Shown here piece by piece: positions 1-64,000 of a DNA stretch of 64,000 bases. Under the pieces are notes generated by a model. The model did no database searches and was not told where the DNA came from. It saw only the letters and a program-made list of their open reading frames with translations. The translations under genes were made by a program, and so were the position numbers. Every line of letters starts with the position of its first letter. The stretch's first letter is position 1. The stretch comes from Oscillospiraceae bacterium (GTDB lineage Bacteria > Bacillota > Clostridia > Oscillospirales > Oscillospiraceae): positions 86,391 to 150,390 of the forward strand of contig JAFRER010000016.1 of assembly GCA_017434755.1 (NCBI GenBank). The letters are read 5' to 3'.

Positions 1-90
1 AAGGGACAGATATGTCAGCTGAATTCACGGCTTTGGTATAATGCATGAGTGTACACAGACTCTGAGAAAGATCTTCTGATAAGGATAATG

Positions 91-136
91 CTCTCCCCCT
101 CATCAAATATGGCCTAAGGGGGAGAGATGTTTTTTT
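91..136 (+). terminator. Rho-independent terminator of a transcription unit lying upstream of the window
   Basis: Perfect 10-bp stem CTCTCCCCCT (91-100) / AGGGGGAGAG (117-126), 16-nt loop, followed by ATGTTTTTTT. Confidence 0.6.
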
Positions 137-152
137 ACAAAAAAATGTAAAG
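133..152. promoter_or_regulatory. Candidate operator 1 (imperfect inverted repeat TTTTACA-N6-TGTAAAG) just upstream of the -35 box
   Basis: The half-site TGTAAAG recurs in operator 2. The 10-mer ATGTAAAGCA is repeated exactly at 145-154 and 191-200. Confidence 0.45.
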
Positions 153-157
153 CACGC

Positions 158-186
158 TTGACATGGACTGCGGCGTGTGATACTAT
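158..186 (+). promoter_or_regulatory. SigA/sigma-70-type promoter of the XRE-regulator operon
   Basis: TTGACA (158-163), 17-nt spacer, TACTAT (181-186), with a TG extended -10 at 178-179. Lies 31 nt upstream of the ATG at 217. Confidence 0.7.
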
Positions 187-190
187 GAGG

Positions 191-210
191 ATGTAAAGCA
201 AACTTTACAT
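191..210. promoter_or_regulatory. Candidate operator 2: perfect palindrome ATGTAAAG-CAAA-CTTTACAT between the -10 box and the start codon
   Basis: 8-bp perfect inverted arms with a 4-nt spacer. The position fits autorepression by the adjacent HTH protein. Confidence 0.55.
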
Positions 211-216
211 ATAAAG

Positions 217-429
217 ATGGAAGGTGAGGCTTTGAAAAACCGGATTGAAGAGATCCGCAACGAAAAGGGCATGCTGCAGGAAGAACTGGCAAAGGCTCTC
301 GGCGTCTCGCGGCAGACGATCAGCTCGCTGGAGAACGGACGGTATAATCCTTCCATAGGTCTGGCGTACAAGGTGGCAAAGCTGTTCGGGATGGCCATAG
401 AGGATGTTTTCATTTTTGAGGAGGAATGA
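217..429 (+). CDS. XRE/Cro-C1 family helix-turn-helix transcriptional regulator (YozG-like, 70 aa)
   Basis: Motif LAKALGVSRQTISSLENGRYNPSIGLAYKVAKLF is a classic XRE HTH. Its stop overlaps the next start (ATGA at 426-429). Confidence 0.9.
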   Translation: MEGEALKNRIEEIRNEKGMLQEELAKALGVSRQTISSLENGRYNPSIGLAYKVAKLFGMAIEDVFIFEEE

Positions 430-839
430 GCATGGTCTATAATAATAAAAAGCTCCTGCTGAGCGTATTGTGGATACTGGCCGGAGCGGCGCTGCTGGTG
501 CTGTCGATTACGGAGGTTCTGAAGGAGGCCGTCTATGCCGGAATGGGCGGTGCGCTGGTCGCCGTCGGCGTGCTGCAGGTGGTGCGAAACCTGCGATACC
601 GGAAGGACGAGGAATACAAGGAGAAAGTGGACACGGAAGTGAACGACGAGCGCATGAGCTTCCTCCGCATGAAGAGCTGGTCGTGGACCGGATATCTGAT
701 GATCCTGATCGAGGGGATCGGCGTGATCGTCGCGCTTGTGCTCGGTCAGCGCACCATACAGCTGGTGCTGTCGTATTCGGTATGTCTGATACTGGTGATC
801 TACTGGATCAGCTATCTTGTCCTCAGCAGAAAATACTGA
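426..839 (+). CDS. Small integral membrane protein partnered with the XRE regulator (DUF2178-like, 137 aa)
   Basis: 3-4 hydrophobic helices. Translationally coupled to the HTH gene. The family name is from memory of the common YozG/DUF2178 pairing. Confidence 0.7.
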   Translation: MSMVYNNKKLLLSVLWILAGAALLVLSITEVLKEAVYAGMGGALVAVGVLQVVRNLRYRKDEEYKEKVDTEVNDERMSFLRMKSWSWTGYLMILIEGIGVIVALVLGQRTIQLVLSYSVCLILVIYWISYLVLSRKY

Positions 840-854
840 ACAATAAAAGAAAAA

Positions 855-886
855 GCGGACAGAAGGGTTTCCTCTGTCCGCTTTTC
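855..886 (+). terminator. Rho-independent terminator
   Basis: Stem GCGGACAGA (855-863) / TCTGTCCGC (873-881) followed by TTTT. Confidence 0.75.
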
Positions 887-1064
887 CGGGTCTCCAGGCT
901 GCGGCTTCAGACATACACTTGTTGAAAATATCTCATGCCGGCATTTCTGACTAAGGGAGAAATGGTCACTTTGCATAAAACGAGGCTTTTTCTTTTCCGG
1001 CAATTGTGTTATACTGTAATCAAAGAAGGCATACCCGAAAAAGATCCAAAGGAAGTGTTTTGTT

Positions 1065-2813
1065 ATGAGATATCTTCTTTCCGGCAACGAAGCCATCGCC
1101 CGCGGAGCCTATGAGGCGGGCGTGAAAGTCTGTTCCGCCTATCCGGGCACACCCAGCACCGAGATTTTCGAGGAGCTGCCCAAGTATAAGGATGCGCTCT
1201 ACTGCGAGTGGGCCCCCAACGAGAAGGTGGCCACGGAGTTTGCCTACGGCGCGGCGATTGCGGGCGTACGGAGCATGACGGCGATGAAGCACGTAGGTCT
1301 GAACGTCGCAGCGGACCCCATGTTCACCGCCTCTTATAACGGTGTCCTCGGCGGCTTCGTGATCGTGACCTCGGACGACCCCAGCATGCATTCCTCCCAG
1401 AACGAGCAGGATAACCGCCAGTACGCGAAGTTTGCGAAAATAGCGCTGATCGAGCCATCCGATTCCCAGGAGTGCAAGGATTTCATGCGCGACGCCTTCG
1501 AGATCTCCGAGCGGTTCGACATGCCGGTGCTCTTCCGCAGCACGACCCGCATCTCCCATTCCAAGAGCCTTGTGGAGTTCGGCGAGCGCACCGAGATCCC
1601 GCCGAAGCCCTATGAGAAGAACGTCTTCAAGAATGACTGCGCGCCCGGCTTCGCGTACAAGAAACGCGCCAAGGTCGAAAAGATGCTGACGGAGCTGGAG
1701 GAGTACGGCTGCACCAGCAGGCTGAACAAGGTGGAGTACGGCGACGGGGAGGTCGGCGTCATCACCTGCTCGATCGCGTATCAGTACGCCAAGGAGGTCT
1801 TCCCCGAGGGGACCTCGTTCCTGAAGCTGGGCCTCACGAACCCGCTGCCGATGAAGCTGATAAAGGAATTCGCCTCAAAGGTGAAGAAGCTCTATGTCGT
1901 GGAGGAGCTCGAGGGCTTCATGGAGCAGCAGATCAAGGCCGCCGGGATCGACTGCGTCGGCAAGGAGCTGGTGAGCAACATGTACGAGCTCAATCCCCAG
2001 CGCCTGCGGCAGATGATCTACGGCATCGAACCCGAGGTGAAGGAGCTGCCCGTGAAGGCGGTCTCCCGTCCGCCCACACTGTGCCCCGGCTGCCCCCACA
2101 GAGGATTCTACTATGCGATCGCAAAGCATAAGGACGTGATCGTCACCGGCGATATCGGCTGCTACACCCTCGGCGACAATCCGCCTCTCAGCGCCGTGCA
2201 CACCTGCATCTGCATGGGCGCCGGCTTCTCGGCCGGTGCCGGCATGGCCAGAGCCTTCGAGGAGACCGGCAATCCGAAGAAGTTCTTCGGCGTGGTGGGC
2301 GATTCCACCTTCTTCCACAGCGGCATGACCGGCGCCGTGGAGATTATCTACAACAAGGCGAACATGATCCCGGTGGTGATGGACAACCACATCACGGGCA
2401 TGACGGGCCATCAGGACAACCCCGGCAGCGGATTCACCCTGCAGGGCGATGTGGCGAACGCGGTGAAGATCGAGGACGTGCTCTCCGCCTTCGGATACAA
2501 GAAGATCCTGATCGTGGATCCCTGGGATCTCAAAGCCACTGACGATGCGATCAACGAGGCAATCGCCTCGGATGTGCCCGCCGCGATCATAAGCCGCCGA
2601 CCCTGCCTCATGATCAAGCGGATGAAGCACGAGACGGGCCTGTGCCGCGTAGATCCCGACAAGTGCATAGGCTGCAGGATGTGCCTGAAGGTCGGCTGCC
2701 CGGCTATCAGCATTATCGACGGCAAGTCCGTCATCGATCCGACCCAGTGCAAAGGCTGCACGATCTGCGCCCAGGTATGCCCGAAGGGCGCCATCAGCAG
2801 GGAGGAGGTCTGA
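1065..2813 (+). CDS. iorA: Indolepyruvate:ferredoxin oxidoreductase subunit alpha
   Basis: 582 aa. N-terminus MRYLLSGNEAIARGAYEAG. TPP-binding region GDIGCYT...GDSTFFHSG. C-terminal 2x[4Fe-4S] motifs CIGCRMCLKVGCP and CKGCTICAQVCP. Followed by iorB. Confidence 0.9.
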   Translation: MRYLLSGNEAIARGAYEAGVKVCSAYPGTPSTEIFEELPKYKDALYCEWAPNEKVATEFAYGAAIAGVRSMTAMKHVGLNVAADPMFTASYNGVLGGFVIVTSDDPSMHSSQNEQDNRQYAKFAKIALIEPSDSQECKDFMRDAFEISERFDMPVLFRSTTRISHSKSLVEFGERTEIPPKPYEKNVFKNDCAPGFAYKKRAKVEKMLTELEEYGCTSRLNKVEYGDGEVGVITCSIAYQYAKEVFPEGTSFLKLGLTNPLPMKLIKEFASKVKKLYVVEELEGFMEQQIKAAGIDCVGKELVSNMYELNPQRLRQMIYGIEPEVKELPVKAVSRPPTLCPGCPHRGFYYAIAKHKDVIVTGDIGCYTLGDNPPLSAVHTCICMGAGFSAGAGMARAFEETGNPKKFFGVVGDSTFFHSGMTGAVEIIYNKANMIPVVMDNHITGMTGHQDNPGSGFTLQGDVANAVKIEDVLSAFGYKKILIVDPWDLKATDDAINEAIASDVPAAIISRRPCLMIKRMKHETGLCRVDPDKCIGCRMCLKVGCPAISIIDGKSVIDPTQCKGCTICAQVCPKGAISREEV

Positions 2814-2816
2814 ACC

Positions 2817-3389
2817 ATGAAAAAGAGCGTCATCCTTGTGGGAGTGGGCGGTCAGGGAGCGATCCTCACCGCGAAGATACTCGTCAACGGCCTCATCAGC
2901 AAGGGCTATGATGTGAAAATGTCCGAGGTGCACGGCATGAGCCAGAGAGGCGGAAGTGTTTCCACCCAGGTGCATTTCGGCGATAAGATCTATGCTCCCG
3001 TGATCGGAAAGGGCGGAGCGGACATCCTGGTGGCCTTCGAGAAGATGGAAGCCGTGCGCTATGCGGACTTTCTCAAGCCCGACGGCATCGCCGTCATAAA
3101 TGATTTCGCCATGCCCAGCTCCACCACGTCCGCGGGGCTGTGCGAATACCCCGAAGGCTGCGTGGAGGCCATGCAGGCGGCCTTCAAATGCCACGTGCTG
3201 GACGCCGCGGACATAGCCCTGTCCCTCGGCAACGCCCGATGCATGAACGTGGTGCTCTTCGGCGCAATGACCGCCGTCCTCGGCATGGACGACATTGACT
3301 GGGAGAGCGTCATCCGGGAGACCGTGCCCGCGAAGTCCGTGGAGCTCAACCTGCGCGCCTACAGGGCGGGCCGGGATGCCGTGAGCTGA
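2817..3389 (+). CDS. iorB: Indolepyruvate:ferredoxin oxidoreductase subunit beta
   Basis: 190 aa. N-terminus ILVGVGGQGAILTAKIL is typical of the gamma-like domain of 2-oxoacid:Fd oxidoreductases. Lies 3 nt after iorA. Confidence 0.88.
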   Translation: MKKSVILVGVGGQGAILTAKILVNGLISKGYDVKMSEVHGMSQRGGSVSTQVHFGDKIYAPVIGKGGADILVAFEKMEAVRYADFLKPDGIAVINDFAMPSSTTSAGLCEYPEGCVEAMQAAFKCHVLDAADIALSLGNARCMNVVLFGAMTAVLGMDDIDWESVIRETVPAKSVELNLRAYRAGRDAVS

Positions 3390-3460
3390 TCATCCGAAAA
3401 ACTGAATATACATTCAGAAGAGCCGTCGGAAGGATCCGGCGGCTCCGGTCATAATTTCGG

Positions 3461-3501
3461 GGAAAAAGAAAGATCCCTGCGAATGACCGGTTCGCAGGGA
3501 T
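3461..3501 (-). terminator. Probable minus-strand intrinsic terminator downstream of tupC
   Basis: Perfect 11-bp stem ATCCCTGCGAA (473-483) / TTCGCAGGGAT (491-501). The A-rich run on the plus strand gives a T tract on the minus strand. It lies about 160 nt from the tupC stop, so the assignment is uncertain. Confidence 0.45.
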
Positions 3502-3661
3502 TCTGAGAGGGGGTTGAGAGGTGATTTGAAAGATATTCATCTTGTCTGCGGATAAAATAGCACATCAAAAAACCCGACGCAAGCCCCCCGGGGGGATATT
3601 TCTTCAAAATAATTATAGAAATTTTTGAATATTTATTCAAAACTCTGAATAATATGCAGGA

Positions 3662-4315
3662 TCATGCCCCATAGAATTCGAGAAAGCGTCTTGTCTCCTC
3701 CTTCGCGGGATTGGAGAGAATTTTTTCTGCAGGTCCCTGCTCCGTCAGCTTCCCGTTCCGCAGAAACAGGACATTGTCCGCGATCCTTTTTGCCTGCCGG
3801 ATGCTGTGGGTTATCAGGACCAAAGCGCAGCCGGTGCGGCTGCAACAGTCTCTGATCAGCTTCTCCGCGGCGAGAGTGGACTCCATGTCCATGCTTGCGG
3901 TCGGCTCGTCCAGGATCAGCAGATCATAGCTTCCCATGAGGATGCGGGCGAGAGCCATCTTGGCCGTCTCACCGCCGGAGAGCTTTTTCGCCTTGCGCTT
4001 TGCGACGGGATCCAGCTTCAAAGCGGCCATGAGCTCCCGCATCCGCTCCGTGTCGCTTCCGTTAAGGGCAATGTTCCGCTCCGTACTCATCCGGAAGGCA
4101 TAGCTTTTCTGGGGCAAATACCCGACAGCCGCTCCCGTGAGCGGACGGGATCTTCCGTCAGGCGCTTCGATGCCGGCAAGGACCTTTGCAAGGGTGGACT
4201 TGCCGCTGCCGTTTGCTCCTATGACGGCGGTGACCGTTCCTTCACACCATTCGAATGCCGGCATGTCGAGCACCGTGACGCCTGTGTAGCTTTTTTTGAA
4301 TGCGCTGCTTTTCAT
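3662..4315 (-). CDS. tupC: Tungstate ABC transporter ATP-binding protein
   Basis: Walker A GANGSGKST, signature LSGGE, Walker B LLILDEP. I place the start at ATG 4315, which overlaps the tupB stop (ATGA). The longer ORF to 4660 is an Arg/His-rich upstream extension. Confidence 0.85.
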   Translation of the reverse strand: MKSSAFKKSYTGVTVLDMPAFEWCEGTVTAVIGANGSGKSTLAKVLAGIEAPDGRSRPLTGAAVGYLPQKSYAFRMSTERNIALNGSDTERMRELMAALKLDPVAKRKAKKLSGGETAKMALARILMGSYDLLILDEPTASMDMESTLAAEKLIRDCCSRTGCALVLITHSIRQAKRIADNVLFLRNGKLTEQGPAEKILSNPAKEETRRFLEFYGA

Positions 4316-4998
4316 CGGCTGAGCCTCCTTTGCATAAGGCTGAGCACGATGTTCACCAGCAGCGAAAGCGTCAGCAATATGAGTCCGAGGGCGATGCCGA
4401 GGGTGAAATTGCCGCGGTTGGTGTACTGCATGATCGCGGTGGTCATCACATTGGTCTTCCAGGCGATGGCGCCGCCGACCATGGACACTGCTCCGACCTC
4501 TGCTATGGCGCGGGCAAAGGCAAGCAGATAGGACGAGAAGATGGGATAGACACATTCGTTCACCAGCAGGCCGAAGCGCTTCCACGGCCCGAATCCGAGC
4601 CCCTTCGCGGTCTCCCGCAGGGGAAGGGCAATGTCCGCTGTGAAGGTCTCCATGCTGCATGTTACGAGGGGCGTGATCAGCACCACCTGGGCGATGATCA
4701 TCAGCCGGACGGTGAACAGCAGCTGCAGGTGCCGGAAGGGCCCCACGCCCGAAAACAGCATATAGAACAGCAGACCGCAGACTACAGGCGGCATGCCCAT
4801 GAGCGTGCGGTTGAGCACTGTGAGCGCGTTCCTGCCCGGAAACCGGCGCGCGCCGAGAAGCATCCCCAGAGGGATGCCGATGAGCAGGGCTATGAGGGAA
4901 CTGGTGAGGCTCACCCGCGCGGTGGTCGCGAGGATGTTCAGCAGTTCCTTATCACCGGTGAGGATGAGCTCTATTGCTTTTCGGATAGAAGAACCCAT
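4312..4998 (-). CDS. tupB: Tungstate ABC transporter permease
   Basis: 228 aa, about 5 TM helices, MetI-like permease fold. Operon position lies between tupA and tupC. Confidence 0.85.
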   Translation of the reverse strand: MGSSIRKAIELILTGDKELLNILATTARVSLTSSLIALLIGIPLGMLLGARRFPGRNALTVLNRTLMGMPPVVCGLLFYMLFSGVGPFRHLQLLFTVRLMIIAQVVLITPLVTCSMETFTADIALPLRETAKGLGFGPWKRFGLLVNECVYPIFSSYLLAFARAIAEVGAVSMVGGAIAWKTNVMTTAIMQYTNRGNFTLGIALGLILLTLSLLVNIVLSLMQRRLSR

Positions 4999-5056
4999 AA
5001 CGGATGTCCTTTGCCGCGGCTCCGGAGGGATCCGGCAGCCGCCTGTTCAGTATCGG

Positions 5057-6058
5057 TCAGCCTATGACGCCGTCGCTGGCAACGAAGGTGAGGAAGGTGG
5101 CCTTGTCGGTAAGGATATAGGCGTGCATCTGCTCTGCCATGACAAGGCAGGCGCCCATGCCGGCATTGGCGGAGATGTACCAGTCGGTATAGTCCTTGAA
5201 GCTTTCGGCTTCTGCGGTGATGCCGAGCTCTTCGGGCCAAAGGCTGATCTCCTTGGTGTGGGTGCCGGAACCGTCGCCGCGGGAGATGAAGGGGAACTTG
5301 CCGTCAGCGATGGCCTCGAAGGCAGCCGGCACATCGGCCGCGTCCTTCACGCCCGCGGGGTCGTCGGAGGGGCCGCAGAGCACAAAGTAGTTGTACATCC
5401 AGTTGAGCCGTTCGGCCTCCATGCCGTCGAGCACATAAGAGAATCCGTCGGCGATGAAGGCCTCCTCCTGTTTTTTGGAGTGGACGAGGATCAGGTCGGC
5501 GTTGCCCATTTTGGCATTGGCGATGGACTTGCCGGTGCCGGCGGAGTAGACCTCCACCTCATAACCGTACTTCTCCTCAAAGACGGGGAGAAGATAGCCC
5601 AGAAGACCGGAGTCGTTCACGGAGGTGGTGGTGGAAAGACGGATCTTTCCGGTATCTTCCGTTGCCGCAGGGATCTCCGCGGTGGAGACGGGGCGCTCGT
5701 CTTTCAGATAGAACAGGTATTCGCCGTACTGTTCAAAGCCGTAGTTGGCGGCCAGCTCCTGACCTTCTTCGGAAAGCAGCCAGTTGATAAGCGCGGCGGC
5801 CCCGATGGCGTTTATCGCGACATCATCGACTGCGTTGCCGTCGGCATCGGCAAAAGGCGCCTCGGGGTTGACGGCAAGAAGGCTGTAGTTGTTGATCATG
5901 GCGTCATCCGCTTCCTTCAGAATGCAGGTGTCCACGACCAGCGCGTCCGACTTCGGAGCAGAGCCGCCGGTAGCAGCAAGCGGCGCTTCGGCCTTGCCGC
6001 AGGCGCAGAGGGCGAGGATCATGACAAGTGCCAGGAGAAGAGATAAGAACTTTTTCAT
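5057..6058 (-). CDS. tupA: Tungstate-binding lipoprotein, TupA family, apparently circularly permuted
   Basis: Lipobox LALCAC|G. TTTS motif at residues 143-146, then VNDSGLLGYLLPVFE...GTG...SRGDGSGTH. The usual C-terminal segment (..YSLLAVNPE...INWLLSEEGQ..) sits at residues about 55-118. Confidence 0.85.
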   Translation of the reverse strand: MKKFLSLLLALVMILALCACGKAEAPLAATGGSAPKSDALVVDTCILKEADDAMINNYSLLAVNPEAPFADADGNAVDDVAINAIGAAALINWLLSEEGQELAANYGFEQYGEYLFYLKDERPVSTAEIPAATEDTGKIRLSTTTSVNDSGLLGYLLPVFEEKYGYEVEVYSAGTGKSIANAKMGNADLILVHSKKQEEAFIADGFSYVLDGMEAERLNWMYNYFVLCGPSDDPAGVKDAADVPAAFEAIADGKFPFISRGDGSGTHTKEISLWPEELGITAEAESFKDYTDWYISANAGMGACLVMAEQMHAYILTDKATFLTFVASDGVIG

Positions 6059-6115
6059 ATTATCCTCCGAATAATGGGATTTATCTGGTTCCGGGAGCGG
6101 ATGGGCGCCCCGCGG

Positions 6116-8026
6116 TCAAAATACGTCGATCAGTTCGCCGGGGCGGTCGAGGGTATAGCCGCCCATGGCCTCGATGCGCTCACGGAACGCATCGCTTTTG
6201 AGGGTGCGCAGGAGCTGACGGACCAGGGAGCTGTTCCATACGGTCTCGGGGATGAGCAGATCGTATTCCTCGGTGCAGACGGGCAGAAAATCGAGCCCGT
6301 AGAGCTTTGCCGCGGAATAGATGCCCATGCCGGCGTCCGCGCTGTTTTCGGCGATCTGCACCGCCACGGCGTTGTGGGTGGTCTCCTCCCGGTCGTAGCC
6401 GTAGACGGATGCGGGATTCACGCCTTCCTTCCGGCAGAGATGATCGGCGAGAATCCGCGTGCCGGAACCCTTTTGCCGATTCACGTAGCGCACGCCCTCG
6501 CGGGCTATGTCCGCAAAACAGCGGATCCCTAGGGGATTGTCCTTCTGCAGCATAAGGCCCTGCAGTCTCCCGACGCAGCGCACGAGACGGACGCCGCCCT
6601 GCGGGAAGTATTTTTTTAGATAACTCCGGTTGTATTCGCCGGTCTCCGTGTCGAGCAGATGGATGCCCGCGGCGTGGGCCTCCCCGCGGCGGATCGCCAT
6701 GATCCCGCCCATGGAACCCACGTGGGAGGAGGAGAGGAAGATGCTCCTGTCCCCCCGATGGAGTAGGTCAGCAAGTTCGTCCAGAAGCGGATCGTGGCTG
6801 CCGATCACCACCAGCGTATTCTTCAGTTTTTTCTTCGAGCCCAGCAGTCTCACGCGCACTGCCTCACCCGCCGAGAAGCCCTCCATGTTCTGCGGGACTT
6901 CCAGGATCCCGTCGGCCTTCATGAAGGAGGACACGACCCCGCTGCCCCGCGGCAGGGGAGAGGCGACCAGTTTATCACCGACATATCCCATGCGTACCCG
7001 CACGAATTCCCTGTATTTCAGTCCGGAGACCACCGGCCTTGACAGGACGGCGGATGTGCGTGTTCCGGTGTCCGACTGTCTGCCGTACCATGCGTCCAGG
7101 AGCGGATACAGGAGCTCCTCTATGACGATCATGCCGGATACGGGATAGCCGGGCACACCGAGTATGGGCTTTTCGCCGCGGCAGCCCAGGATGGCGGGCT
7201 TGCCGGGTTTGATGGCGATGCCGTGGAAAAGGACCTCGCCGGTCTTTTTTACGGCTTCCGCCGAATAATCGTCCCGGCCCGCGGAGGATCCCGCGTTGAT
7301 GATCACCATGTCGCATTCGTCCGCGGCCTTTTCGAGCATTGCGCAGATCTCGTCGAAGCGGTCCGGCACGACGGGGTATGTTTTTGCCTCCGCGCCGTGG
7401 CCGGTGAGCATGGCGCGGAAGATGGAGGAGTTGAATTCCAGAATGTCGCCGGGCTTCGGATCGGCGCAGGGAGGAACGATCTCGTCGCCCGTGGGGATGA
7501 TCCCGACCAGCGGCCTGCGTATGACTTCCAGCTCCGTGACGCCGCCCGCTATGAGCGCGCCGATCGCCGCGGGAGTAACCTCCGTGAAGGAGGGCAGGAT
7601 CATCTCGCCGGCGCAGATATCCTCGCCGATCTGCCGTATGTGCTGCCACGGGGCTGCGGAGGTGTGGAGGGTCACAGCGCCGTCTTCGCTGAAAACGAGA
7701 TCCTCCGCCATGATGACGGCGTCGCAGCCGGCCGGAACGGGATCGCCGGTGTCCACCTGCGTGAAGCGGTCCGGCGGGAGCGTCACGGGGGTGGTCTCCG
7801 TGGCGCCGAAGCTGTCCCGCGCGGCGATGGCGATGCCGTCCATGGCGCTTGCGGCGTAATGCGGGGCGTTGCTTTTGGCATATACCGCGCGGGAGGTGAT
7901 CCTTCCGCAGGCGCCGCTGACCGGGACGGTCTCATTCTCTGCGGAAAAACCCTTTTCCAGCAGCTTTGTCAAATATTCCGCTCTGGCCTGTTCCAGAGGA
8001 ACGTTGGTAAGATAACTGAATCCCAT
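6116..8026 (-). CDS. moeA: Molybdopterin molybdo/tungsto-transferase MoeA fused to a C-terminal PBP-like (molybdate/tungstate-binding type) domain
   Basis: 636 aa. MoeA N/MoCF-binding/C domains span about residues 1-400 (SAMDGIA, INAGSSAGRDDY). The C-terminal region of about 230 aa (VIGSHDP...GSGTR...) resembles the cytoplasmic PBP-like domain found in ModE/TunR-like proteins. Confidence 0.85.
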   Translation of the reverse strand: MGFSYLTNVPLEQARAEYLTKLLEKGFSAENETVPVSGACGRITSRAVYAKSNAPHYAASAMDGIAIAARDSFGATETTPVTLPPDRFTQVDTGDPVPAGCDAVIMAEDLVFSEDGAVTLHTSAAPWQHIRQIGEDICAGEMILPSFTEVTPAAIGALIAGGVTELEVIRRPLVGIIPTGDEIVPPCADPKPGDILEFNSSIFRAMLTGHGAEAKTYPVVPDRFDEICAMLEKAADECDMVIINAGSSAGRDDYSAEAVKKTGEVLFHGIAIKPGKPAILGCRGEKPILGVPGYPVSGMIVIEELLYPLLDAWYGRQSDTGTRTSAVLSRPVVSGLKYREFVRVRMGYVGDKLVASPLPRGSGVVSSFMKADGILEVPQNMEGFSAGEAVRVRLLGSKKKLKNTLVVIGSHDPLLDELADLLHRGDRSIFLSSSHVGSMGGIMAIRRGEAHAAGIHLLDTETGEYNRSYLKKYFPQGGVRLVRCVGRLQGLMLQKDNPLGIRCFADIAREGVRYVNRQKGSGTRILADHLCRKEGVNPASVYGYDREETTHNAVAVQIAENSADAGMGIYSAAKLYGLDFLPVCTEEYDLLIPETVWNSSLVRQLLRTLKSDAFRERIEAMGGYTLDRPGELIDVF

Positions 8027-8029
8027 CTT

Positions 8030-9250
8030 TTACTCCCGATCGGGATAAACCTGCACGTCGGCGCCTTTCGGCAGACCTTCGCAGTCCCTGTCAATGATGA
8101 AATAGCCGTCAGAACCTGCTAGAAGCGTGATGAGGCCGGATTTGGAACGGACGGGTACAGCCGTCAGGATCCCGTCCCGGCGCTCAAGCCTGCAGGCAAC
8201 GACCTGCGCGCGCCCGTGGTTGGCGCTGACGCTCTCGCTGAGCTTTGCCGGCACAGGCAGCCGCTGCTGTTCGCAGCCGGAAAGCCTGTCCAGAAGCGGC
8301 AGCACGAAGAGCCGTGCCGCGAAGAGCGCGGCGACCGGATGGCCGGGCAGACCGATAAGAGGCTTGTTCCCGGCCTTTCCGAGGATCGTCGGCTTGCCGG
8401 GCTTTACGGCGATGCCGTGGAGCAGCAGCTCGCCCGCGTCCGCTATCACGCGGCAGGCGGCATCCTTTGCCCCGACACTGCTGCCTCCCGAGAGGATCAC
8501 CGCGTCGCATTCGTACAGCGCGTCGCGGAAGGTTTCACGCAGTGCCTGCTCATCGTCTTTCACGATCCCGTACGGCACGGGATCCGCTCCGGATCGGCTC
8601 AGCAGGGCGGCAAGCATCGTGCTGTTGACGTCCCGCATCTGACCGGGGGCGGGAACGGACTCCGGAGGGACGAGCTCGTCTCCGGTAGACAGCACGCCCA
8701 CCTTCAGCTTCCTGACCACGGGTACGGAGCTGCGCCCTATGGCGGCAAGAGCGCCGATGTCCTGCGCACGGAGGATCCGTCCGGCTTTCAGCACGGTCTT
8801 TCCGGGGATCAGGTCGTCCCCGCGGAAGATGATGTTCATTCCCGGAGCGCCGGCCTTCAGGATGCCGGCGGTGCCGTCCCCGAAATCCTCGGTGTATTCG
8901 AGCATCACGGCGCAGTCCGCGCCTTTGGGGATCGCGCCGCCCGTGGGCACACAGGCGCAGGAGCCTGGCTCCAGTTCCAGTCCGGACTCACGACCCATAA
9001 GGACTTCACCGGCGACGGTCAGCACGGCGGGGATGGACACGGAGCAGCCGAAGGTGTCAGCCGCGCGGCAGGCATAGCCGTCCACGGTGGAGCGGTCAAA
9101 ATCCGGAACGTATTCCGCTGAAACGATCTCCTCGGCCAGCACGCGTCCGGCGGCGGAGACGAGCGGGACATGCTCCGTCCGCCCGGTCAACGGGACAAAC
9201 TCCTTTTGTATAAGAGCCAGCACTTCCTCCGGCGTTTTTACCTGCAGCAT
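8030..9250 (-). CDS. moeA: Molybdopterin molybdotransferase MoeA
   Basis: 406 aa. Motifs STVDGYA, LSTGDELV, ILSGGSSVGAKD, GIAVKPGKP. Lies 3 nt upstream of the second MoeA gene. Confidence 0.9.
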   Translation of the reverse strand: MLQVKTPEEVLALIQKEFVPLTGRTEHVPLVSAAGRVLAEEIVSAEYVPDFDRSTVDGYACRAADTFGCSVSIPAVLTVAGEVLMGRESGLELEPGSCACVPTGGAIPKGADCAVMLEYTEDFGDGTAGILKAGAPGMNIIFRGDDLIPGKTVLKAGRILRAQDIGALAAIGRSSVPVVRKLKVGVLSTGDELVPPESVPAPGQMRDVNSTMLAALLSRSGADPVPYGIVKDDEQALRETFRDALYECDAVILSGGSSVGAKDAACRVIADAGELLLHGIAVKPGKPTILGKAGNKPLIGLPGHPVAALFAARLFVLPLLDRLSGCEQQRLPVPAKLSESVSANHGRAQVVACRLERRDGILTAVPVRSKSGLITLLAGSDGYFIIDRDCEGLPKGADVQVYPDRE

Positions 9251-9322
9251 GGCTATACCTCAAATGTGAAGATAAACCATTATAGCTTTTTCCCTCTCCG
9301 CTTACAAGAGAGGAGAATGCTA

Positions 9323-9352
9323 TTGACGGGCACCGAGGGGATTCAATATAAT
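9323..9352 (+). promoter_or_regulatory. SigA-type promoter for the moeB-like/G3E/radical-SAM operon
   Basis: TTGACG (9323-9328), 18-nt spacer, TATAAT (9347-9352). A GC hairpin GAGGGGAGGCG-TTTT-CGCCCCCTC follows in the short leader. Confidence 0.65.
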
Positions 9353-9403
9353 GACGCTGAAGAGGGGAGGCGTTTTCGCCCCCTCGGGGAAAGGATGTTT
9401 TGC

Positions 9404-10180
9404 ATGAACGGAAACGGATTGTCCGCGGAACAGAAAGAACGGTATTCCCGCCAGATCCGCATGCCGGAGATTGGGGAGGCGGGGCAGGCAAAGCTGCTCG
9501 CCTCGAAGGTCCTGATCATCGGCGCGGGCGGGCTCGGATCTCCCGCAGCGCTGTATCTCGCGGCGGCAGGTGTCGGCACGGTCGGCATCGCCGACGGGGA
9601 CAGAGTGGAGCTTTCGAATCTCCAGCGGCAGATCCTGCACGGCAGCTCCGACATAGGCAGAGCAAAGGCGGCGTCGGCCGCGGATGCGATGCAGAGGCTC
9701 GATCCGGAGCTGTATGCCGTTTCCTATGAGCTGACGGCGGACGAGGAGAATCTGCCCGATCTGCTGGCGGAGTATGATTTTGTGCTGGACTGCACCGACA
9801 GGCATGAGACGAAGCTGCTGATCAGCGATGCCTGCGTGAGGGCGGGCAAGCCCTTGTGCACGGGGAGCGTCGCCGGCTTTTACGGACAGGTGATGACCCG
9901 GGTGCCGGGAGACGGACCCTGCTACCGCTGTATATTCGGCAATGCACCGGCAGGCCCGGCGCTTGACGCAAAAGAGAACGGCGTTCTCGGGGCTGCAGCC
10001 GGGATCATCGGCTGCATCATGGCGGCCGAGGCGGTGAAATACCTGACAGGCGCGGGGGAACTGCTAACCGGGAGTCTGCTGACCTGCGACCTGTCGGAAA
10101 TGCGATTCGAAAAGATACCGATGAAGCGGGACAGGAACTGCCCCGCCTGCGGCAAAACCAATACGGAGGCGGAAGAGTGA
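9404..10180 (+). CDS. HesA/MoeB/ThiF-family E1-like adenylyltransferase (probable MoaD-activating MoeB, no rhodanese domain)
   Basis: Motifs RYSRQI..IG..GQ, IIGAGGLGSPAALYLAAAGVG, SNLQRQ, plus CYRC and CPAC zinc motifs. The start is ATG 9404 (RBS GAAAGGA 8 nt upstream) or ATG 9395. Confidence 0.85.
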   Translation: MNGNGLSAEQKERYSRQIRMPEIGEAGQAKLLASKVLIIGAGGLGSPAALYLAAAGVGTVGIADGDRVELSNLQRQILHGSSDIGRAKAASAADAMQRLDPELYAVSYELTADEENLPDLLAEYDFVLDCTDRHETKLLISDACVRAGKPLCTGSVAGFYGQVMTRVPGDGPCYRCIFGNAPAGPALDAKENGVLGAAAGIIGCIMAAEAVKYLTGAGELLTGSLLTCDLSEMRFEKIPMKRDRNCPACGKTNTEAEE

Positions 10181-11238
10181 AAAAGTTTGCGGTGATCAGC
10201 GGTTTTCTCGGCTCCGGGAAGACCACAACGATGATGGCTTTGACAAAGCATTATTCCGCTCATTTCGGCAAGGCGGCCATGATCTCCAACGATCTGGGCG
10301 AAGGCGTGCTGCTGGCAGACCACCGGTTGGCGCAGCTGGGAGGCTGCAGGGCGCTGCAGATCAGCGACGAGTGCATCTGCTTCTGCCACGACGTGCTCAC
10401 GGAAAAGCTCGAGGCCTGCTATTCCGAAGGCTGTGACCTCGTCGTTTCGGATATACCAGGCTTCGGCGTTGGCGCGCAGGAGCACGTTTATCACGGACTG
10501 ACCGAAAACTATCCGGGACAGTTCGAGCTTGCGCCTTTCACCGTTCTGATAGAGCCGCGGAACCTCCGCCTGCTCCGGGAAGGAAAAGCCGGAGACATGG
10601 GTACTATCCTCGACGCACAGCTGAAAGAGGCGGATCTCATCGTGCTGAGCAAGTGCGAGCTGTTGGTGGCGCAGGAACGGGAGGAAGGCCTGAAATGGCT
10701 TGCGGAGCTGTATCCCTGGACGGAGCAGATCGCCGTGAGCGCTGCCAGCGGAGAAGGACTTGACGCACTCTGTCTTGCCCTGCGCGACGGGAAGGCTTCG
10801 CTCCGTCATCCCAAAATAGACTATGACGCGGATGATCTGCAGGACGCCATGGGCAGTCTGAGCGAATACTATCTGCAGTACCGCGCGCTGGTCTGCTGCA
10901 ACGATTTTGACGGCAACGCCTATCTCACGGAGCTTGCGGAGAAGATCCGCGGGGCGGTGGGCGCGGCGGGACGGGAGATCCCGCATATGAAGCTGCTGGC
11001 ATGGGCTCCGGAGGGGGATTTCGGAAAGGCGGATATCCTGGGCACCGACCGCCCCGTTGAATTGCCGCACCGCTTCATACAGCCCTGCACGGATATCGCG
11101 GTGATATTGAACACGAGCGCCGCCTGCCCGGACGCCGCGCTCAACGCCATTATCGGAGAGGCGGTAAAGGAGGTCTCGGAAAAGTATCAGCTGGAACTGA
11201 CCATATTCAAAAAAGACCATTTCAGCCTGGGAGAGTAA
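10177..11238 (+). CDS. G3E/CobW-like P-loop NTPase with divergent motifs and a C-terminal domain of about 150 aa with unknown function
   Basis: Walker A GFLGSGKTT, CobW-like Cys motif ECICFCHD, Walker B-like DLVVSDIPG, and LSKCE in place of NKxD. The GTG start overlaps the upstream stop (GTGA). Confidence 0.75.
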   Translation: MKKFAVISGFLGSGKTTTMMALTKHYSAHFGKAAMISNDLGEGVLLADHRLAQLGGCRALQISDECICFCHDVLTEKLEACYSEGCDLVVSDIPGFGVGAQEHVYHGLTENYPGQFELAPFTVLIEPRNLRLLREGKAGDMGTILDAQLKEADLIVLSKCELLVAQEREEGLKWLAELYPWTEQIAVSAASGEGLDALCLALRDGKASLRHPKIDYDADDLQDAMGSLSEYYLQYRALVCCNDFDGNAYLTELAEKIRGAVGAAGREIPHMKLLAWAPEGDFGKADILGTDRPVELPHRFIQPCTDIAVILNTSAACPDAALNAIIGEAVKEVSEKYQLELTIFKKDHFSLGE

Positions 11239-11239
11239 G

Positions 11240-12520
11240 ATGGGGACTTTGATCCGCAAGACCCGCTCGGTTTGCCCCGTATGCCTGCAAAACATCCCGG
11301 CCGGCCTCTTTCGGGAGGACGGCGGGCGGATCGTCATGCGGAAAAGCTGTGCGGAACACGGGGAGTTCAGCGTACCCGTATGGCAAGGGAAGCTTGATTT
11401 CGACACATGGCTCCTGAAAACTCCGCCGCTGCCGGAGAACAAAGGCCTGCGCTGCCCCGGAAACTGCGGCATCTGCCCGGAGCATGAGATCGGCAGCTGC
11501 TGCGTTCTGCTGGAGGTGACGAGACGCTGCGATCTGCGCTGCCGCTACTGCTTTGCCCGGGGAGGGGAGAGCGAAGAGGAGCCGTCGCTCGATGAGCTGA
11601 AAGAGGCGGTAAGGGATATCGTGCGGCAGTGCGGTGACCCTCTGCTGCAGCTTTCCGGCGGCGAACCTACCCGGCGGGACGATCTCGACGAGCTGGTACG
11701 CTTTGTGAAGGAGGCCGGCTGCAGCTATGTCCAGCTGAACACCAACGGCATCCGCCTCGCAAGGGAGTCGGATTACGCAAAAAGACTGGCGGACGCGGGG
11801 CTCGACATCGTCTTCCTCCAGTTCGACGGCACACGCGATGAGATCTATGAAGCGCTGAGAGGCAGACCTCTGCTCGATGTGAAAAAGACGGCCATCCAGG
11901 TATGCGGCGATCTCCGGATCGGCGTGACCCTCGTGCCCACGGTGGTGAGGGGAGTCAACGACGATGATCTAGGCGCCCTCATACGCTTTGCCTGTGAAAT
12001 GTCGCCCGCCGTGCGGGGGATCCACTTCCAGCCGGTTTCCTATTTCGGACGCTATCCGGGAAAGCCGGGGGATCAGGACCGCTATACGCTGGATGAGCTC
12101 ATGGCGGATATCAGCGAACAGGCGGAGATCCCGATCACGAGCTTCATGCCCTCGCGCTGCGACCATCCGATCTGCGGCTTCCATGCGAACTATCTCATCG
12201 AACCCGATGGCCTGCGGCCATTGAGCAGCATCAGCCATTCCTCTCCGAGCCGAGGCTGCGAACGGGACAACCGGGAATATGTGGCGAGGCACTGGATGCG
12301 CTCGCCCGAGGAGCCGAAGCCCGCATCGGTATTCGACGGGGAGATGGACTTCGACACCTTCCTCTACCGTCTGCGCCACGAAAGCCTGACGCTGTCCGCC
12401 ATGGCCTTCCAGGACGCGATGAACCTGAACATAGAGCGGCTGCACCGCTGCAGCCTGCACGTTTTTGACGGGGGAACCGTGAAACCCTTCTGCGCGAAGT
12501 ATCTCACCCCATTCGAATAA
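11240..12520 (+). CDS. Radical SAM enzyme of the MJ0619/Tes-like architecture (N-terminal Zn ribbon plus two Cx3Cx2C motifs)
   Basis: CPVC...CAEHG N-terminal ribbon. CPGNCGICPEH, then the canonical RRCDLRCRYCF radical SAM motif. GGEP SAM-binding motif. Starts 1 nt after the previous stop. Confidence 0.85.
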   Translation: MGTLIRKTRSVCPVCLQNIPAGLFREDGGRIVMRKSCAEHGEFSVPVWQGKLDFDTWLLKTPPLPENKGLRCPGNCGICPEHEIGSCCVLLEVTRRCDLRCRYCFARGGESEEEPSLDELKEAVRDIVRQCGDPLLQLSGGEPTRRDDLDELVRFVKEAGCSYVQLNTNGIRLARESDYAKRLADAGLDIVFLQFDGTRDEIYEALRGRPLLDVKKTAIQVCGDLRIGVTLVPTVVRGVNDDDLGALIRFACEMSPAVRGIHFQPVSYFGRYPGKPGDQDRYTLDELMADISEQAEIPITSFMPSRCDHPICGFHANYLIEPDGLRPLSSISHSSPSRGCERDNREYVARHWMRSPEEPKPASVFDGEMDFDTFLYRLRHESLTLSAMAFQDAMNLNIERLHRCSLHVFDGGTVKPFCAKYLTPFE

Positions 12521-12540
12521 AACTGAAAAAGGCAAAAAAA

Positions 12541-12571
12541 GGCCGCCGGATCCTGAACGGCGGCCCTTTTT
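12541..12571 (+). terminator. Rho-independent terminator (A/T flanks, possibly bidirectional)
   Basis: Stem GGCCGCCG (12541-12548) / CGGCGGCC (12558-12565). Preceded by A7 and followed by CTTTTT. Confidence 0.8.
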
Positions 12572-12582
12572 GCTGTTTACAA

Positions 12583-12611
12583 TTGACATTTTCCCGGCCG
12601 GCTTTTATAAT
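12583..12611 (+). promoter_or_regulatory. Consensus SigA promoter for the MoeA-like gene
   Basis: TTGACA (12583-12588), 17-nt spacer, TATAAT (12606-12611). Both hexamers match consensus perfectly. Confidence 0.8.
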
Positions 12612-12676
12612 GGTAAAAGTCGAATTGTATTTATTTAATATTCGTAAAAGACATCAACAAGAAAGGATCTTCCGCC

Positions 12677-13705
12677 ATGAAGCTGATGAAGACCGAAGAC
12701 GCTGTCGGGCATGTGCTCTGCCACGATATAACCCAGATCATCAAGGATGAAAAGAAAGGGCCCGTGTTCCGCAAGGGCCATATCATCCGCCCCGAGGACG
12801 TGCCCGTGCTGCTGAGCGTGGGCAAGGACAACATCTATATCTGGGAAAACAACGAGAATATGCTCCACGAGGATGAGGCGGCGGAGATCCTGCGGGATAT
12901 CTGCATCAACGAGCATATGCATGCCACGGAGCCGAAAGAGGGAAAAATAGAGCTCATAGCCGACACGGACGGCCTGCTGCTGATCGACGTGGAGAGACTC
13001 CGCGCCGTAAACTCCCTTCCGGAGATGATGATCGCCACACGCGCATCCGGCTTCGTAGTGAGAGAGGGCGACAAGCTCTGCGGAACGCGCGTGATCCCCC
13101 TGATCATAGAGAAAGAAAAGATGGAGCGCGCGAAGAAAGCGGCGGGCAGCGAGCCGCTGCTGAAGCTCGTGCCTCTGAAGAGCAAGAAAGTCGGCGTGGT
13201 GACAACGGGCAACGAAGTCTTCTACGGCCGCATCCAGGATACCTTCACGCCGGTCATCGAGCAGAAGCTGAGTGAGTTCGGCGGCTGCGTGATGACCGAG
13301 CATGTCACGCTCAATGACGACCACGAGAAAATCACCGCCGCCGTTCTCGATATGCTGGACAAGGGCTGCGAGATGGTGCTGTGCAGCGGAGGCATGAGCG
13401 TGGACCCGGATGACAAGACGCCTCTGGCGATAAAGAACACCGGCGCGAATATCGTTTCCTACGGCTCGCCCGTGCTTCCGGGAGCGATGTTCCTCGTATC
13501 GTACATGCCGGATGGACGCCCCGTGTGCGGGCTGCCCGGATGTGTCATGTACGCCAAACGCACGATCTTCGACCTGCTCCTGCCCTATCTCGTTACGGAC
13601 ACGCCGATCACGAAAGAACATCTCGCCGCGCTCGGCCACGGCGGACTGTGCCTCAACTGCACGGTCTGCCACTTCCCAAACTGCGGCTTCGGAAAAGGGA
13701 CCTGA
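12677..13705 (+). CDS. MoeA-like molybdopterin-binding (MoCF_BD) protein with a C-terminal Cys cluster
   Basis: 342 aa. MoCF-binding core VGVVTTGNEV...CSGGMSVDPDD. The C-terminal tail is CLNCTVCHFPNC (CxxCxxCx4C). Confidence 0.8.
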   Translation: MKLMKTEDAVGHVLCHDITQIIKDEKKGPVFRKGHIIRPEDVPVLLSVGKDNIYIWENNENMLHEDEAAEILRDICINEHMHATEPKEGKIELIADTDGLLLIDVERLRAVNSLPEMMIATRASGFVVREGDKLCGTRVIPLIIEKEKMERAKKAAGSEPLLKLVPLKSKKVGVVTTGNEVFYGRIQDTFTPVIEQKLSEFGGCVMTEHVTLNDDHEKITAAVLDMLDKGCEMVLCSGGMSVDPDDKTPLAIKNTGANIVSYGSPVLPGAMFLVSYMPDGRPVCGLPGCVMYAKRTIFDLLLPYLVTDTPITKEHLAALGHGGLCLNCTVCHFPNCGFGKGT

Positions 13706-13750
13706 TCAAACCCATAAACATTCGCACAATTCCATATCGCTTTGTTTCTT

Positions 13751-13790
13751 CCGTGTATGAACACGTAAAGCCGTGTTTATATAAATATCT
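13751..13790. promoter_or_regulatory. Candidate Mo-responsive operator/promoter region upstream of modA
   Basis: Inverted repeat CGTGT-ATGA-ACACG (13752-13765). CCGTGT is repeated 20 nt later (13771). Perfect AT palindrome TTTATATAAA (13776-13785). Confidence 0.35.
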
Positions 13791-13822
13791 TCCCTGAAAT
13801 ATGGGAAAAGGAGACTGAAGAA

Positions 13823-14722
13823 ATGAAAAAAATCCTCGCACTGCTGCTGGCACTGACCATGGTGTTTACGCTGGCAGCCTGCGGCCAATCGGCCGCACCC
13901 GTTCAGCAGGAAACAACGCAGGACACGCCGGCGGAACAGCCCGCCGAAGTTCCCGCTCCCGCTGAAGAGCCCGCTCCCGTTGAAGAGATCGAGCTCATCG
14001 TATTTGCAGCCGCATCCATGACAGAGACGATGACCCAGATCAAAGATCTCTATGAGGCGGCAAACCCCGGCGTGACCATCACCTACAACTTTGACTCCTC
14101 CGGAACGCTCAAGACCCAGATCCAGGAAAGCGCGGACTGCGACCTGTTCATCTCCGCCGCTCCCAAGCAGATGAACCAGCTCGATATCTCTTGTGACGAA
14201 GAGAAGAACCCCGACAGGCTCGATTTCGTTCTGCAGGGTAGCCGAATTAACCTGCTGGAGAATAAGGTGGCGCTTGTAGTCCCTGATGGCAACCCAAAGG
14301 GTGTCGAGTCCTTTGATGGACTTGTGGAGCTGCTCAAAGCCAAAGATGTGCTTTTTGCCATGGGCAACAGCGACGTCCCCGTGGGTCAGTATACCCAGAA
14401 GATCCTCGCCTATTATGAGCTGAGCGAAGATGATCTTGTCAAGGCAAAGCTCATCACCTACGGAACCAACGTCAAAGAAGTCACCACACAGGTAAAGGAA
14501 GCCAGCGTTGACTGCGGCGTGGTCTATGCCACCGACGCCTTCTCCGCCGGTCTCACCATCGTGGATACCGCGACCAAGGACATGTGCGGACAGGTCATCT
14601 ATCCCGCCGCTGTCCTGAACGTCAGCAAGCATCCCGAAGCGGCTCAGGCTTTCCTCGATTACCTGACCGGTCCTGAGGCAACTGCCGTGTTTGAAGCAGT
14701 CGGCTTTTCCCCTGCAGCCTGA
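13823..14722 (+). CDS. modA: Molybdate ABC transporter substrate-binding lipoprotein
   Basis: Lipobox LTLAAC|G. Motifs VFAAASMTE and FDSSGTL are typical of ModA. Followed by modB and modC. Confidence 0.9.
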   Translation: MKKILALLLALTMVFTLAACGQSAAPVQQETTQDTPAEQPAEVPAPAEEPAPVEEIELIVFAAASMTETMTQIKDLYEAANPGVTITYNFDSSGTLKTQIQESADCDLFISAAPKQMNQLDISCDEEKNPDRLDFVLQGSRINLLENKVALVVPDGNPKGVESFDGLVELLKAKDVLFAMGNSDVPVGQYTQKILAYYELSEDDLVKAKLITYGTNVKEVTTQVKEASVDCGVVYATDAFSAGLTIVDTATKDMCGQVIYPAAVLNVSKHPEAAQAFLDYLTGPEATAVFEAVGFSPAA

Positions 14723-14736
14723 ACGTATTGAATAAC

Positions 14737-14760
14737 AGGCGGCGCATAACAGCGCCGCCT
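14737..14760 (+). other. Intra-operon GC hairpin between modA and modB (possible attenuator or mRNA stabiliser)
   Basis: Stem AGGCGGCGC / GCGCCGCCT with a 6-nt loop and no T tract. Confidence 0.4.
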
Positions 14761-14782
14761 GCCGTCCTTTGGAGTGTAAGCT

Positions 14783-15457
14783 ATGAGTTTTGACTGGTAT
14801 CCTCTGTGGAACTCGCTGCGGATCGCCGCGATCAGCTGTGTGCTCGTGTTTTTCCTCGGGATCTTTTTCGCCTACTATGCGGCAAAGCTTCCCCGCTGGC
14901 TCAAGGGCATACTGGACGTTTTCCTTACGCTGCCGATGGTCCTTCCGCCCACGGTCTGCGGCTATTTTCTGCTGATCATCTTCGGAGTGAAGCGCCCAGT
15001 CGGTGCTTTCCTGGCGCAGTACGGGATCAAATTCGTCATGACCTGGTACGGCGGGATCCTGGCCGCTGCCGTGGTGGCCTTCCCGCTGATGTACAGGACA
15101 GCCCGCGGCGCCTTCGAGAGCTTCGACAAGACGCTTGCCTATTCCGGGCAGACGCTGGGCCTGAGCAACACCTATATCTTCTGGCGTGTCCGCATGCCCG
15201 CCTGCCGGCAGGGCATCCTCGCGGGAACGGTGCTGGCCTTTGCCCGCGCCCTCGGCGAATACGGCGCCACGAGCATGCTCATCGGCTATACGCCCGGCAA
15301 AACTGCCACCATTTCTACAACGGTCTACCAGCTGTGGCGCACGAACGATGAAAAAGGCGCCATGTTCTGGGTGCTGGTCAATCTTGCCATCAGCGCCGTG
15401 GTGCTGCTGAGCGTCAACATGCTGGAGGCCCGGCAGAAAAAGGCGGTGAAGCCATGA
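14783..15457 (+). CDS. modB: Molybdate ABC transporter permease
   Basis: 224 aa, 5 TM helices, with the EAA-like loop ARALGEYGAT. Confidence 0.9.
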   Translation: MSFDWYPLWNSLRIAAISCVLVFFLGIFFAYYAAKLPRWLKGILDVFLTLPMVLPPTVCGYFLLIIFGVKRPVGAFLAQYGIKFVMTWYGGILAAAVVAFPLMYRTARGAFESFDKTLAYSGQTLGLSNTYIFWRVRMPACRQGILAGTVLAFARALGEYGATSMLIGYTPGKTATISTTVYQLWRTNDEKGAMFWVLVNLAISAVVLLSVNMLEARQKKAVKP

Positions 15458-16497
15458 GCCTGCATGTCGATATACGCAAACGGCTCGGCAGCTTCACGCT
15501 GGATGTGACCTTTACCGCGGAAAACGGGATCACATCCCTTCTCGGCGCGTCCGGCTGCGGAAAGAGCATGACACTGAAGTGCATCGCCGGAATCGAACGG
15601 CCGGATGAGGGGACCATCGAACTCGACGGAAGATTGCTGTTCGATTCGAAGAAGGGCATAAATCTGCCTCCCCAGCAGCGCCGTGTCGGTTATTTATTCC
15701 AGAATTATGCGCTCTTCCCCAATATGACGGTCCGTCAGAACATCCTCTGCGGGCTGAACCGCGAAAAGGACAGGGCGGTGAAGGAGCAGCGTCTTCGCGA
15801 CATACTGCAGATGATGCAGCTGGAAGGGCTGGAACAGAGAAAGCCCGCCCAGCTTTCCGGCGGCCAGCAGCAGCGTGTGGCCCTCGCACGCATCCTTGTG
15901 AATGACCCTCAGCTTTTGCTTCTGGACGAACCTTTTTCGGCTCTCGACGGACATCTGCGGGATTCCCTGAAGGTGGAAATGCGCGATCTGCTGGAAAACT
16001 TCGGCCGCGAGGTGCTGATGGTGACGCACGACAGGAACGAAGCTTATAACATGAGCCGCGCTATAGCCGTAATGGACCGCGGACGCATCCTGACCCTGAA
16101 GCCGACCAAGGCGCTCTTTGCCGATCCGGGGAGCGTGCAGGCAGCGATCATCACCGGATGCAAGAATATCGCCAAGGCGAGAAAGCTGGACGATCACCTC
16201 ATCGAGGTGCCCGAATGGGGCATCAGGCTCGAGACGAAACAGAGCGTGAAAGAAGGATTGTGTGCCGTCGGCCTGCGGGCGCATTACTTCAGCCCCACGT
16301 CACAGCACAACCGATTTCCGGTGCTTTTTGCGGAGGAGATGGAGGAGCCTTTCGAGACCATCATCCAGTTTCGCTACGAAGGACAGAGACCGGACAGCCC
16401 GCCCGTATGGTGGCGGCTGACCAAAGAAAAAAAGCCGGCGCAGTTTCCCGCAGAACTCGGGATCTCACCGGCAAACATCCTGTTACTTTATGAATGA
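15454..16497 (+). CDS. modC: Molybdate ABC transporter ATP-binding protein with a C-terminal TOBE-like region
   Basis: Motifs [37 protein letters not shown] overlap with modB. Confidence 0.9.
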
Positions 16498-16512
16498 AAG
16501 GAAGAATATGAT

Positions 16513-16725
16513 ATGAAACTCAGCGCAAGGAATCAGTTCAAGGGAACCGTCGTCGGTATCGAGGAAGGCGCCGTGAACGGCATCGTCAGGATCGATATCG
16601 GCGGCGGCAACGTGATGAGCGCCACCATCTCCATGGCGGCGATCAGGGAGCTCGGCCTTGAAGTGGGCAAAGAGGCCTACGCCGTGGTAAAAGCCACATC
16701 CGTCATGGTGGGCGTGGAGCACTGA
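16513..16725 (+). CDS. Molbindin (Mop/TOBE single-domain molybdate-binding protein, 70 aa)
   Basis: MKLSARNQFKGTV..V...ATIT..A...L.L..G....A..KA..V is the classic Mop/TOBE sequence. Confidence 0.9.
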   Translation: MKLSARNQFKGTVVGIEEGAVNGIVRIDIGGGNVMSATISMAAIRELGLEVGKEAYAVVKATSVMVGVEH

Positions 16726-16743
16726 TCATCCGAACAGACATGC

Positions 16744-16776
16744 AAAAACAGAGCGGAGAGATCCGCTCTGTTTTTC
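16744..16776. terminator. Bidirectional terminator between the convergent molbindin and xdhC-like genes
   Basis: Stem ACAGAGCGGA / TCCGCTCTGT with a 4-nt loop, flanked by A5 and T5. Confidence 0.8.
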
Positions 16777-16794
16777 TGTGCGCTTTTTGTGTTT

Positions 16795-17826
16795 TCAGCC
16801 CTCGCAGGCGTCCTCGACGAGCACTTTCATCAGCCCGCCGCAAACCATGCCGTCCGATTCGGCCACCTCGCCGGTAAGGTCGATGTCCACGATCTTGTAG
16901 CGCCCGGTGCCGATGATCCGTACCGCGTCCTGGATGACGGCCGCCTCGCTGCAGCCGCCGCCGATGCTGCCCGTGACCTTGCCGAGAGGGCTCACGGCCA
17001 TCTTGGCGCCTGTGCCGCGGGGCGTGGAGCCCTTGGTTTCGATGACGGTGACGATGGCCTTGGGATCATGATTCTCCGCGAAGTAATGCAGAGTGCTCAG
17101 CTCCACGTCGGAATCGTTGCAGTAACGGCCCGGGTCGCCGTGCTCGGGAAGGCGCTTGTAGGCGATGACCTCGGAGAGGATGGAGACGGCGATCTCTCCC
17201 GGCGTGACGGCGCCGATGTTAAGTCCTATGGGGGTGCAGATCTTCGCAAGACGGTCGGGATCAAAACCCTCGTCTTTCAGCATCTGAAGGAGACCCGTTG
17301 TGCGTCTTCTCGATCCGATCATGCCAAGGTAGGCAGGCATAGTGCCGGGAAGGAGGACACGCAGACAGTCGGCGTCGTGCCGGTGGCCGCGGGTGATCAC
17401 TACCACATAATCGAAGGGCGTGACGGCGAGCTTCGTTATGCCGTTTTCAAAGCTGTCGCATATCACCTCGGCGGCCTCGGGGAAGCGGGCGCGGTTTGCA
17501 AAATCCGGCCTGTCGTCCACCACGCAGACGGTGAAGCCGCAGGCGGCTCCGAAGGAGCAGACGGGCAGGGCTATATGACCCGCACCGAGAACGATCAACC
17601 GCTCCTGCGGCAAAACGGGTTCCCGGACACAAAGGCCATCCTCCGTTTTCTCCGCAGTCACGCGGGCGAAGCTCCTGCCCTTCGCGTCCGTGACGGGCGT
17701 GACGCCTGTGAGCTGCCTTATGAGTCCGCCTTTTACCTCGCCGGATTCGCCCTTTATGACCGTTTCAAGGGACACGGCTTTGTTTTCGGCCAGTTTATTG
17801 AGTATTTCCTTATAAATGTTCTCCAT
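16795..17826 (-). CDS. XdhC/CoxI-family Moco insertion/sulfuration accessory protein (atypical domain order)
   Basis: Rossmann-like LIVLGAGHIALPV...VVDDRP in the middle. Cys-containing XdhC_CoxI-type domain (TVIETKGSTPRGTGAKM...GSIGGGCSE...) at the C-terminus. I place the start at ATG 17826 (MENIYKE). Confidence 0.8.
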   Translation of the reverse strand: MENIYKEILNKLAENKAVSLETVIKGESGEVKGGLIRQLTGVTPVTDAKGRSFARVTAEKTEDGLCVREPVLPQERLIVLGAGHIALPVCSFGAACGFTVCVVDDRPDFANRARFPEAAEVICDSFENGITKLAVTPFDYVVVITRGHRHDADCLRVLLPGTMPAYLGMIGSRRRTTGLLQMLKDEGFDPDRLAKICTPIGLNIGAVTPGEIAVSILSEVIAYKRLPEHGDPGRYCNDSDVELSTLHYFAENHDPKAIVTVIETKGSTPRGTGAKMAVSPLGKVTGSIGGGCSEAAVIQDAVRIIGTGRYKIVDIDLTGEVAESDGMVCGGLMKVLVEDACEG

Positions 17827-17837
17827 ATCGGTGACCT

Positions 17838-18884
17838 CTATTCTATTACGGTTTTTCCCAGGATCCTGTTGATTTTTTCCTTTATCTGCAGCGCTGTCTC
17901 CAGCCGGCATGCGTGGGCTTCCATCGCCTCCCGCGTCAGGCAGCGCGATGCGCTGCCCGCAAACCGCTCCTCGATCGTGACGCGCCGTTCCCCTTCGAAG
18001 CATTTATCCGCCAGGAAGACGATGGCGGCTTCGTCCAGCTGTGTGCCTTCAAGGTCATGGTGCCGGCGGATGATCTCGGCGACGGCAGGGTAACCCAGTT
18101 CGAGAAGCCACTCTGCTCCGGCTTCGGGATGGTGTTTCCGTGCCCGCGCAATGTCGTGGATGAGAGCGGAGCTTCTGACAAGCGGGGTACTGAGCTGCAA
18201 ACCCGCCCCCGTCAGCATGCCGCAAAGTCCGGATGCAAGATCCGCCACGGCTCTGCAATGTGCTTTGAGAGCATCATCCGCGTCTGCCGCGCTCATCATG
18301 GCGTCACACACCTCATCCCGAAGTCCGGGATGGGGCTGCCTTCCGATCTCCGTGACCTTCAGCCCGTTTACGCCGTACTCCGCAACGGAAACACTGGCCC
18401 ATCCGAGCATCTCACGGCAGCCCGTGACGGTGGAGATGCTGCTCTTGTGGGCGACGACGGCAATGTCTCCATCACTTTCAGCAAGGCAGCGGGCGACCGC
18501 TTCCCGGAATCTTTCAGCCATGTGTTCCAGCGTCTCAGCACCTTCCGGGAGGGTATAGGGATCATGCTCCCTTATTGCATAGAGTTCCGGCCAGCCGGTC
18601 CTGATCTCGGTGAAGGAGAGCCCGTCCCAGACACCCATATCCTGTTCCTCAAGGCCCGGGATCGTCACCGGGGAGGACGAAATGGCAAGAGCCGTTTCCC
18701 GGCTGCGGCTCAGACTGCTGCAGAAAACGGCGTTCAGGCCCTTCAGATCCGGTTCAAAACGAAGGAGAGAAGCCTGTATCTTCCCGTATGACCCGAGCGG
18801 AATGTCGGTTCTGCTGCCGACACACCATCTTTCTCCGAAAGGAATGTCCGGTCTGGCATGACGGATAAAGAAAACCCTGCGCAT
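17838..18884 (-). CDS. Fusion protein: histidine phosphatase (CobC/PGM-like) N-domain plus HD-domain phosphohydrolase C-domain
   Basis: N-terminal RHARPD...VVAHKSS (catalytic His motifs). C-terminal ...LIHDIAR...HH... (HD motif). The start codon shares 1 nt with the upstream stop (TGATG). Confidence 0.8.
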   Translation of the reverse strand: MRRVFFIRHARPDIPFGERWCVGSRTDIPLGSYGKIQASLLRFEPDLKGLNAVFCSSLSRSRETALAISSSPVTIPGLEEQDMGVWDGLSFTEIRTGWPELYAIREHDPYTLPEGAETLEHMAERFREAVARCLAESDGDIAVVAHKSSISTVTGCREMLGWASVSVAEYGVNGLKVTEIGRQPHPGLRDEVCDAMMSAADADDALKAHCRAVADLASGLCGMLTGAGLQLSTPLVRSSALIHDIARARKHHPEAGAEWLLELGYPAVAEIIRRHHDLEGTQLDEAAIVFLADKCFEGERRVTIEERFAGSASRCLTREAMEAHACRLETALQIKEKINRILGKTVIE

Positions 18885-19807
18885 CAGAACAGTCCCTCAA
18901 AATAAGAATCGAAAAGCTCCGCGGCATGATTGCGAAGCTCTTCGGAGAAGGCCTCGTAGCGCTCGAGCAGGAGTTTTCCGTCATCGGTGAGGCTGCTTTT
19001 GCCTCCGCCGGTCCCGCCCTGGCTGCGCTCGATAAGGGTGCGGCAGAGCTGGCTTTCCAGCGTGCGGATCACGTTCCAGCCGCTGGAATAGGACATCTGC
19101 ATCCGCTGGCACGCGCTGCGCACGGACCGGGTCTCATCTATGAGACGGAGGAGCATGGCGGCTCTTCCGTCAAAAAACACCTTTTCCCGTGCGAGAGAGA
19201 CGCTGAGCACGGGACGGACCAGCTGGTCGTTGTGGTATTTCAGCAGGGCCCGGTAATCCTCGGGGGTGTCCGCATCGTGCAGAATGCCCTTGTCTTCGAC
19301 AGGGACCTTCTCCATCTTCGCTCCGCTGCGGTCGAGCGCACCGCGAAGGCCTTCGGTGCCGCTGTCAGACAGGATGGCATCAAATAGGGAAGAGGAGATG
19401 AGGGTGGGATGGCCGGTCTCTCCTTCAACGCTCGGACAGGCCAGGGGAGAATCCGTCTCCAGAAGGGCGCGCACCGTTGCCGCGGTAAAAAGCGGGATGT
19501 CCACAGGCGTGAAGAGCACCCTGTCGCACTTGTCGCGCAGATAGCGCAGGCCGATGCATACGGAGTCGAACATCTGGGTGGTCCTATATTCCTCGTTTCG
19601 TAGGAACACGATACCATTTCCACTCAGATGCCGCTCAAGAAGTGTGGCGTTATAGCCGGTGATCATTACGATCTTCTCCACGCCGGCCTGCTTGAAGGTG
19701 GCCACCACGCGCTGGGCGATGGAGATGGAGCCGATATTGAGCATGGGCTTGAAGTCCCCCATGCGGGAGGACATGCCCGCGGCAACGATGAGAGCGGCGT
19801 TCGTCAT
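18884..19807 (-). CDS. MobA/MocA-like molybdenum cofactor nucleotidyltransferase fused to a ModE-N-terminal-type winged HTH
   Basis: N-terminus LIVAAGMSSRMG..KPML...TPVDIP. The C-terminus FFDGRAAMLLRLIDETRSVRSACQRMQMSYSSGWNVIRTLE...ERSQGGTGGGKSSLT aligns by eye to the E. coli ModE DNA-binding domain. Confidence 0.85.
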   Translation of the reverse strand: MTNAALIVAAGMSSRMGDFKPMLNIGSISIAQRVVATFKQAGVEKIVMITGYNATLLERHLSGNGIVFLRNEEYRTTQMFDSVCIGLRYLRDKCDRVLFTPVDIPLFTAATVRALLETDSPLACPSVEGETGHPTLISSSLFDAILSDSGTEGLRGALDRSGAKMEKVPVEDKGILHDADTPEDYRALLKYHNDQLVRPVLSVSLAREKVFFDGRAAMLLRLIDETRSVRSACQRMQMSYSSGWNVIRTLESQLCRTLIERSQGGTGGGKSSLTDDGKLLLERYEAFSEELRNHAAELFDSYFEGLF

Positions 19808-20565
19808 GGTCTTTGCTCCTTTTTATAAGGGAAGAACGGGCAGTCACGCCCGATGCATTCTCTGTTTTCGGACATATAGGTACAGCGGACATCGCTCAAA
19901 GGCATTTCGATGCCGAAGTGTTCCGCCGTGTAGGCTGCTGCCTCTTTTATGCAGAGCCTGCCGGTGCGCTTGCAGCAGCGCGGGCCGCCGACCTCGGCTA
20001 TCTTCGCGAGGCAGCGTGAGGTGAGGCGCATGGGGACAGGCCAGGCCTCCTTGTTCAGGGGAGTTGATCCCGTGAGCACACTCATATAGATCCCGGCTCC
20101 GGCAGCGGCACCGCATACGCCCCAGAAGCCGCATGCGCCGCCGGGTACCTGATGGCCCCGGCTCAGGGCCGCGGAGAGCATCTGCTTCAGGTCGCCCTCG
20201 CCGCCGCAGTTATGCCAGGCGGCAAGCAGGACGCAGGGAACGATCGCGTGATGCTCCGGCCCGTGCATATGTACCTGCGGGAGGGTGATCACCGACTCGA
20301 AGAGCTTCAGAGGATCTTTTTCGTCGCTTTGGAGCAGGAAGGGGACGAAAAACTGATCGAGTCCCGCGGCATGGCAGGCGTTGCAGACAAAATGACCGTC
20401 CTCGCAGACAGCATCGGAAAGAGCCTCCTGCCCGCATACGGAGCAGCGGCGGGGCACAGCTATGAGTTCATAACGCAGCGGTTTTCCGCAGAGCATGCAG
20501 CCGGAGAAGGCTTCTTTCTTCGTGGCGCGTCCGCCTCTGCCGGGAATCTCGCAGCAGCCGGCCAT
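19804..20565 (-). CDS. Cys-rich protein of unknown function (N-terminal Zn-ribbon-like CxxC pairs, GACGFWGVCGAAAGAG core; possibly DUF5714)
   Basis: 253 aa with more than 20 Cys. ATGA overlap with the downstream NTP-transferase gene. The family name is from memory only. Confidence 0.7.
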   Translation of the reverse strand: MAGCCEIPGRGGRATKKEAFSGCMLCGKPLRYELIAVPRRCSVCGQEALSDAVCEDGHFVCNACHAAGLDQFFVPFLLQSDEKDPLKLFESVITLPQVHMHGPEHHAIVPCVLLAAWHNCGGEGDLKQMLSAALSRGHQVPGGACGFWGVCGAAAGAGIYMSVLTGSTPLNKEAWPVPMRLTSRCLAKIAEVGGPRCCKRTGRLCIKEAAAYTAEHFGIEMPLSDVRCTYMSENRECIGRDCPFFPYKKEQRP

Positions 20566-20716
20566 GTTTTCACCTCATTTTTACGTTTCATTTAACAGAT
20601 ATCGTATTTTATACAGTATAACCGATTGTTTTTTATTTGTAAATCGACGGAGCCTGTTTTTTCGTGCATCCGGGAGCGGTTCGTGGTATGATGACGGAAA
20701 GAGAGGCGGGGTGGAT

Positions 20717-21664
20717 ATGGATATCTTTATATACGGCACCGGCTGCGGAGCCGGAGACCTTGTGGATGAGGCGCTTCCGATCGAGAAAGTGACGGCCTTT
20801 GTCGACCGTGAGGGCGGCCGGTTCCTCGGAAAGCCGGTGATCACGCTTTCGGAACTTGCCGGTCGGGACTTCGACCTTCTGATCGTGGCCAGCCGGGACG
20901 CGGAGCATGTGGAAAGGGAATGCGGAAGACTGGGGATCGATCCCGGAAAGCTGTTTTTCCTCCGGAACCACATGAAGATCGTCGACAGAAACCGCAGCTA
21001 TGAAACGGCACGCGCCCTGCTCGGGGACAGATTCATTGACCGGATGATACACGCCGAAAAGCTCATACGCACACCGCTCTGGACGGAGAAGGAGCGCATC
21101 GCCGGACCGGGATCGGATAACGACTACGTGCGCCTAAAGACCCTGGAGGCCATCTGCATGCGGCTGGAAGGCGTGAAGGGAGCCGCGGCGGAGCTCGGCG
21201 TGAACAAAGGCGGCTTTGCCCGCTGGATCAGCGAGCTGCTGCCGGACAGGACGCTCTTTCTTTTCGATACGTTTTCGGGCTTCGACCCGCAGGAGAGCGC
21301 AGACTGCGGCGAGGGCTTCAAAGAGGCCCACCGCAAGGCGGCGGCGGAGAAAGTGCTTGCCGTCCTCCCGCATCCCGAGCAGGCGGTGATCCGCCGGGGC
21401 CTGTTCCAGGAAACCGCGCAGGGCCTGGAAGAGGAGCGATTTGCTCTGGTCTCGCTGGACGCGGATCTGGAGGAGAGCACGCTGGCGGGGCTTCGCTTCT
21501 TCTTCCCGCGGATGAGAGAGGGCGGCTATATGCTGCTGCACGACTGGAACAATCCGAAGCTGCCGGGCGTGAAACGCGCGCTGGAGCGATTTGAGGCGGA
21601 GTACGGAAGGCTGCAGGCCGTGCCGCTGTGCGACGTGAACGGGACGCTGGTGATAACTGTTTAA
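20717..21664 (+). CDS. TylF/MycF-like class I SAM-dependent methyltransferase with an N-terminal Rossmann-like extension
   Basis: Motifs ELGVNKGG...LFLFDTFSGF...SLDADLEEST...MLLHDW. Start ATG 20717 follows the RBS GAGAGG. The annotated longer ORF begins in the divergent promoter region. Confidence 0.8.
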   Translation: MDIFIYGTGCGAGDLVDEALPIEKVTAFVDREGGRFLGKPVITLSELAGRDFDLLIVASRDAEHVERECGRLGIDPGKLFFLRNHMKIVDRNRSYETARALLGDRFIDRMIHAEKLIRTPLWTEKERIAGPGSDNDYVRLKTLEAICMRLEGVKGAAAELGVNKGGFARWISELLPDRTLFLFDTFSGFDPQESADCGEGFKEAHRKAAAEKVLAVLPHPEQAVIRRGLFQETAQGLEEERFALVSLDADLEESTLAGLRFFFPRMREGGYMLLHDWNNPKLPGVKRALERFEAEYGRLQAVPLCDVNGTLVITV

Positions 21665-21716
21665 TGTGTTAATAATGACGGTTTTGCACAGGTGAAATTT
21701 ATACAGTGTATACAAA

Positions 21717-21747
21717 AAGCAATTCGCAAGTTCTGCGAATTGCTTTT
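21717..21747 (+). terminator. Rho-independent terminator
   Basis: Perfect 11-bp stem AGCAATTCGCA / TGCGAATTGCT with a 5-nt loop and a T4 tail. Confidence 0.8.
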
Positions 21748-21756
21748 CATTACAAG

Positions 21757-21786
21757 TTGGTACTTCCTTTTTTTGAAGAGTATAAT
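21757..21786 (+). promoter_or_regulatory. Probable SigA promoter of the MOP operon
   Basis: TTGGTA (21757-21762), 18-nt spacer, TATAAT (21781-21786). Confidence 0.55.
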
Positions 21787-21829
21787 ATAAATGTCTCATA
21801 ATGTGCCAAAAAAGAGGGGGGTGATCCCG

Positions 21830-22084
21830 ATGGGGGACGAACTTTTCGAGATCGTTGCGCACGAGGTGACCGTGGAGGTCCGTGATGAGAAAACGGGAGA
21901 GATCTTCCGCAGGGAGCTGCCCATCGATTACTTCGAGAACGCAAACTTTCTCCGCCTTAGCGGCGAGAATCTGGACGGGAGCCTTTCCCAGCTGGTGTTC
22001 TATACGCCGCGCGGGATCGAGCGTGTGAAGGACGTTTCCGGCAAGGGCCCGGACCACGACCGCTGCGGCGGGCACAGCCACTGA
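21830..22084 (+). CDS. Small hypothetical protein (84 aa) with a C-terminal Cys/His tail
   Basis: Start ATG 21830 follows the strong RBS AGAGGGGGGTGA. The ATG at 21791 sits immediately after the -10 box, so it is unlikely to be the start. The protein ends ...GPDHDRCGGHSH. I recognised no family. Confidence 0.55.
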   Translation: MGDELFEIVAHEVTVEVRDEKTGEIFRRELPIDYFENANFLRLSGENLDGSLSQLVFYTPRGIERVKDVSGKGPDHDRCGGHSH

Positions 22085-22154
22085 GCATCAACAGGCGCAA
22101 TACCCTTTAAGGGAAAAAATAAAAAATTTATTATAATAATCAGGAGGAAAACGC

Positions 22155-24911
22155 ATGATAAGAAAAACACTTGTCATCAACGGCGTCACCAGAAACCTTG
22201 TCCTGGAACAGGACGAGACCCTTGCAAAGGTTCTGCGTGAGCATCTGCTGCTGACCGGCTGCAAGATCGGCTGCGGCGAAGGCCACTGCGGCGCCTGCAA
22301 CGTCATCATGAACGGCAAGGTCACCAAGTCCTGCATCTACAAGATGAGCAAGGTACCCGATGGCGCCGAGATCACCACCATCGAAGGTGTCGGCACCCTG
22401 AGCGACATGCACCCCCTGCAGGTTGCGTGGATGGCCCACGGATGCGCACAGTGCGGCTTCTGCACACCGGGCTTCATCATCAGCGCAAAAGTGCTTCTTG
22501 AGAACAATCCCAGCCCCACCAGAGAAGAAGTCCGCGACTGGTTCAACAAACAGCGCAACCTCTGCCGCTGCACCGGATACAAACCCCTCATTGACGCGGT
22601 CATGGATGCAGCTGCCGTTCTCCGCGGCGAGATGAGCAAGGAAGACCTCGTCTTCAAGCCCACCGGCGACAGCATCAAGGGAACCAAGTACATCCGTCCC
22701 TCTGCTGCCCAGAAGGTCACCGGCACTTGGGACTTCGGTGCTGACGACGCACTGAAGATGCCTGGCTGCCTGCGTCTGGCCCTCACACAGGCGAAGGTCT
22801 CCCACGCGAATATCAAGAACATCGACACTTCCGAAGCCGAGAAGATGCCCGGCGTCGTGAAGGTCATCACCTACAAAGATATCCTCGCTGCAGGCGGCAC
22901 CAACCAGATCAACGGCCTGGTCATGCTTCCGAAGCACAACAAGACCGACGGATTTGAGCGTCCCGTGCTCTGCTCCGATAAGATCTTCCAGTTCGGCGAT
23001 GCCATCGCAATCGTCGCGGCCGACACCGAAGAGCATGCACGCGCTGCTGCCGATGCGGTCAAGGTCGATATCGAAGAGCTCCCCGCATACATGAGCGCAC
23101 TCGACGCCATGGCTCCCGACGCCATCGAGATCCATCCGGGCACTCCGAACGTCTTCTATGAGACGAACTGCATCAAGGGACCCGACTTCGACTGGGACAG
23201 CGTTCCCGACAGCCAGCAGATCGAGATCGAGAGCTACTGCAGCCGTCAGCCCCACTTGCACCTCGAGCCGGACAACGGCTACGGCTATATCGATGAGGAC
23301 GGAATGGTCACCGTTCACTCCAAGTCCATCGGTATCCACCTGCATATGCCGATGATCGCAGCCGGTATCGGCGTTCCCATGGAGAATCTCCGTATCATCC
23401 AGAACCACGCCGGCGGCACCTTCGGCTACAAGTTCTCACCGACCAACGAAGCTCTTATCGGCGCTGCCGCCAAGATCATCGGCAAGCCCGTCTCCCTGAA
23501 CTTCAACCAGTTCCAGAACATAACCTACACCGGCAAGCGCAGCCCCGCCTTCATGCACATCAAGCTCGCTGCCGACAAGAACGGCAAGCTCCTTGCTCTC
23601 TGGGGCGACAACTATGTCGACCACGGCCCGTACTCCGAGTTCGGCGACCTGCTCACCATGCGTCTGAGCCAGTTCACCGGCGCCGGATTTGACATTCCCT
23701 CCATCCGCAACAAGAGCCAGACCGTGTTTACGAACCATGCATGGGGCTCCGCCTTCCGTGCCTACGGTTCCCCGCAGTCCTTCATGGGCTCCGATATCGC
23801 CATCGATTGCCTGGCTGCCAAGATGGGCATCGATCCGTTCGAGATGCGCGCCATGAACTGCTACAAAGAGTCTGCCAAGTCCACCATACCCACGGGCTAT
23901 GCGCCTGATGTGTACTGCGAAGAGGACCTCTTCAACAAGGCCCGCCCGCTGTATGAGGCCGGCAAGAAGAGAGTTGCGGAAAAGAACGCAGCCTCCGACG
24001 GACGTTACAAATACGGCATAGGCGTATCCCTCGGCGTATACGGATGCGGACTTGACGGCGTCGACGCCTCCTCCGCGAAGCTGAGACTCAACGCTGACGG
24101 AACGGTCACCCTCTTCGTATCCTGGGAGGATCACGGACAGGGCGCTGACATGGGCGCACTTGTTTCCACGCACGAGACACTGCGTCAGGCCGGCTTCAAG
24201 CCCGAGCAGATCAAGCTCGTCATGAACGACACCAAGTACACGCCGAACTCCGGTCCTGCGGGTGGCTCCCGTTCCCAGGTCATGTCCGGCAACGCCTGCC
24301 GTCTCGCCGCCGAGGCCCTCGTAGCCGAGATGAAGAAGGATGACGGCAGCTTCCGTACCTATGACGAGATGGTCGCCGACGGCAAGAAGCTCGAAGTGGA
24401 AGGCAACTGGGTCACCACCTACTGCGCGGATCATCCCGTTGATCAGGATACCGCCCAGGGCGAACCCTTCGCCACTTACATGTACTCCATCTTCCTCCCC
24501 GAAGTATGTGTCGACACCCAGACCGGTAAGGTCAAGGTCGAGAAGTTCACCTGCGTTGCCGACGTCGGCACCATCATGAACAAGCTCCTCGTCGACGGCA
24601 ACTTCTACGGCGGACTCACCCAGGGCATCGGACTCGCCCTCAGCGAGGACTTCGAGGATCTGAGCAAGCACACCAGCCTCCTCAAGTGCGGCATCCCGTA
24701 TCCGAACGATGTTCCGGACGACATCGAGCTCGTGTACAACGAGACCTACCGTCCGAACGGACCTTACGGAGCGGCCGGCTGCGGCGAGGCACCTCTGGAT
24801 GCTCCTCACCCGGCAATCCTCAATGCCATCTTCAACGCCACCGGCGCCAGGATCACCCGTATCCCGGCACGTCCGGAGAATGTTCTTGCGGCGCTGAAAG
24901 AGCTCGGCTGA
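22155..24911 (+). CDS. mop: MOP-type aldehyde oxidoreductase (xanthine oxidase family, 2x[2Fe-2S] plus molybdopterin-cytosine-dinucleotide domain, no FAD domain)
   Basis: 918 aa. Near-colinear by eye with Desulfovibrio gigas MOP: CKIGCGEGHCGACNV, CAQCGFCTPG, RDWFNKQRNLCRCTGYKPLIDAVMDAAAV, VSHANIKNIDTSEAEKMPGV, WEDHGQGAD, GLALSEDFED. Confidence 0.92.
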   Translation: MIRKTLVINGVTRNLVLEQDETLAKVLREHLLLTGCKIGCGEGHCGACNVIMNGKVTKSCIYKMSKVPDGAEITTIEGVGTLSDMHPLQVAWMAHGCAQCGFCTPGFIISAKVLLENNPSPTREEVRDWFNKQRNLCRCTGYKPLIDAVMDAAAVLRGEMSKEDLVFKPTGDSIKGTKYIRPSAAQKVTGTWDFGADDALKMPGCLRLALTQAKVSHANIKNIDTSEAEKMPGVVKVITYKDILAAGGTNQINGLVMLPKHNKTDGFERPVLCSDKIFQFGDAIAIVAADTEEHARAAADAVKVDIEELPAYMSALDAMAPDAIEIHPGTPNVFYETNCIKGPDFDWDSVPDSQQIEIESYCSRQPHLHLEPDNGYGYIDEDGMVTVHSKSIGIHLHMPMIAAGIGVPMENLRIIQNHAGGTFGYKFSPTNEALIGAAAKIIGKPVSLNFNQFQNITYTGKRSPAFMHIKLAADKNGKLLALWGDNYVDHGPYSEFGDLLTMRLSQFTGAGFDIPSIRNKSQTVFTNHAWGSAFRAYGSPQSFMGSDIAIDCLAAKMGIDPFEMRAMNCYKESAKSTIPTGYAPDVYCEEDLFNKARPLYEAGKKRVAEKNAASDGRYKYGIGVSLGVYGCGLDGVDASSAKLRLNADGTVTLFVSWEDHGQGADMGALVSTHETLRQAGFKPEQIKLVMNDTKYTPNSGPAGGSRSQVMSGNACRLAAEALVAEMKKDDGSFRTYDEMVADGKKLEVEGNWVTTYCADHPVDQDTAQGEPFATYMYSIFLPEVCVDTQTGKVKVEKFTCVADVGTIMNKLLVDGNFYGGLTQGIGLALSEDFEDLSKHTSLLKCGIPYPNDVPDDIELVYNETYRPNGPYGAAGCGEAPLDAPHPAILNAIFNATGARITRIPARPENVLAALKELG

Positions 24912-24943
24912 TTCTTTTCAAATCGCACAGGCAATGATATAAT

Positions 24944-24974
24944 GGGGATGCGGTTTTCCGCATCCCCGGTTTTT
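24944..24974 (+). terminator. Intrinsic terminator/attenuator immediately after mop
   Basis: Stem GGGGATGCGG / CCGCATCCCC with a TTTT loop, followed by GGTTTTT. A TATAAT-like hexamer lies just upstream (24938-24943). Confidence 0.6.
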
Positions 24975-25002
24975 GATTTTCGGATCATACAGGAGTGAGG
25001 CC

Positions 25003-27291
25003 ATGGGTACTATAAAGGAGCGCGGCTCCACCCACGTCTATAAGGTCAATAAAATCTCCAAAGAGGAAATGGAGAGCATGGTGGCCCGCTGCGTCTATGA
25101 GGAGCCGCCGTTCTGCAGCGCGGCCTGTCCGCTGAAGCTGGACGTGCTCGCCTTCCTGGAGGCAGCGGCGGCGGGAAGCTTCAAAAAAGCACTGCAGCTG
25201 TATGAAAAGATCGCGCCGTTTCCGCTGATCCTGTCCGCCGGCTGCGAGGCTCCCTGCGAGGCGAAATGCCGCCTGAGCGAGATCGGCGAGGGCGTGCTGA
25301 TCAGCGAGGTCGAAAGGGCCGTTTCCCGCTTCGGCGAGCAGAGTAAACTGGGCGGCGTATTCCGCAGCAAGAAGCGGAAGAGCACCGCCGTCCTGGGCTC
25401 GGGGCTTTTCGCTCTGATGCTGGCCGGTGAGCTGGAAAAGAAGGCCTATCCCATCAAAGTGTTCTGCGAGCAGGATTCCTGTGAAAGCTACCTGCGCGCC
25501 TGCGCTCCTTTTCTGGATGAGGAGTCCTTCGCTGTGGAGCTCAAGCGCCTGCGCGGGAAGGACATTCAGTTTGAATTCAACTGTCGCATGGACGCGGCGT
25601 TCTATGATGATATAAAGGGCTCGTTCGATGTGCTCTGCGCATCCGACGAGCTGCGGCGGAGCCTCTTTCCAGAGGCCGAGCCGAACCAGGAACTCATGTT
25701 CTGTGAGGAGCAGGGGCTGGTCAGCGGCAGGACGGAGGGAGTCCTTGGTGCCGCTTTCGGTGCGAAGAAGGCGGCGCTCACGGTGGACAGGCTCGCCCAG
25801 GGTCTCGACCCTCGGAACACCCGCGGACAGGAGGGCTCGGTAGAGAGCAGGCTCTATACCGACCTGAGCGAGGCGGCGGCGCTGAAGCGTGTGCCCTGCC
25901 CCGAAGAAGGCTACAGCAGGGAACAGGCCATGGAGGAGGCGGGAAGGTGCATCTCCTGCCACTGCGAGGAGTGCCTGAAAAGCTGCGCATACCTGAAGCA
26001 CTATAAAAAACACCCAGGCCTGCTGGCCAGGGAGATCTACAACAACACCCAGATCATCATGGGCGACCACCAGCTGAACAAGCCCATGAACGCCTGCTCC
26101 CTCTGCGGGCAGTGCACGGCTGTGTGTCCCAATGATTTCGATATGGCGCGGGTATGTCTGCTGGCGCGGAAGAATATGGTGTCCACCGATAAAATGCCGC
26201 TGGCGCCCCATGAATTTGCGCTGATGGACATGTTCTTCTCCAACATCGACGCCTTTCTTTCAAGGCCCCAGCCCGGATTTGAAAAGTGCAAATATGTTTT
26301 CTTCCCGGGCTGTCAGGCGGCGGCGATTGCGCCGGAGACGGTGAAGGCCGCCTACCGCGATCTGACTGAACGGCTAGAGGGCGGCGTGGCGCTGATCCTC
26401 GGCTGCTGCGGCGCCATAGCAAGCTGGGCCGGCAGGGACGAGATGGCGGATCAGACCCATGAACAGCTCGACAGAGAGCTTGCCCGCCTCGGCGATCCCA
26501 TCGTGATAGCCGGCTGTCCCAGCTGCGCGAAGGAGCTTCGTGAAAACGGGGCGAAGGACGTACGCGGGATCTGGGACGTGCTGCTGGAACTGGGTCTTCC
26601 CGAGGGAGCGCACGCGCTGGAGAGACCGGCGGCGCTGCACGACTCCTGCGGCGCACGCGGGGATGAGAAAACGCAGGCAGCCATACGGGAGCTTGCGTCC
26701 CGGCTCGGCTGCGAACTGGTGGATACGCCCTACTCCGGCGACCGGTCTCCCTGCTGCGGCTACGGAGGACTCACAGCCTACGCAAACCGCGAGGTGGCCG
26801 GCGAGATGACGGAGAAATGCCTGGAGCGCAGCGATGCGCCGTATATCTCCTACTGCATGGCCTGCCGGGATCGCTTTGCCCGTCAGGGCAGGGAATCGAG
26901 GCATATCCTGGAGCTCTGCTATGGCACCGACGCCGGCAGCCCGCCGGACATCAGCGAGAAACGGAAAAACCGCCTGGCGTTGAAAAACGAGCTGCTGCAG
27001 GAGATCTGGCTGGAGGATGCGATGGAGGACAAACTGGATTATAAGCTCTTGTTCACGGACGAGGCGCGGGAGCTGATGGACGACCGCATGATCCTCGTGG
27101 AGGACGTGATCGCCGTGATGGAGGACTTCCGGGAAAGCGGCGAGGCCATAGAGGACGATGACGGCCTGCTCGTGGCGCGCCGGCGTGTGGGCAACGCCAC
27201 CTTCTGGGTCAAATTCAGCCTGGAGGACGGAGGCTATCTCATCCGCCGCGCATGGAGCCACCGCATGAAGGTCGTAAAACGGGAGGGCTGA
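25003..27291 (+). CDS. Multidomain Fe-S protein: GltD-N-like Cys region, degenerate dinucleotide-binding fold, 2x[4Fe-4S], two CCG (HdrD/GlpC-like) domains, and a C-terminal domain of unknown function
   Basis: 762 aa from ATG 25003 (RBS AGGAGTGAGG). Motifs PPFCSAACP...CEAPCEAKC, AVLGSGLFAL, CISCHCEECLKSC, CSLCGQCTAVCPNDFD, FFPGCQ and HDSCGARG (CCG-type). Confidence 0.85.
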   Translation: MGTIKERGSTHVYKVNKISKEEMESMVARCVYEEPPFCSAACPLKLDVLAFLEAAAAGSFKKALQLYEKIAPFPLILSAGCEAPCEAKCRLSEIGEGVLISEVERAVSRFGEQSKLGGVFRSKKRKSTAVLGSGLFALMLAGELEKKAYPIKVFCEQDSCESYLRACAPFLDEESFAVELKRLRGKDIQFEFNCRMDAAFYDDIKGSFDVLCASDELRRSLFPEAEPNQELMFCEEQGLVSGRTEGVLGAAFGAKKAALTVDRLAQGLDPRNTRGQEGSVESRLYTDLSEAAALKRVPCPEEGYSREQAMEEAGRCISCHCEECLKSCAYLKHYKKHPGLLAREIYNNTQIIMGDHQLNKPMNACSLCGQCTAVCPNDFDMARVCLLARKNMVSTDKMPLAPHEFALMDMFFSNIDAFLSRPQPGFEKCKYVFFPGCQAAAIAPETVKAAYRDLTERLEGGVALILGCCGAIASWAGRDEMADQTHEQLDRELARLGDPIVIAGCPSCAKELRENGAKDVRGIWDVLLELGLPEGAHALERPAALHDSCGARGDEKTQAAIRELASRLGCELVDTPYSGDRSPCCGYGGLTAYANREVAGEMTEKCLERSDAPYISYCMACRDRFARQGRESRHILELCYGTDAGSPPDISEKRKNRLALKNELLQEIWLEDAMEDKLDYKLLFTDEARELMDDRMILVEDVIAVMEDFRESGEAIEDDDGLLVARRRVGNATFWVKFSLEDGGYLIRRAWSHRMKVVKREG

Positions 27292-27293
27292 GC

Positions 27294-27515
27294 ATGGCGA
27301 TCGAGAAGAATTATTACACCATTGATCCCGAAGGGAAGATCAGGTGCTTCAAGTGCAAGGTCCCGCTTATAAAAGGCAAGGCCAAGTTCATGTATCTGGA
27401 CAACGGCTTCCCCGTGGAGCTGCCGGTATGTCCGGTCTGCGGCTACGTATATGTGCCTGAGGAGCTGGCGCTGGGCAAGGTGGCGTCCGTTGAGAGAGCG
27501 CTGGAGGATAAATGA
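27294..27515 (+). CDS. Small Zn-ribbon protein (73 aa; resembles what annotation pipelines call a DVU_1557-family redox protein)
   Basis: CFKC...CPVC pairs. RBS GGGAGGG. Lies 2 nt after the preceding stop. The family name is from memory. Confidence 0.7.
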   Translation: MAIEKNYYTIDPEGKIRCFKCKVPLIKGKAKFMYLDNGFPVELPVCPVCGYVYVPEELALGKVASVERALEDK

Positions 27516-28024
27516 GGAGCCATCCCGGAGGAAAGGAACACACCCTCCGCATGCTGGAACTGGCGGAACTTCCCGAGGGGGCCTCTGTGCTGGATATGGG
27601 CGCCGGAGCCGGAGAGGCTCTGAAACTCCTGCGCTCGATGGGCTTTGAGGCGGAGGGGATCGATCTCAAGCCGCGCTCGACACTTGTCCGGCGGGGCGAC
27701 TTTCTGCACACGGGTTTTCCCGATGAGAGTTTCAACGCGGTACTGAGCCAGTGCGCCTTTTTCGTATCGGGCGACCAGAGCGGCGCGGTCAGGGAAGCCT
27801 ACCGGCTGCTTCGGAAAGGTGGGAAGCTCCTGCTTTCGGATGTTTTTTTCACCGATCCGCAGGACATGCTTCGGAACGCGGGCTTTACTGTGATATACAG
27901 CGAGGACATGACCGGGCTCTGGAGGGAGTATTATCTCGAGACTCTCTGGCGGGACGACGCCCTTTGCTGCGGGATCCCGAAGGGCAAAAGCAGCTATCAC
28001 TTTCTGATCGGAAGAAAGGACTGA
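27512..28024 (+). CDS. Small class I SAM-dependent methyltransferase (170 aa)
   Basis: Motif I VLDMGAGAGEAL and post-I GIDL. ATGA overlap with the upstream gene. Confidence 0.8.
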   Translation: MRSHPGGKEHTLRMLELAELPEGASVLDMGAGAGEALKLLRSMGFEAEGIDLKPRSTLVRRGDFLHTGFPDESFNAVLSQCAFFVSGDQSGAVREAYRLLRKGGKLLLSDVFFTDPQDMLRNAGFTVIYSEDMTGLWREYYLETLWRDDALCCGIPKGKSSYHFLIGRKD

Positions 28025-28028
28025 TACC

Positions 28029-28454
28029 ATGGATCTGTTTGACAGAATAATGGAACTGAGCCGTTACGGCTATTTCTGCAGCCAGATACTGGCCATACTC
28101 ATGCTGGACACGATCGGCGAGGAAAACCCAGGCCTCGTGAAAGCGATGGGAGGCCTGAACGGCGGCGTGGGCTATTCGCAGGGCTGCTGCGGCTGCATGA
28201 CGGGCGGCGTATGCCTAATCTCTTATTTTACGGGCAAGGGCGAGGACACGGGCTACGACGATCCGCAGCACAAGCCGGCCCTCAGTGAATTCACAAAGTG
28301 GTTTGAGGAGGAGATGACCGCGGAATACGGCGGCATCGACTGCCGCGACATAACCAAAGGCAATCCCGCCAAGAGAGTGGAATACTGCCCGGCAATCATC
28401 GCCGCCACCTTTGAGAAATGCATGGAGATCCTGCAGGAAAGGGAACTGCTGTGA
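28029..28454 (+). CDS. C_GCAxxG_C_C family protein (putative redox-active Cys protein)
   Basis: Ordered Cys pattern: FCSQ ... GCCGCMTGG ... DCRDI ... YCPAII. Confidence 0.8.
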   Translation: MDLFDRIMELSRYGYFCSQILAILMLDTIGEENPGLVKAMGGLNGGVGYSQGCCGCMTGGVCLISYFTGKGEDTGYDDPQHKPALSEFTKWFEEEMTAEYGGIDCRDITKGNPAKRVEYCPAIIAATFEKCMEILQERELL

Positions 28455-28459
28455 GTGAT

Positions 28460-29671
28460 ATGCCTGTATCCCGCCTGGATGCGCTGATAGCGGAGCAGGA
28501 GGGACTGGAACGGGTCGATGCGGAAACCATACGGTCGATCCAGCTGAAAAAACTGAACCGGCTCCTGGAGCGTGAAAAGGAACGCGGAGGCTTCTACCGG
28601 GGCCTTCCGGAGCGGCTGCGTTCTCTGGAGGAGCTCCCGTTCCTCCCGTTTACCACCGATGAGGATCTCGCTGCAAATTCGAGCGGGCTATTGCTGTGCT
28701 CCCAGGCGAGAGTGTCGAGAGTCCTGTCCGACGCCACCTCCGGCACCACGGGCGCAGCCAAGCGCGTGTTCTATACCGAGGACGATCTGGAAAACACGGT
28801 GCAACTCTATATGGCGGGGCTGGGAGAACTTGTTTTCCCGGGCAGCGTCACCATGATCTGCTTTCCTTTCTCCGGACCGTTTGGGTTAGGGGAACTTATT
28901 TCCGAAGCCATAAGCCGTCTCGGTGCAAAACCGCTGAAGACAGGGCCTTTCCTCTGCTACGGGGAATACGCGGAACTGCTGGAACGTGAAAAGCCAGACA
29001 CATTCGTGGGAATGCCCGTACAGCTGCTGGGACTGCTGCGTTTCTGCGGCAGAGGCAGCCTGCGCCGCGCCCTCGTCAGCGGGGACGCGTGCCCGGAGAG
29101 CGTGATCCGGGAATGCGAGAGCATTCTCGGCAGCAGGCTTTTCCCGCATTACGGCTCACGGGAAATGGGCATGGCCGGTGCGATCTGCTGTCAGGCTCAT
29201 GAGGGCATGCACCTGCGGGAGAACAAGATCATCGCGGAGATCGTGGATGGGGCGGGCAATGCTCTCCCCAAAGGAGAATGGGGCGAGCTCGTGATCACCA
29301 CGATCGGGATGGAGGCCATGCCCCTCATCCGCTACCGCACCGAAGACTATACGCGCATTCTTCCCTCGCCCTGCCCCTGCGGCAGCCAGACACTGCGTCT
29401 GGACAGGATAGAGCGGAAGCAGGAAGGGCCGAGCGTGCCTGAACTCGACGGCATCGTTTTCACGGATCCGGCTGTGACGGACTGCCGCTATGAGCGGAAA
29501 GAGGACAGACTGGATGTGCTCATCCTGACAAAAGGCAGTGCGGATATTGCAGCGCTTGAGGAAAAGCTTTCCGCTGCCGCGGCGCCCCTGAAGGTCGGGA
29601 TCTCCGCAAGGGAGGCAACTCCTGGCGATCAGTCGCTCTATCGTGGGAAACGCACGCTGAACCAAAGCTGA
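28460..29671 (+). CDS. PaaK/coenzyme-F390-synthetase-like adenylate-forming enzyme (AMP-dependent ligase)
   Basis: P-loop-like SDATSGTTGAAKRVFYT. The C-terminal subdomain includes YRTEDY. An alternative GTG start at 28451 overlaps the upstream stop. Confidence 0.8.
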   Translation: MPVSRLDALIAEQEGLERVDAETIRSIQLKKLNRLLEREKERGGFYRGLPERLRSLEELPFLPFTTDEDLAANSSGLLLCSQARVSRVLSDATSGTTGAAKRVFYTEDDLENTVQLYMAGLGELVFPGSVTMICFPFSGPFGLGELISEAISRLGAKPLKTGPFLCYGEYAELLEREKPDTFVGMPVQLLGLLRFCGRGSLRRALVSGDACPESVIRECESILGSRLFPHYGSREMGMAGAICCQAHEGMHLRENKIIAEIVDGAGNALPKGEWGELVITTIGMEAMPLIRYRTEDYTRILPSPCPCGSQTLRLDRIERKQEGPSVPELDGIVFTDPAVTDCRYERKEDRLDVLILTKGSADIAALEEKLSAAAAPLKVGISAREATPGDQSLYRGKRTLNQS

Positions 29672-29679
29672 ACAGATTA

Positions 29680-29715
29680 AAAAACCGCCCGCATCGACTT
29701 GATGCGGGCGGTTTT
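29680..29715. terminator. Bidirectional terminator between the ligase (+) and def (-) genes
   Basis: Perfect 11-bp stem CCGCCCGCATC / GATGCGGGCGG with a 5-nt loop, flanked by A5 and T4. Confidence 0.85.
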
Positions 29716-29728
29716 GCGCTGTTCGGTT

Positions 29729-30208
29729 TTATTTTTTCATAACAAAGGATTTGCTGTCGATGGCTCTCATGGTGGCAAGGATGCCGTCCAGATGGTCATA
29801 TTCGTGCTGGATGAGCTCGGACATATCGTCGTCCATCCGCATCTCCCGCTTTTTCCAGTTTTCGTCCGTATAGCGGAGGATGCAATGACGCCAGCGCCGC
29901 ACGCGCACAAGAAGCTTCGGGAAGGACATGCAGTCGTCCATCAGTTCCATCATCTCGTCGCCGATGAATTTGAGGGAAGGGTTGATGATGACGTAAGGCC
30001 TGTCGGTGAGGATGCAGATCAGCCTCTTGTTGACGCCGATCTGCGGCGCTGCAATGGCCCGGCCGAAGCCGTAGTCGCGGCGGATGGCCTTTATGCAGTC
30101 GAACAGGTCCGTGATCGTGTCTTTTAAGCCTTCAAGCTCCTCGGGCCTGACCTCTTCGGATATCTCATACAGTCTCGGGTCGCCGAGCAGCAGGATCTCT
30201 CTTTCCAT
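29729..30208 (-). CDS. def: Peptide deformylase (variant motif 2)
   Basis: Motifs GRAIAAPQIG, DDCMSFP (in place of EGCLS), QHEYDHLDG. Confidence 0.8.
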   Translation of the reverse strand: MEREILLLGDPRLYEISEEVRPEELEGLKDTITDLFDCIKAIRRDYGFGRAIAAPQIGVNKRLICILTDRPYVIINPSLKFIGDEMMELMDDCMSFPKLLVRVRRWRHCILRYTDENWKKREMRMDDDMSELIQHEYDHLDGILATMRAIDSKSFVMKK

Positions 30209-30220
30209 GATCTCTTCCTT

Positions 30221-30619
30221 TCATGTACCCGCATCTGGTGCGGTCTCATCGTGCGGCTTTGTTTTTCTCCTGCTGTTCGTGAGATCGTAACTCAGCTGCA
30301 GGAGCTCTTTTATCAGGACATCATCAGCGGTACCGTCGAGGAGAATCGTGATCCAGTTGTCCTTGTTCATATGATAGCCGGGCAGGATACCCGGCTGTCC
30401 CCGGTACGCGCCCATGAGGAAGGGGCCGCATTTCACGTCGACGATGTCGACGGAGCCTTCCTTCGCGATCCCCAGCCTACGGTACTGTATCCGCATGGCA
30501 ACAGCGAACCACTTGCGGCTGCCCTGATGGCGGAAGATGAAGTTCTCATCCATCCAGGGATATTCCGCCTCGGTGGAATATGTATCGAAAACATAGGAAA
30601 GCAGTTCGTCTCTGGTCAT
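30221..30619 (-). CDS. MmcQ/YjbR family DNA-binding protein
   Basis: Motifs EYPW......FRH...RKWFA and GYHMNK.NWITILLDG. Confidence 0.8.
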   Translation of the reverse strand: MTRDELLSYVFDTYSTEAEYPWMDENFIFRHQGSRKWFAVAMRIQYRRLGIAKEGSVDIVDVKCGPFLMGAYRGQPGILPGYHMNKDNWITILLDGTADDVLIKELLQLSYDLTNSRRKTKPHDETAPDAGT

Positions 30620-30652
30620 GCCTTCTCCTCCGGTGCAGGCTCCGGCCGTCTG

Positions 30653-31165
30653 TCAGATATAGGTGACGGTCTGGTCCAGCGGTTTTCTTTTTGTGTGATT
30701 GGGGAGGGGACCCGCACCTTCGGCAGCATAGCCGAGATCCATAAGCATGAGGATCTCCTCACACTCCGGAAGCCCGAGAGCCTCTTTGGCAAGCGCGGGG
30801 TCGAAGAAATTGAGCCAGCAACTGTTCACTCCCTCATCTGCGGCGGCGAGGATCATATGTGTCGCGACAATCGCCGCATCCTCCGTGCCGGAGTCTCTGC
30901 CTCCGCCTGGGTAGGTAAAAACGTTGGTGCTGTCAAAGGCAACGGCCAGCATGACCGGCGCACCATAGCGGCAGGGGGTGACAGTGTCGAGTTTTGCCAG
31001 GGCCGCAGGGTCGCGGACCACATAGATGTGCTGCTCCTGCAGGTTCTTTGCGGTGGGGGCAAGGCGTCCGGCCTCAAGAATGGCGGTGAGCTTTTCGTCC
31101 TCAATGGGACGGTCGGAGTACTTTTTGCATGAATAGCGGTTTCTGATCACTTCTTTGAATTCCAT
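30653..31165 (-). CDS. Nitroreductase family protein
   Basis: IRNRYSCKKY....I....L..ILEAGRLAPTAKNLQ is typical of the NfnB/NfsB-like fold. Confidence 0.85.
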   Translation of the reverse strand: MEFKEVIRNRYSCKKYSDRPIEDEKLTAILEAGRLAPTAKNLQEQHIYVVRDPAALAKLDTVTPCRYGAPVMLAVAFDSTNVFTYPGGGRDSGTEDAAIVATHMILAAADEGVNSCWLNFFDPALAKEALGLPECEEILMLMDLGYAAEGAGPLPNHTKRKPLDQTVTYI

Positions 31166-31201
31166 GGAGGTGCTCCTTTCCGTTTTATATGTTTTTAACT
31201 A

Positions 31202-31873
31202 TTACCAGATGAACGGGATGACCCTGTACTTAACGCGCTGCATATAGTCCGCATATCCTTCGAGGCCATCCCCGAGGACCTGTTCCTCGTTTTTCATGCG
31301 TCTGGAGATCAGGGAGATATAGACCAGCATGATGAGGAAGGAGACCGGGGAACCGAGCACCAGCGGCATGGCGAGGAACAACAGGAGCGTGCTCATGTAC
31401 ATCGGGTGGCGCACGATGCCGTACAGACCGGTATCGATGACCTTCTGGCCCTCCTGCACCTCCACTGTCCGTGAGAGGTATGCGTTCTCCCGAAGGACCT
31501 CGGCATACAGGATGTAGCCGAGGAGAAAGACCGCCGCTGCCGCGTATGACACCCATAGCGGGAGAACGATCCAGCCGAAGCGGAAGTTCAGCCCCGCCAT
31601 GATGAAGGCAGCGAGGAACTTCACGGCGCTCAGAAGGATGACCGCCTTCTGCTCGTCCTGCTCCTCCTTCGCGCTCAGCCGTTTTTTCAGAAGCTCCGGG
31701 TTCACCGCCATCATGACGAGCCCCGCAATAAACATGGGGATGAACAGGATGCCGATGAGCAGCCACGCCTGCGGGTACCGGAAGGTCCCGGCGGGAAGAA
31801 AGAGAAGGGCTCCGATGATCAGCAGACCGCTCAGAAACTTGACGATCGCTTGTGTAAAAAGCTTTGCACTCAA
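31202..31873 (-). CDS. Isoprenylcysteine carboxyl methyltransferase (ICMT)-family membrane methyltransferase
   Basis: 5-6 TM helices. C-terminal GLYGIVRHPMY motif. TTG start at 31873 with RBS AAGAGG 10 nt upstream. Confidence 0.75.
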   Translation of the reverse strand: MSAKLFTQAIVKFLSGLLIIGALLFLPAGTFRYPQAWLLIGILFIPMFIAGLVMMAVNPELLKKRLSAKEEQDEQKAVILLSAVKFLAAFIMAGLNFRFGWIVLPLWVSYAAAAVFLLGYILYAEVLRENAYLSRTVEVQEGQKVIDTGLYGIVRHPMYMSTLLLFLAMPLVLGSPVSFLIMLVYISLISRRMKNEEQVLGDGLEGYADYMQRVKYRVIPFIW

Positions 31874-31900
31874 CGTTCAACGACCTCTTTCAATCCGGTT

Positions 31901-32215
31901 TCAGCCGGCATCCTCGTCCAGCGTCTCCAGCAGGAAGCTCACGGGACGAAAGCCGTCGTTGCAGGATATCATGGCGGAGCGGGGATCCTTCATCCAGCCT
32001 CCGTAAATGTCCTCACCGCCGCAGGACAGCGTCATCACAAAAGGGGAGACGCTCTCCCACGCGCTGTCGCAGAAGCCGGCGGGCTTCTCATAACCGTTCG
32101 CAACGAAGACCTTTCCGACGCTCATGGTGCAGGCGTGCTCGATGGGGTTTTCATACTGCGCGATGAGATCGTCGTAGCGGGCGATCCTTTTTACCGTGAT
32201 CCTGACCTTTTTCAT
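31901..32215 (-). CDS. TIGR04076-like small Cys-containing protein (104 aa)
   Basis: MKKVRITVKRI....DLI..Y.......C....G..F is recalled as the TIGR04076 family signature. The longer ORF to 32776 is an Arg/Ser-rich antisense of the next gene. Confidence 0.65.
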   Translation of the reverse strand: MKKVRITVKRIARYDDLIAQYENPIEHACTMSVGKVFVANGYEKPAGFCDSAWESVSPFVMTLSCGGEDIYGGWMKDPRSAMISCNDGFRPVSFLLETLDEDAG

Positions 32216-32382
32216 AGTACCGTGCTCTCCGGATTGAAAAAATGTGATATCAGGAAGATTATAACCCGATAATTCCTCCGTTTCAACAAAATAAGCGCAT
32301 CCGGGAGCAGTTTGTGTTCCTTGCGATGATGGGGAAAACAGGCTATAATACAAATGATAAAAACAGAAAGGAGGGCTGACCC

Positions 32383-33534
32383 ATGCCGCCGAGCAGACAC
32401 AGTTCCAGTTCCCATTCATCCTCCTCGCACTCCTCGCATTCCTCCCATTCCTCTTCGAGCCGTTCCTACAGCTCCCATTCCTACAACTCGCACTCATCGT
32501 CGAGCCGGTCGTTCGGTTCATCTTCCTATTCGGGAGGCAGATCCTCTTATTCACGTTCGCCGAGCCCGCATTCGTCCTCGAGCCACAGCAGCAGGCCGTA
32601 CAATCCGGGGAGCTCGTCTTATCAGCAGCAGAGCCGCCCGGCACCGGCTCCTGCGCCGAGAAAGCCGAGAGTGAACCAGCCCTCCGGCTTCCGGCCGGTC
32701 GGGGGCAGGGGCGCATTGTGGATGATCGGACGCAGGCACGATTACGTCTATTACCCCTTCGCCTGGACGGACACATCCACCGGCAGGCATTACGAGAAGG
32801 GCTACTACGATGAAAGCGGGAAGCGCTATGAGAACGTTGCCTTCGAAAAGGACGGGAAATACGAGAACGTCCTCTGTCACTGCCCGTACTGCGATCAGGA
32901 CACGGTGCTCACCCTGGATGCCGCCAATGTGTCGCACAGCCTGCAGTGCCCGCACTGCAACGGGCCGATGGAGCTGAAGACCCAGCTGGATGAATACAGC
33001 GGCATGCAGAACGCAAGTTCAGCGGAACCCGTATACCGGACGGCGGAAGCACCGAAGAAGAAAAGGCACATAGGCCTGATCATCATCGGCGTCCTCGCCG
33101 GACTGGGGATCCTGGGCAATATCGTTGAAGACAAAACGCCCACGGTAACATATGATCCTCCGGAGCAGGGATACGTCATCAACTATGATGACAACAGCAA
33201 TGTAGCACTGTTCGGAGAGACCGTATATCTGAAGAGGACCGAGGAAGGGGAATATGCCATAACGAATGATTCCGGTGCAGCTGACAAGGTCATGCAGTGG
33301 TCTAACTATGACGACAGCTACTATGACCCCGATTCAGACTGCTGGATCTGGTGCAACACGGACATGTCCCCCCGCGTCTGGCAGTACTGGTACGAGGGCA
33401 TCTCCTCCGACTTCGGCGACTACGGCTGGATGGAGCACGAGGACACCGGCTGGTACATCGAGGAGTCGGAAGGACGCTGGATCGAGCTCCCGGACAGCTA
33501 TGACACTTCCGGGCTCTGGTATATTTCTGAATAA
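32383..33534 (+). CDS. Hypothetical single-pass membrane protein with a Ser/His-rich low-complexity N-terminus and an internal Zn ribbon
   Basis: RBS AAAGGAGGG. Residues 5-90 are almost only S/H/Y/R. CHCPYC...CPHC follows, then TM helix IGLIIIGVLAGLGILGNIV and a W/Y/D-rich C-terminal domain. Confidence 0.7.
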   Translation: MPPSRHSSSSHSSSSHSSHSSHSSSSRSYSSHSYNSHSSSSRSFGSSSYSGGRSSYSRSPSPHSSSSHSSRPYNPGSSSYQQQSRPAPAPAPRKPRVNQPSGFRPVGGRGALWMIGRRHDYVYYPFAWTDTSTGRHYEKGYYDESGKRYENVAFEKDGKYENVLCHCPYCDQDTVLTLDAANVSHSLQCPHCNGPMELKTQLDEYSGMQNASSAEPVYRTAEAPKKKRHIGLIIIGVLAGLGILGNIVEDKTPTVTYDPPEQGYVINYDDNSNVALFGETVYLKRTEEGEYAITNDSGAADKVMQWSNYDDSYYDPDSDCWIWCNTDMSPRVWQYWYEGISSDFGDYGWMEHEDTGWYIEESEGRWIELPDSYDTSGLWYISE

Positions 33535-33567
33535 TATGTAAATCATAATATGTTATCTGAAATATGT
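33533..33567. repeat. Three direct AATATGT heptamers with an exact 14-nt period
   Basis: AATATGT at 33533, 33547 and 33561. A related AATTATGT lies at 33588. All fall in an AT-rich spacer upstream of the flavodiiron gene. Confidence 0.6.
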
Positions 33568-33601
33568 GAATAATATTATGACAAGTAAATTATGTTAACT
33601 A

Positions 33602-33645
33602 TTTTCGCCGATGCCGTATCCCGAGGGGTGCGGTACCGGCGAAAA
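33602..33645. terminator. Imperfect bidirectional hairpin terminator
   Basis: TTTTCGCCGATGCCGTA ... TGCGGTACCGGCGAAAA (14 of 17 positions pair), flanked by T and A runs. Confidence 0.5.
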
Positions 33646-33745
33646 TGATCATTTACGGATGGACAATACCGCCTCGATAATGTAAAATAAACATTTAGAA
33701 TAAACACGGCGCTGTGCCGCAGAAAATACCGTTCAGGAGGTTATT

Positions 33746-35752
33746 ATGCATTTTACCAGAAAAGTCACGAATGACCTGACATGGGTCGGCGTGGACGACC
33801 GCAGGCTTGCCTGCTTTGAAGGCGTCTACGGAGTTCCCGACGGCGTGTCCTATAACTCATACCTGCTGCAGGATGAGAAGACCGTTCTGTTCGATACCGT
33901 CGACAAAGCGGTGTATCAGACGTTCTTTGAGAACGTGAAGTTCGCTCTGCAGGGCAGGGGACTCGACTACCTCGTCATTTCCCATATGGAGCCCGACCAC
34001 GCCTATACGATCGAGGCACTGCTGAGCCGCTATCCCGAAACGAAGGTCATCTGTAACGCCAAGATCGAGACCATGCTCAAGCAGTACTTCGACATCGATT
34101 TCTCGGGCAAGGTCCAGATCGTCAAGGAAGGGGACAAGTTCTCCTCCGGAAAGCATGAGTTCACCTTTGTCATGGCTCCGATGGTGCACTGGCCGGAGGT
34201 CATGATGACCTATGATCTGACCGACAAGCTCCTGTTCTCGGCCGACGCCTTCGGCACCTTCGGCGCGCTGAACGGAAGACTGTTCGCCGACGAGGGCGAT
34301 TTCTTCGGCGAGAACCTCGACGAAGCCCGCCGCTATTACACCAATATCGTCGGCAAATACGGCACCCAGGTCCAGAACGTGCTCAAGAAGGCCGCGGGCC
34401 TCGAACTCAATTACGTCTGCCCGCTGCACGGACCCGTGTGGCGCGCGCATTTCGGCGATTTCCTTGAGAAATACCTCCTGTGGAGCTCCTATACCCCGGA
34501 GGAGAAGAGCGTATGCCTCGCGTATGCGTCCGTCTACGGCCACACCGAGAACGCGGCCAACATCCTTGCAGGAAAGCTCGTGGAGCGCGGTGTGAAGGTC
34601 CGCATGTTCGACACCTCCGTCACCCCGGCAAGCTATATCGTGGCCAACGCCTTCCGCTGCAGCCACATCGTGCTTGCGGCCACTACCTATAACGCCGGCA
34701 TCTTCGTCACCATGGAGAACCTCATCCACGATCTGGTGAACCACAATCTCCAGAACCGCAAGGTGACGATCATGGAGAACGGCTCCTGGGCTGCCGCCAG
34801 CGGCAACCTCATGATAGAGGCTATGGGCAAGCTGAAGGGCATTGAGTTCATAGGCGAAAAGATCAGCCTGAAGTCCGCGCTCAAGGAAGACCAGCTCGCC
34901 GAGCTCGACGCGGTGGCCGATCTCATCGCGGCAGACATCTGCCCTGCACCGGTCGTGACGGCGGCTGCCGCTCCCGCAGAGCCGGGAGAGAAGCTCCCCG
35001 TGGACGACGGCGTGTTCAAGTTCATGACCTACGGCGTCGAAGTCCTCACCACGAGAGTGGACGGAAAGGACTATGGCTGCATCATCAACACCGCGGGCCA
35101 GGTCGCCGCCAGCGATCCGCGGAAGATCACCATCTCCTGCATCAAGAAGAACCACACCTGTGACATGGTCGCCAAGGCGGGCAAGTTCAATATCTCCATC
35201 CTCACCGAGGATGCGCCGTACTCGCTCTTCGAGAGCTTCGGCTTCCGCTCCGGCCGCGATGTGGACAAGTTCGCGGATGTGAGCTATAACGACAGGACCC
35301 TCAACGGCATCCGCTACATCCCAATGTACACCAACGCGGTGCTCTCCTGCGAGGTGATAGACGTCAGGGATCTTGACACGCAGACGCTGTACATTGCCAA
35401 TGTCGTGGAGGCGAAAGTCCTCTCGAGCGGCAAGTCCTGCACCTACGCCTACTATCACGCGCATATAAAGCCCAAGAAGAATCCCGCTCCGGACCAGAAG
35501 GAAGGCTTCCTCTGCAAGGTCTGCGGATACTTCCACGAGGGCAGCGAGCTGCCGGAGGACTTCACCTGCCCGCTGTGCAAGCACGGTCCCGAGGAATTCG
35601 AGCACATCGTTCCCGCGGTCCAGAAGAAGGTCAAGGGTTATGTCTGCACCGTCTGCGGCCACTTCGAGCCCTGCGACGGCGAGCTTCCCGCGGACTACAC
35701 CTGCCCGCTTTGCCACCACGGCCCCGATTCCTTCGAACCGGCTGAGCAGTGA
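33746..35752 (+). CDS. Multidomain flavodiiron protein: metallo-beta-lactamase diiron core, flavodoxin, flavin-reductase-like domain and two rubredoxin domains
   Basis: HMEPDH diiron motif. Flavodoxin segment AYASVYGHTE. Flavin-reductase-like segment of about 150 aa. CKVCGY..CPLC and CTVCGH..CPLC. Confidence 0.88.
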   Translation: MHFTRKVTNDLTWVGVDDRRLACFEGVYGVPDGVSYNSYLLQDEKTVLFDTVDKAVYQTFFENVKFALQGRGLDYLVISHMEPDHAYTIEALLSRYPETKVICNAKIETMLKQYFDIDFSGKVQIVKEGDKFSSGKHEFTFVMAPMVHWPEVMMTYDLTDKLLFSADAFGTFGALNGRLFADEGDFFGENLDEARRYYTNIVGKYGTQVQNVLKKAAGLELNYVCPLHGPVWRAHFGDFLEKYLLWSSYTPEEKSVCLAYASVYGHTENAANILAGKLVERGVKVRMFDTSVTPASYIVANAFRCSHIVLAATTYNAGIFVTMENLIHDLVNHNLQNRKVTIMENGSWAAASGNLMIEAMGKLKGIEFIGEKISLKSALKEDQLAELDAVADLIAADICPAPVVTAAAAPAEPGEKLPVDDGVFKFMTYGVEVLTTRVDGKDYGCIINTAGQVAASDPRKITISCIKKNHTCDMVAKAGKFNISILTEDAPYSLFESFGFRSGRDVDKFADVSYNDRTLNGIRYIPMYTNAVLSCEVIDVRDLDTQTLYIANVVEAKVLSSGKSCTYAYYHAHIKPKKNPAPDQKEGFLCKVCGYFHEGSELPEDFTCPLCKHGPEEFEHIVPAVQKKVKGYVCTVCGHFEPCDGELPADYTCPLCHHGPDSFEPAEQ

Positions 35753-35763
35753 TCGCCTGAGAT

Positions 35764-36918
35764 ATGCAGGATAAGACGAAAAGACCTGTCATAACTGAAT
35801 GCCCCGCGTATGAAAGCGCCTCCGTCAGACAAGCTCTGGCGGAGGCGATAGACATGACCGTGGGCCTTGACTGGGTTAAACCCAGCATGCGGATCGGCGT
35901 GAAGCTGAACCTCTGCTCCGCCCGCAAACCCGAGCATGCCGCGACGACTCATCCGGTGATGGCCGCGGAGCTAGCGAAACTGCTGATCGAGAGAGGCGCC
36001 GAAGTGGTATTGGGAGACAGCCCCGGAGAGCCCTTCACCCCCGCCATCCTAAAGCTGGTGTACAACACGACCGGCGTCAGGCTGTGTGAGGAGGTTGGCG
36101 GAAAACTCAACGATGACTTCAGCCACCACACGGTCTCTTTCCCGGAAGGGAAGAGCGTGAAGCAGTTCGAGTACTGCACGTGGCTCTCAAACTGCGACGC
36201 AGTAATCAGCTTCTCAAAGCTCAAGTCCCACGGGCTGATGGGAATGACCGCCGCGGTCAAGAATCTCTATGGGGTCATCCCCGGCACCATGAAGAGTGAA
36301 TACCACTTCATGCATCAGGATCCGAATGACTTTGCCGACATGCTCGTTGATCTGAACGAGTATGTGAAGCCCGTGCTTTGCCTCTGCGACGCGGTGGAGA
36401 TTATGGAAGGCAATGGCCCCACCCAGGGCACGTCGAGGCATCTCGGGCTGCTCATCGCGGGGAAGGATCCCTATGAGACGGACAGGCTCTGCGCCGCGAT
36501 CCTCGGTATCTCGGAAGACGAGATCCCGTACATGACGGCAGCAAAGAGAAGAGGCCTGGTTTCAGCGGAAGGATCCGCGGACTATGCCTCGGAAGCGGAA
36601 AAGTACGGCCTGCACGATTTTGTCCGCTCCGGAGCGACAGTCGGCTGGTTCAGCCCCACCGATAACGATAAGCTCGGAAAGAAGATCCTGAAAAAAGGAT
36701 TATACATCCTTATGCGGTCAAAGCCCAAGCCGGACGAAAGCTGCACGGGCTGCGGCCACTGCGCCAGGGGATGCCCTGCCAAGGCGATCGAGATCGTGAA
36801 GGGCAGGGCGAGAATCGACAGGAGGAAGTGCGTGAGATGCTTCTGCTGTCAAGAATTCTGCCCGACCGGGGCGATGAAGGTGAAGCGCTCGCTCGTCGCC
36901 CGCATAGCGGCGAAATAA
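35764..36918 (+). CDS. DUF362 domain protein with a C-terminal 2x[4Fe-4S] ferredoxin domain
   Basis: VKLNLC...HP...GDSPG pattern of DUF362. C-terminal CTGCGHCARGCP and CVRCFCCQEFCP. Confidence 0.8.
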   Translation: MQDKTKRPVITECPAYESASVRQALAEAIDMTVGLDWVKPSMRIGVKLNLCSARKPEHAATTHPVMAAELAKLLIERGAEVVLGDSPGEPFTPAILKLVYNTTGVRLCEEVGGKLNDDFSHHTVSFPEGKSVKQFEYCTWLSNCDAVISFSKLKSHGLMGMTAAVKNLYGVIPGTMKSEYHFMHQDPNDFADMLVDLNEYVKPVLCLCDAVEIMEGNGPTQGTSRHLGLLIAGKDPYETDRLCAAILGISEDEIPYMTAAKRRGLVSAEGSADYASEAEKYGLHDFVRSGATVGWFSPTDNDKLGKKILKKGLYILMRSKPKPDESCTGCGHCARGCPAKAIEIVKGRARIDRRKCVRCFCCQEFCPTGAMKVKRSLVARIAAK

Positions 36919-36963
36919 AAAGACCTTTTCGGACCACGGAAAGAGACTGTACAGGAAAAGCAA

Positions 36964-36989
36964 GAAGGAACGGATCTCTCCGTTCCTTC
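36964..36989. terminator. GC hairpin in the convergent spacer (terminator for DUF362 gene and/or GNAT gene)
   Basis: Perfect 11-bp stem GAAGGAACGGA / TCCGTTCCTTC. The T-rich tail is present only on the minus strand. Confidence 0.45.
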
Positions 36990-37146
36990 CCGCTATATAT
37001 TGAGGACAAAATGAAAAAGATGAAAAACAATCACTCACTGTGACTATGAGTCTACAGGGAAGATGTTACGTAAACAACACCCTAAATGTTACATAAATGT
37101 TAAATAGAAAACCATATGTTTTTTATTTGGTCAAACGGACGCAGGA

Positions 37147-37965
37147 TCATCCGAAGGTGCTGTTCCAGACCGTGTCGGGTTCGAGTTCTCCGCCATCATA
37201 GGCAAGGGACTTTTCCCCGTCATTGCAAGGGATGAAGCAGAATGCGCCGGCCGCATTTTTGAATGCAGCGCCGCCGGCGAGAAGCCTTTTTCTCTCCTCA
37301 TCGGAGCAAAGGAGCTCCGTGAAGAAGACCTCCTTATGGTTAACATAACATGCCGCACAGCAGGTATCGGAAACATAGATGTCGCCTTCATTTTCCTTGC
37401 AGAGCGTTTTCAGATACTCGATGCTTTCGTCGGATACGGAGACGTGGGGGAGGGCGGCGAGCAGCTCTTCTCTTTTCGCGTTATACGCTGCGGGGGATGC
37501 CGGCGTCAGAGGGAACGCTTCTGCCGTATGATCCGCTACGGCAAAGATCTTTCTGTGCCTTAGAGTTTTCTTCAGGCCGAGAGTTTTCTCATACATGGCG
37601 TACAGACCGTCTTCCGCGGGAAGCGTGGCGATGATCTCTGCTCCGTGCTCTCTGCCGTATTCCTCCGCCATGCGGCTGAGTTTCGCGCCGATGCCGGCGC
37701 CTCTGTACCGGAGATCAACGGCCACGGCGTAGATGTATGCACATGGTACGCAGGACTCTCCATTTACATAGCGCTGATCGGTCAGCACGCTTGCCATTCC
37801 GGCGATCTCACCGTTGCATTCGGCGACAAAGCAGCTGCCAATCTCCGGAAGGACACGAAAGAAGCATGTAACGATTTCCGCGGTGTCGCCGAAGACGTCC
37901 GTCCACAGAACCGTCAGCGCGGGGATGTCACCGGGCGTGTATTCACGGAAGAGCGGTTCAGTCAT
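37147..37965 (-). CDS. GNAT family N-acetyltransferase with a C-terminal extension
   Basis: Acetyl-CoA motif VAVDLRYRGAGIGAKL. Confidence 0.8.
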   Translation of the reverse strand: MTEPLFREYTPGDIPALTVLWTDVFGDTAEIVTCFFRVLPEIGSCFVAECNGEIAGMASVLTDQRYVNGESCVPCAYIYAVAVDLRYRGAGIGAKLSRMAEEYGREHGAEIIATLPAEDGLYAMYEKTLGLKKTLRHRKIFAVADHTAEAFPLTPASPAAYNAKREELLAALPHVSVSDESIEYLKTLCKENEGDIYVSDTCCAACYVNHKEVFFTELLCSDEERKRLLAGGAAFKNAAGAFCFIPCNDGEKSLAYDGGELEPDTVWNSTFG

Positions 37966-38860
37966 CGATCCACCTCGCGGTATACTTTTTCAGCAGATAC
38001 TCGGGCTTGTACGAGAGCTTGGACTGCCGGAGCGATTCAAAGCCCATGTCGTCCTCGCGGTTGATGTATTTCACATCGGGATACCGTTCCATCACCAGCC
38101 GGGACAGTTCGCGGCACACCATGGGATACGCCCCGTTCATGGAATACACGGCCTTCTCAAAGTGTACGTCGAAGGTATCTCTGCAGGCAAGCTCTCCCAT
38201 CGAGAAGCCGACGATGTCCCCGTCCGCGATCAGGACCCCGCCCAGAAGGCCCAGCTCCTCATAGGCCGCGAAGGCGCGGATGATGGCATCGTGCTCATAG
38301 CTGATGCTCTTGTCCAGACGTTCGGAATTGTCCTCATCCCAAAGGCAGAGCATGTCCAGACAGTAGGGGATGATGGCGCGGTTGATGGGCAGAAACTGCC
38401 AGTCATGCTCCGCCTCGAACCTGTTGCAGTGGTTCTTTTTTCCGTGCAGCGCCTTGCCGGAGTATGTGGAGAGCTTCTCAATGCTGTAGATATAGTCGCT
38501 GCAGACGGTATCTTCCGTGAATATGAATCTGTCCGGGTAGTGCTGCTCGAGCAGAGCGCGGTTTTCCCCGGTTATTCCTCTGATAGTGAAAGGATAGCCT
38601 TTGAAGGCGGCATACTCGCGGATGGCCTCTATGGCGGGGCGCAGCGGCCCTGAGCCGATGGGAAAGACGAAGGTCGGTTTCCCATCATAGCGAAGCTTTG
38701 TAAGCACCCTGTCTTCATGCCGGGCAATCAGCTGCCTGTAACGCTTGTCCCATATATAGATGTTGCCGAAATTGAAGTCGGCGCTCCGGCTGTTCTCTTT
38801 CATTACCACCGGGTCGACCCATTCCTTGCATTTGAGTGTTACGGGTTTAAACTCGATCAT
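37958..38860 (-). CDS. DUF2156 (MprF C-terminal/aminoacyl-transferase-like) domain protein
   Basis: The N-terminus ..FKP..L......V........SADFNFGNIYIW fits DUF2156. Start is ATG 38860 (RBS AGAGGA) or GTG 38872. Overlaps the GNAT gene by 8 nt. Confidence 0.75.
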   Translation of the reverse strand: MIEFKPVTLKCKEWVDPVVMKENSRSADFNFGNIYIWDKRYRQLIARHEDRVLTKLRYDGKPTFVFPIGSGPLRPAIEAIREYAAFKGYPFTIRGITGENRALLEQHYPDRFIFTEDTVCSDYIYSIEKLSTYSGKALHGKKNHCNRFEAEHDWQFLPINRAIIPYCLDMLCLWDEDNSERLDKSISYEHDAIIRAFAAYEELGLLGGVLIADGDIVGFSMGELACRDTFDVHFEKAVYSMNGAYPMVCRELSRLVMERYPDVKYINREDDMGFESLRQSKLSYKPEYLLKKYTARWIDD

Positions 38861-39419
38861 AGGTCCTCTCACATTTCTCTCGTATTTTCTGCCTTATCCC
38901 TCTGAGATCCTCAAATGTTTCGGGACGTTTGCCCGGGTCCCGCAAAAGGGCGGAGGGATGATATATTGCGGTATATTCTTTACCGTCGATGTCAAACCAC
39001 TGTCCGTGCTCTCTTGTGATTCTGAAGTTTTTGTCGATCAAAGCACCCGCGGCGATCCTGCCGAGGCAGATGATGATCTTCGGGTCCACCGCTTTGATCT
39101 GATGCTCCAGCCAGGGACGGCAGGCGGCGATCTCCTCATCCCGCGGGTCGCGGTTATGGGGAGGCCTGCACTTTACCATATTGGCGATATAGACCTTGCT
39201 GCGGTCAAGATCGATCAGCTCGAGCATCGTGTCAAGCAGTTTTCCGGCAGGGCCGACGAAGGGGATGCCCTGCAGGTCCTCCTGCTCGCCCGGACCCTCG
39301 CCTATGAGCATGACCTCGGCCTGCGGATTGCCGTCGCCGAAGACGAGCCTGGTCCTTCCCGCGGCCAGTCCGCACAGTTCGCAGCTTCTGCACGCTTCAC
39401 GAATGCTATCCATTTCCAT
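38847..39419 (-). CDS. Uracil-DNA glycosylase, family 4
   Basis: Motifs [13 protein letters not shown], and FVGPAG...HPSALLR. Confidence 0.85.
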
Positions 39420-39595
39420 AGCTGAAACACCTCTCCGGGAGACCGCCGTCAGAATCATGCGCGCAAGGGGATTCCTCTTGCAATGGCGGCAAAGGAAGAT
39501 TATAATATTTGCCGTTGATATCGTCCTGTTTTTTAGAAATTTTAACATCTGCTGTACTATATATCAACCACCTTTTTTGTGGTTTCGGAGGGAAT

Positions 39596-40966
39596 ATGGC
39601 TGATTTTGAGAACTACATGTCTCCCGGCAGAAAGGGATATCTCATAGGCATCGGAGGCGTGTCCATGTCCTCGCTGGCTGAGGTCCTGAAGGGGATGGGC
39701 ATTGTTGTGACGGGTTCCGACATAAGCGAAGGGCCAAACGTCATGGCCCTGAAAAAGGCGGGGATCACGGTCTTCAAGGGGCACCATGCCGGGAATATAG
39801 CGGAGGATGTGGATTTTGTCGTCCGCACCGCGGCGGTCCACGATGAAAACCCCGAGGTTGCCGAGGCAAGAAGAAGGGGAATTCCGGTCTTTGAGAGGAC
39901 GCAGGCCTGGGGAGCCATTTCAAAGGGATACGCCAACGCGCTTTGCATCTCCGGCACCCACGGCAAGACGACCACCACGTCCATGTGCACCCATATCCTC
40001 ATAGCCGCGGAGAAGGACCCCACGGTCATGATCGGCGGCACGCTTCCTCTGCTGAATGCCGGCCACCGGGTGGGAACCGGCAGCACGATCGTCATGGAGG
40101 CCTGCGAATACTATAACTCCTTCCTGTCCTTTTATCCGACGATTGCGGTGATCCTGAACATTGAGGCGGATCATCTGGACTTCTTCGAGGATATCGAAGA
40201 TATAAAGCATTCATTCCGGGCTTTTGCAGATAAAGTCCCCGAGTTCGGCTATGTGGTCGCGAATCACGATGATCGGAACACCATGGACGCACTTGCCGAA
40301 ACAGATAAAAAAGTCATGACCTTCGGCCTCAGCGAAGAGGCGGATGTCCACGCGGAGAATATCCGCTACCACGGCTCAGGCACGGAGTTCGACATTATCT
40401 ATAACGGAAGGCCCTTCACTGATGTGACTCTCCACGTACCCGGGGAACACAACGTAAAGAACGCACTAGCTGCCACTGCAGCCTGCATATGTCTCGGCGT
40501 GAGGCCCAGCGCCGTGAAGTACGGACTCGCGGGTTTCAACGGAGCCGGCAGACGTTTCGAGTTCAAGGGAAAATACAACGGAGCGGACGTATATGATGAC
40601 TACGCACATCATCCCGGCGAACTGAAAGCGCTGCTGGACGCGGTGGAAAAACTCAACTACAACAGGACAGTCCTCGTCTTTCAGCCGCATACCTATTCCA
40701 GGACAGCCGCTCTGTTCGACAGCTTCGTCGAACAGCTCTCCCGCGCGGATGTGACCATCCTTGCAGAGATCTACGCCGCCAGAGAGCAGAATACGATCGG
40801 CATCTCTTCTGCCGATCTTGCGGAAAAGATCGAGGGGGCCTGCTTCTACCCCACCTTCTCGGAACTGGAGAATGCGCTGAAGAGCATCGCCCGCCCCGGC
40901 GACCTCGTGCTCACGGTAGGTGCCGGAGACGTGTACAAGATCGGTGAAGATCTTGTGAACCAGTAA
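39596..40966 (+). CDS. murC: UDP-N-acetylmuramate--L-alanine ligase
   Basis: Motifs [30 protein letters not shown]. Confidence 0.92.
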
Positions 40967-40974
40967 GACAGCAG

Positions 40975-41012
40975 AAAAAAAGACCCGGTCTGGAAAGACC
41001 GGGTCTTTTTTT
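40975..41012. terminator. Bidirectional Rho-independent terminator
   Basis: Stem AGACCCGGTCT / AGACCGGGTCT with a GGAA loop, flanked by A7 and T7. Confidence 0.85.
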
Positions 41013-41017
41013 GTGTG

Positions 41018-41893
41018 TCACATGATGTCTTCGTTCACTTTTGAAGGAGGATTCTCCACTACCTCGGGATGAGCGAAGAGGTATTTATAGGCCTTAAGGA
41101 ACTGCGCGTAATAGTGGCCGTCAACGATCCTCTCGTCGAGGACTGCCTTGAAGTCTATGTATTTCCGCTTCTCGGCCTCGCCGTGCCGGTTGAACTCATA
41201 AGTAGTCCGTTTGGCTCCGAAAGCGAGGAACACCGGGAGCGTTCCGAAATTGTATATGTGGTGGAACACCGGGCCGATCCCGAGAGAGCCCATGTCGGTA
41301 ATGATCATGGAGCCGTGGAAGGGGCTCGCATCGGTCAGGGAGGTGGGAAGCCATCCGAAGTAATCGAGGACCTTCAGGATCCAGATGGCGAAGCGGAGAA
41401 GGAAGCGTGGAGCCTTGCACAGGACTTCGGCGACGTCCTCCGTGTTGTTGTTGCCGTTGTCGGCCTTGATCTCTTCGATCTTCTCGTTCATCTTGTGATA
41501 AACGTCGAAGATGGTGTCGGTGGGCTGGAAGGGGATCTTGATTGTGGTCTCGGTGGCGTCGATGGAGAGGGAACGCTTTACCGTCATAACAACTTCGATG
41601 TTGTTATGGGCATAGATCCTGCGCCCCGCGATGAAGCGGTTCAGACCGGGCAGCAGCGCAACGCCGCGGATATAGGCCGCAATGAAAAAGTGCAGAAGAC
41701 CGATACCTTTGTAGCCTTCCACACGGAGCCTTCGGAGGAATTTTTCCACGGTGGAGATCTCAAAGCTCTCCTCATAATGGATCAGGGCGTCGTTCCTCTC
41801 AGGCATGATGAAGGGAATGAATTTGGAGAATGCAGGCAGGGAACGGACCAGTCTGCCGTCTTTTCTGTCGCCTGCGCGTCTTGATGAAGCCAT
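41018..41893 (-). CDS. Stand-alone 2-oxoacid dehydrogenase E2-type acyltransferase catalytic-domain protein (CAT-like fold)
   Basis: C-terminal ..LDERIVDGHYYAQF (DHRxxDG-like motif). Start is ATG 41893 with RBS GGAGG. No lipoyl or E3-binding domains. Confidence 0.7.
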   Translation of the reverse strand: MASSRRAGDRKDGRLVRSLPAFSKFIPFIMPERNDALIHYEESFEISTVEKFLRRLRVEGYKGIGLLHFFIAAYIRGVALLPGLNRFIAGRRIYAHNNIEVVMTVKRSLSIDATETTIKIPFQPTDTIFDVYHKMNEKIEEIKADNGNNNTEDVAEVLCKAPRFLLRFAIWILKVLDYFGWLPTSLTDASPFHGSMIITDMGSLGIGPVFHHIYNFGTLPVFLAFGAKRTTYEFNRHGEAEKRKYIDFKAVLDERIVDGHYYAQFLKAYKYLFAHPEVVENPPSKVNEDIM

Positions 41894-41970
41894 GTCAGCC
41901 TCCGAATATTTCAAATATTTGAATTTGTTTAACTATTATACAATACGGAGCGATGCTGTACAAGAAGTTT

Positions 41971-42996
41971 TTACCATTTGTTCTCGACTTTTTCGGCGAA
42001 GCCGGGCAGATCCCGGACCACGAGAATGGTACCGTCGTCCAGCACGGCTTTTCCGCTGAAGCGGCCGAACACCTGATGTTGATCGGACTTGATGAGCTTC
42101 AGGTCCGTGCAGGATGCTCTGTCCATGACGGGGACGAAATCCATCTCGAAGCGGTCGTCATCCGAGGTGAAGGTCCAGGGGGACAGGAAGTCCTTCTCGT
42201 CTCCGGGGATGTTGAAACGGACCTGCGAGAGTTTGTGGGCCTTTCCGTCGTAAAAGAGCATGTTTTCCGTGGCGGCGGACGTGTCCCCAAAGCCGTAGCC
42301 GATGTTCCAGCCGAAGGGGACACCGTCGATGTGATACGAGGCGGAGCCCCAGTACCAGGTGTTGTGATAGGTCCAGACGCCGCGGCCCCAGTCGAGCACG
42401 GCGAAGCTCTCATCCGGAGAGAAGACGTATTCCTTCCCGCCGTACCGGACGGTGCCGGACGCCCTCATGCAGTTGATCTTCTGATTGAAGTAGAAGCGGC
42501 CTTCTTTTTCAAAGGGCGTGCAGATGACCATACTCTCGGGCGGCTCGCCGCTAAGGGTGACATCGGCGTCAATACCGCCTTCTGGCCCGAACTTCTCCAT
42601 CTTTGCCCGGAGGCGCCGCGTCCCGGTGCCGGGATTTTCGAAAATGAGCTCATAGCCCTTGCCGGCATGCCGGGTATCGCCCTTGAGCGATGTCTCGGGA
42701 AGACCGATCTTTCCGAGAGGCAGGAGGCTCATGGGGCTCTGGGTGATGTTCATCCCGCTTTCGAAATCGAGAAGGGAGATCGAATCAAGGCCCATGTAGC
42801 CGTTGTCGTCTATGGTGAGCGCGAGGGCGAATCTGCCGTTGTTGACAAGGTAGTAGTCCCACTCCTTGATCCGCATGGGGGAGGCCTTTACGGCGGCTCT
42901 GGAATAGACGGGGAGCATGCTTTTCGCATAACCCGGTTCCGCGATATTTCCTTTTCCGTCGAGCAGGGGACTGGGCGAAGTGATCTCGTGCTGCAT
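41971..42996 (-). CDS. DUF2804 domain protein
   Basis: The pattern ...IKEWDYY.V......ALALTIDDNGY.. is recalled as DUF2804. 341 aa. Confidence 0.65.
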   Translation of the reverse strand: MQHEITSPSPLLDGKGNIAEPGYAKSMLPVYSRAAVKASPMRIKEWDYYLVNNGRFALALTIDDNGYMGLDSISLLDFESGMNITQSPMSLLPLGKIGLPETSLKGDTRHAGKGYELIFENPGTGTRRLRAKMEKFGPEGGIDADVTLSGEPPESMVICTPFEKEGRFYFNQKINCMRASGTVRYGGKEYVFSPDESFAVLDWGRGVWTYHNTWYWGSASYHIDGVPFGWNIGYGFGDTSAATENMLFYDGKAHKLSQVRFNIPGDEKDFLSPWTFTSDDDRFEMDFVPVMDRASCTDLKLIKSDQHQVFGRFSGKAVLDDGTILVVRDLPGFAEKVENKW

Positions 42997-43009
42997 CAGA
43001 AAACTCCTT

Positions 43010-44008
43010 TCAGCGGCTCTTCTTCAGAAGGCGGATGTCGCTCCCGCAGAAGGGGAGGATCTTGAACTCACCGAGTATCCGCGAACAGATCTGCGGGCTG
43101 TATTTTTTTGCCAGCTCCTCATTGGAGCAGTTCGTGCTGATGATGATCGGTCTCCGGCTGATCAGTCTCGTATTGATCAGCGTGTACAGCGCGCTGACCG
43201 TCAGAGAGGTTACCATCTCGGTACCGAGGTCGTCCAGGATCATCAGATCGCAGTCGAGCATCCGGCTGACTTTTGCGGCGGATCTCTCGGACTCCTCCGG
43301 ATCCCGGGAGAATTTCTGCTTCTCAAACGCCTCGAAGGCGAAGGCGGCGCTGTCGTAGCAGACGCTGTATCCCTTTTCGGCGACGACCTTCGCGATGCAG
43401 GCGGACAGATAGGTCTTCCCGAGTCCGGTCCCGCCGCGCAGAAGAAGATTCGGCACATCCTTCGGAAAATCCTCGGCAAAGCTCCTGCAGCGATCCAGGA
43501 CCAGACGCATCACATCCCGCGGGGAGGCGGAGAGTGTAAAATCGTACTCGGCGGGATAAAAACTGAGGTCAAAATTGGCAAAGTCCTCGTTTCCGTCCAG
43601 CATGATGGGGCTGAGCTCCGCCGTCAGGAGCCGGTTATAGATCTTCTGCAGGCAGCTGCAGGGTTTTCCCTCAAAGACGCCGCTGTCATGGCACTTTTCA
43701 CAGCTGTAGATATCGTCGAGGTAATCCATGGGGAATCCCGCTTCCGTCAGCATCTCGGCGCGTCTGGCCTGGAGCTCGAGATTCTCCTCTTCGATCTCCC
43801 GGATCCTCTGCATCATATCGGGACGGCGGGCTACGGTGACCCGGACCAGTTCCGTCATCTGGGAACGAAGCCTCGCGTCAAGAAGACCCAGCTGCTCCAC
43901 TTTGGAATAAGCCAGCTGTTCGCGCAGGCTGTGTTCCTTCTCGTTTTCCTGCCTTATGCGTTCGAGTTCGGCTCTCGCATCGGCAAGCAGTCTGCCGTTA
44001 TAGGACAT
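43010..44008 (-). CDS. DnaI/DnaC-like AAA+ helicase loader
   Basis: Zn motif CEKCHDSG...CSC. Walker A GGTGLGKTYL, Walker B LMILDDLG. Confidence 0.85.
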   Translation of the reverse strand: MSYNGRLLADARAELERIRQENEKEHSLREQLAYSKVEQLGLLDARLRSQMTELVRVTVARRPDMMQRIREIEEENLELQARRAEMLTEAGFPMDYLDDIYSCEKCHDSGVFEGKPCSCLQKIYNRLLTAELSPIMLDGNEDFANFDLSFYPAEYDFTLSASPRDVMRLVLDRCRSFAEDFPKDVPNLLLRGGTGLGKTYLSACIAKVVAEKGYSVCYDSAAFAFEAFEKQKFSRDPEESERSAAKVSRMLDCDLMILDDLGTEMVTSLTVSALYTLINTRLISRRPIIISTNCSNEELAKKYSPQICSRILGEFKILPFCGSDIRLLKKSR

Positions 44009-44014
44009 GTGTCA

Positions 44015-44938
44015 TCATCCTCTGCTGTCAGAATCATTCAGAAAAACGGAAATATCATCCTTGTTCACACCGGTGTTTTTTGCGGGCTGCTTTCCGTGCG
44101 TTTTGGGGCTGTCCTTTTCAAGAATGGCCTTGATCGTGTGCAGTCCCGCGGCGTGCCATTTCCGGAGGATGGCATCCATGTATTTCCAGCTCAGGCCTCC
44201 GGTGTTGGTAAATGTCCGGTCATATGCCTCGGCGACGGCTTCATTGTCAAAACCCATGCCGATCCAGGATTCGATGTTCCGGAGCGGCGTGGCCGTGATG
44301 CGCGAGGCGTCCAGTTTCAATACCGCGGCGATCTCCGCAGTCCTGGTCCGGAGCTGTTTCTGCTCATGCATGTGTTTCTCCGCGGCATCAAGGGTCAATA
44401 TCCCCTCCGCAGCCCACCGGGAAGCTTCGTTGTAAATGTCCCTGACCGGCAGCCTTCTCGACGCGCCGAAGCGCTCACGGGACAGTTCCGAACAGTAGTT
44501 GACGAGTTCCATCATCACTTCGGCGGGCATCCCGAGCCAGTCATATATCCGGAGAAGCGTCGCGATATCGGTGGTGGAGAGAGGGTGGCCGAGTATTCTC
44601 GCCGTCTCTTCCACGACGGGTTTGAAATCACCGCCTGATGCCAGGATCGTTTTAACGTCCTGCGCATTGTACTGCGGCGGCTTTTCGGCCTCAGGGGCAG
44701 GTCTGCTCTCGACCGGCCCAGCTGCCGGAGAGGCGAAAGCGAAAAGCCTGTCCAGTTTTTCCTTTGCCGCGGTTATTTCACCCGTGGTCATGCAAAGGTC
44801 ACGGGCGGCAGCTTCGGCGTCGAAACGGCCGTTCACGCTCTGCCAGATATAAAGCAGGGCGACGTTGCCGTCGTGCGCGGAAATGAGCCTGCGCGCGTCT
44901 TCGGGCGGTATGGAATTGCCTGCGATCAGTGCTGCCAT
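44015..44938 (-). CDS. DnaD-domain replication initiation/restart protein (Bacillus DnaB/DnaD-like)
   Basis: Repeated DnaD-like C-terminal motifs (..YDWLGMPAEVMMELVNYC.., ..ESWIGMGFDNEAVAEAY..). Positioned directly upstream of the loader. Confidence 0.75.
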   Translation of the reverse strand: MAALIAGNSIPPEDARRLISAHDGNVALLYIWQSVNGRFDAEAAARDLCMTTGEITAAKEKLDRLFAFASPAAGPVESRPAPEAEKPPQYNAQDVKTILASGGDFKPVVEETARILGHPLSTTDIATLLRIYDWLGMPAEVMMELVNYCSELSRERFGASRRLPVRDIYNEASRWAAEGILTLDAAEKHMHEQKQLRTRTAEIAAVLKLDASRITATPLRNIESWIGMGFDNEAVAEAYDRTFTNTGGLSWKYMDAILRKWHAAGLHTIKAILEKDSPKTHGKQPAKNTGVNKDDISVFLNDSDSRG

Positions 44939-45086
44939 GATAGCCTTGAGACCTCCGGGGGCGAGTCTTTCTGTCCGCTCATTATACCATCAAATTACTC
45001 TTGTAGCAATAGAGTACTGTGTGATATAATAGACTGTAATTGTGCGTCAATATGACATGCGCGATATCATTTGAATGGAGAAAGCG

Positions 45087-47171
45087 ATGCTTGAACTTCT
45101 TTCTCCCGCAGGATCGCCGGAAGCGGTCATCGCAGCCGTGCAGAACGGTGCGGATGCCGTTTATCTCGGACTGAGCGATTTCAATGCCCGCAAAGGGGCA
45201 CAGAACTTCTCAGATGAGGAGTTCCGCAAGGCAGTCCGCTACTGCAGGATCCGCGGGTGCAAAATATATGTTACGCTGAATACGCTGGTGAACGACAGGG
45301 AGTTTGCTCTGGCTGTCGAGACTGCCGGAAAGGTGAGCGAAGCCGGCGCGGATGCCGTGCTGGTACAGGATCTCGGATTGGCCGCCGCCATCCGGCAGGC
45401 TTATCCCGATCTGCCTGTGCATGCCAGCACCCAGATGAGCATCCACAATCTCGCGGGGGTCGAGGCCGCCGCGCAGATGGGCATTACCAGAGCTGTGCTG
45501 GCGAGAGAACTCTCCCTCGAGCAGATTGCCTTCATTTCGAAGCACGCCTCCATCGAGACGGAGGTGTTCGTACACGGGGCTCTCTGCTTCTGCCATTCCG
45601 GCCAGTGCTACATGTCCGCCCTGATCGGCAGACGCAGCGGCAACAGGGGCATGTGCGCCCAGCCCTGCAGGATGCAGTACAGCCTGGGCGGCAGAATGGA
45701 CGACTATCCCTTGTCTCTCAAGGACAACTGCCTCGTAGACAGACTGAAGGAGATCGAGGAAGCAGGCGTGGCCTGTGTGAAGATTGAAGGCCGCATGAAG
45801 AGGCCGGAGTATACCGGCATCGTTACCGGCATTTATGCGAAAGCCATCAAGGAAAGACGCCAGCCGTCCGCGGAGGAGATGCAGGATCTTGAGACCGCCT
45901 TTTCCAGGAGCGGATTCACACAGGGCTATCTCAGCGGCGACAAAGCCGATATGTTCGGCGTCAGGACCGAGCCGGACAAGGGGAGCGAGAAGCTTTTCAC
46001 CTCCGCAAGGAAGAAATACGGCAGCGGCGAGCTCAGAAGAGTCCCCGTCCACTTCTACACGGTGGCTGAGAAGGGGGAGAGCCTGAAAGCCATCGCTTTC
46101 GATAACGACGGCAACAAAGCCGTTGCGACTGGCCCGGTCCCGGAGCGCGCCAAGAACAGCGGGATCAGCAAGGATTATCTTATAGAACAGATGTACAAGA
46201 CCGGCGGCACGCCGTTTCTCTGCGTGGAGGATGTGGCAAAGGCTGACCCGGGTCTCTATGTTTCCGTTGCCGATATAAATGAGCTCCGGAGAAAGCTCCT
46301 GAATGAGCTGTCCGAAAAGAGGGCGGCGCCCCCCGAGAGGAGGAGCTTTGCCTGCCCGCCGCTCCCCGAGACCGTTCCGGTCTCCGGGGAACCTGTCACC
46401 ATTTTCCAGGTCAGAACCGCGGAGCAGCTTGCTCCGGAGCTTGCGGAACTCAGACCGGCGTATCTGTATGCGCCGGCCATAGAGCTCCTTCAAAATTTCG
46501 ATGCGGCGGAGCCTTTTCTGGAAAACGGGACCGTTCCCGTTGCCGTGCTCCCAAGAGTCATCACGGACGATCAGGCGGCAGAGATCGAGGAGACGCTGAA
46601 AACGCTTTCGAAAATGGGCGTGGAAGAGGCGCTTGTGGGCAATCTGGGCCATGTGTATCTTGCCAGGAGTGCGGGAATGAAGCTTCGCGGCGATTTCGGC
46701 CTGAACGCGTTCAATTCCTATTCCCTCGAGGTGCTGAAAGCGGCGGGATTTATTTCCGCCACGGCTTCCTTTGAATTGCGGATGTCCCAGATCAAGGATC
46801 TGAAAAAGCGGCTGGATACGGAGCTGATCGTATACGGCAGACTGCCGCTCATGGTATCGGACCAGTGCGTCATGCGGGAGAGCGCCGGAAGATGCACCTG
46901 CCAGGTGCCCGGTCAGCTTACCGACAGAATGGGATCTGTTTTCCCGGTCACAAAGGAATTCGGCTGCCGGAACATCATTTATAACGCGCACAAGCTATAT
47001 CTTGCCGATAAGATGGAAGATGTGCTCCAGACCGGCATCTGGGGCATGCGGCTGATGTTCACCACGGAGAGCCCGCTTGAATGCGCGGAGGTGGCGAAGT
47101 GCTATCTCGGGCTTTCAGACTACACGCCGAATGTGCTTACGAGAGGATTATACTACAGAGGAGTTGACTGA
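45087..47171 (+). CDS. U32-family protein, double length (about 694 aa)
   Basis: The start MLELLSPAGS..A.....GADAVYLG is typical of U32. Cys-rich segment ALCFCHSGQCYMS...CAQPCR. Start ATG 45087 has an RBS GGAG; ATG 45075 is less likely. Confidence 0.85.
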   Translation: MLELLSPAGSPEAVIAAVQNGADAVYLGLSDFNARKGAQNFSDEEFRKAVRYCRIRGCKIYVTLNTLVNDREFALAVETAGKVSEAGADAVLVQDLGLAAAIRQAYPDLPVHASTQMSIHNLAGVEAAAQMGITRAVLARELSLEQIAFISKHASIETEVFVHGALCFCHSGQCYMSALIGRRSGNRGMCAQPCRMQYSLGGRMDDYPLSLKDNCLVDRLKEIEEAGVACVKIEGRMKRPEYTGIVTGIYAKAIKERRQPSAEEMQDLETAFSRSGFTQGYLSGDKADMFGVRTEPDKGSEKLFTSARKKYGSGELRRVPVHFYTVAEKGESLKAIAFDNDGNKAVATGPVPERAKNSGISKDYLIEQMYKTGGTPFLCVEDVAKADPGLYVSVADINELRRKLLNELSEKRAAPPERRSFACPPLPETVPVSGEPVTIFQVRTAEQLAPELAELRPAYLYAPAIELLQNFDAAEPFLENGTVPVAVLPRVITDDQAAEIEETLKTLSKMGVEEALVGNLGHVYLARSAGMKLRGDFGLNAFNSYSLEVLKAAGFISATASFELRMSQIKDLKKRLDTELIVYGRLPLMVSDQCVMRESAGRCTCQVPGQLTDRMGSVFPVTKEFGCRNIIYNAHKLYLADKMEDVLQTGIWGMRLMFTTESPLECAEVAKCYLGLSDYTPNVLTRGLYYRGVD

Positions 47172-47172
47172 T

Positions 47173-47745
47173 TTGGCAACAGTACTCGCGTCTGCGTCTC
47201 CGAGAAGGAAAACGATCCTCGAGATGCTCGGCGTGAAGGATCTCAGAGTTGTCCCGGCAAGGGGGGACGAGGTCATCCCGGAAGATGCGGGACCTGCGGA
47301 GACGGTGAAATGCCTTTCCGCCGCAAAAGCTCTCGAGGTCGCAAAGAATTGTTCACAATCCGATGTTATAATAGCGGCCGACACCATCGTATGGCTCCAT
47401 GAACGGATACTGGGAAAGCCTTCGGACGCGGCGGAAGCGGCGGCTATGCTCGAAGAGCTCTCCGGGAACTTCCACGAGGTCTATACCGGGGTGACGGTCA
47501 TTCGGGGGGATACGGTCCTTTCGGACCATGAGGTCAGCAAGGTCTTTTTTAGACAGCTGACCGAAGAGGAGATCGCGGGCTATATCGGGACCGGCGAACC
47601 GATGGACAAAGCCGGCGCATACGGCGCCCAGGGAATCGGAGCTCTGTTCATAGAGAGGATCGAAGGGGATTTCTTCAACGTGATGGGGCTTCCGGTCTGC
47701 AGACTGGGAGAAATGCTGAAAAAACTGGGAGTACTGCTTCTGTGA
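47173..47745 (+). CDS. maf: Maf-like nucleoside triphosphate pyrophosphatase
   Basis: Motifs LASASPRR and DKAGAYGAQG. No in-frame ATG is available, so I infer a TTG start at 47173, right after the U32 stop. Confidence 0.8.
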   Translation: MATVLASASPRRKTILEMLGVKDLRVVPARGDEVIPEDAGPAETVKCLSAAKALEVAKNCSQSDVIIAADTIVWLHERILGKPSDAAEAAAMLEELSGNFHEVYTGVTVIRGDTVLSDHEVSKVFFRQLTEEEIAGYIGTGEPMDKAGAYGAQGIGALFIERIEGDFFNVMGLPVCRLGEMLKKLGVLLL

Positions 47746-48584
47746 AAGAATATCTGAAGAAAAACGGCATACGCATCGTGATCATAATTTTCGCAGTCAT
47801 CGTGATCATTCTGGTCAGTTCCGTCACCCGCGGAGGAAACGTCAGCTTCCTGCAGAACGCCACGGGCGTGCTCTCATCTCCGCTCCAGAAGGTCATCAGT
47901 TCCACGGTGAACTGGTTCGACACGATATACGGATATCTGTATAAATACGATTCGCTTATGGCCGAGAACGAGTCCCTGAGGGCGCAGCTGGCCGATGCGC
48001 AGCAGTCCGCCCGTGACGGCATCGAAGCCTCGGAGGAGAATGTAAGGCTCCGGGAGCTTCTGAATCTGCGGGATAAAAACTCCAGCTTCGTGCTCGAGTC
48101 GAGCAAGGTCGTGCTCTGGTCCGCATCGAACTGGTCCTCCTCCTTCACCATAAGCAAAGGCAGATCCAGCGGCATCGAGCTCGGAGACCCAGTCATAACG
48201 GAATACGGCGTGGTCGTCGGCCAGATCACCGAGCTCGGTGAGAACTGGGCCACGGTGAGTACGCTGATAGACGTCGACATGAGTGTCGGCGCGTTCATAG
48301 GGGAGACGGGCACCTCTGGAATGGTCGTGGGCGAATTCTCGCTCATGAAGAAAAAACAGGCGAAACTGACCTATCTTGCCGACGGGGCACAGATCTTCGC
48401 GGGCGACGACGTCCTCACCTCCGGACAGGGCGGAGCATTCCCGCAGGGACTGGTCATAGGGACCATCTCCGCCGTCCAGTCTGAGGCCGGAGGGCAGATC
48501 GAGTACGGTATCATTGAGCCCACCTGTGATTTCGATTCCCTCGTGCAGGTGTTCATCATAAAAGATTTCGAACTGGTGGAGTAA
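47742..48584 (+). CDS. mreC: Rod shape-determining protein MreC
   Basis: N-terminal TM helix, coiled coil (ENESLRAQLADAQQ), C-terminal beta domains. The GTG start overlaps the maf stop. Confidence 0.88.
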   Translation: MKEYLKKNGIRIVIIIFAVIVIILVSSVTRGGNVSFLQNATGVLSSPLQKVISSTVNWFDTIYGYLYKYDSLMAENESLRAQLADAQQSARDGIEASEENVRLRELLNLRDKNSSFVLESSKVVLWSASNWSSSFTISKGRSSGIELGDPVITEYGVVVGQITELGENWATVSTLIDVDMSVGAFIGETGTSGMVVGEFSLMKKKQAKLTYLADGAQIFAGDDVLTSGQGGAFPQGLVIGTISAVQSEAGGQIEYGIIEPTCDFDSLVQVFIIKDFELVE

Positions 48585-48587
48585 CGG

Positions 48588-49082
48588 GTGAAAGAGCTTT
48601 TAGCAAAGCTGAATATCAGAAAACTGCTGGGCTATGCGCTGTATATGCTCCTGGTGCTTGTTTTCCAGAACATGTTCCTCACGCATATCAGGCCGTTCGG
48701 CGTCAGCTGCATGTTTCTGCCTGCCGCCGTGGTGGCGGTGGGAATGTTCGAAGACCCGATCCCGGGAGCGGTCTTCGCCCTCATACTCGGGGTCTTTGCG
48801 GACATGGCTTTTGTCGAGAACGTGATACTGTTCACGGTGCTCTTCCCGGTGCTTTCATTTGCCACGGGTTTCGTGTGCAGATTCTTCATCAACCGAAGGT
48901 TCTTTGCCTTCATGTTTACAGCGATAGGAGCCCTTGCGGTCACGGCCGTCGTTCAGATGGTGAAGACCGCACTGGTGGATTCATGGTCTGTCTCCATGAT
49001 CCCTACCGTTGTGTTTCAGGTACTTTGGTCCATCCCGCCTGCGGCTGTCACCTATTTCGGACCGGCTAGATGGATAAAGTGA
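48588..49082 (+). CDS. mreD: Rod shape-determining protein MreD
   Basis: 164 aa polytopic membrane protein directly after mreC. GTG start with RBS GGTGGAG. Confidence 0.8.
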   Translation: MKELLAKLNIRKLLGYALYMLLVLVFQNMFLTHIRPFGVSCMFLPAAVVAVGMFEDPIPGAVFALILGVFADMAFVENVILFTVLFPVLSFATGFVCRFFINRRFFAFMFTAIGALAVTAVVQMVKTALVDSWSVSMIPTVVFQVLWSIPPAAVTYFGPARWIK

Positions 49083-49098
49083 TTCAGAAAGGCGCAGA

Positions 49099-51201
49099 AT
49101 GAACAAACTTGTAAATAAGCCCAGGCTCGCGGTGATGATCGCCATCCTTGTGATCCTGGTGATCGTATACATCGTATTCCTGTATCAGCTTCAAATCATC
49201 GAAGGGGAGGCGTACTACAACAGGAGCAACGAGATCACCACGGACAAAAAGTCGGTCACGGCTGCCCGCGGGAACATTCTTGACAGATACGGCCGTGTTC
49301 TCGCCACGAACAAAGAATGCTACAACCTCGAGATCGATACGACGAAGCTCTTTGACAGTGAGGATCCGAACGCGACTATTCTCGAACTTGTAGAGCTCGT
49401 CAGCCGCTATGGAGACACTTACACGGATGACCTGCCGATCACGGCGGCCCCTCCGTTTGAATATACGGATATGACGGACCTGCAGAAAACGATGCTGAAC
49501 GCCTATTTTGACGACAAGAAGCTCCCGAGAGACACCAGCGCCGTCGAACTGCTCAGTTACATGAGGGGCAGGTACAACATCGACAACAGCTATTCTTCCG
49601 AGGAGATGCGGATCATCGCCGGTGTGCGATACGGCATCAATGTCCGCTACGCCATCAACACCGATGACTATATCTTCGTGCAGGATGCGAGCATGGAGCT
49701 CATCACGTCCATCATGGAGAGCAAGCTGGTCGGCATCAACGTCACCAGAGCGTATGTGCGGGATGTGAAGACCGAGTACGCGGCGCATCTTCTCGGCTAT
49801 GTCGGACTGATGACCCAGGCGGAATATGAAAAGTACTCTCTGCTTGAATATGCGAACAACGCGTATGTCGGCAAGGACGGAATAGAATACGCATTTGAGA
49901 GTTATCTCCACGGCAAGGACGGGGAGGTAATGGAGACAAAGAACCCGGCGGGAACGGTTCTTGCCACGGTCTATACGGAGGAGCCGGTCCCCGGCAACCA
50001 TATTTATCTGACCATAGACATCACCCTGCAGGAGCAGGTGGAAAGGATCCTTCAGAACGGCGTCGCGGCCCTGATCAGGACCAGAGAGCAGAAAAAGGCG
50101 GAGCAGACCGCTTTCGGACTCTGGACCTTCAACGACGGCTACTGGGAGATCACGGGCGCCGCCTGCTGCGTGGTAGATGTCAAGACGGGAGAACCGCTTG
50201 CGATCGCCAGCTGGCCGACATATGACCCCTCCAACGTTATCGAAAACTACGGCGAACTGCTCAAGGCGGATAACAACCCGCTCTTCAACCGCGCGCTTCT
50301 CGGCGCATATGCTCCGGGCTCCGCTTTCAAACCGTGTACCGCGATAGCCTGCCTTTCCGAAGGCATCATAAACACGGAGAAAAAGATCAAATGCCAGGGT
50401 GTTTTCACACGCTACGCCGCCGCGGGATACGCGCCTGAATGCTGGATCTGGTCTTTCGGATATACCCATCCCGAACTCGATGTAACCCATGCACTTCTGC
50501 ACTCCTGCAACTATTTCTTCTATTCCATAGTCAATGACCTCGGCGTTACCAAACTCGGAGAATACGCCCATAATTTCGGACTCGGATCCCCGACGGGCAT
50601 TGAACTGATAGAGACTACGGGCAACATGTCCAATGAGGCGAACCACATGGACTATGCCGGTCAGGAATGGCGTATAGGTGATACGCTGCAGGCGGGCATC
50701 GGTCAGTCCGACTCCATCTTTTCACCCCTGCAGCTGGCCGAGTACTGTGCAACGGTGGCCAACGGCGGCACACGACACTCCGCGTCCATCCTGAAATCTG
50801 TCAGGACTTATGATTACGGTGAGAGCCTCTTCGAGCGTGAGCCCAAAGTCATGGCGGAGATCGAATCGGCAGACTATAACTGGTATGCCGTGCACGAGGG
50901 AATGAGACTTGTTGCCAACGACCTTGTGAACAACGAAGCGGTTGCGATAAACTTCTACGACTGTGCAAAGACGGTCGCGGCCAAGACGGGGACTGCCCAG
51001 AAGGGTGAAAACATAATCAACGACGCTATCTTCATATGCTATGTTCCCTATGATGATCCTCAGATCGCCATTGCGATGGTGGTAGAAAGAGGCGAGGCGG
51101 GAAGCAACTGCGCGTTCATGGCAAGACAGATAGTGGATGCGTATCTGATGATCAGCAGCTACAATGATGTCTCAGAGTCCGAGATGTCATTGCTCAAATA
51201 A
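49099..51201 (+). CDS. mrdA: Penicillin-binding protein 2 (elongasome transpeptidase)
   Basis: SAFK (SxxK), SCN (SxN) and KTGTA motifs, with an N-terminal TM anchor. Confidence 0.9.
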   Translation: MNKLVNKPRLAVMIAILVILVIVYIVFLYQLQIIEGEAYYNRSNEITTDKKSVTAARGNILDRYGRVLATNKECYNLEIDTTKLFDSEDPNATILELVELVSRYGDTYTDDLPITAAPPFEYTDMTDLQKTMLNAYFDDKKLPRDTSAVELLSYMRGRYNIDNSYSSEEMRIIAGVRYGINVRYAINTDDYIFVQDASMELITSIMESKLVGINVTRAYVRDVKTEYAAHLLGYVGLMTQAEYEKYSLLEYANNAYVGKDGIEYAFESYLHGKDGEVMETKNPAGTVLATVYTEEPVPGNHIYLTIDITLQEQVERILQNGVAALIRTREQKKAEQTAFGLWTFNDGYWEITGAACCVVDVKTGEPLAIASWPTYDPSNVIENYGELLKADNNPLFNRALLGAYAPGSAFKPCTAIACLSEGIINTEKKIKCQGVFTRYAAAGYAPECWIWSFGYTHPELDVTHALLHSCNYFFYSIVNDLGVTKLGEYAHNFGLGSPTGIELIETTGNMSNEANHMDYAGQEWRIGDTLQAGIGQSDSIFSPLQLAEYCATVANGGTRHSASILKSVRTYDYGESLFEREPKVMAEIESADYNWYAVHEGMRLVANDLVNNEAVAINFYDCAKTVAAKTGTAQKGENIINDAIFICYVPYDDPQIAIAMVVERGEAGSNCAFMARQIVDAYLMISSYNDVSESEMSLLK

Positions 51202-51232
51202 TCTGTAAAGGACCTGTTATACGGAGGTGCTT

Positions 51233-51637
51233 ATGAATATTGCTCTTATGGCGCATGACGGAAAAAAGGAACTGATGGTACAGTTCTGCATAGCCTACTG
51301 CGGCATCCTTGCCGACCATTCCCTGTGTGCTACGCATGTGACGGGAAAGCTCGTCAGCGAGGCCACAGGCCTGCCCGTAACGCTCTATCTCCACACGGAC
51401 CAGGGCGGCGCGCAGCAGATCGCATCCAGGATCTCCTATAACGAGATCGACCTTGTGATCTTCTTCTGCGACCCGGCCAATCCCGGAGGATTTGATGACA
51501 TCGCGAGGATAGAGCGCCTTTGCGATCAGTATCTCATACCCTTTGCCACCAACGCCGCCACGGCCGAGGTCCTCGTGCAGGGACTCAGGCGCGGCGATCT
51601 CGACTGGCGTAATATCGTCAATCCGCAGAGACGCTGA
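51233..51637 (+). CDS. mgsA: Methylglyoxal synthase
   Basis: MNIALMAHDGKKELM...TG... is typical of MgsA. RBS GGAGG lies 6 nt upstream of ATG 51233. Confidence 0.88.
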   Translation: MNIALMAHDGKKELMVQFCIAYCGILADHSLCATHVTGKLVSEATGLPVTLYLHTDQGGAQQIASRISYNEIDLVIFFCDPANPGGFDDIARIERLCDQYLIPFATNAATAEVLVQGLRRGDLDWRNIVNPQRR

Positions 51638-51652
51638 GAGGGGAAATACCGC

Positions 51653-53011
51653 ATGCAGAAAGTTTCACCCAGGACCCTGTCGGGTTTTATGGAGCTGCTG
51701 CCTCCTCAGCAGATCAAGATGGAGCGTATGCTGTCCATCCTGCGGGATACGTATGCCTCATACGGGTTCACCCCCCTCGACACGCCGGTCATTGAATCCG
51801 CGCAGGTGCTTCTCGCGAAAGGCGGAGGAGAGACGGAAAAGCAGATCTACCGCTTCACAAAAGGCGACAGTGATCTTGCCCTGCGCTTTGATCTGACGGT
51901 GCCGCTGGCAAAATATGTGGCGGCCAACTATGCCCAGCTGAGTTTTCCTTTCCGCCGTTATCAGATAGGGAAAGTTTACAGGGGGGAGAGGGCCCAGAGA
52001 GGCCGCTTCCGGGAATTCTATCAGGCTGATATAGACGTTATCGGCGACGGGAAGCTGGACATCACCAACGAGGCTGAGATCCCGGCGATCATCTATGACG
52101 CTTTCACAAAACTCGGACTCACGAGATTTGTGATCCGTGTGAACAACCGGAAGATCCTCAACGGATTCTATTCCATGAACGGCATGAGCGAGAAATCCGC
52201 CGAGATCATGCGCACGGTCGATAAGATAGACAAGATCGGCGCGGAAAACGTCCGGCAGCTTCTGATCGATGAAGTGAAGATGCTCCCGTGCAAGGCGGAG
52301 AATGTCCTCGATTTCATGGCCATATGCGGCACGAACGAAGAAGTCGCCGCGGCGCTTGAACGATACCGGGGCATGGACAAGCTGTTCGATACGGGCCTTG
52401 ACGAGCTTCTGGCCGTCACCCGATATCTCAGGGATTTCGGCGTGCCCGAGGAGAACTTCCGGATAGACCTGACGATAGCCAGAGGCCTTGACTACTACAC
52501 CGGCACCGTCTACGAGACCACCATGACGGACCACCCGGAGATCGGCTCCATCTGCTCCGGCGGAAGATATGACGATCTGGCGGGCTATTATACGGATAAG
52601 GTCCTTCCCGGCGTCGGCATTTCCATCGGTCTGACAAGGCTGTTCTATGTGCTCTCCGAACAGGGTATGATTTCCGGCTCGATGGTCACGTCTCCGTGCG
52701 ATGCGCTTGTGCTCCCGATGACAGAGGATCTTTCCTTTGCCATCTCTTCGGCCGCCGTGCTCAGGAGTGCGGGGATTCGGACGCAACTTTACACGGAGCA
52801 GAAAAAGTTCAAGGCAAAGATGAGCTATGCGGACAGGCTCGAGGTCCCCTTCACGGTGATCGTCGGAGAGGATGAGGTAAAAGAGGGCGTTCTGTCGGTA
52901 AAGAACATGAAAACGGGAGAGCAGATCAAGCTTTCTCCCGCCGAGGCTGCGGAACAGATCTCCGCCGCGGTCGCCGAGCTCGGAAAGAGCACGGTCATAG
53001 AGGAAAAATAA
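51653..53011 (+). CDS. hisS: Histidine--tRNA ligase
   Basis: Class II motifs (..FRRYQIGKVYRGERAQRGRFREFYQ.., ..GGRYD..) with a C-terminal anticodon-binding domain. Confidence 0.9.
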   Translation: MQKVSPRTLSGFMELLPPQQIKMERMLSILRDTYASYGFTPLDTPVIESAQVLLAKGGGETEKQIYRFTKGDSDLALRFDLTVPLAKYVAANYAQLSFPFRRYQIGKVYRGERAQRGRFREFYQADIDVIGDGKLDITNEAEIPAIIYDAFTKLGLTRFVIRVNNRKILNGFYSMNGMSEKSAEIMRTVDKIDKIGAENVRQLLIDEVKMLPCKAENVLDFMAICGTNEEVAAALERYRGMDKLFDTGLDELLAVTRYLRDFGVPEENFRIDLTIARGLDYYTGTVYETTMTDHPEIGSICSGGRYDDLAGYYTDKVLPGVGISIGLTRLFYVLSEQGMISGSMVTSPCDALVLPMTEDLSFAISSAAVLRSAGIRTQLYTEQKKFKAKMSYADRLEVPFTVIVGEDEVKEGVLSVKNMKTGEQIKLSPAEAAEQISAAVAELGKSTVIEEK

Positions 53012-53030
53012 GCGGAAAAGAGGCAGAGAC

Positions 53031-54803
53031 ATGTTTCAGTCACGTACACATACATGCGGCGAGCTTCGCCTGAACAACGCCGGAGAAAAGGTAAGGATAG
53101 TCGGCTGGCTCGAAAACGTCCGGGAAATCGGGAACAACTTCGCATTCGGAGTCGTCCGCGATTTTTACGGAAAGACACAGATCGTTATCGAGGATGAAAA
53201 ACTTTTCGCACAGATCAAGTCGATCAACAAGGAGAGCACCATCTCGGTGGAAGGCACTGTAAGGGAACGTGCCAGCAAGAACCCGAAGATCGACACGGGC
53301 GATATAGAGATCGTTCCGGAGAAGATTGAGGTGCTCGGCAGATGCCGCTACAACGAGCTGCCGTTCGAGATCAACAGGAGCCGCGAGGCGGATGAGACAC
53401 AGCGCCTGAAATACCGCTATCTCGATCTCCGGAATCCCGATGTGAAGAAAAACATCATCCTCCGATGCAATGTGATCGCCGCGATACGCAATTCCATGAT
53501 CGAACACGGCTTTCTGGAGATCACCACGCCGATCCTCACCGCATCCTCTCCCGAAGGGGCGAGGGACTATCTGGTCCCCGCAAGAAAGCACCCCGGAGAG
53601 TTCTATGCGCTGCCGCAGGCACCGCAGCAGTTCAAGCAGCTGCTCATGACCTCCGGTTTCGACCGGTATTTTCAGATCGCCCCCTGCTTCCGGGACGAGG
53701 ACGCGCGCGGAGACAGATCTCCCGGCGAATTCTACCAGCTCGATATGGAGATGGCCTTTGCGGGGCAGGACGATGTGTTTGCGATCCTTGAGGATGTGCT
53801 GCCTCCGATCTTTGCCAAATACGGAAAGTATGACATTGCGTCGAGCGCGCCCTTCCGGCGCATCGCCTATCTCGATGCGCTCGAGACCTACGGCACAGAC
53901 AAGCCCGATCTGAGGATTGACCTTGTAATCAAGGACATCAGCGCCCTTGTGAAAGGGACGGAGTTCGCGCCCTTCGCCGAGGGCAACACCGTCAAGGCGG
54001 TGGTGGTGAGCGACTGTGCGCTTACAAGGAAGAACATCGAGAAGATCTGCACGGACGTGGAGGTCCAGACCGGCTCCAAGCCCTACTGGTTCAAGGTGGA
54101 GGAAAACTGCGAATTTGCAGGCGGTGTCGCAAAGTTCCTGTCCGACAGGAAGGAAGAAATCGTCTCCGCCCTGGATCTCAGACCGGGATGTCTGGTCGGC
54201 GTGGCGGCTGGAAAGAAGGAAGCCGCGCAGAAGATCGCCGGCGTCATGCTGAAGATGCTCGGCGCCGCAGTGCCCGGCCATATGGATAAAGAGCGCTATG
54301 AATTCTGCTGGATTGTGGATTTCCCAATGTATGAGATCGGCGAGGAATCGGGTGAGCTGGAGTTCTGCCACAATCCCTTCTCCATGCCGGCAGGCGGGCT
54401 TGAGGTCCTTCTGAAAGCCGAGAGGGGAGAGATCGATCCGCTGACGATCACCGCCGACCAGTACGATCTGGTCTGCAACGGCGTGGAGCTGTCATCCGGA
54501 GCGGTGCGGAACCATGATCCCGAAATCATGATAAAGGCATTTGAGATGGTGCGCCTCGGCGAGGAGGATGTGAAGCGCAAATTCCCCGCGATGTACAACG
54601 CCTTCTGCTACGGCGCCCCGCCCCATGCGGGCATTGCGCCGGGAATAGACAGAATGGTCATGCTCCTCGCGGGCGAGGACAGCATCCGCGAGGTGATTCC
54701 GTTCCCAATGAACAAAAACGCGCAGGATATCATGATGGGCGCCCCTTCAAGGGTGGAACAGAAGCAGCTCGACGAACTGCACATAGCGCTTGTCGAAGAC
54801 TGA
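53031..54803 (+). CDS. aspS: Aspartate--tRNA ligase
   Basis: RTHTCGELR start with OB fold. Motifs FRDEDARGDRSPEFYQLD and GGVRNH.. Confidence 0.93.
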   Translation: MFQSRTHTCGELRLNNAGEKVRIVGWLENVREIGNNFAFGVVRDFYGKTQIVIEDEKLFAQIKSINKESTISVEGTVRERASKNPKIDTGDIEIVPEKIEVLGRCRYNELPFEINRSREADETQRLKYRYLDLRNPDVKKNIILRCNVIAAIRNSMIEHGFLEITTPILTASSPEGARDYLVPARKHPGEFYALPQAPQQFKQLLMTSGFDRYFQIAPCFRDEDARGDRSPGEFYQLDMEMAFAGQDDVFAILEDVLPPIFAKYGKYDIASSAPFRRIAYLDALETYGTDKPDLRIDLVIKDISALVKGTEFAPFAEGNTVKAVVVSDCALTRKNIEKICTDVEVQTGSKPYWFKVEENCEFAGGVAKFLSDRKEEIVSALDLRPGCLVGVAAGKKEAAQKIAGVMLKMLGAAVPGHMDKERYEFCWIVDFPMYEIGEESGELEFCHNPFSMPAGGLEVLLKAERGEIDPLTITADQYDLVCNGVELSSGAVRNHDPEIMIKAFEMVRLGEEDVKRKFPAMYNAFCYGAPPHAGIAPGIDRMVMLLAGEDSIREVIPFPMNKNAQDIMMGAPSRVEQKQLDELHIALVED

Positions 54804-54820
54804 GAGAAGATAAACAACGG

Positions 54821-54846
54821 GCCAGCCGCATTTACGGCTGGCTTTG
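54821..54846 (+). terminator. Rho-independent terminator
   Basis: Stem GCCAGCCG / CGGCTGGC with a 6-nt loop, followed by TTTGTGGTT. Confidence 0.65.
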
Positions 54847-54877
54847 TGGTTAACGGAGAGAAGGAGATGAAACCGGA

Positions 54878-56395
54878 ATGGTCGCAAGGATAAAAAGTTT
54901 TGGCGTCAGCGGTGTAGGCGGTTTTCCGGTGTCCGTGGAGGTGGATAGATCGAACGGCCTTCCCGGCTTCGATATTGTCGGTCTTCCCGACGCGGCTGTT
55001 AAGGAGTCAAGGGAGAGAGTCCGGTCCGCCATCAAAAACACGGGCTACAGGATCCCTGCCTCCAAGCTGACGGTCAATCTCGCTCCGGCGGACAGGAAAA
55101 AAGCGGGCACGGTATATGACCTTCCGATCCTCATCGGCGTGCTTTCCGCTCTGGGGGAAATAAAGGAACCGACAGAAGACTGCGCCTTCATCGGAGAGCT
55201 TTCCCTGTCGGGGGAGCTCAGGCCAGTATCCGGCGCGCTTCCGATGGCGATCGCCGCATCGAGGGAGGGCGTGAAACGCTTCTTCGTCCCGGCGGACAAT
55301 GCCGCAGAGGCGGCTTTTGCAGGGGATATCGATATAATCCCTTTGAAGGATGTATTCGAACTGATTGCCTGTCTCAAGGGAGAGAAGGAGATCCCGCCTG
55401 CCTCGGAACCCGCGCTGAGCGCCTGTGATGCGCAGATTCCGGATTTTTCGGATGTAAAAGGCCAGAGCAACGTAAAAAGAGCCTTTGAGATAGCCGCTGC
55501 CGGCGGCCATAACATACTCATCGTCGGGCCTCCGGGAGCGGGAAAATCCATGATGGCCAAAAGACTTCCCGGTATTCTTCCGGACATGACGCGGCAGGAG
55601 ATGATAGAGACCACGGAGATCTATTCCGTTGCAGGCCTGACCGGGAAGGAGGATCCCGTGGTGCGCAGCAGGCCGTTCCGGTCGCCGCATCATACCGTCT
55701 CGGCAGCGGGACTTGCCGGAGGAGGCACCTCTCCGCGTCCCGGTGAGATCAGTCTTGCCCATAACGGCGTTCTGTTCCTTGACGAACTGCCGGAATTCAG
55801 GAGCGATGTCCTTGAAGTCCTCCGGCAGCCTCTGGAGGACGGGGAGGTCACGGTCTCGAGAGTATCTGGCAGTGTTACCTATCCGAGCAGCTTTATGCTG
55901 GTCTGCGCAATGAATCCGTGCAAATGCGGCTGGTACGGGCATCCTTCGGGAAAATGCAAATGCTCGGAGCAGGATGTGAAGCGTTATCACAGCAGGATCT
56001 CGGGGCCGCTGCTCGACAGGATAGACATCATGGTGCTGGTCCCCGCCCTCGAATACGAGGAACTCAGGACACGTGTCCCTGCCGAGAGTTCCGCGGAGAT
56101 CAGGAAACGGGTCAATTCCGCAAGGATGCTTCAGCAGAGGAGATTCTCAGACTGCGGCATCTCATCCAACGCAAGAATGGACAGCAAAGGCCTCCGGATA
56201 TTCTGCAGTCTTTCCCCGGAATGCGAGGAGCTGATGAAGATGGCCTTTGACAACATGGACCTTTCCGCGAGAAGCTATGACAGGATACTGAGGGTGGCAC
56301 GCACCATAGCCGATCTGGACGGGGAAGAGGAGCTTCTTCCCGAGCACATCGCGGAAGCGATACAGTACAGGACCTACGACTTCAGGGAGCGCTGA
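54878..56395 (+). CDS. YifB/ComM-family Mg-chelatase-like AAA+ ATPase
   Basis: Lon-protease-like N-domain. Walker A GPPGAGKSM, plus LFLDELPEF and a C-terminal ChlI-like domain. Confidence 0.9.
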   Translation: MVARIKSFGVSGVGGFPVSVEVDRSNGLPGFDIVGLPDAAVKESRERVRSAIKNTGYRIPASKLTVNLAPADRKKAGTVYDLPILIGVLSALGEIKEPTEDCAFIGELSLSGELRPVSGALPMAIAASREGVKRFFVPADNAAEAAFAGDIDIIPLKDVFELIACLKGEKEIPPASEPALSACDAQIPDFSDVKGQSNVKRAFEIAAAGGHNILIVGPPGAGKSMMAKRLPGILPDMTRQEMIETTEIYSVAGLTGKEDPVVRSRPFRSPHHTVSAAGLAGGGTSPRPGEISLAHNGVLFLDELPEFRSDVLEVLRQPLEDGEVTVSRVSGSVTYPSSFMLVCAMNPCKCGWYGHPSGKCKCSEQDVKRYHSRISGPLLDRIDIMVLVPALEYEELRTRVPAESSAEIRKRVNSARMLQQRRFSDCGISSNARMDSKGLRIFCSLSPECEELMKMAFDNMDLSARSYDRILRVARTIADLDGEEELLPEHIAEAIQYRTYDFRER

Positions 56396-56397
56396 GC

Positions 56398-56952
56398 ATG
56401 GTGATACTGGTGGATATGGACGACGTGCTCGAGCAGCTTGTCGAGGCCATGGTACAATACAACAACCTGCACTACGGGACGGATGTGAGGCCCTGTGATA
56501 TAGTGGAGTGGAATCTCACCAAAGCATTTCCAACGCTGACCCGGGAACAGGTCTATTCTCCGGAATTTGACGAGGCCTTCTGGGCAACGGTGGAGCCCAT
56601 GCCGGGTGCGGACAGGGTGCTTCGCAGACTGACGGAGGAAGGCCACGAGATCTATGTGGTTACGGCGTCCTTATATGAGACGCTGAAACAGAAGATGAAC
56701 GATCTTCTTTTCCGATGGTATCCCTTCCTTGACTGGGACCACGTGATCGTGACGGCAAATAAGCAGATGATCCGCGGAGATGTTCTGATCGATGACGGAC
56801 CGCATAATCTTACGGGCGGGGACTACCGGAAGATCCTGTTTGACAGGCCGCACAACCGGGACTTTGACGAAAAAAGCGTCGGCGCGCTAAGAGCTTATGA
56901 CTGGGACGGCATATACAAACAGATCTGCCTGATGGCGGATAAACCGGAATGA
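56398..56952 (+). CDS. 5-prime(3-prime)-deoxyribonucleotidase (HAD superfamily, NT5C-like)
   Basis: DMDDVL (DxDxV nucleophile motif) and a later IDDGPHN. Confidence 0.8.
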   Translation: MVILVDMDDVLEQLVEAMVQYNNLHYGTDVRPCDIVEWNLTKAFPTLTREQVYSPEFDEAFWATVEPMPGADRVLRRLTEEGHEIYVVTASLYETLKQKMNDLLFRWYPFLDWDHVIVTANKQMIRGDVLIDDGPHNLTGGDYRKILFDRPHNRDFDEKSVGALRAYDWDGIYKQICLMADKPE

Positions 56953-56969
56953 AGAGAGAGGTGAGCTGA

Positions 56970-57290
56970 ATGGACAGAGAGCAACGGGATTCCAACTGGC
57001 AGGATGATATAAGGCAGCCCGAATACAGGATTTTTAACATCATACGCAACGTGTTCGCATTGCTTACGGCGATCTGTTTTATCTCTTCTTTTTTCATTCC
57101 TGAGCGCCGGCTGCTGGTACGTGGTATCGGTTATTGCTTCGGATTTGTGGCATATTTCGCCGAGGTTCTGGAACTTACCGAAGGGTTTAACCAGAAAAAA
57201 CATCTGGACGATCTGTTCATGGCGATCTGCTTCGGCGGACTATATATCTTTATGGCAGTATCCTATATTTTGGAACACTATGGCCAGTGA
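56970..57290 (+). CDS. Hypothetical small membrane protein (106 aa, about 3 TM helices)
   Basis: RBS GAGAGGTG with hydrophobic helices. I recognised no family. Confidence 0.55.
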   Translation: MDREQRDSNWQDDIRQPEYRIFNIIRNVFALLTAICFISSFFIPERRLLVRGIGYCFGFVAYFAEVLELTEGFNQKKHLDDLFMAICFGGLYIFMAVSYILEHYGQ

Positions 57291-57318
57291 AACAATAACA
57301 GTTACGGGACTTTTTGAA

Positions 57319-58503
57319 ATGAACGACATCATTCTCTGCAAGCTCGGAGAGATTGTTCTCAAAGGGCTCAACAGGAGGAGCTTCGAACAGAAGCTCCTGA
57401 ACAACATACGGAAAAGGCTTGCCCATCTCGGCAGCTACCGGGTTTACTGCATCCAGTCCACCATCTATGTGGAGGGGGAGAACGGGGCCGATATGGACGC
57501 GGCGTTCGAAGCGCTGAAAAAGATCTTCGGGATCATCAAGCTGGAACGCGCCGCCGCCTGCGAAAAGGACAAGGACGCGATCGTCGCCCTTGCAAAGGAA
57601 TACCTGAAAAAGGATATGCTCCGTGCGAAAAGCTTCAAGGTCGAATCCAAAAGGAGCGACAAGAGCTTTCCCATGACCAGCATTGAACTTAGTCAGTATG
57701 TGGGCGGGGAACTTGCAGAGGCCTTTCCGGACACGAAGGTGGACGTGCATGATCCGGAACTCACGGTGAATGTTGAGATCCGCGACCTTGCTGCATACGT
57801 GCACGGTCCCTCGGTGAACGGAGCCGGAGGGATGCCGGTCGGTTCCAACGGGATCGCGGTCACGCTGCTTTCTGGCGGGATCGACAGCCCCGTTTCCACC
57901 TATATGATCGCCCGCCGGGGCGTAAGGCCTATACCGGTCCATTTCTTTTCCTTCCCCTATACTTCGGAGCTTGCCAAGGAGAAAGTCCTGAAACTCGCCT
58001 CTTTGCTTACGGAGTACTGCGGAAACATGACGGTTGAGATAGTTCCCTTCACACATATCCAGGAGGAGATCAAATTCAACTGTCCGGAAGAGTTTTTCAC
58101 ATTGATCATGCGTCGTTTCATGATGAGAATCGCCGAAAGAATCGCAAAGGATAATGGAGCGAAGGCGATCGTCACGGGAGAGAACCTCGGTCAGGTGGCA
58201 AGCCAGACCATGGAAGCCATGACGTCCACACAGGCGGTCACAGATCTTCCGGTGCTTCAGCCCCTTATCGGTATGGATAAAGAAGATATCATCCGATCAG
58301 CCCGGAGAATAGGCACTTTTGAAACATCCATCCTCCCTTACGAGGACTGCTGCACCGTGTTCACCCCGAAGCATCCGCGCACAAAGCCGAAGGTCGGCGA
58401 GGTGGCTGCGGCTGAAGCTGTGCTTGATATTGAAGCACTCGTCAATGAGGCGGTAGCCGGGATCGAAAGGGTAAAGGTAAGCTTTGCAGAAGATGCGACA
58501 TGA
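57319..58503 (+). CDS. thiI: tRNA 4-thiouridine synthase ThiI
   Basis: GEIVLKG, THUMP region, PP-loop SGGIDSPV. The start is uncertain: ATG 57319 (MNDIIL) or ATG 57280. Confidence 0.88.
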   Translation: MNDIILCKLGEIVLKGLNRRSFEQKLLNNIRKRLAHLGSYRVYCIQSTIYVEGENGADMDAAFEALKKIFGIIKLERAAACEKDKDAIVALAKEYLKKDMLRAKSFKVESKRSDKSFPMTSIELSQYVGGELAEAFPDTKVDVHDPELTVNVEIRDLAAYVHGPSVNGAGGMPVGSNGIAVTLLSGGIDSPVSTYMIARRGVRPIPVHFFSFPYTSELAKEKVLKLASLLTEYCGNMTVEIVPFTHIQEEIKFNCPEEFFTLIMRRFMMRIAERIAKDNGAKAIVTGENLGQVASQTMEAMTSTQAVTDLPVLQPLIGMDKEDIIRSARRIGTFETSILPYEDCCTVFTPKHPRTKPKVGEVAAAEAVLDIEALVNEAVAGIERVKVSFAEDAT

Positions 58504-58530
58504 TTTGAATAATAAATACTCATAGAAAAA

Positions 58531-58566
58531 CAGTGGTCTGCCAGCCGGCAGACCGCTGTATTTTTA
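58531..58566 (+). terminator. Rho-independent terminator
   Basis: Stem CAGTGGTCTGCC / GGCAGACCGCTG (one G-T pair) followed by TATTTTT. Confidence 0.75.
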
Positions 58567-58647
58567 CTGTTTGTTCACGAAGTGGAAGCGAAAAGCATTT
58601 ATAGTATCGGGTGTAAGCAGTGAGATTTGTTGCGGAAGAGGTTGAAA

Positions 58648-60102
58648 ATGCCTATTTTCGACAGAAATAAGAATATCGGAAACAGTGTTCAGGAGAATCC
58701 TGCCCCGGCAGAGGCGGCGAAAGAGATCGGAGGAGAGAAGGATCCGCAGAAGGAGTCTTCTCAGCAGATATACTCGGATGCCCATTTTATCCCGCTGGAT
58801 GAAAGCACAGATCCTCCCAGGTATTATACGCCTTCGCCCAGAAGAGAATCCGGAAACACCGGCAGGGCTGTGAAAAGAAACGCCCAGACGGCCATCCTCT
58901 GCGCTGTTTTTGCAATACTCGGATGTGTGGCCGGTGCCGGTATCGTTTCGGGGCGGACAAATGCACAGATGAGTGTGCTTCAGGAAAAGGTCGATGCCCT
59001 TTCGGCAGATCTTGCCGAGGCTGAAAGCTCCGAGAGAGAGTTTCCAGACGTTTCGGGAACGCCGGAAGTGATATACGTCGATCCTGTGACATCGGAGATC
59101 TCCGTCAGACCGTCGGACATCTATGCCGCGGCATGCGAGCAGGTGGTGGGAGTCACAACGGATGTGACCTACACGAACTACTTCGGGCAGACGAGTTCGA
59201 CCGCCGTCTCAGGAACAGGCTTTATCTTTTCGGCCGACGGCTATATCATCACGAATTACCATGTGATAGAATATGCAGATAAGTATAATTACGCTGTGCG
59301 GGTCATCATGCATGACGGGTCTTCCCATGAGGCGAGCATAGCAGGCACCGATCAGAACAATGATATTGCGGTCTTGAAGATCAGCGCACGGGAGTTGACA
59401 CCGGCCCGTCTGGGAGACAGTGACCAACTCTCAGTAGGAGATGTCGCTTATGCGGTGGGAAATCCTCTCGGTGAACTCGATTTCACCATGACCAGCGGGA
59501 CCGTCAGTGCGCTCGACAGGATGATCCGGGCGGATTCCTCTTCACCTTCCATAAACATGTTCCAGATCGATGCGGCGGTAAATACCGGAAACTCCGGCGG
59601 GCCCGTATACAATTCTGCGGGTGAGGTGATCGGCGTCGTCACAGCCAAGTATTCTGAGAACGGTGTAGAGGGGATTGGCTTCGCCATCCCGATAAACGAT
59701 GCGCGAAAGATCGCGGAAGACCTTATAGAAAACGGATTTGTAACAGGAAAGCCTTATCTCGGAATCTACTATGACGAGAGCAATACTTCCATCTATAACC
59801 GGTATTACCGCAATCTATGGGGTTCTCCGAAGGGTGTGATGGTTCTGGGGATTGATAAGAACAGTCCCGCCGCCGAGGCCGGAATCAAAGAGTACGACAC
59901 CATAACTGCCATTGACGGCCGTTCCGTGGAGAACACGGCGGACCTCCTCAACCAGATGAACAGATATTCTCCGGGCAGCACAGCGGAAATAACCGTGTAC
60001 AGAGCGACCGGGAACGGGACGAAGGGGGACAGCATCTCCTTTACAGTGACTTTCGGAGAAGCAGGGGCAGGCACTTCTGTCAACGGAATGAGCGTTGCCT
60101 GA
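58648..60102 (+). CDS. htrA: HtrA/DegP-family serine protease with PDZ domain
   Basis: Triad context TNYHVI, NDIAVLK, GNSGGP. N-terminal TM helix and C-terminal PDZ domain. Start is ATG 58648 with RBS GAAGAGG. Confidence 0.88.
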   Translation: MPIFDRNKNIGNSVQENPAPAEAAKEIGGEKDPQKESSQQIYSDAHFIPLDESTDPPRYYTPSPRRESGNTGRAVKRNAQTAILCAVFAILGCVAGAGIVSGRTNAQMSVLQEKVDALSADLAEAESSEREFPDVSGTPEVIYVDPVTSEISVRPSDIYAAACEQVVGVTTDVTYTNYFGQTSSTAVSGTGFIFSADGYIITNYHVIEYADKYNYAVRVIMHDGSSHEASIAGTDQNNDIAVLKISARELTPARLGDSDQLSVGDVAYAVGNPLGELDFTMTSGTVSALDRMIRADSSSPSINMFQIDAAVNTGNSGGPVYNSAGEVIGVVTAKYSENGVEGIGFAIPINDARKIAEDLIENGFVTGKPYLGIYYDESNTSIYNRYYRNLWGSPKGVMVLGIDKNSPAAEAGIKEYDTITAIDGRSVENTADLLNQMNRYSPGSTAEITVYRATGNGTKGDSISFTVTFGEAGAGTSVNGMSVA

Positions 60103-60116
60103 TCCTCATATGACAA

Positions 60117-60158
60117 GCAAAAACAGCATGCATCATTTTGATGCATGCTGTTTTTGCT
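60117..60158. terminator. Bidirectional terminator between htrA (+) and tadA (-)
   Basis: 19-bp stem AGCAAAAACAGCATGCATC / GATGCATGCTGTTTTTGCT with a 4-nt loop. Confidence 0.85.
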
Positions 60159-60587
60159 TTATCTCAGTTTTTGGAAGAACTCCCGAAGCACAGAGGAACA
60201 ATCCTCTTTCAGAATATCCGGGAAAACGGCAGGGGAATGACCGTAACATTCACTGAACAGGTCAATCACGCTTCCGCACGAGCCTGAAACAGCATCTCTG
60301 GCCCCGTAGACCACGGTGGACAGGCGCGAATTGATGATCGCTCCGGCGCACATCGGACAGGGCTCCAAAGTCACGTAGATGGTGCATCCGTCCAGACGCC
60401 AGTCCTTTCTGCTTCTGCATGCCTCCCGGATCGCTTCTATCTCGGCGTGAGCGGTGGCGTCTGAACAGGACTCTCTCCGGTTGTGCCCGCGACCGATCAC
60501 GGTGCCGTTTTCGTCGGTGATTACACAGCCGACGGGTATCTCTCCCTCGTTCGCAGCCTCCTTCGCAAGAAGGAGAGCCTGCTCCAT
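60159..60587 (-). CDS. tadA: tRNA adenosine(34) deaminase
   Basis: HAEIEAI and PCPMCAGA motifs. I place the start at ATG 60587. The longer ORF to 60863 runs antisense into pta. Confidence 0.88.
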   Translation of the reverse strand: MEQALLLAKEAANEGEIPVGCVITDENGTVIGRGHNRRESCSDATAHAEIEAIREACRSRKDWRLDGCTIYVTLEPCPMCAGAIINSRLSTVVYGARDAVSGSCGSVIDLFSECYGHSPAVFPDILKEDCSSVLREFFQKLR

Positions 60588-60597
60588 TATTTCAGGC

Positions 60598-61596
60598 TTA
60601 TACAAGAGCTGCAGTGATGATGGACATCTGATAGACTTCCTCAGCGTCACATCCTCTGGAAAGGTCGTTGATCGGGGCGTTAAGTCCCTGCAGGATCGGG
60701 CCGAAAGCCGCAAATCCGCCGAGACGCTGCGCAATCTTGTATCCGATGTTTCCGGACTGGATCTCCGGGAAAATGAAGGTGTTCGCATAGCCTGCGACAG
60801 GGCTGCCGGGGAACTTGAGCTGTCCGACGACAGGGGAGACCGCCGCATCGAACTGCATCTCACCGTCTATGGCGAGTTCCGGATCCATTTCCTTTGCGAT
60901 CGCCGTGGCGTTGCGTACCAGGTCGACATTTGCACCCTTGCCGGAGCCTTTGGTGGAGTAGGAGAGCATGGCGACTTTCGGATCGAGTCCGAAGACCTTC
61001 GCGGTCTTTGCGGTCTCTATCGCCACCTCTGCAAGCTGAGCGGCCGCGGACAGAGTGACATTGCCTTCCTTGTCGACCTTGTCCTCGTAGGCGATGTTGA
61101 TCGCGCAGTCGCCCATCGCGATCATCTTATCCTGACGGACGAGAATGAAGCAGGAACTCACGAGGTTGGCGCCCTTTCTGGTCTTTACGAGCTGGAGAGC
61201 GGGCCGTACCGTATCGGCAGTGGAATAGGTCGCACCGCCGAGAAGCGCATCCGCAACGCCCATCTTGACAAGCATGGTGCCGAAATAGTTGCCCTTGAGA
61301 AGATTCGCGCGGCACTCCTCAGGCGTCATCTTGCCCTTGCGGAGTTCCACCATCTTGTCGACCATCTCATCCATTCCCTCATAGGTGGCGGGATCAAGGA
61401 TCGCAAGACCTTCGATGTCGAATCCGCCTTTTGCCGCCGCGGCTTTGACCGCTTCGACGTTGCCCACGAGAACGGGAGTGAGGAAGCCCTCTTTTTTGAG
61501 CCTTGCGGCAGACTCAAGGATCCTTGCGTCGGTACCTTCGGTGTAGACTATTTTGCGGGGGTTGGCTTTCAGTATCTCTACCAGATTTTCAAACAT
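60598..61596 (-). CDS. pta: Phosphate acetyltransferase
   Basis: MFENL....A......IV..EG.D.R.L.A is typical. 332 aa from ATG 61596. Confidence 0.88.
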   Translation of the reverse strand: MFENLVEILKANPRKIVYTEGTDARILESAARLKKEGFLTPVLVGNVEAVKAAAAKGGFDIEGLAILDPATYEGMDEMVDKMVELRKGKMTPEECRANLLKGNYFGTMLVKMGVADALLGGATYSTADTVRPALQLVKTRKGANLVSSCFILVRQDKMIAMGDCAINIAYEDKVDKEGNVTLSAAAQLAEVAIETAKTAKVFGLDPKVAMLSYSTKGSGKGANVDLVRNATAIAKEMDPELAIDGEMQFDAAVSPVVGQLKFPGSPVAGYANTFIFPEIQSGNIGYKIAQRLGGFAAFGPILQGLNAPINDLSRGCDAEEVYQMSIITAALV

Positions 61597-61745
61597 AGAA
61601 TCAATCCTCCAGTAATAATGGTTATACTCACAAATAATTACTCTATCACTGTTTAATTCCCTTTTCAAGTTTTTCGATGCATTTCTGTTTACAAACCCTC
61701 CGTCCGCCGATATAATGAAAAAGCTTAGGAAACGGAGATTGAATC

Positions 61746-63551
<1,806 letters not shown>

Positions 63552-63712
63552 GATTCGGATAACTATATAAAAACCACATTTGAAAAATATGCAAGATTGA
63601 CAAACTTGATGTCAGTCTTGCATGTTTCATATTGCGAATTGACAGTCTATATGATAGAATCCATTTGATATGGTATAAGTAGTATTATGCCTTTTTCAAA
63701 GGGGGGTTGTGT

Positions 63713-64000
63713 ATGGCGAATGGGGCCAGGATTATTACGGTGGCCGGCAAGGGAGGCGTTGGAAAGACCTCCATATGCGCTTCGATCGTAAGGCTTCTCA
63801 CCGAGAAGTATCCGGATAAGAAGATTCTTGCGATAGACGCCGATCCAGCTGTCGGGCTGTCCGTTGCTCTTGGCGTTGATGTAAAGCTGACTCTGGACGA
63901 TATCCGCATGAGTATCGTTGACAGTGTTGAGAACGGAGAGACAAGCGCGGCACTTGAGCTTCTGAGCGAAGCGAGGTTCCGGATCTTTGACGCCCTGGTG
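63713..64000 (+). CDS. CooC/MinD-ParA(SIMIBI)-type P-loop ATPase, 5-prime partial (runs off the window)
   Basis: My own translation from ATG 63713 gives MANGARIITVAGKGGVGKTSICASIVRLL...ILAIDADPAVGLS. This has the deviant Walker A KGGxGK[ST] and resembles CooC-like Ni-insertion ATPases. RBS AAAGGGGGG. Confidence 0.7.
   Translation, partial: MANGARIITVAGKGGVGKTSICASIVRLLTEKYPDKKILAIDADPAVGLSVALGVDVKLTLDDIRMSIVDSVENGETSAALELLSEARFRIFDALV

Follow-up and report, generated by a model that had tools for sequence, protein, structure and literature searches.

The locus raises the question of whether three adjacent genes, which encode an E1-type adenylyltransferase (ORF A), a G3E-type NTPase (ORF B) and a radical SAM enzyme (ORF C), serve one pathway. 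The original prediction regarded them as a translational unit within a Moco island and as a candidate route for modifying a pterin or delivering a metallocofactor. The island is evident in the window, by which we mean the whole 64-kb stretch of DNA analysed: it holds two MoeA genes, a gene for a MoCF_biosynth-domain protein, two ABC transporters, an XdhC gene and a MocA-like gene (Table 1). The unit is equally evident. The GTG start codon of ORF B (10177-10179) overlaps the TGA stop codon of ORF A (10178-10180) as GTGA, and a single base (g11239) separates the TAA stop codon of ORF B (11236-11238) from the ATG of ORF C at 11240. Shine-Dalgarno-like purine runs precede all three starts, a promoter-like site lies upstream, and a strong terminator closes the operon. 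The terminator is an extended hairpin comprising a GC-rich core and A/U-tract pairs, with a U run at its end, and none of 200 shuffled sequences matched its fold energy. The terminator scan also detects this hairpin on the minus strand.

Table 1. Features of the operon and its surroundings in the window; ORF lengths are those of open translations.
Feature	Position	Strand	Basis
Divergent block: Tup/Mod-like ABC transporter (3662-6058), MoeA-PBP fusion (6116-8026), MoeA (8030-9250)	3662-9250	-	
Predicted sigma-70-like promoter before ORF A, TTGACG-18-TATAAT	9323-9352	+	consensus match 11/12
ORF A, MoeB/ThiF-type E1 adenylyltransferase, 258 aa	9404-10180	+	ThiF PF00899, 2.5e-78
ORF B, divergent G3E (COG0523/YjiA-like) P-loop NTPase, 353 aa	10177-11238	+	cobW PF02492 and fold
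ORF C, TrsS-family radical SAM enzyme, 426 aa	11240-12520	+	NF045646, 7TOL
Intrinsic terminator closing the operon	12531-12574	+	fold -25.8 kcal/mol, z = -4.46
MoCF_biosynth-domain protein (342 aa), then ModABC	12677-16497	+	
Circularly permuted XdhC-like protein, AOR accessory	16795-18003	-	XdhC_rel_AOR, 268 bits
His-phosphatase + HD, AOR accessory	17838-18884	-	
DVU_1551-type NTP transferase + ModE-type HTH	18884-19807	-	DVU_1551 NTP transferase, 204 bits
DUF5714/MbdU-like protein	19804-20565	-	
TylF-like methyltransferase	20495-21664	+	
MOP-type aldehyde oxidoreductase	22155-24911	+	NF045668, 1498 bits
Dicluster/pyridine-nucleotide oxidoreductase	24973-27291	+	NF045663, 788 bits
Methyltransferase	27512-28024	+	phmmer with L026 proteins, Pfam
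C_GCAxxG_C_C protein	28008-28454	+	phmmer with L026 proteins, Pfam
AMP-dependent ligase	28418-29671	+	phmmer with L026 proteins, Pfam

ORF C belongs to a family that is not unassigned but already carries a name in NCBIfam. It scores 494.9 bits with NF045646, "radical SAM (seleno)protein TrsS", along model positions 2-433 of 441, a marginal match that exceeds the cut-off of 490 by 5 bits; the TrsS of locus L026 scores 685. The name is that of Haft and Tolstoy (2025, mSystems 10:e0141724), as cited in PMC13188914. A literature search, outside which the proposal of the naming paper lay, returned no experiment on any TrsS. The domains of ORF C are Zn_ribbon_HMPTM (PF23545) and Radical_SAM (PF04055), and its architecture and invariant ligands are shared with 83 other members. 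Its length, 426 aa, falls below the family median of 458 aa. The ligands comprise a rubredoxin-like site (C12/C15/C37/H40), an N-terminal cluster site (C72/C76/C79/H82), the CX3CX2C site of the SAM cluster (C97/C101/C104) and a C-terminal cluster region (C312/M388/C404/C418), and in an alignment of 84 TrsS sequences they are invariant or nearly so. C307 corresponds to a selenocysteine position, because it aligns with an in-frame TGA in locus L071; this position is Cys in 60 of the 84 sequences, including ORF C, Ala in 16, Gly in three and Sec in one.

The closest solved relative of ORF C is GDGT-MAS/Tes (MJ0619; PDB 7TOL/7TOM), with 7TOL matching at 1.1e-71 by sequence and at E = 7e-34 (TMq 0.77) by fold. 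The MJ0619/Tes-like architecture that had been recognized in the radical SAM gene holds, whereas membership in Tes itself is not supported, since ORF C reaches 297.6 bits with the Tes model NF045702 against a cut-off of 450. MoaA was rejected as an identity: the scores are near 80 bits against cut-offs of 231-325, and the fold match is E = 1e-11 with TMq 0.49.

The proposal that the enzyme is pterin-directed drew on MJ0619 as a pterin methylase. That assignment was not reproducible and was withdrawn in 2022; the enzyme is a synthase that joins lipids by C-C coupling, its structure excludes a pterin substrate, and the lipid tails on which it acts lie in a hydrophobic tunnel (PMC9433317). Because the pterin role was withdrawn, homology gives ORF C no link to pterins, and the inference falls with its premise. 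An identity as an HMPTM pterin C-methylase (C7/C9) was rejected on the same grounds; with the founding activity irreproducible, only the name of the Pfam zinc ribbon survives (PMC9433317).

TrsS belongs to a widespread gene neighbourhood, present in many anaerobes, whose centre is a MOP-type molybdenum aldehyde oxidoreductase (AOR). Among 80 species loci, the recurring members besides TrsS are an AMP ligase (61 loci), a dicluster oxidoreductase (61), the MOP-type AOR (50), a methyltransferase (47), a C_GCAxxG_C_C protein (47) and XdhC (38), together with a MocA-like NTP transferase/HD protein and a phosphatase. The NCBIfam models of these neighbours, NF045663-NF045669, score above their cut-offs on the genes of L026. 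Several of the families are selenoproteins, and Sec is found in L071. The usual slot of TrsS has the C_GCAxxG_C_C gene on one side and the AMP ligase gene on the other. It is also found fused to the AMP ligase, the methyltransferase, DUF5714, or the MocA-like NTP transferase with or without HD, the last in three 50%-cluster representatives, one of which also carries the HD domain. In the 50 full-length loci (at least 19 kb), the MOP-type AOR lies within 10 kb of TrsS in 35, and all 35 contain the AMP ligase as well as the dicluster protein. This proximity and the MocA-like fusions uphold the expectation that the radical SAM gene is non-canonical and tied to Mo-enzyme genes elsewhere.

All canonical components of the neighbourhood are present in the window at 16.8-29.7 kb. 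The AMP ligase, dicluster oxidoreductase, methyltransferase, C_GCAxxG_C_C and MOP-type AOR genes lie 10-17 kb from TrsS and not adjacent to it; the TrsS of the window has moved about 10 kb from its usual slot. Every family of the DVU_1551-DVU_1559-type AOR neighbourhood (NF045663-NF045669) is detectable. In contrast to that type, the window distributes these genes over three separate blocks and uses both strands. Its NTP transferase is fused to a ModE-type HTH and no longer joined to the HD domain, its XdhC is a circular permutation, and DUF5714/MbdU-like, TylF-like and G3E genes are added. The TylF-like methyltransferase recurs in related loci. Unlike canonical TrsS, ORF C has a G3E NTPase as its coupled partner, joined in this lineage by ThiF. 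The locus represents a variant, with a G3E partner, of the TrsS system, which is catalogued but uncharacterised.

The explanation that we prefer, tentatively and at a little under an even chance when taken whole, is that the operon combines two unrelated parts, the ORF B-ORF C pair and ORF A, and that TrsS acts on a non-pterin substrate in a pathway coupled to the AOR, with the G3E protein as loader. TrsS might combine a 5'-deoxyadenosyl radical with its C-terminal [4Fe-4S] cluster and Cys/Sec307, forming a C-C or C-S/Se bond on the substrate. Conceivable substrates are a small compound of the acyl or thiol type and the adjacent C_GCAxxG_C_C protein, and the partner methyltransferase and AMP ligase may handle the same substrate. 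Redox coupling would link the pathway with the aldehyde oxidoreductase and with the Hdr-like dicluster oxidoreductase. ORF B would be an NTP-driven loader of a metal or cluster into TrsS, and ORF A would only supply adenylated MoaD to ordinary molybdopterin synthesis. A Moco-directed role would agree equally well with the MocA-like fusion and with XdhC, MoCF_biosynth and ModABC as constant company in this lineage.

Such a role, which we consider unlikely, would have TrsS, the G3E protein, XdhC and the MocA-like NTP transferase tailor or complete Moco in the form of molybdopterin cytosine dinucleotide (MCD), or the S/Se ligands of its Mo, in the MOP-type AOR; it is the earlier idea minus the E1. 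In addition to the fusions and the frequent proximity of MOP, this reading would accommodate the MoCF_biosynth-domain protein and ModABC that follow the G3E-TrsS pair in many relatives, with XdhC flanking, and the selenoprotein families would suit S/Se ligand chemistry. However, native MOP of Desulfovibrio gigas contains ordinary MCD in its crystal structures. Also, nine of the 15 MOP-negative loci retain a TrsS/AMP ligase/dicluster core without MOP, XdhC or the NTP transferase, and in the Dehalococcoidia locus L052 a TrsS/AMP ligase/Hdr-like core is accompanied by Hdr/Mvh-like genes and an MFS transporter, with no Mo enzyme. The existence of the core module without a Mo enzyme nearby weakens a strict cofactor-maturation reading. 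Moreover, in the 50 full-length loci, the occurrence of XdhC and of the NTP transferase follows that of MOP rather than that of TrsS, and the closest characterised homologue works on lipid tails rather than pterins (PMC9433317). A more elaborate proposal, in which the G3E-TrsS pair, the methyltransferase, the AMP ligase, the DUF5714/MbdU-like protein and the MocA-like NTP transferase install a novel MCD or Mo-sphere modification on the MOP-type AOR, is somewhat less likely still; here TrsS would act through cluster sulfur or through radical coupling at Cys/Sec307, and the G3E protein would deliver the metal.

The loader role in our preferred explanation falls to ORF B, whose CobW-like P-loop assignment holds. 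Its cobW domain (PF02492; 3.2e-14, 53.3 bits against a cut-off of 20.7) covers residues 5-172, which is the N-terminal half only. The AF2 model (pLDDT 93.7) finds YjiA as its best PDB fold over the full length (8e-12), followed by HypB, UreG and MeaB, but the rmsd of the full-length alignment to YjiA is about 20 Å, so the C-terminal domain is at best tentatively related. A sequence search of PDB gave no match, and no NCBIfam family reached its cut-off. ORF B resembles COG0523/YjiA/CobW GTPases in its two-domain P-loop G3E fold, its Walker A motif (G9-T17) and a Cys-rich motif after switch I. It differs in having roughly 15% identity to them, in carrying CxCxC (ECICFC, 65-70) instead of CxCC, and in the absence of a Pfam match to CobW_C. 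The C-terminal domain has four cysteines (C240, C241, C304 and C317) that are invariant in the family alignment. The motif SDIPGFG is found at 91-97, and the NKxD position reads SKCE (158-161), whereas the largest group of its relatives has NKCD.

In 80 metagenome loci found with ORF B as query, TrsS directly follows the G3E gene in 40, where the gap between the ORF calls ranges from -19 to +6 nt, and lies elsewhere in the locus in 11 more. A G3E gene is present in 12 of the 80 TrsS species loci, in both gene orders. The coupling of ORF B with ORF C is more than chance, and the two form a conserved, translationally coupled pair that is tight in Bacillota, though not always. Of the 80 G3E loci, 24 have room downstream and show no TrsS within up to 6 kb, so the G3E protein need not be dedicated to TrsS. 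Perhaps ORF B works as a COG0523-type GTPase in general metal homeostasis, or else assists some other metalloprotein of the island, for instance the AOR or the DUF5714/MbdU-like protein; it would then be a mere neighbour of TrsS. The unrelated neighbours in those 24 loci agree with this, as does the lack of a G3E-TrsS fusion among the TrsS fusions examined. However, the overlapping or near-touching arrangement in 40 loci, the two gene orders, and the restriction of the observed members of this G3E family to Bacillota lineages in which TrsS islands are also present argue against it, and we regard it as quite improbable.

ORF A appears to be an E1 of the MoeB type, and its relatives work with a MoaD-like carrier as part of a tungsten-AOR cassette. 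The MoeB/ThiF-type domain assigned to it is clear (262.9 bits with the Pfam ThiF model), and its best NCBIfam matches are MoeB/UbaA, all under cut-off: PRK05690 gives 248.4 against 266, and other MoeB, ThiF and UbaA models fall further short. It has two CxxC pairs (C173/C176 and C246/C249). The window lacks a MoaD/ThiS-like GG carrier, as the original prediction had noted; an ORF scan of the whole 64 kb found no plausible GG-ending small ORF, the two GG-ending ORFs being out-of-frame artefacts within known genes, and tblastn of the window with a ThiS/MoaD-like query gave no match. By comparison, a ThiS-like gene of 73 aa immediately precedes the homologues of ORF A that share 58-65% identity with it, and the nearest homologues belong to an AFOR/MoaD- or ThiS-like/ThiF/rSAM-SPASM (TIGR04317-like) cassette flanked by MoeA and MoeA-PBP. 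The cassette ThiF shares 65% identity with ORF A, and the MoeA of the window is 70% identical to the cassette MoeA in the same divergent layout. Unlike the cassette, the window has no AFOR, MoaD/ThiS-like gene, HTH-PBP regulator or rSAM-SPASM gene, and the G3E-TrsS pair takes the place downstream of ThiF.

The predicted trio is not a conserved unit. ThiF adjoins the G3E-TrsS pair only in relatives that are 94-95% identical and is absent beside it in relatives at 77-85% identity; among the 80 TrsS species loci, a ThiF-like ORF occurs in one (L010), as a weak match 3 kb downstream. Relative to locus L084, ORF A and the divergent MoeA/ABC block look inserted. These comparisons indicate that ORF A is a recent hitch-hiker that joined the operon in one narrow lineage. 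A single three-step pathway, such as E1-activated sulfur transfer, radical insertion into a pterin and a dedicated metallochaperone, would explain why the three genes are coupled between one promoter and one terminator, and the recurrence of ThiF followed by a radical SAM/SPASM "tungsten cofactor oxidoreductase maturase"-like gene in the W-AOR cassette means that E1-plus-rSAM pairings exist in pterin-enzyme contexts. Nevertheless, the conservation such a pathway needs is lacking, as is a carrier protein in the window, and the idea is largely refuted and very improbable.

By alignment, ORF C keeps all four metal sites of GDGT-MAS (a C-X2-C...C-X2-H rubredoxin-like site, a Cys3His [4Fe-4S] site, CX3CX2C and the C-terminal cluster), and its M388, invariant in TrsS, aligns with the labile Met439. 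The conserved catalytic-site tyrosine is missing: Tyr459, strictly conserved in the GDGT-MAS active site, aligns with Val408, and this position is Val in 62 of 84 TrsS sequences and Tyr in none. ORF C further differs in being about 80 residues shorter (426 aa against a 526-residue chain with an apparent 20-residue tag), in its extra Cys/Sec307 and in its bacterial, Mo-enzyme/Hdr-like context. It is thus hardly credible that TrsS is a bacterial Tes-type synthase for membrane-spanning lipids in coincidental genomic company, even with GDGT-MAS as its closest relative and with bacterial homologues of GDGT-MAS, role unknown, mentioned by Lloyd et al., since the Tes model falls short and the conserved neighbourhood, with its fusions to AMP ligase, methyltransferase and NTP transferase, is a non-lipid one.

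ORF C, the last gene of a closely packed trio that also includes a MoeB/ThiF-type E1 gene (ORF A) and a G3E NTPase gene (ORF B), encodes a radical SAM enzyme of the TrsS family. Its Pfam domains are Zn_ribbon_HMPTM and Radical_SAM, and it scores 494.9 bits against the NCBIfam model NF045646, "radical SAM (seleno)protein TrsS" (cut-off 490). The tetraether synthase (Tes) model gives 297.6 bits, below its cut-off of 450, and the NCBIfam MoaA models give about 80 bits. The closest solved structure is GDGT-MAS of Methanocaldococcus jannaschii (7TOL; sequence match 1.1e-71), which an AF2 model of ORF C (mean pLDDT 77) matches with E = 7e-34 and TMq 0.77, compared with only 1e-11 for MoaA. A MoaA-like or SPASM-maturase identity was rejected on these model and fold scores. 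Of the original prediction, which placed the protein with MJ0619 and Tes, MJ0619 stands as the nearest solved relative, but the family is TrsS, and not Tes or MoaA. A passage in a review of prokaryotic selenoproteins (PMC13188914) credits the family to Haft and Tolstoy (2025). Our literature search found no experimental study of TrsS, and secondary sources give the family name alone; searches on DUF5714, the DVU_155x locus tags and the mop cluster returned nothing useful.

A pterin substrate had been proposed for ORF C through MJ0619, which is GDGT-MAS. However, the pterin methylation proposed for that enzyme could not be reproduced; instead, it has a hydrophobic lipid tunnel and couples lipid tails through Csp3-Csp3 bonds by way of a cluster-sulfur-carbon intermediate (Lloyd et al. 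2022, PMC9433317). Because MJ0619 acts on lipid tails rather than on a pterin, the homology of ORF C gives no pterin link.

The metallocentres of TrsS resemble those of GDGT-MAS, with an altered active site. Among 84 TrsS sequences from 80 species, the SAM-cluster residues C97, C101 and C104 are invariant (84/84), and the rubredoxin-like site (C12/C15/C37/H40) and the N-terminal Cys3His cluster site (C72/C76/C79/H82) are each kept in 82-83 of the 84. Residues C312, C404, C418 and M388 are also invariant, and M388 is the counterpart of the labile Met439 of GDGT-MAS. In contrast, Tyr459, which is strictly conserved in Tes, corresponds to V408 of ORF C (Val in 62/84 TrsS proteins, Tyr in 0/84), and TrsS has an extra Cys five residues before C312 (C307 in the window). 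The TrsS gene of an uncultured Desulfobacterium (locus L071, 9980-11350) carries an in-frame TGA, FRPPG-U-ENALCSFHG, that aligns with Cys307. This codon presumably specifies selenocysteine, and it identifies the position of the extra Cys, C307, as the selenocysteine position.

Scanning one genome per species with the TrsS alignment yielded 80 loci, distributed among Clostridia, Negativicutes, Desulfobacterota, Synergistota, Bacteroidales, Chloroflexota, Alphaproteobacteria and one Methanomethylophilaceae archaeon. Neighbors were called by phmmer with proteins from the window and from the Clostridium tyrobutyricum locus (L026). The dominant gene order is MoCF_biosynth protein, MOP-type molybdenum aldehyde oxidoreductase (AOR), dicluster/pyridine-nucleotide oxidoreductase, methyltransferase, C_GCAxxG_C_C protein and TrsS, followed by AMP-dependent ligase, XdhC, NTP transferase/HD and histidine phosphatase. 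In C. tyrobutyricum, TrsS and seven neighbors pass NF045646 and NF045663-NF045669, the latter being models whose names derive from DVU_1551-DVU_1556; no NCBIfam model exceeds its cut-off for the MoCF_biosynth protein or the histidine phosphatase of this locus. The AMP ligase and the dicluster protein each occur in 61 of the 80 loci, MOP in 50, the C_GCAxxG_C_C protein and the methyltransferase in 47 each, XdhC in 38, G3E in 12 and ThiF in one.

Loci of at least 19 kb separate these genes into two sets. MOP is present in 35 of 50 such loci, and the AMP ligase and dicluster protein occur in all 35 of these and in 9 of the 15 lacking MOP. In contrast, XdhC (30/35 versus 1/15) and the NTP transferase (27/35 versus 1/15) track MOP. 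Because the ligase and dicluster protein often persist without MOP and XdhC and the NTP transferase rarely do, the core module consists of TrsS together with the Hdr-like oxidoreductase and the AMP ligase; XdhC, the NTP transferase and the phosphatase count as accessories of the AOR. In a Dehalococcoidia locus (L052), two tandem TrsS genes accompany genes for HdrA-like, MvhD and HdrD-like proteins, a methyltransferase, an AMP ligase and an MFS transporter, with no Mo enzyme in the surrounding 21 kb. Tandem TrsS paralogues lie at about 8570-11350 in L052 and in L053 (Dehalococcoidia/Chloroflexota), where this set of neighbors also includes an FrhB-like gene and the 21 kb again contain no Mo enzyme. 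Gene fusions, surveyed in 150 representatives of 50%-identity TrsS clusters, join TrsS to the AMP ligase (six), to a DVU_1556-type methyltransferase (six), to DUF5714 (three) or to a MocA-like NTP transferase (three, one also with HD). These fusions are independent support for the set of TrsS partners.

The window encodes a complete TrsS system in rearranged form, and a peptide deformylase gene near 29.7 kb marks the end of the island. TrsS normally sits between the C_GCAxxG_C_C and ligase genes; here it is absent from that place and lies instead about 10 kb upstream, behind ORF B. Where canonical loci have the transferase and HD domains in one protein, the window has two: the DVU_1551-type transferase carries a fused ModE-type HTH, suggestive of regulation by molybdate, and the HD domain is joined to a CobC-like histidine phosphatase. 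Compared with the canonical XdhC_rel_AOR protein, the XdhC-like protein of the window has its parts in circularly permuted order: residues 106-284 correspond to L026 170-345 (Rossmann part) and 316-397 to L026 19-100 (XdhC_CoxI part), and the same Pfam order occurs in the related loci L082, L084 and L086. Its ORF, called at 402 amino acids, probably starts about 60 residues too early, because relatives measure 340-343 amino acids. The MOP gene is immediately preceded by a conserved small ORF (about 85 amino acids) that ends in ...DHDRCGGHSH, has no Pfam match, and is 71-76% identical in L081 and L082.

Features of the window, with strand where assigned
Feature	Position	Strand	Remarks
2-oxoacid:ferredoxin oxidoreductase, two genes	1065-3389	+	indolepyruvate-type layout
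ABC transporter, PBP_like_2	3662-6058	-	Tup/phosphate-like
Promoter-like site	9323-9352		near consensus
ORF A	9404-10180		
ORF B	10177-11238		GTG start
ORF C	11240-12520		ATG start
Hairpin and U-run	12531-12574		-25.8 kcal/mol, z = -4.5
ABC transporter	13823-16497	+	ModABC-like
XdhC-like	16795-18003	-	
His-phosphatase + HD	17838-18884	-	
DVU_1551-type NTP transferase + ModE-type HTH	18884-19807	-	
DUF5714 protein	19804-20565	-	partly similar to selenoprotein MbdU
Conserved small ORF	21830-22084	+	
MOP-type AOR	22155-24911		NF045668, 1498 bits
Dicluster oxidoreductase	24973-27291		NF045663, 788 bits
Methyltransferase	27512-28024		
C_GCAxxG_C_C protein	28008-28454		
AMP ligase	28418-29671		
Metallo-beta-lactamase/ODP fusion	33746-35752	+	outside island

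ORF B was described as a CobW-like P-loop protein, and Pfam indeed places a cobW/HypB/UreG domain in its N-terminal half. Its AF2 model (pLDDT 93.7) matches YjiA, a COG0523 G3E GTPase, over the full length (8e-12), followed by HypB, UreG and MeaB; a PDB sequence search with ORF B gave no match, and no NCBIfam model came near its cut-off. The conserved motifs are Walker A, ISNDLG, SDIPGFG and (N/S)KC(D/E), and the C-terminal domain has four invariant Cys. E-C-I-C-F-C occupies the place where COG0523 has CxCC. Among 80 metagenome loci retrieved with the ORF B alignment, TrsS directly follows the homologue in 40 (gaps between ORF calls of -19 to +6 nt) and lies at another position in 11. Five leave no space downstream, and 24, which form a group at 59-68% identity, lack TrsS despite such space; two of these were inspected and have unrelated neighbors. 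In the species loci the pair occurs in both gene orders, with or without the AMP ligase. ORF B does not replace the ligase, because the window and several loci carry both. ORF B is therefore a frequent, non-obligatory partner of TrsS, seen only in Bacillota. This G3E NTPase, for which we found no specific curated family model, is likely a TrsS helper; most economically, it would be an NTP-driven loader of metal or clusters for a client with four metal sites.

TrsS might catalyze radical C-C or C-S/Se coupling by using its C-terminal cluster and Cys/Sec307, on a substrate that the AMP ligase and the methyltransferase also use. Redox coupling would connect the process to the AOR and to the Hdr-like protein, and the G3E protein would metallate TrsS. 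We advance this combined reading tentatively, at somewhat below an even chance. As the main alternative, the module would tailor or mature the molybdopterin cytosine dinucleotide cofactor of the AOR. The fusion of TrsS to a MocA-like transferase favors this role, and core loci without a Mo enzyme argue against it; we regard it as rather unlikely. The archaeal tetraether lipid enzyme, of which TrsS is a close relative in bacteria, carries out a reaction that is among the most unusual of radical SAM enzymes. TrsS itself is conserved beside a molybdenum AOR in anaerobes of many phyla, among them abundant Oscillospiraceae of the gut and rumen. The window holds a G3E-partnered, rearranged variant of a catalogued, biochemically uncharacterized system, and its interest is mainly as a well-defined target for experiment. 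The core module is now split from the AOR-maturation genes, fusions name the partners, the Cys/Sec position and the missing catalytic Tyr are located, and a G3E NTPase emerges as a likely helper. These results offer defined starting points for in vitro work and for genetics, as on DVU_1551-1559 of Desulfovibrio vulgaris.

The layout of the trio agrees with the original prediction. The start of ORF B and the stop of ORF A overlap as GTGA at 10177-10180, and a single base separates the ORF B TAA from the ORF C ATG. The promoter-like site and the hairpin are consistent with a unit that has its own promoter and a strong terminator. The Moco-island setting also holds, as two MoeA genes (one with a fused PBP domain), a MoCF_biosynth gene, two ABC transporters, XdhC and a MocA-like gene surround the trio. 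Both transporters are of the oxyanion type, with the PBP_like_2 transporter beside the MoeA-PBP fusion, and they may represent separate tungstate and molybdate uptake. Compared with Rfam at gathering thresholds, the whole window contains no riboswitch, be it of the Moco or another type, and no member of any other RNA family.

Pfam gives ThiF for ORF A, as expected of a MoeB/ThiF enzyme, and the reported lack of a carrier was borne out: the 64 kb contain no credible GG-ending ORF, and tblastn with the ThiS-like protein of locus L167 was empty. An in-frame stretch ahead of ORF A is no ThiS remnant, and the small ORF upstream of MOP is not a hidden carrier ending in CGGHSH, because L081 does not conserve the GG. 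The trio is not a conserved unit, as ThiF stands ahead of the G3E-TrsS pair solely in relatives with 94-95% identity (GCA_016648615.1 and L087). In relatives at 77-85% identity, the upstream position is occupied by a phosphatase (L081), a small ORF beside MOP (L082) or POR genes (L084). Comparison with L084 shows that the block of ABC transporter, MoeA-PBP, MoeA and ThiF has been inserted between the G3E gene and the POR genes.

The nearest ThiF homologues of ORF A (65% and 58% identity) both belong to a tungsten-AFOR cassette, in which MoeA-PBP, MoeA and HTH-PBP genes diverge from genes for a tungsten-type AFOR, a 73-amino-acid ThiS/MoaD-like protein ending in GGG, ThiF and a TIGR04317-like rSAM-SPASM enzyme. 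The cassette recurs in Oscillospiraceae-type contigs (L167 to L170) with an HTH_17-PBP regulator; the SPASM gene is present in L167/L168, and the L169/L170 contigs stop right after ThiF. The window shares the MoeA pair (70% identity) and ThiF with this cassette but has no AFOR, carrier or SPASM enzyme. The cassette is the likely source of the ThiF and MoeA block. ORF A is not a TrsS partner; on the best reading it is a MoeB-type enzyme that came from a pterin-cofactor cassette and serves a carrier encoded elsewhere. The analysis thus removes a misleading lead, in that the homology carries no pterin link and the E1 is outside the system.

The 2-oxoacid:ferredoxin oxidoreductase genes encode a 582-amino-acid protein (POR_N, TPP_enzyme_C and two Fer4 domains) and a 190-amino-acid POR protein, and in L084 the POR genes are immediately upstream of G3E-TrsS. 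Aryl or acyl substrates linked to the AOR may come from this enzyme. Beyond the island, a 668-amino-acid fusion of metallo-beta-lactamase/ODP, flavin reductase and rubredoxin-like domains resembles a flavodiiron-type O2/NO reductase.

Follow-up and report, generated by a model that had tools for sequence, protein, structure and literature searches.

A conserved MOP gene set in a gut Oscillospiraceae bacterium, with a putative redox partner and a proposed cofactor-style line of enzymes linked by gene fusions

We analysed the surroundings of a MOP-type aldehyde oxidoreductase gene of an Oscillospiraceae bacterium (the window is the whole 64,000-nucleotide stretch of DNA analysed), and propose with moderate confidence that it represents, in Oscillospiraceae, a widespread MOP system of three parts, made up of the enzyme, an HdrABC-like electron partner and a cofactor-assembly/maturation line. 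In a survey of 80 MOP loci (49 of them, from seven phyla, with complete flanks), conservation of the accessory families with MOP was far above chance. Among the 49 loci with complete flanks, the CCG protein (C) and the PaaK-like ligase (P) were each found in 49, the DUF7479 protein (Z) and the C_GCAxxG_C_C protein (G) each in 48, the radical SAM protein TrsS in 46 (61/80 overall), the small methyltransferase (m) in 45, the MocA-like NTP transferase (NT) and the His-phosphatase/HD protein each in 41, and XdhC in 30; the genes canonically run MOP>C>Z>m>G>(X)>(M)>TrsS>P>(H). The negative controls, peptide deformylase and the ORF at 30251, were found again in only one of the 80 loci. The co-occurrence with MOP over phyla claimed by the original prediction thus stood for the families at 41-49 of 49, but not for the TylF-like protein (14/49, 22/80 overall; Clostridia only, at variable cluster positions) or the DUF5714 protein (4/49, 8/80 overall), which are lineage-specific extras and not core.

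MOP itself (22155-24911, plus strand) is by Pfam a single-chain MCD-type aldehyde oxidoreductase with two [2Fe-2S] and the Moco domains and without an FAD domain. It scored 1498 bits against NF045668 (cutoff 1100) and matched 1DGJ (58% identity) and 1VLB-type chains (55%) over the full length, with the eight cluster cysteine residues and the catalytic glutamate (E878) invariant. On sequence grounds, it is truly orthologous to the enzymes of Desulfovibrio gigas and D. desulfuricans. By this orthology, MOP oxidizes aldehydes at a molybdopterin-cytosine-dinucleotide (MCD) centre and passes the electrons to its two [2Fe-2S] clusters. Purified alone, the D. gigas MOP is reportedly active with flavodoxin as well as with dyes, and its crystal structure at 1.28 Å is said to contain plain MCD without protein modification; catalytic competence of MOP in vitro should therefore not require the extra enzymes. 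The gene is followed by an intrinsic-terminator-like hairpin and T-run (24943-24980, plus strand), and this hairpin, already ascribed to MOP by the original prediction, proved to be the top terminator-like site of the region (24943-24968), with eight GC pairs among its 11 and then GTTTTTGATTTT.

The layout of two divergent units with 12 genes, as well as the spacings and the hairpin, was confirmed: all 12 ORFs were recovered at the claimed positions, with Pfam and NCBIfam domain calls. The minus-strand unit begins with the DUF5714 gene (19804-20565), followed by NT, here NTP_transf_3 with a helix–turn–helix domain (18884-19807; overlap 4 nt), the His_Phos_1+HD gene (17838-18884; overlap 1 nt) and, after a gap of 11 nt, XdhC (16795-17826). 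Between both units, the intergenic region (20566-20716) holds a minus-strand site resembling a promoter (20643-20615). The plus-strand unit opens with the TylF-like SAM methyltransferase (20717-21664; Pfam TylF 58 bits, Methyltransf_24) and a gene for a small protein (21830-22084), an exact 84-residue match to P0121, which is annotated as a 'hypothetical protein'. This 84-residue protein, with a Cys/His-rich C-terminal tail, occurs in 54 of the 80 loci, almost all Bacillota, and has 738 homologue clusters; no relative was found in Pfam, NCBIfam or the PDB, and its AF2 model (pLDDT 58) was unusable. The unit ends at a terminator-like hairpin (29681-29735, with 29705-29725 followed by a T-run) before a convergent peptide deformylase gene; sub-threshold Rfam 'Thr_leader' matches on both strands at 29681-29715 are matches to this hairpin. 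The same window also carries IorAB, of the arylpyruvate:ferredoxin oxidoreductase type, at 1065-3389. As to extent, the 12 genes are real, but two of them, the TylF-like and DUF5714 genes, are not core, and the set is larger than 12 because TrsS and the Moco and molybdenum-uptake genes sit to the left.

C (25003-27291, plus strand) is an exact match to P0241 and scored 788 bits against NF045663 (cutoff 530). Its domains are Fer4_20 (GltD/NfnB-type, 2x[4Fe-4S]), one Rossmann-like domain, a 4Fe-4S dicluster, two CCG motifs and a C-terminal domain, and the GltD/NfnB matches (PDB, Foldseek) do not extend beyond the first ~200 residues. Across 71 loci, the two CXnCCXnCXXC motifs do not vary, and all of the dicluster cysteine residues are likewise invariant. 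The distance matrix of C tracks that of MOP (r=0.94), such mirror-tree correlations being partly due to shared phylogeny. Homologues of C match NAD_binding_8 and Pyr_redox_2; the Rossmann region of the window's C is a short single domain (residues ~123-270) with a model pLDDT of 66, so flavin binding by this C is putative. Z (27294-27515, plus strand; gap 2 nt), a DUF7479/DVU_1557-family protein, scored 88.9 bits against NF045645 (cutoff 60), with its four cysteine residues and C-terminal LEDK invariant. It also occurs, by natural fusion, as the C-terminal domain of full-length C homologues (27-28% identity), and inspection of the contexts revealed C–Z fusions or pairs directly beside MOP-type genes in L081, L082, L087 (a separate pair) and L084 (two tandem pairs). 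These arrangements argue that Z is a subunit or domain of C, CCG and DUF7479 forming a single redox protein. G (28029-28454, plus strand; 4 nt after m), a DVU_1555-family protein, scored 157 bits against NF045669 (cutoff 103) with four invariant cysteine residues; a sequence search found no solved structure for it.

We infer that the CCG+DUF7479 protein, probably with G, is the dedicated electron acceptor of MOP. Electrons from MOP would enter the GltD/NfnB-type [4Fe-4S] clusters and pass through the single Rossmann (flavin-type) domain and the ferredoxin-like dicluster to the two HdrB-type CCG sites; compared with HdrABC, C would be an HdrA-C-B-like chain within one polypeptide. The heterodisulfide-reductase-like electron outlet suggested earlier fits C, given its Fer4_20, Rossmann and dicluster domains, two complete CCG motifs, presence in 49 of 49 loci and DUF7479 fusions beside MOP. 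The final acceptor may be a thiol/disulfide; for some lineages a group-4 hydrogenase is another candidate and would give a low-potential outlet, as 8-9 loci have group-4 [NiFe]-hydrogenase genes immediately upstream of the cluster.

The remaining core families are tied to one another by natural fusions. NT and HD are fused in 28 loci and His-phosphatase and HD in 16, NT+HD+TrsS in L079 and L063, ligase and His-phosphatase in L053, methyltransferase and ligase in L086, and TrsS and DUF5714 in L084. Together, natural fusions define two predicted units, the CCG+DUF7479 redox protein and a chain of NT, HD, His-phosphatase, TrsS, DUF5714, ligase and methyltransferase, and the chain, by joining NT to HD, His-phosphatase, ligase and methyltransferase, lends real support to the earlier idea of a pathway. 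In the window, NT is fused to a ModE-type HTH (Pfam HTH_1; ModE_repress domain) and matches NF045665 over positions 2-196 and TIGR03310 (E=5e-33); its N-terminal AAGxSSRMG motif, which we take to be of the MocA type, is invariant in 58 homologues. The His_Phos_1+HD protein (both Pfam domains) is a CobC-like histidine phosphatase fused to an HD phosphohydrolase domain, the latter matching positions 200-358 of the DVU_1551 profile. The Cys-rich DUF5714 protein (Pfam, 214 bits) partially matches NF045648 MbdU. XdhC is circularly permuted, with XdhC_C (Rossmann; 77-220) before XdhC_CoxI (251-315) by Pfam, and its score against NF045664 (268 bits, below the cutoff of 350) comes from the second half of the profile only; the canonical domain order was seen in L065. 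The small methyltransferase m (27512-28024, plus strand; overlap 4 nt with Z) is a class-I SAM enzyme (Methyltransf_11), DVU_1556-like at 116.9 bits against NF045667, below the cutoff of 155, with an invariant cysteine residue in an ArsM-like 'SxC' motif. P (28460-29671, plus strand; gap 5 nt after G), a PaaK-like enzyme of the adenylate-forming type, scored 322 bits against NF045666, the DVU_1553 family (cutoff 300), and 91 bits on PaaK; its top PDB match is the phenylacetate-CoA ligase 4R1L (E=4e-31), and the motifs SGTTG..KR, YGxxE, RYRTxD and terminal GKR are invariant. Every catalytic motif of the ligase, of TrsS and of the methyltransferase is intact.

TrsS (11240-12520, plus strand), of the Tes/GDGT-MAS family (Pfam Zn_ribbon_HMPTM, Radical_SAM), lies here 16 kb from its usual partner, the ligase, which is why the original prediction missed this core gene. 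It scored 494.9 bits against NF045646 (cutoff 490) and matched PDB 7TOL (E=1e-71), with the CX3CX2C motif and N-terminal cysteine motifs invariant. TrsS stands directly upstream of P in 45 of the 54 loci having both, and where it is displaced from P, Moco genes accompany it (L001, L003, L028, L010/11 and the window analysed here). In the window, these begin with two minus-strand MoeA genes (6116-8026, fused to PBP_like, 722 bits against NF011068, cutoff 534; and 8030-9250, molybdopterin molybdotransferase by Pfam and NCBIfam), both with MoeA_N, MoCF_biosynth and MoeA_C domains; MoeA genes were found in 6-8 MOP loci. On the plus strand follow a MoeB/ThiF-type adenylyltransferase gene (9395-10180; Pfam ThiF 263 bits), which was not found in the 80 MOP loci, and, overlapping it by 4 nt, a G3E-family P-loop GTPase gene (10177-11238; CobW/HypB/UreG-like, Pfam cobW), seen beside TrsS elsewhere only in L016. 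The ORF of the former opens at 9170, and MoeB-type NCBIfam alignments start at residue ~84 of this long ORF; its start is likely the internal ATG at 9395. Beyond TrsS lie a MoCF_biosynth-domain gene (12677-13705; MogA/MoaB-like, Pfam and NCBIfam molyb_syn domain; 17 loci), modA, modB and the ModC-like modC of a molybdate ABC transporter (13823-14722, 14783-15457 and 15454-16497; TIGR01256 and TIGR02141 above cutoffs; 10-19 loci) and a gene for a 70-residue Mop/TOBE molybdate-binding protein (16513-16725; TIGR00638 91 bits, cutoff 55), all on the plus strand. XdhC, MoeA, MoeB, ModABC and Mop would serve molybdenum cofactor supply and insertion, and 21 loci also have a cysteine desulfurase-like gene. 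The MocA-type NT, HD, CobC-like His-phosphatase, TrsS, PaaK-like ligase and small methyltransferase, with DUF5714 in this lineage, would act as one multi-step pathway whose substrate is a small molecule or prosthetic group linked to a nucleotide; fusions and gene order suggest that this line would make at least MCD, with possible additions by the radical SAM, ligase and methyltransferase steps and with MOP or the redox partner as candidate recipient of the product.

Some observations count against our preferred reading. The reported competence of D. gigas MOP without the extra enzymes is one; in addition, L081 and L082 hold only MOP and a C–Z fusion in the contig, L086 has the accessory set with no MOP within 10 kb, and PaaK-type enzymes are usually catabolic acid-CoA ligases. 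A rival reading is that the set processes substrate or product: P would turn the carboxylic acid made by MOP into an acyl-CoA, a pairing with a parallel in the anaerobic catabolism of phenylalanine, where an aldehyde oxidoreductase is followed by a phenylacetate-CoA ligase, TrsS and the methyltransferase would act on the same small molecule, and CCG/DUF7479/GCAxxG would be only an electron outlet. The nearest solved and named relatives of P are indeed phenylacetate-CoA ligases, its adenylation motifs are all intact, IorAB is encoded in the window, and AcoR-like sigma-54 activators in 17 loci suggest substrate induction. We nevertheless consider this explanation unlikely, as P is only ~30% identical to true PaaK and scores far higher as DVU_1553, its fusions to His-phosphatase and methyltransferase and its chaining with the MocA-like NT and HD make no sense for simple acid activation, the displaced TrsS accompanies Moco genes, and the set is retained over seven phyla despite very different carbon metabolism.

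Similarly improbable is tailoring of the MOP pterin, favoured by the original prediction, in which TrsS, methyltransferase, ligase and phosphatases would modify molybdopterin, MCD or a precursor, possibly transiently ahead of XdhC insertion into MOP. The unmodified MCD reported for the D. gigas structure is hard to square with this, molybdopterin is not known to carry a carboxylate that an ANL enzyme could adenylate, and 7TOL, the archaeal homologue of TrsS, is now assigned as a lipid C–C coupling enzyme and not a pterin methylase. Against these points stand the MocA-like NT, the NT-HD-TrsS fusions that couple TrsS to the nucleotide step, the N-terminal zinc ribbon of TrsS (Pfam 'HMPTM', named after a proposed pterin methylase), the putative co-transcription of TrsS with the MoeB-like, MoCF_biosynth and modABC genes in the window, and the XdhC and cysteine desulfurase genes of the clusters.

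Metal(loid) or organometallic chemistry, in which the ArsM-like m, TrsS and the proteins with Cys, or in other settings Sec, would transform a soft metal(loid) such as arsenic or selenium with low-potential electrons from MOP and C, appears very unlikely. The only named local similarity of m is to arsenite methyltransferases around its invariant cysteine residue, but it spans only ~55 residues at 44 bits (cutoff 263); selenoprotein forms exist for several of the families, and 'metal-binding' is part of the name given to MbdU, but Sec forms are absent from all 80 loci; and although L084 has DUF364, a putative heavy-metal chelation domain, and a G3E metallochaperone GTPase adjoins TrsS in the window, arsenic/selenium resistance or transport genes do not recur among the 80 loci, and NT, XdhC and the molybdenum genes indicate Moco. 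Hardly credible is reversible covalent regulation, with NT nucleotidylating MOP or its partner, HD and His-phosphatase undoing this by a GlnD/GlnE-like logic, and ligase, TrsS and methyltransferase as unrelated passengers: the NT+HD fusions look like transferase/removing-enzyme pairs, but NT has the MocA-type motif and MocA as top named match, MCD for MOP requires a cytidylyltransferase, and the fusion chain takes in the supposed passengers.

The preferred three-part reading agrees in part with the interpretation first put forward. The parallel drawn there with Desulfovibrio vulgaris was borne out, NCBIfam models being named DVU_1551, 1553, 1555, 1556 and 1557 family, with DVU_1559 as Aor. That the accessory biochemistry is not established also stood, as the NCBIfam names are only placeholders and none of the papers searched dealt with DVU1551-1558. 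A 2017 paper is said to have already pointed out a four-gene core; with this and the 'DVU_155x family' placeholders, the neighbourhood is recognized yet uncharacterized, and we know of nobody who has worked out the chemistry of the fusion-linked enzyme line. Taken together, the MOP set of this gut Oscillospiraceae bacterium is conserved in at least seven bacterial phyla, and would join the enzyme to a redox partner and to a cofactor-style line linked by fusions.

The MOP gene (22155-24911, plus strand) encodes a single chain of 918 residues, in which Pfam recognized Fer2, Fer2_2, Ald_Xan_dh_C, MoCoBD_1 and MoCoBD_2 domains and no FAD domain; these correspond to two [2Fe-2S] domains, the a/b hammerhead and two Moco-binding domains. 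The protein scored 1498 bits on NF045668 (cutoff 1100), the NCBIfam model of MOP-type molybdopterin-dependent aldehyde oxidoreductases, and its residues 1-915 aligned with the structures 1DGJ at 58% identity and 1SIJ/1VLB at 55% identity. C40, C45, C48, C60, C100, C103, C137, C139 and E878 were invariant with respect to both PDB sequences. At the sequence level, these results show MOP to be a true ortholog of D. desulfuricans MOD (1DGJ) and D. gigas MOP (1VLB/1SIJ), with which it has the architecture of two [2Fe-2S] clusters plus Moco domains in common. The host differs, being a gut member of the Oscillospiraceae rather than a Desulfovibrio, and the closest of the 80 MOP loci collected from other genomes belonged to Candidatus Limivicinus (97%). 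MOP was the first xanthine-oxidase-family enzyme with a solved structure. Published work on its biochemistry has treated it as acting alone, with flavodoxin as its acceptor, whereas the genome context described below speaks for a partner dedicated to MOP and for additional maturation genes.

The original prediction had placed MOP in a module of 12 genes, and the ORF map agreed with this layout to the nucleotide, with Pfam backing every domain call. On the minus strand, a DUF5714 gene (19804-20565) overlaps by 4 nt a gene for an NTP transferase with an HTH domain (NTP_transf_3+HTH, 18884-19807; NT), which in turn overlaps by 1 nt the His_Phos_1+HD gene (17838-18884), and an XdhC gene (16795-17826) follows after an 11-nt gap. 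On the plus strand, a TylF-like gene (20717-21664) and an 84-aa ORF (21830-22084) precede MOP. Downstream of MOP come the CCG protein (25003-27291), DUF7479 after a 2-nt gap (27294-27515), a small methyltransferase (Methyltransf_11) overlapping the latter by 4 nt (27512-28024), a C_GCAxxG_C_C protein after 4 nt (28029-28454) and a PaaK-like ligase after 5 nt (28460-29671), all on the plus strand. The 84-aa model and the 762-aa model of the CCG protein exactly matched two database proteins (P0121 and P0241 respectively), both from Oscillospiraceae MAGs. Profile searches of PDB and Pfam gave no match for the 84-aa protein, and its AF2 model (pLDDT 58) was too low in confidence for a fold search.

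A hairpin after MOP had also been predicted, and it was recovered at 24943-24968 as 11 pairs followed by a T-run; among the terminator-like sites in the 14 kb scanned it was the best. Another such site, after the ligase, closes the plus-strand unit. A sigma-70-like promoter match (TTTTCA-17-TGnTATAAT) at 24915-24943 ends exactly at the start of the post-MOP hairpin; the genes beyond it may thus be transcribed from a promoter of their own, or the hairpin may be an attenuator. No Moco riboswitch or other RNA matched the scanned sequence at gathering score, and sub-threshold 'Thr_leader' matches were found to be the terminator hairpins. Two further gene groups were noted at some distance. At 33746-36918, a gene for a flavodiiron-type protein with metallo-beta-lactamase/ODP, flavin reductase and rubredoxin-like domains precedes one for a DUF362 Fe-S protein; both are of the oxygen-/NO-defence type and unrelated to the MOP gene set. 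The second group, at 1065-3389 and 13 kb from the cluster on its left side, encodes an indolepyruvate:ferredoxin oxidoreductase of the IorA/IorB type (TPP_enzyme_C/POR_N/Fer4 and POR). Genes of this kind usually accompany PaaK-like ligases; IorA was present in just one of the 80 MOP loci.

The co-occurrence of the accessory families with MOP was analysed in other genomes. The window MOP was aligned with both PDB sequences, and a scan of one genome per GTDB species with this alignment gave 585 relatives, of which the best 80 loci (59-97% identity) were kept; they came from Bacillota (Clostridia and Negativicutes), Spirochaetota, Acidobacteriota, Alphaproteobacteria, Nitrospirota, Desulfobacterota and Myxococcota. 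HMM searches that started from the window proteins were then iterated over every six-frame ORF of the loci to locate the accessory families, which were counted in the 49 loci extending for 8 kb or more upstream of MOP and 9 kb or more downstream. The CCG protein and the PaaK-like ligase were each present in 49/49 of these full-flank loci, DUF7479 and C_GCAxxG_C_C in 48/49, the radical SAM enzyme TrsS in 46/49, the small methyltransferase in 45/49, and NT and HisPhos/HD in 41/49 each. The 84-aa protein (31/49, in Bacillota) and XdhC (30/49) were less frequent, and the TylF-like (14/49) and DUF5714 (4/49) families were rare. The unrelated right-hand neighbours of the window, used as a control, appeared in only 1/80 loci, showing that the signal is not one of general synteny. 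The conservation across phyla that the original prediction gave for these families held in near-obligate form and in conserved order, with the exception of TylF-like and DUF5714. The canonical operon read MOP, CCG protein, DUF7479, methyltransferase, C_GCAxxG_C_C, (XdhC), (NT), TrsS, ligase, (HisPhos). The pairwise-distance matrix of each family correlated with the MOP matrix, most strongly for the CCG protein (r = 0.66-0.94 over all families; a descriptive statistic only), which is consistent with inheritance as a unit. Counter-examples were seen among further genome contexts: two short contigs (L081 and L082) hold only MOP and a fusion of the CCG protein with DUF7479, and L086 carries the accessory set with no MOP within 10 kb. 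The gene set is very common in gut metagenomes, where one MOP cluster at 90% identity comprised 11,416 member sequences, and it is carried by Blautia species.

The module as first delimited was too small, as the core gene TrsS (11240-12520) had been missed in the left flank. There its neighbours are Mo-related genes: two for MoeA on the minus strand (6116-9250), one each for a MoeB/ThiF-like protein (9395-10180), a G3E GTPase (10177-11238) and a MoCF_biosynth protein (12677-13705), and modABC plus Mop (13823-16725). TrsS was found in 61/80 loci; of the 54 loci that have both TrsS and the ligase, 45 have TrsS immediately upstream of the ligase. In the window and in three other loci (L001, L003 and L028) it stands beside Moco and XdhC genes instead. 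Because TrsS has moved to the Moco genes here, the system of the window spans about 6116-29671. An all-vs-all clustering of the locus ORFs, which was noisy from antisense ORFs, did not bring TrsS out; it emerged only from the annotation of the left flank. The G3E (CobW/HypB/UreG-like) GTPase directly upstream of TrsS has the same arrangement elsewhere only in L016, and it is possible that it serves as a metal-delivery factor for TrsS or the MOP system. The XdhC of the window is circularly permuted, with its Rossmann domain (residues 77-220) before the XdhC_CoxI domain (251-315) according to Pfam, whereas the canonical form (e.g. L065, 8899-9786) has the opposite order; with both Pfam domains present in permuted order, it scored 268 bits on NF045664, below the cutoff of 350.

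Gene fusions defined two units within the set, the first of which is a redox unit. The CCG protein scored 788 bits on NF045663 (cutoff 530) over profile positions 2-758, and contains a 4Fe-4S dicluster and two complete CXnCCXnCXXC motifs, the cysteines of which were invariant in 71 loci. It also carries a Fer4_20 domain of the GltD/NfnB type and a single Rossmann-like domain (residues ~123-270, pLDDT 77-95), in which G132 was invariant and the second Gly of GxGxxG only ≥60% conserved; homologs of the protein match NAD_binding_8 and Pyr_redox_2. The model had a pLDDT of 66 overall with poor Fe-S parts, and Foldseek matches to GltD/NfnB over ~200 columns confirm a GltD/NfnB-like N-terminus only. 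DUF7479 has two CxxC pairs and scored 88.9 bits on the DVU_1557 family model NF045645 (cutoff 60), its four Cys and a C-terminal LEDK being invariant, and the C_GCAxxG_C_C protein, with four invariant Cys, scored 157 bits on the DVU_1555 family model NF045669 (cutoff 103).

A DUF7479 search of 1.84 billion representative proteins returned only 210 clusters. At least seven of the best 150 matches were proteins of 693-944 aa with DUF7479 as the C-terminal domain, and BLASTP of three of these fusions revealed a full-length CCG-protein homolog in front (27-28% identity, residues ~21-757). Contexts were looked up for diverse DUF7479 representatives. Three of four fusions directly adjoin a MOP-type gene (L081, L082 and L084), as does an unfused pair of CCG protein and DUF7479 in L087; the fourth, on a short contig (L083), had only a small Fer2/Fer2_2 protein as neighbour. 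By these fusions and MOP-adjacent contexts, the CCG protein and DUF7479 make up a single redox protein that is linked to MOP. The CCG protein ends in a conserved C-terminal domain, which also occurs as a free 94-aa protein beside DUF7479 in L086 (9720-10004). Such a free form of ~90 aa lies directly upstream of DUF7479 both in L086 and, as an 88-aa ORF, in the contexts of another database protein (P0473), suggesting that the domain is a docking site for DUF7479. Where DUF7479 seemed to match twice in a locus, the doubling was an artefact caused by the 3' end of the CCG gene read in another frame. In L084 (7221-18420) there are two tandem pairs of MOP and the CCG protein-DUF7479 fusion, as reported for Clostridium ljungdahlii, followed by a DUF4213/DUF364 gene (putative metal chelation), a methyltransferase, C_GCAxxG_C_C and a TrsS-DUF5714 fusion.

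Compared with HdrABC and GltD/NfnB (and also GlpC, GlcF and HdrD), the CCG protein joins a GltD/NfnB-type Fer4_20 and Rossmann start, an HdrC-like dicluster and two HdrB-type CCG motifs, with all modules in one polypeptide. It differs in having a single Rossmann domain and no separate NAD(P)H domain, in the added C-terminal domain and DUF7479 subunit, and in its electron donor, which here would be a Mo enzyme. In its domain logic, and only there, the protein resembles HdrA-C-B in one chain. We infer that CCG/DUF7479, probably with C_GCAxxG_C_C, is the electron acceptor of MOP.

The second unit is a line of enzymes. The DVU_1551 profile was split over two window proteins, NT+HTH (204 bits) and HisPhos+HD (125 bits), neither of which reached the cutoff of 315, and NT scored 114.7 bits on the MocA model TIGR03310, below 186.45. 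The (L/V)AAGxSSRMG motif of NT was invariant, and we take it to be as in MocA. The ligase scored 322 bits on the DVU_1553 family model NF045666 (cutoff 300), and its ANL motifs were intact (T93-S94-G95-T96, K101-R102, E235, R291-Y292-T294-D296 and an invariant terminal K397). On the PaaK phenylacetate-CoA ligase model TIGR02155 it gave 91 bits, below the cutoff of 646, and it is ~30% identical to annotated PaaK; a tblastn search of plasmids with the ligase likewise found generic PaaK at ~30% identity only and no copies of the system. The methyltransferase reached 116.9 bits on the DVU_1556 model (cutoff 155), matching profile positions 4-127 of 213. It has kept SAM motif I and, within a segment resembling ArsM, an invariant Cys, and has the same position and co-occurrence as the DVU_1556 family members.

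TrsS scored 494.9 bits on NF045646, 'radical SAM (seleno)protein TrsS' (cutoff 490), and its CX3CX2C and N-terminal Cys motifs were invariant in 60 sequences. It is homologous to the archaeal GDGT-MAS/Tes enzyme 7TOL (E = 1e-71; residues 5-310 and 374-419), once annotated as the pterin methylase HMPTM, and has the N-terminal zinc ribbon, extra Cys motifs and CX3CX2C in common with it. TrsS nevertheless falls into another equivalog family (495 bits on the TrsS model and 298 bits on that of Tes), its hosts are bacteria without tetraether lipids, and it always lies inside the Mo-enzyme cluster, in some genomes fused to NT-HD or DUF5714. The window protein is the Cys form, with no in-frame TGA. 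No Sec forms of the cluster proteins, which would have marked redox-active Cys, were found in the 80 loci translated with TGA read through, the few candidates being frameshifts or pseudogenes.

Fusions tied these enzymes together. In 28 loci the HD domain shared one protein with the NTP transferase, and in 16, the window among them, its fusion partner was the His-phosphatase; NT, HD and TrsS formed a single ORF in Telmatospirillum (L079) and a Terriglobales MAG (L063), and ligase and His-phosphatase a single ORF in Sporomusa acidovorans (L053). The DVU_1556 methyltransferase was fused to the DVU_1553 ligase in L086, and TrsS to a DUF5714/MbdU-like domain in L084. This chain of fusions links seven domains into one predicted pathway. 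Among the genomes examined, no fusions were seen for C_GCAxxG_C_C, XdhC, the 84-aa protein or TylF-like. A relationship of DUF5714 to C_GCAxxG_C_C was rejected (hhalign probability 14%), the resemblance being at motif level only.

This neighbourhood has a place in NCBIfam, where a block of models (NF045663-NF045669, NF045645 and NF045646) covers DVU_1551-DVU_1559, in agreement with the Desulfovibrio vulgaris neighbourhood given in the original prediction; a proteomics study of D. vulgaris lists DVU_1559 as Aor. As had been supposed, the accessory families bear placeholder names there: a pyridine nucleotide-disulfide oxidoreductase/dicluster-binding protein for the CCG protein (NF045663, 'diclust_near_Sec'), an XdhC family aldehyde oxidoreductase maturation factor (NF045664), the DVU_1551 family NTP transferase (NF045665), DVU_1553 family AMP-dependent ligase (NF045666), DVU_1556 family methyltransferase (NF045667), DVU_1555 family C-GCAxxG-C-C protein (NF045669) and DVU_1557 family redox protein (NF045645). 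Each core window gene matched one model of the block, and the CCG protein, DUF7479, C_GCAxxG_C_C, ligase, TrsS and MOP did so above cutoff. NT, XdhC and the methyltransferase fell below because they are rearranged, NT being split from HD and fused to HTH, XdhC permuted and the methyltransferase shortened. The window further differs from the DVU_155x neighbourhood in that TrsS is 16 kb away next to Moco genes, and in the lineage extras TylF-like, DUF5714 and the 84-aa protein. Haft & Tolstoy 2025 (mSystems), cited by a review, is the likely source of the names TrsS and MbdU, and probably discusses this neighbourhood. In Clostridium ljungdahlii, two tandem gene sets (CLJU_RS11830-11815 and 11870-11850) encode an MCD aldehyde oxidoreductase, a FAD/CCG iron-sulfur protein, a 4-Cys protein and a C_GCAxxG_C_C protein, the same four-gene core as in the window; the first set was upregulated on syngas and/or H2/CO2, and its function was given as unknown (Aklujkar et al. 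2017, PMC5640608). That description does not include NT, HD, HisPhos, TrsS, the ligase, the methyltransferase, the XdhC part or the cross-phylum conservation. In the literature library searched, nothing was found on DVU1551-1558, DUF5714 or related fitness or regulon data, and Aklujkar et al. 2017 was the one paper with a description of part of the neighbourhood. Thus the neighbourhood is already recognized by curators and partly in print, and we do not claim the discovery of a new cluster.

Other genes recurred beside the MOP clusters. A cysteine desulfurase-like (class-V aminotransferase) gene was present in 21 loci, usually after the ligase (e.g. L025, 17795-18940), and in 11 Lachnospiraceae-type loci it was followed by an unannotated ORF of ~146 aa (e.g. 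L037, 17422-17859). MoCF_biosynth genes occurred in 15-17 loci. A GAF-PAS-sigma54 (AcoR-like) activator was found in 17 loci (e.g. L056, 6393-8393), in Negativicutes, Acidobacteriota, Alphaproteobacteria, Nitrospirota and Clostridium ragsdalei; the window instead encodes a free Mop/TOBE protein and an NTP transferase to which a ModE-type HTH is fused. Directly upstream of XdhC-MOP and on the same strand, 8-9 alphaproteobacterial and acidobacterial loci (L061, L062, L063, L065, L066, L067, L073, L074 and L077; e.g. L065, 4914-8569) carry a complete group-4 (Ech/Hyc-like) [NiFe]-hydrogenase set, comprising NuoH-like, small-subunit, 2x[4Fe-4S] and large-subunit genes, which suggests an aldehyde-to-H2 'hydrogenlyase' arrangement; Pleomorphomonas, Breoghania and Telmatospirillum are among the alphaproteobacterial carriers of this hydrogenase-linked form. 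An aldehyde-to-H2 chain is said to have been reconstituted in vitro long ago with D. gigas MOP; the hydrogenase link fits this chain and argues for a low-potential outlet.

Several readings of the enzyme line can be compared. Permanent tailoring of MOP's own cofactor, one form of the cofactor tailoring in the original prediction, is argued against by the plain MCD that the D. gigas MOP crystal structure reportedly holds. Known maturation of the xanthine-oxidase family (MocA, an XdhC/PaoD-type chaperone and a NifS-like desulfurase, as in E. coli PaoABCD and Rhodobacter XdhABC) has its counterparts in the MOP loci, namely the MocA-like NT, the XdhC-like protein and, in 21 loci, the class-V aminotransferase. 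Such maturation has no need, however, for a radical SAM enzyme, an ANL ligase, a methyltransferase or HD/HisPhos phosphohydrolases, which are conserved as much as MocA/XdhC or more in these loci and are physically fused to NT. Substrate catabolism would be another reading, but the seven-domain line is fused to the MocA-like transferase, travels with Moco genes and has an enzyme palette matching the FeGP-cofactor (HcgA-G), F420 and mycofactocin lines, which is an analogy only, with no homology beyond superfamily level. Those lines use a radical SAM enzyme, a SAM methyltransferase, a nucleotidyltransferase, a carboxylate-adenylating enzyme and Cys-rich carriers. We therefore infer a cofactor-type assembly or maturation pathway rather than catabolism. 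The observation of the original prediction is thus borne out and widened, and its interpretation holds in part: the pathway and the Hdr-like outlet are strengthened by the fusion chain and the Hdr-like CCG protein, while the tailoring of MOP's cofactor is weakened. A more specific proposal, which we consider speculative and rather improbable, is that the fusion-linked enzymes would build an undescribed nucleotide-derived cofactor or protein-bound prosthetic group for CCG/DUF7479/C_GCAxxG_C_C, with MOP as the entry of a new HdrABC-like, aldehyde-driven electron-transfer complex reducing a thiol-type acceptor or, in some lineages, protons via the group-4 hydrogenase.

The fusion network, the membership of TrsS and the hydrogenase-linked variant make the biochemistry of the MOP set directly testable, and offer as concrete units the CCG+DUF7479 partner, the fusion-tied seven-domain line, which known Moco maturation does not explain, and the hydrogenase-coupled form. 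If the line makes a new cofactor or modification, this would be new biochemistry in very abundant anaerobes, and it would also bear on the aldehyde/acid redox metabolism of acetogens and gut bacteria.
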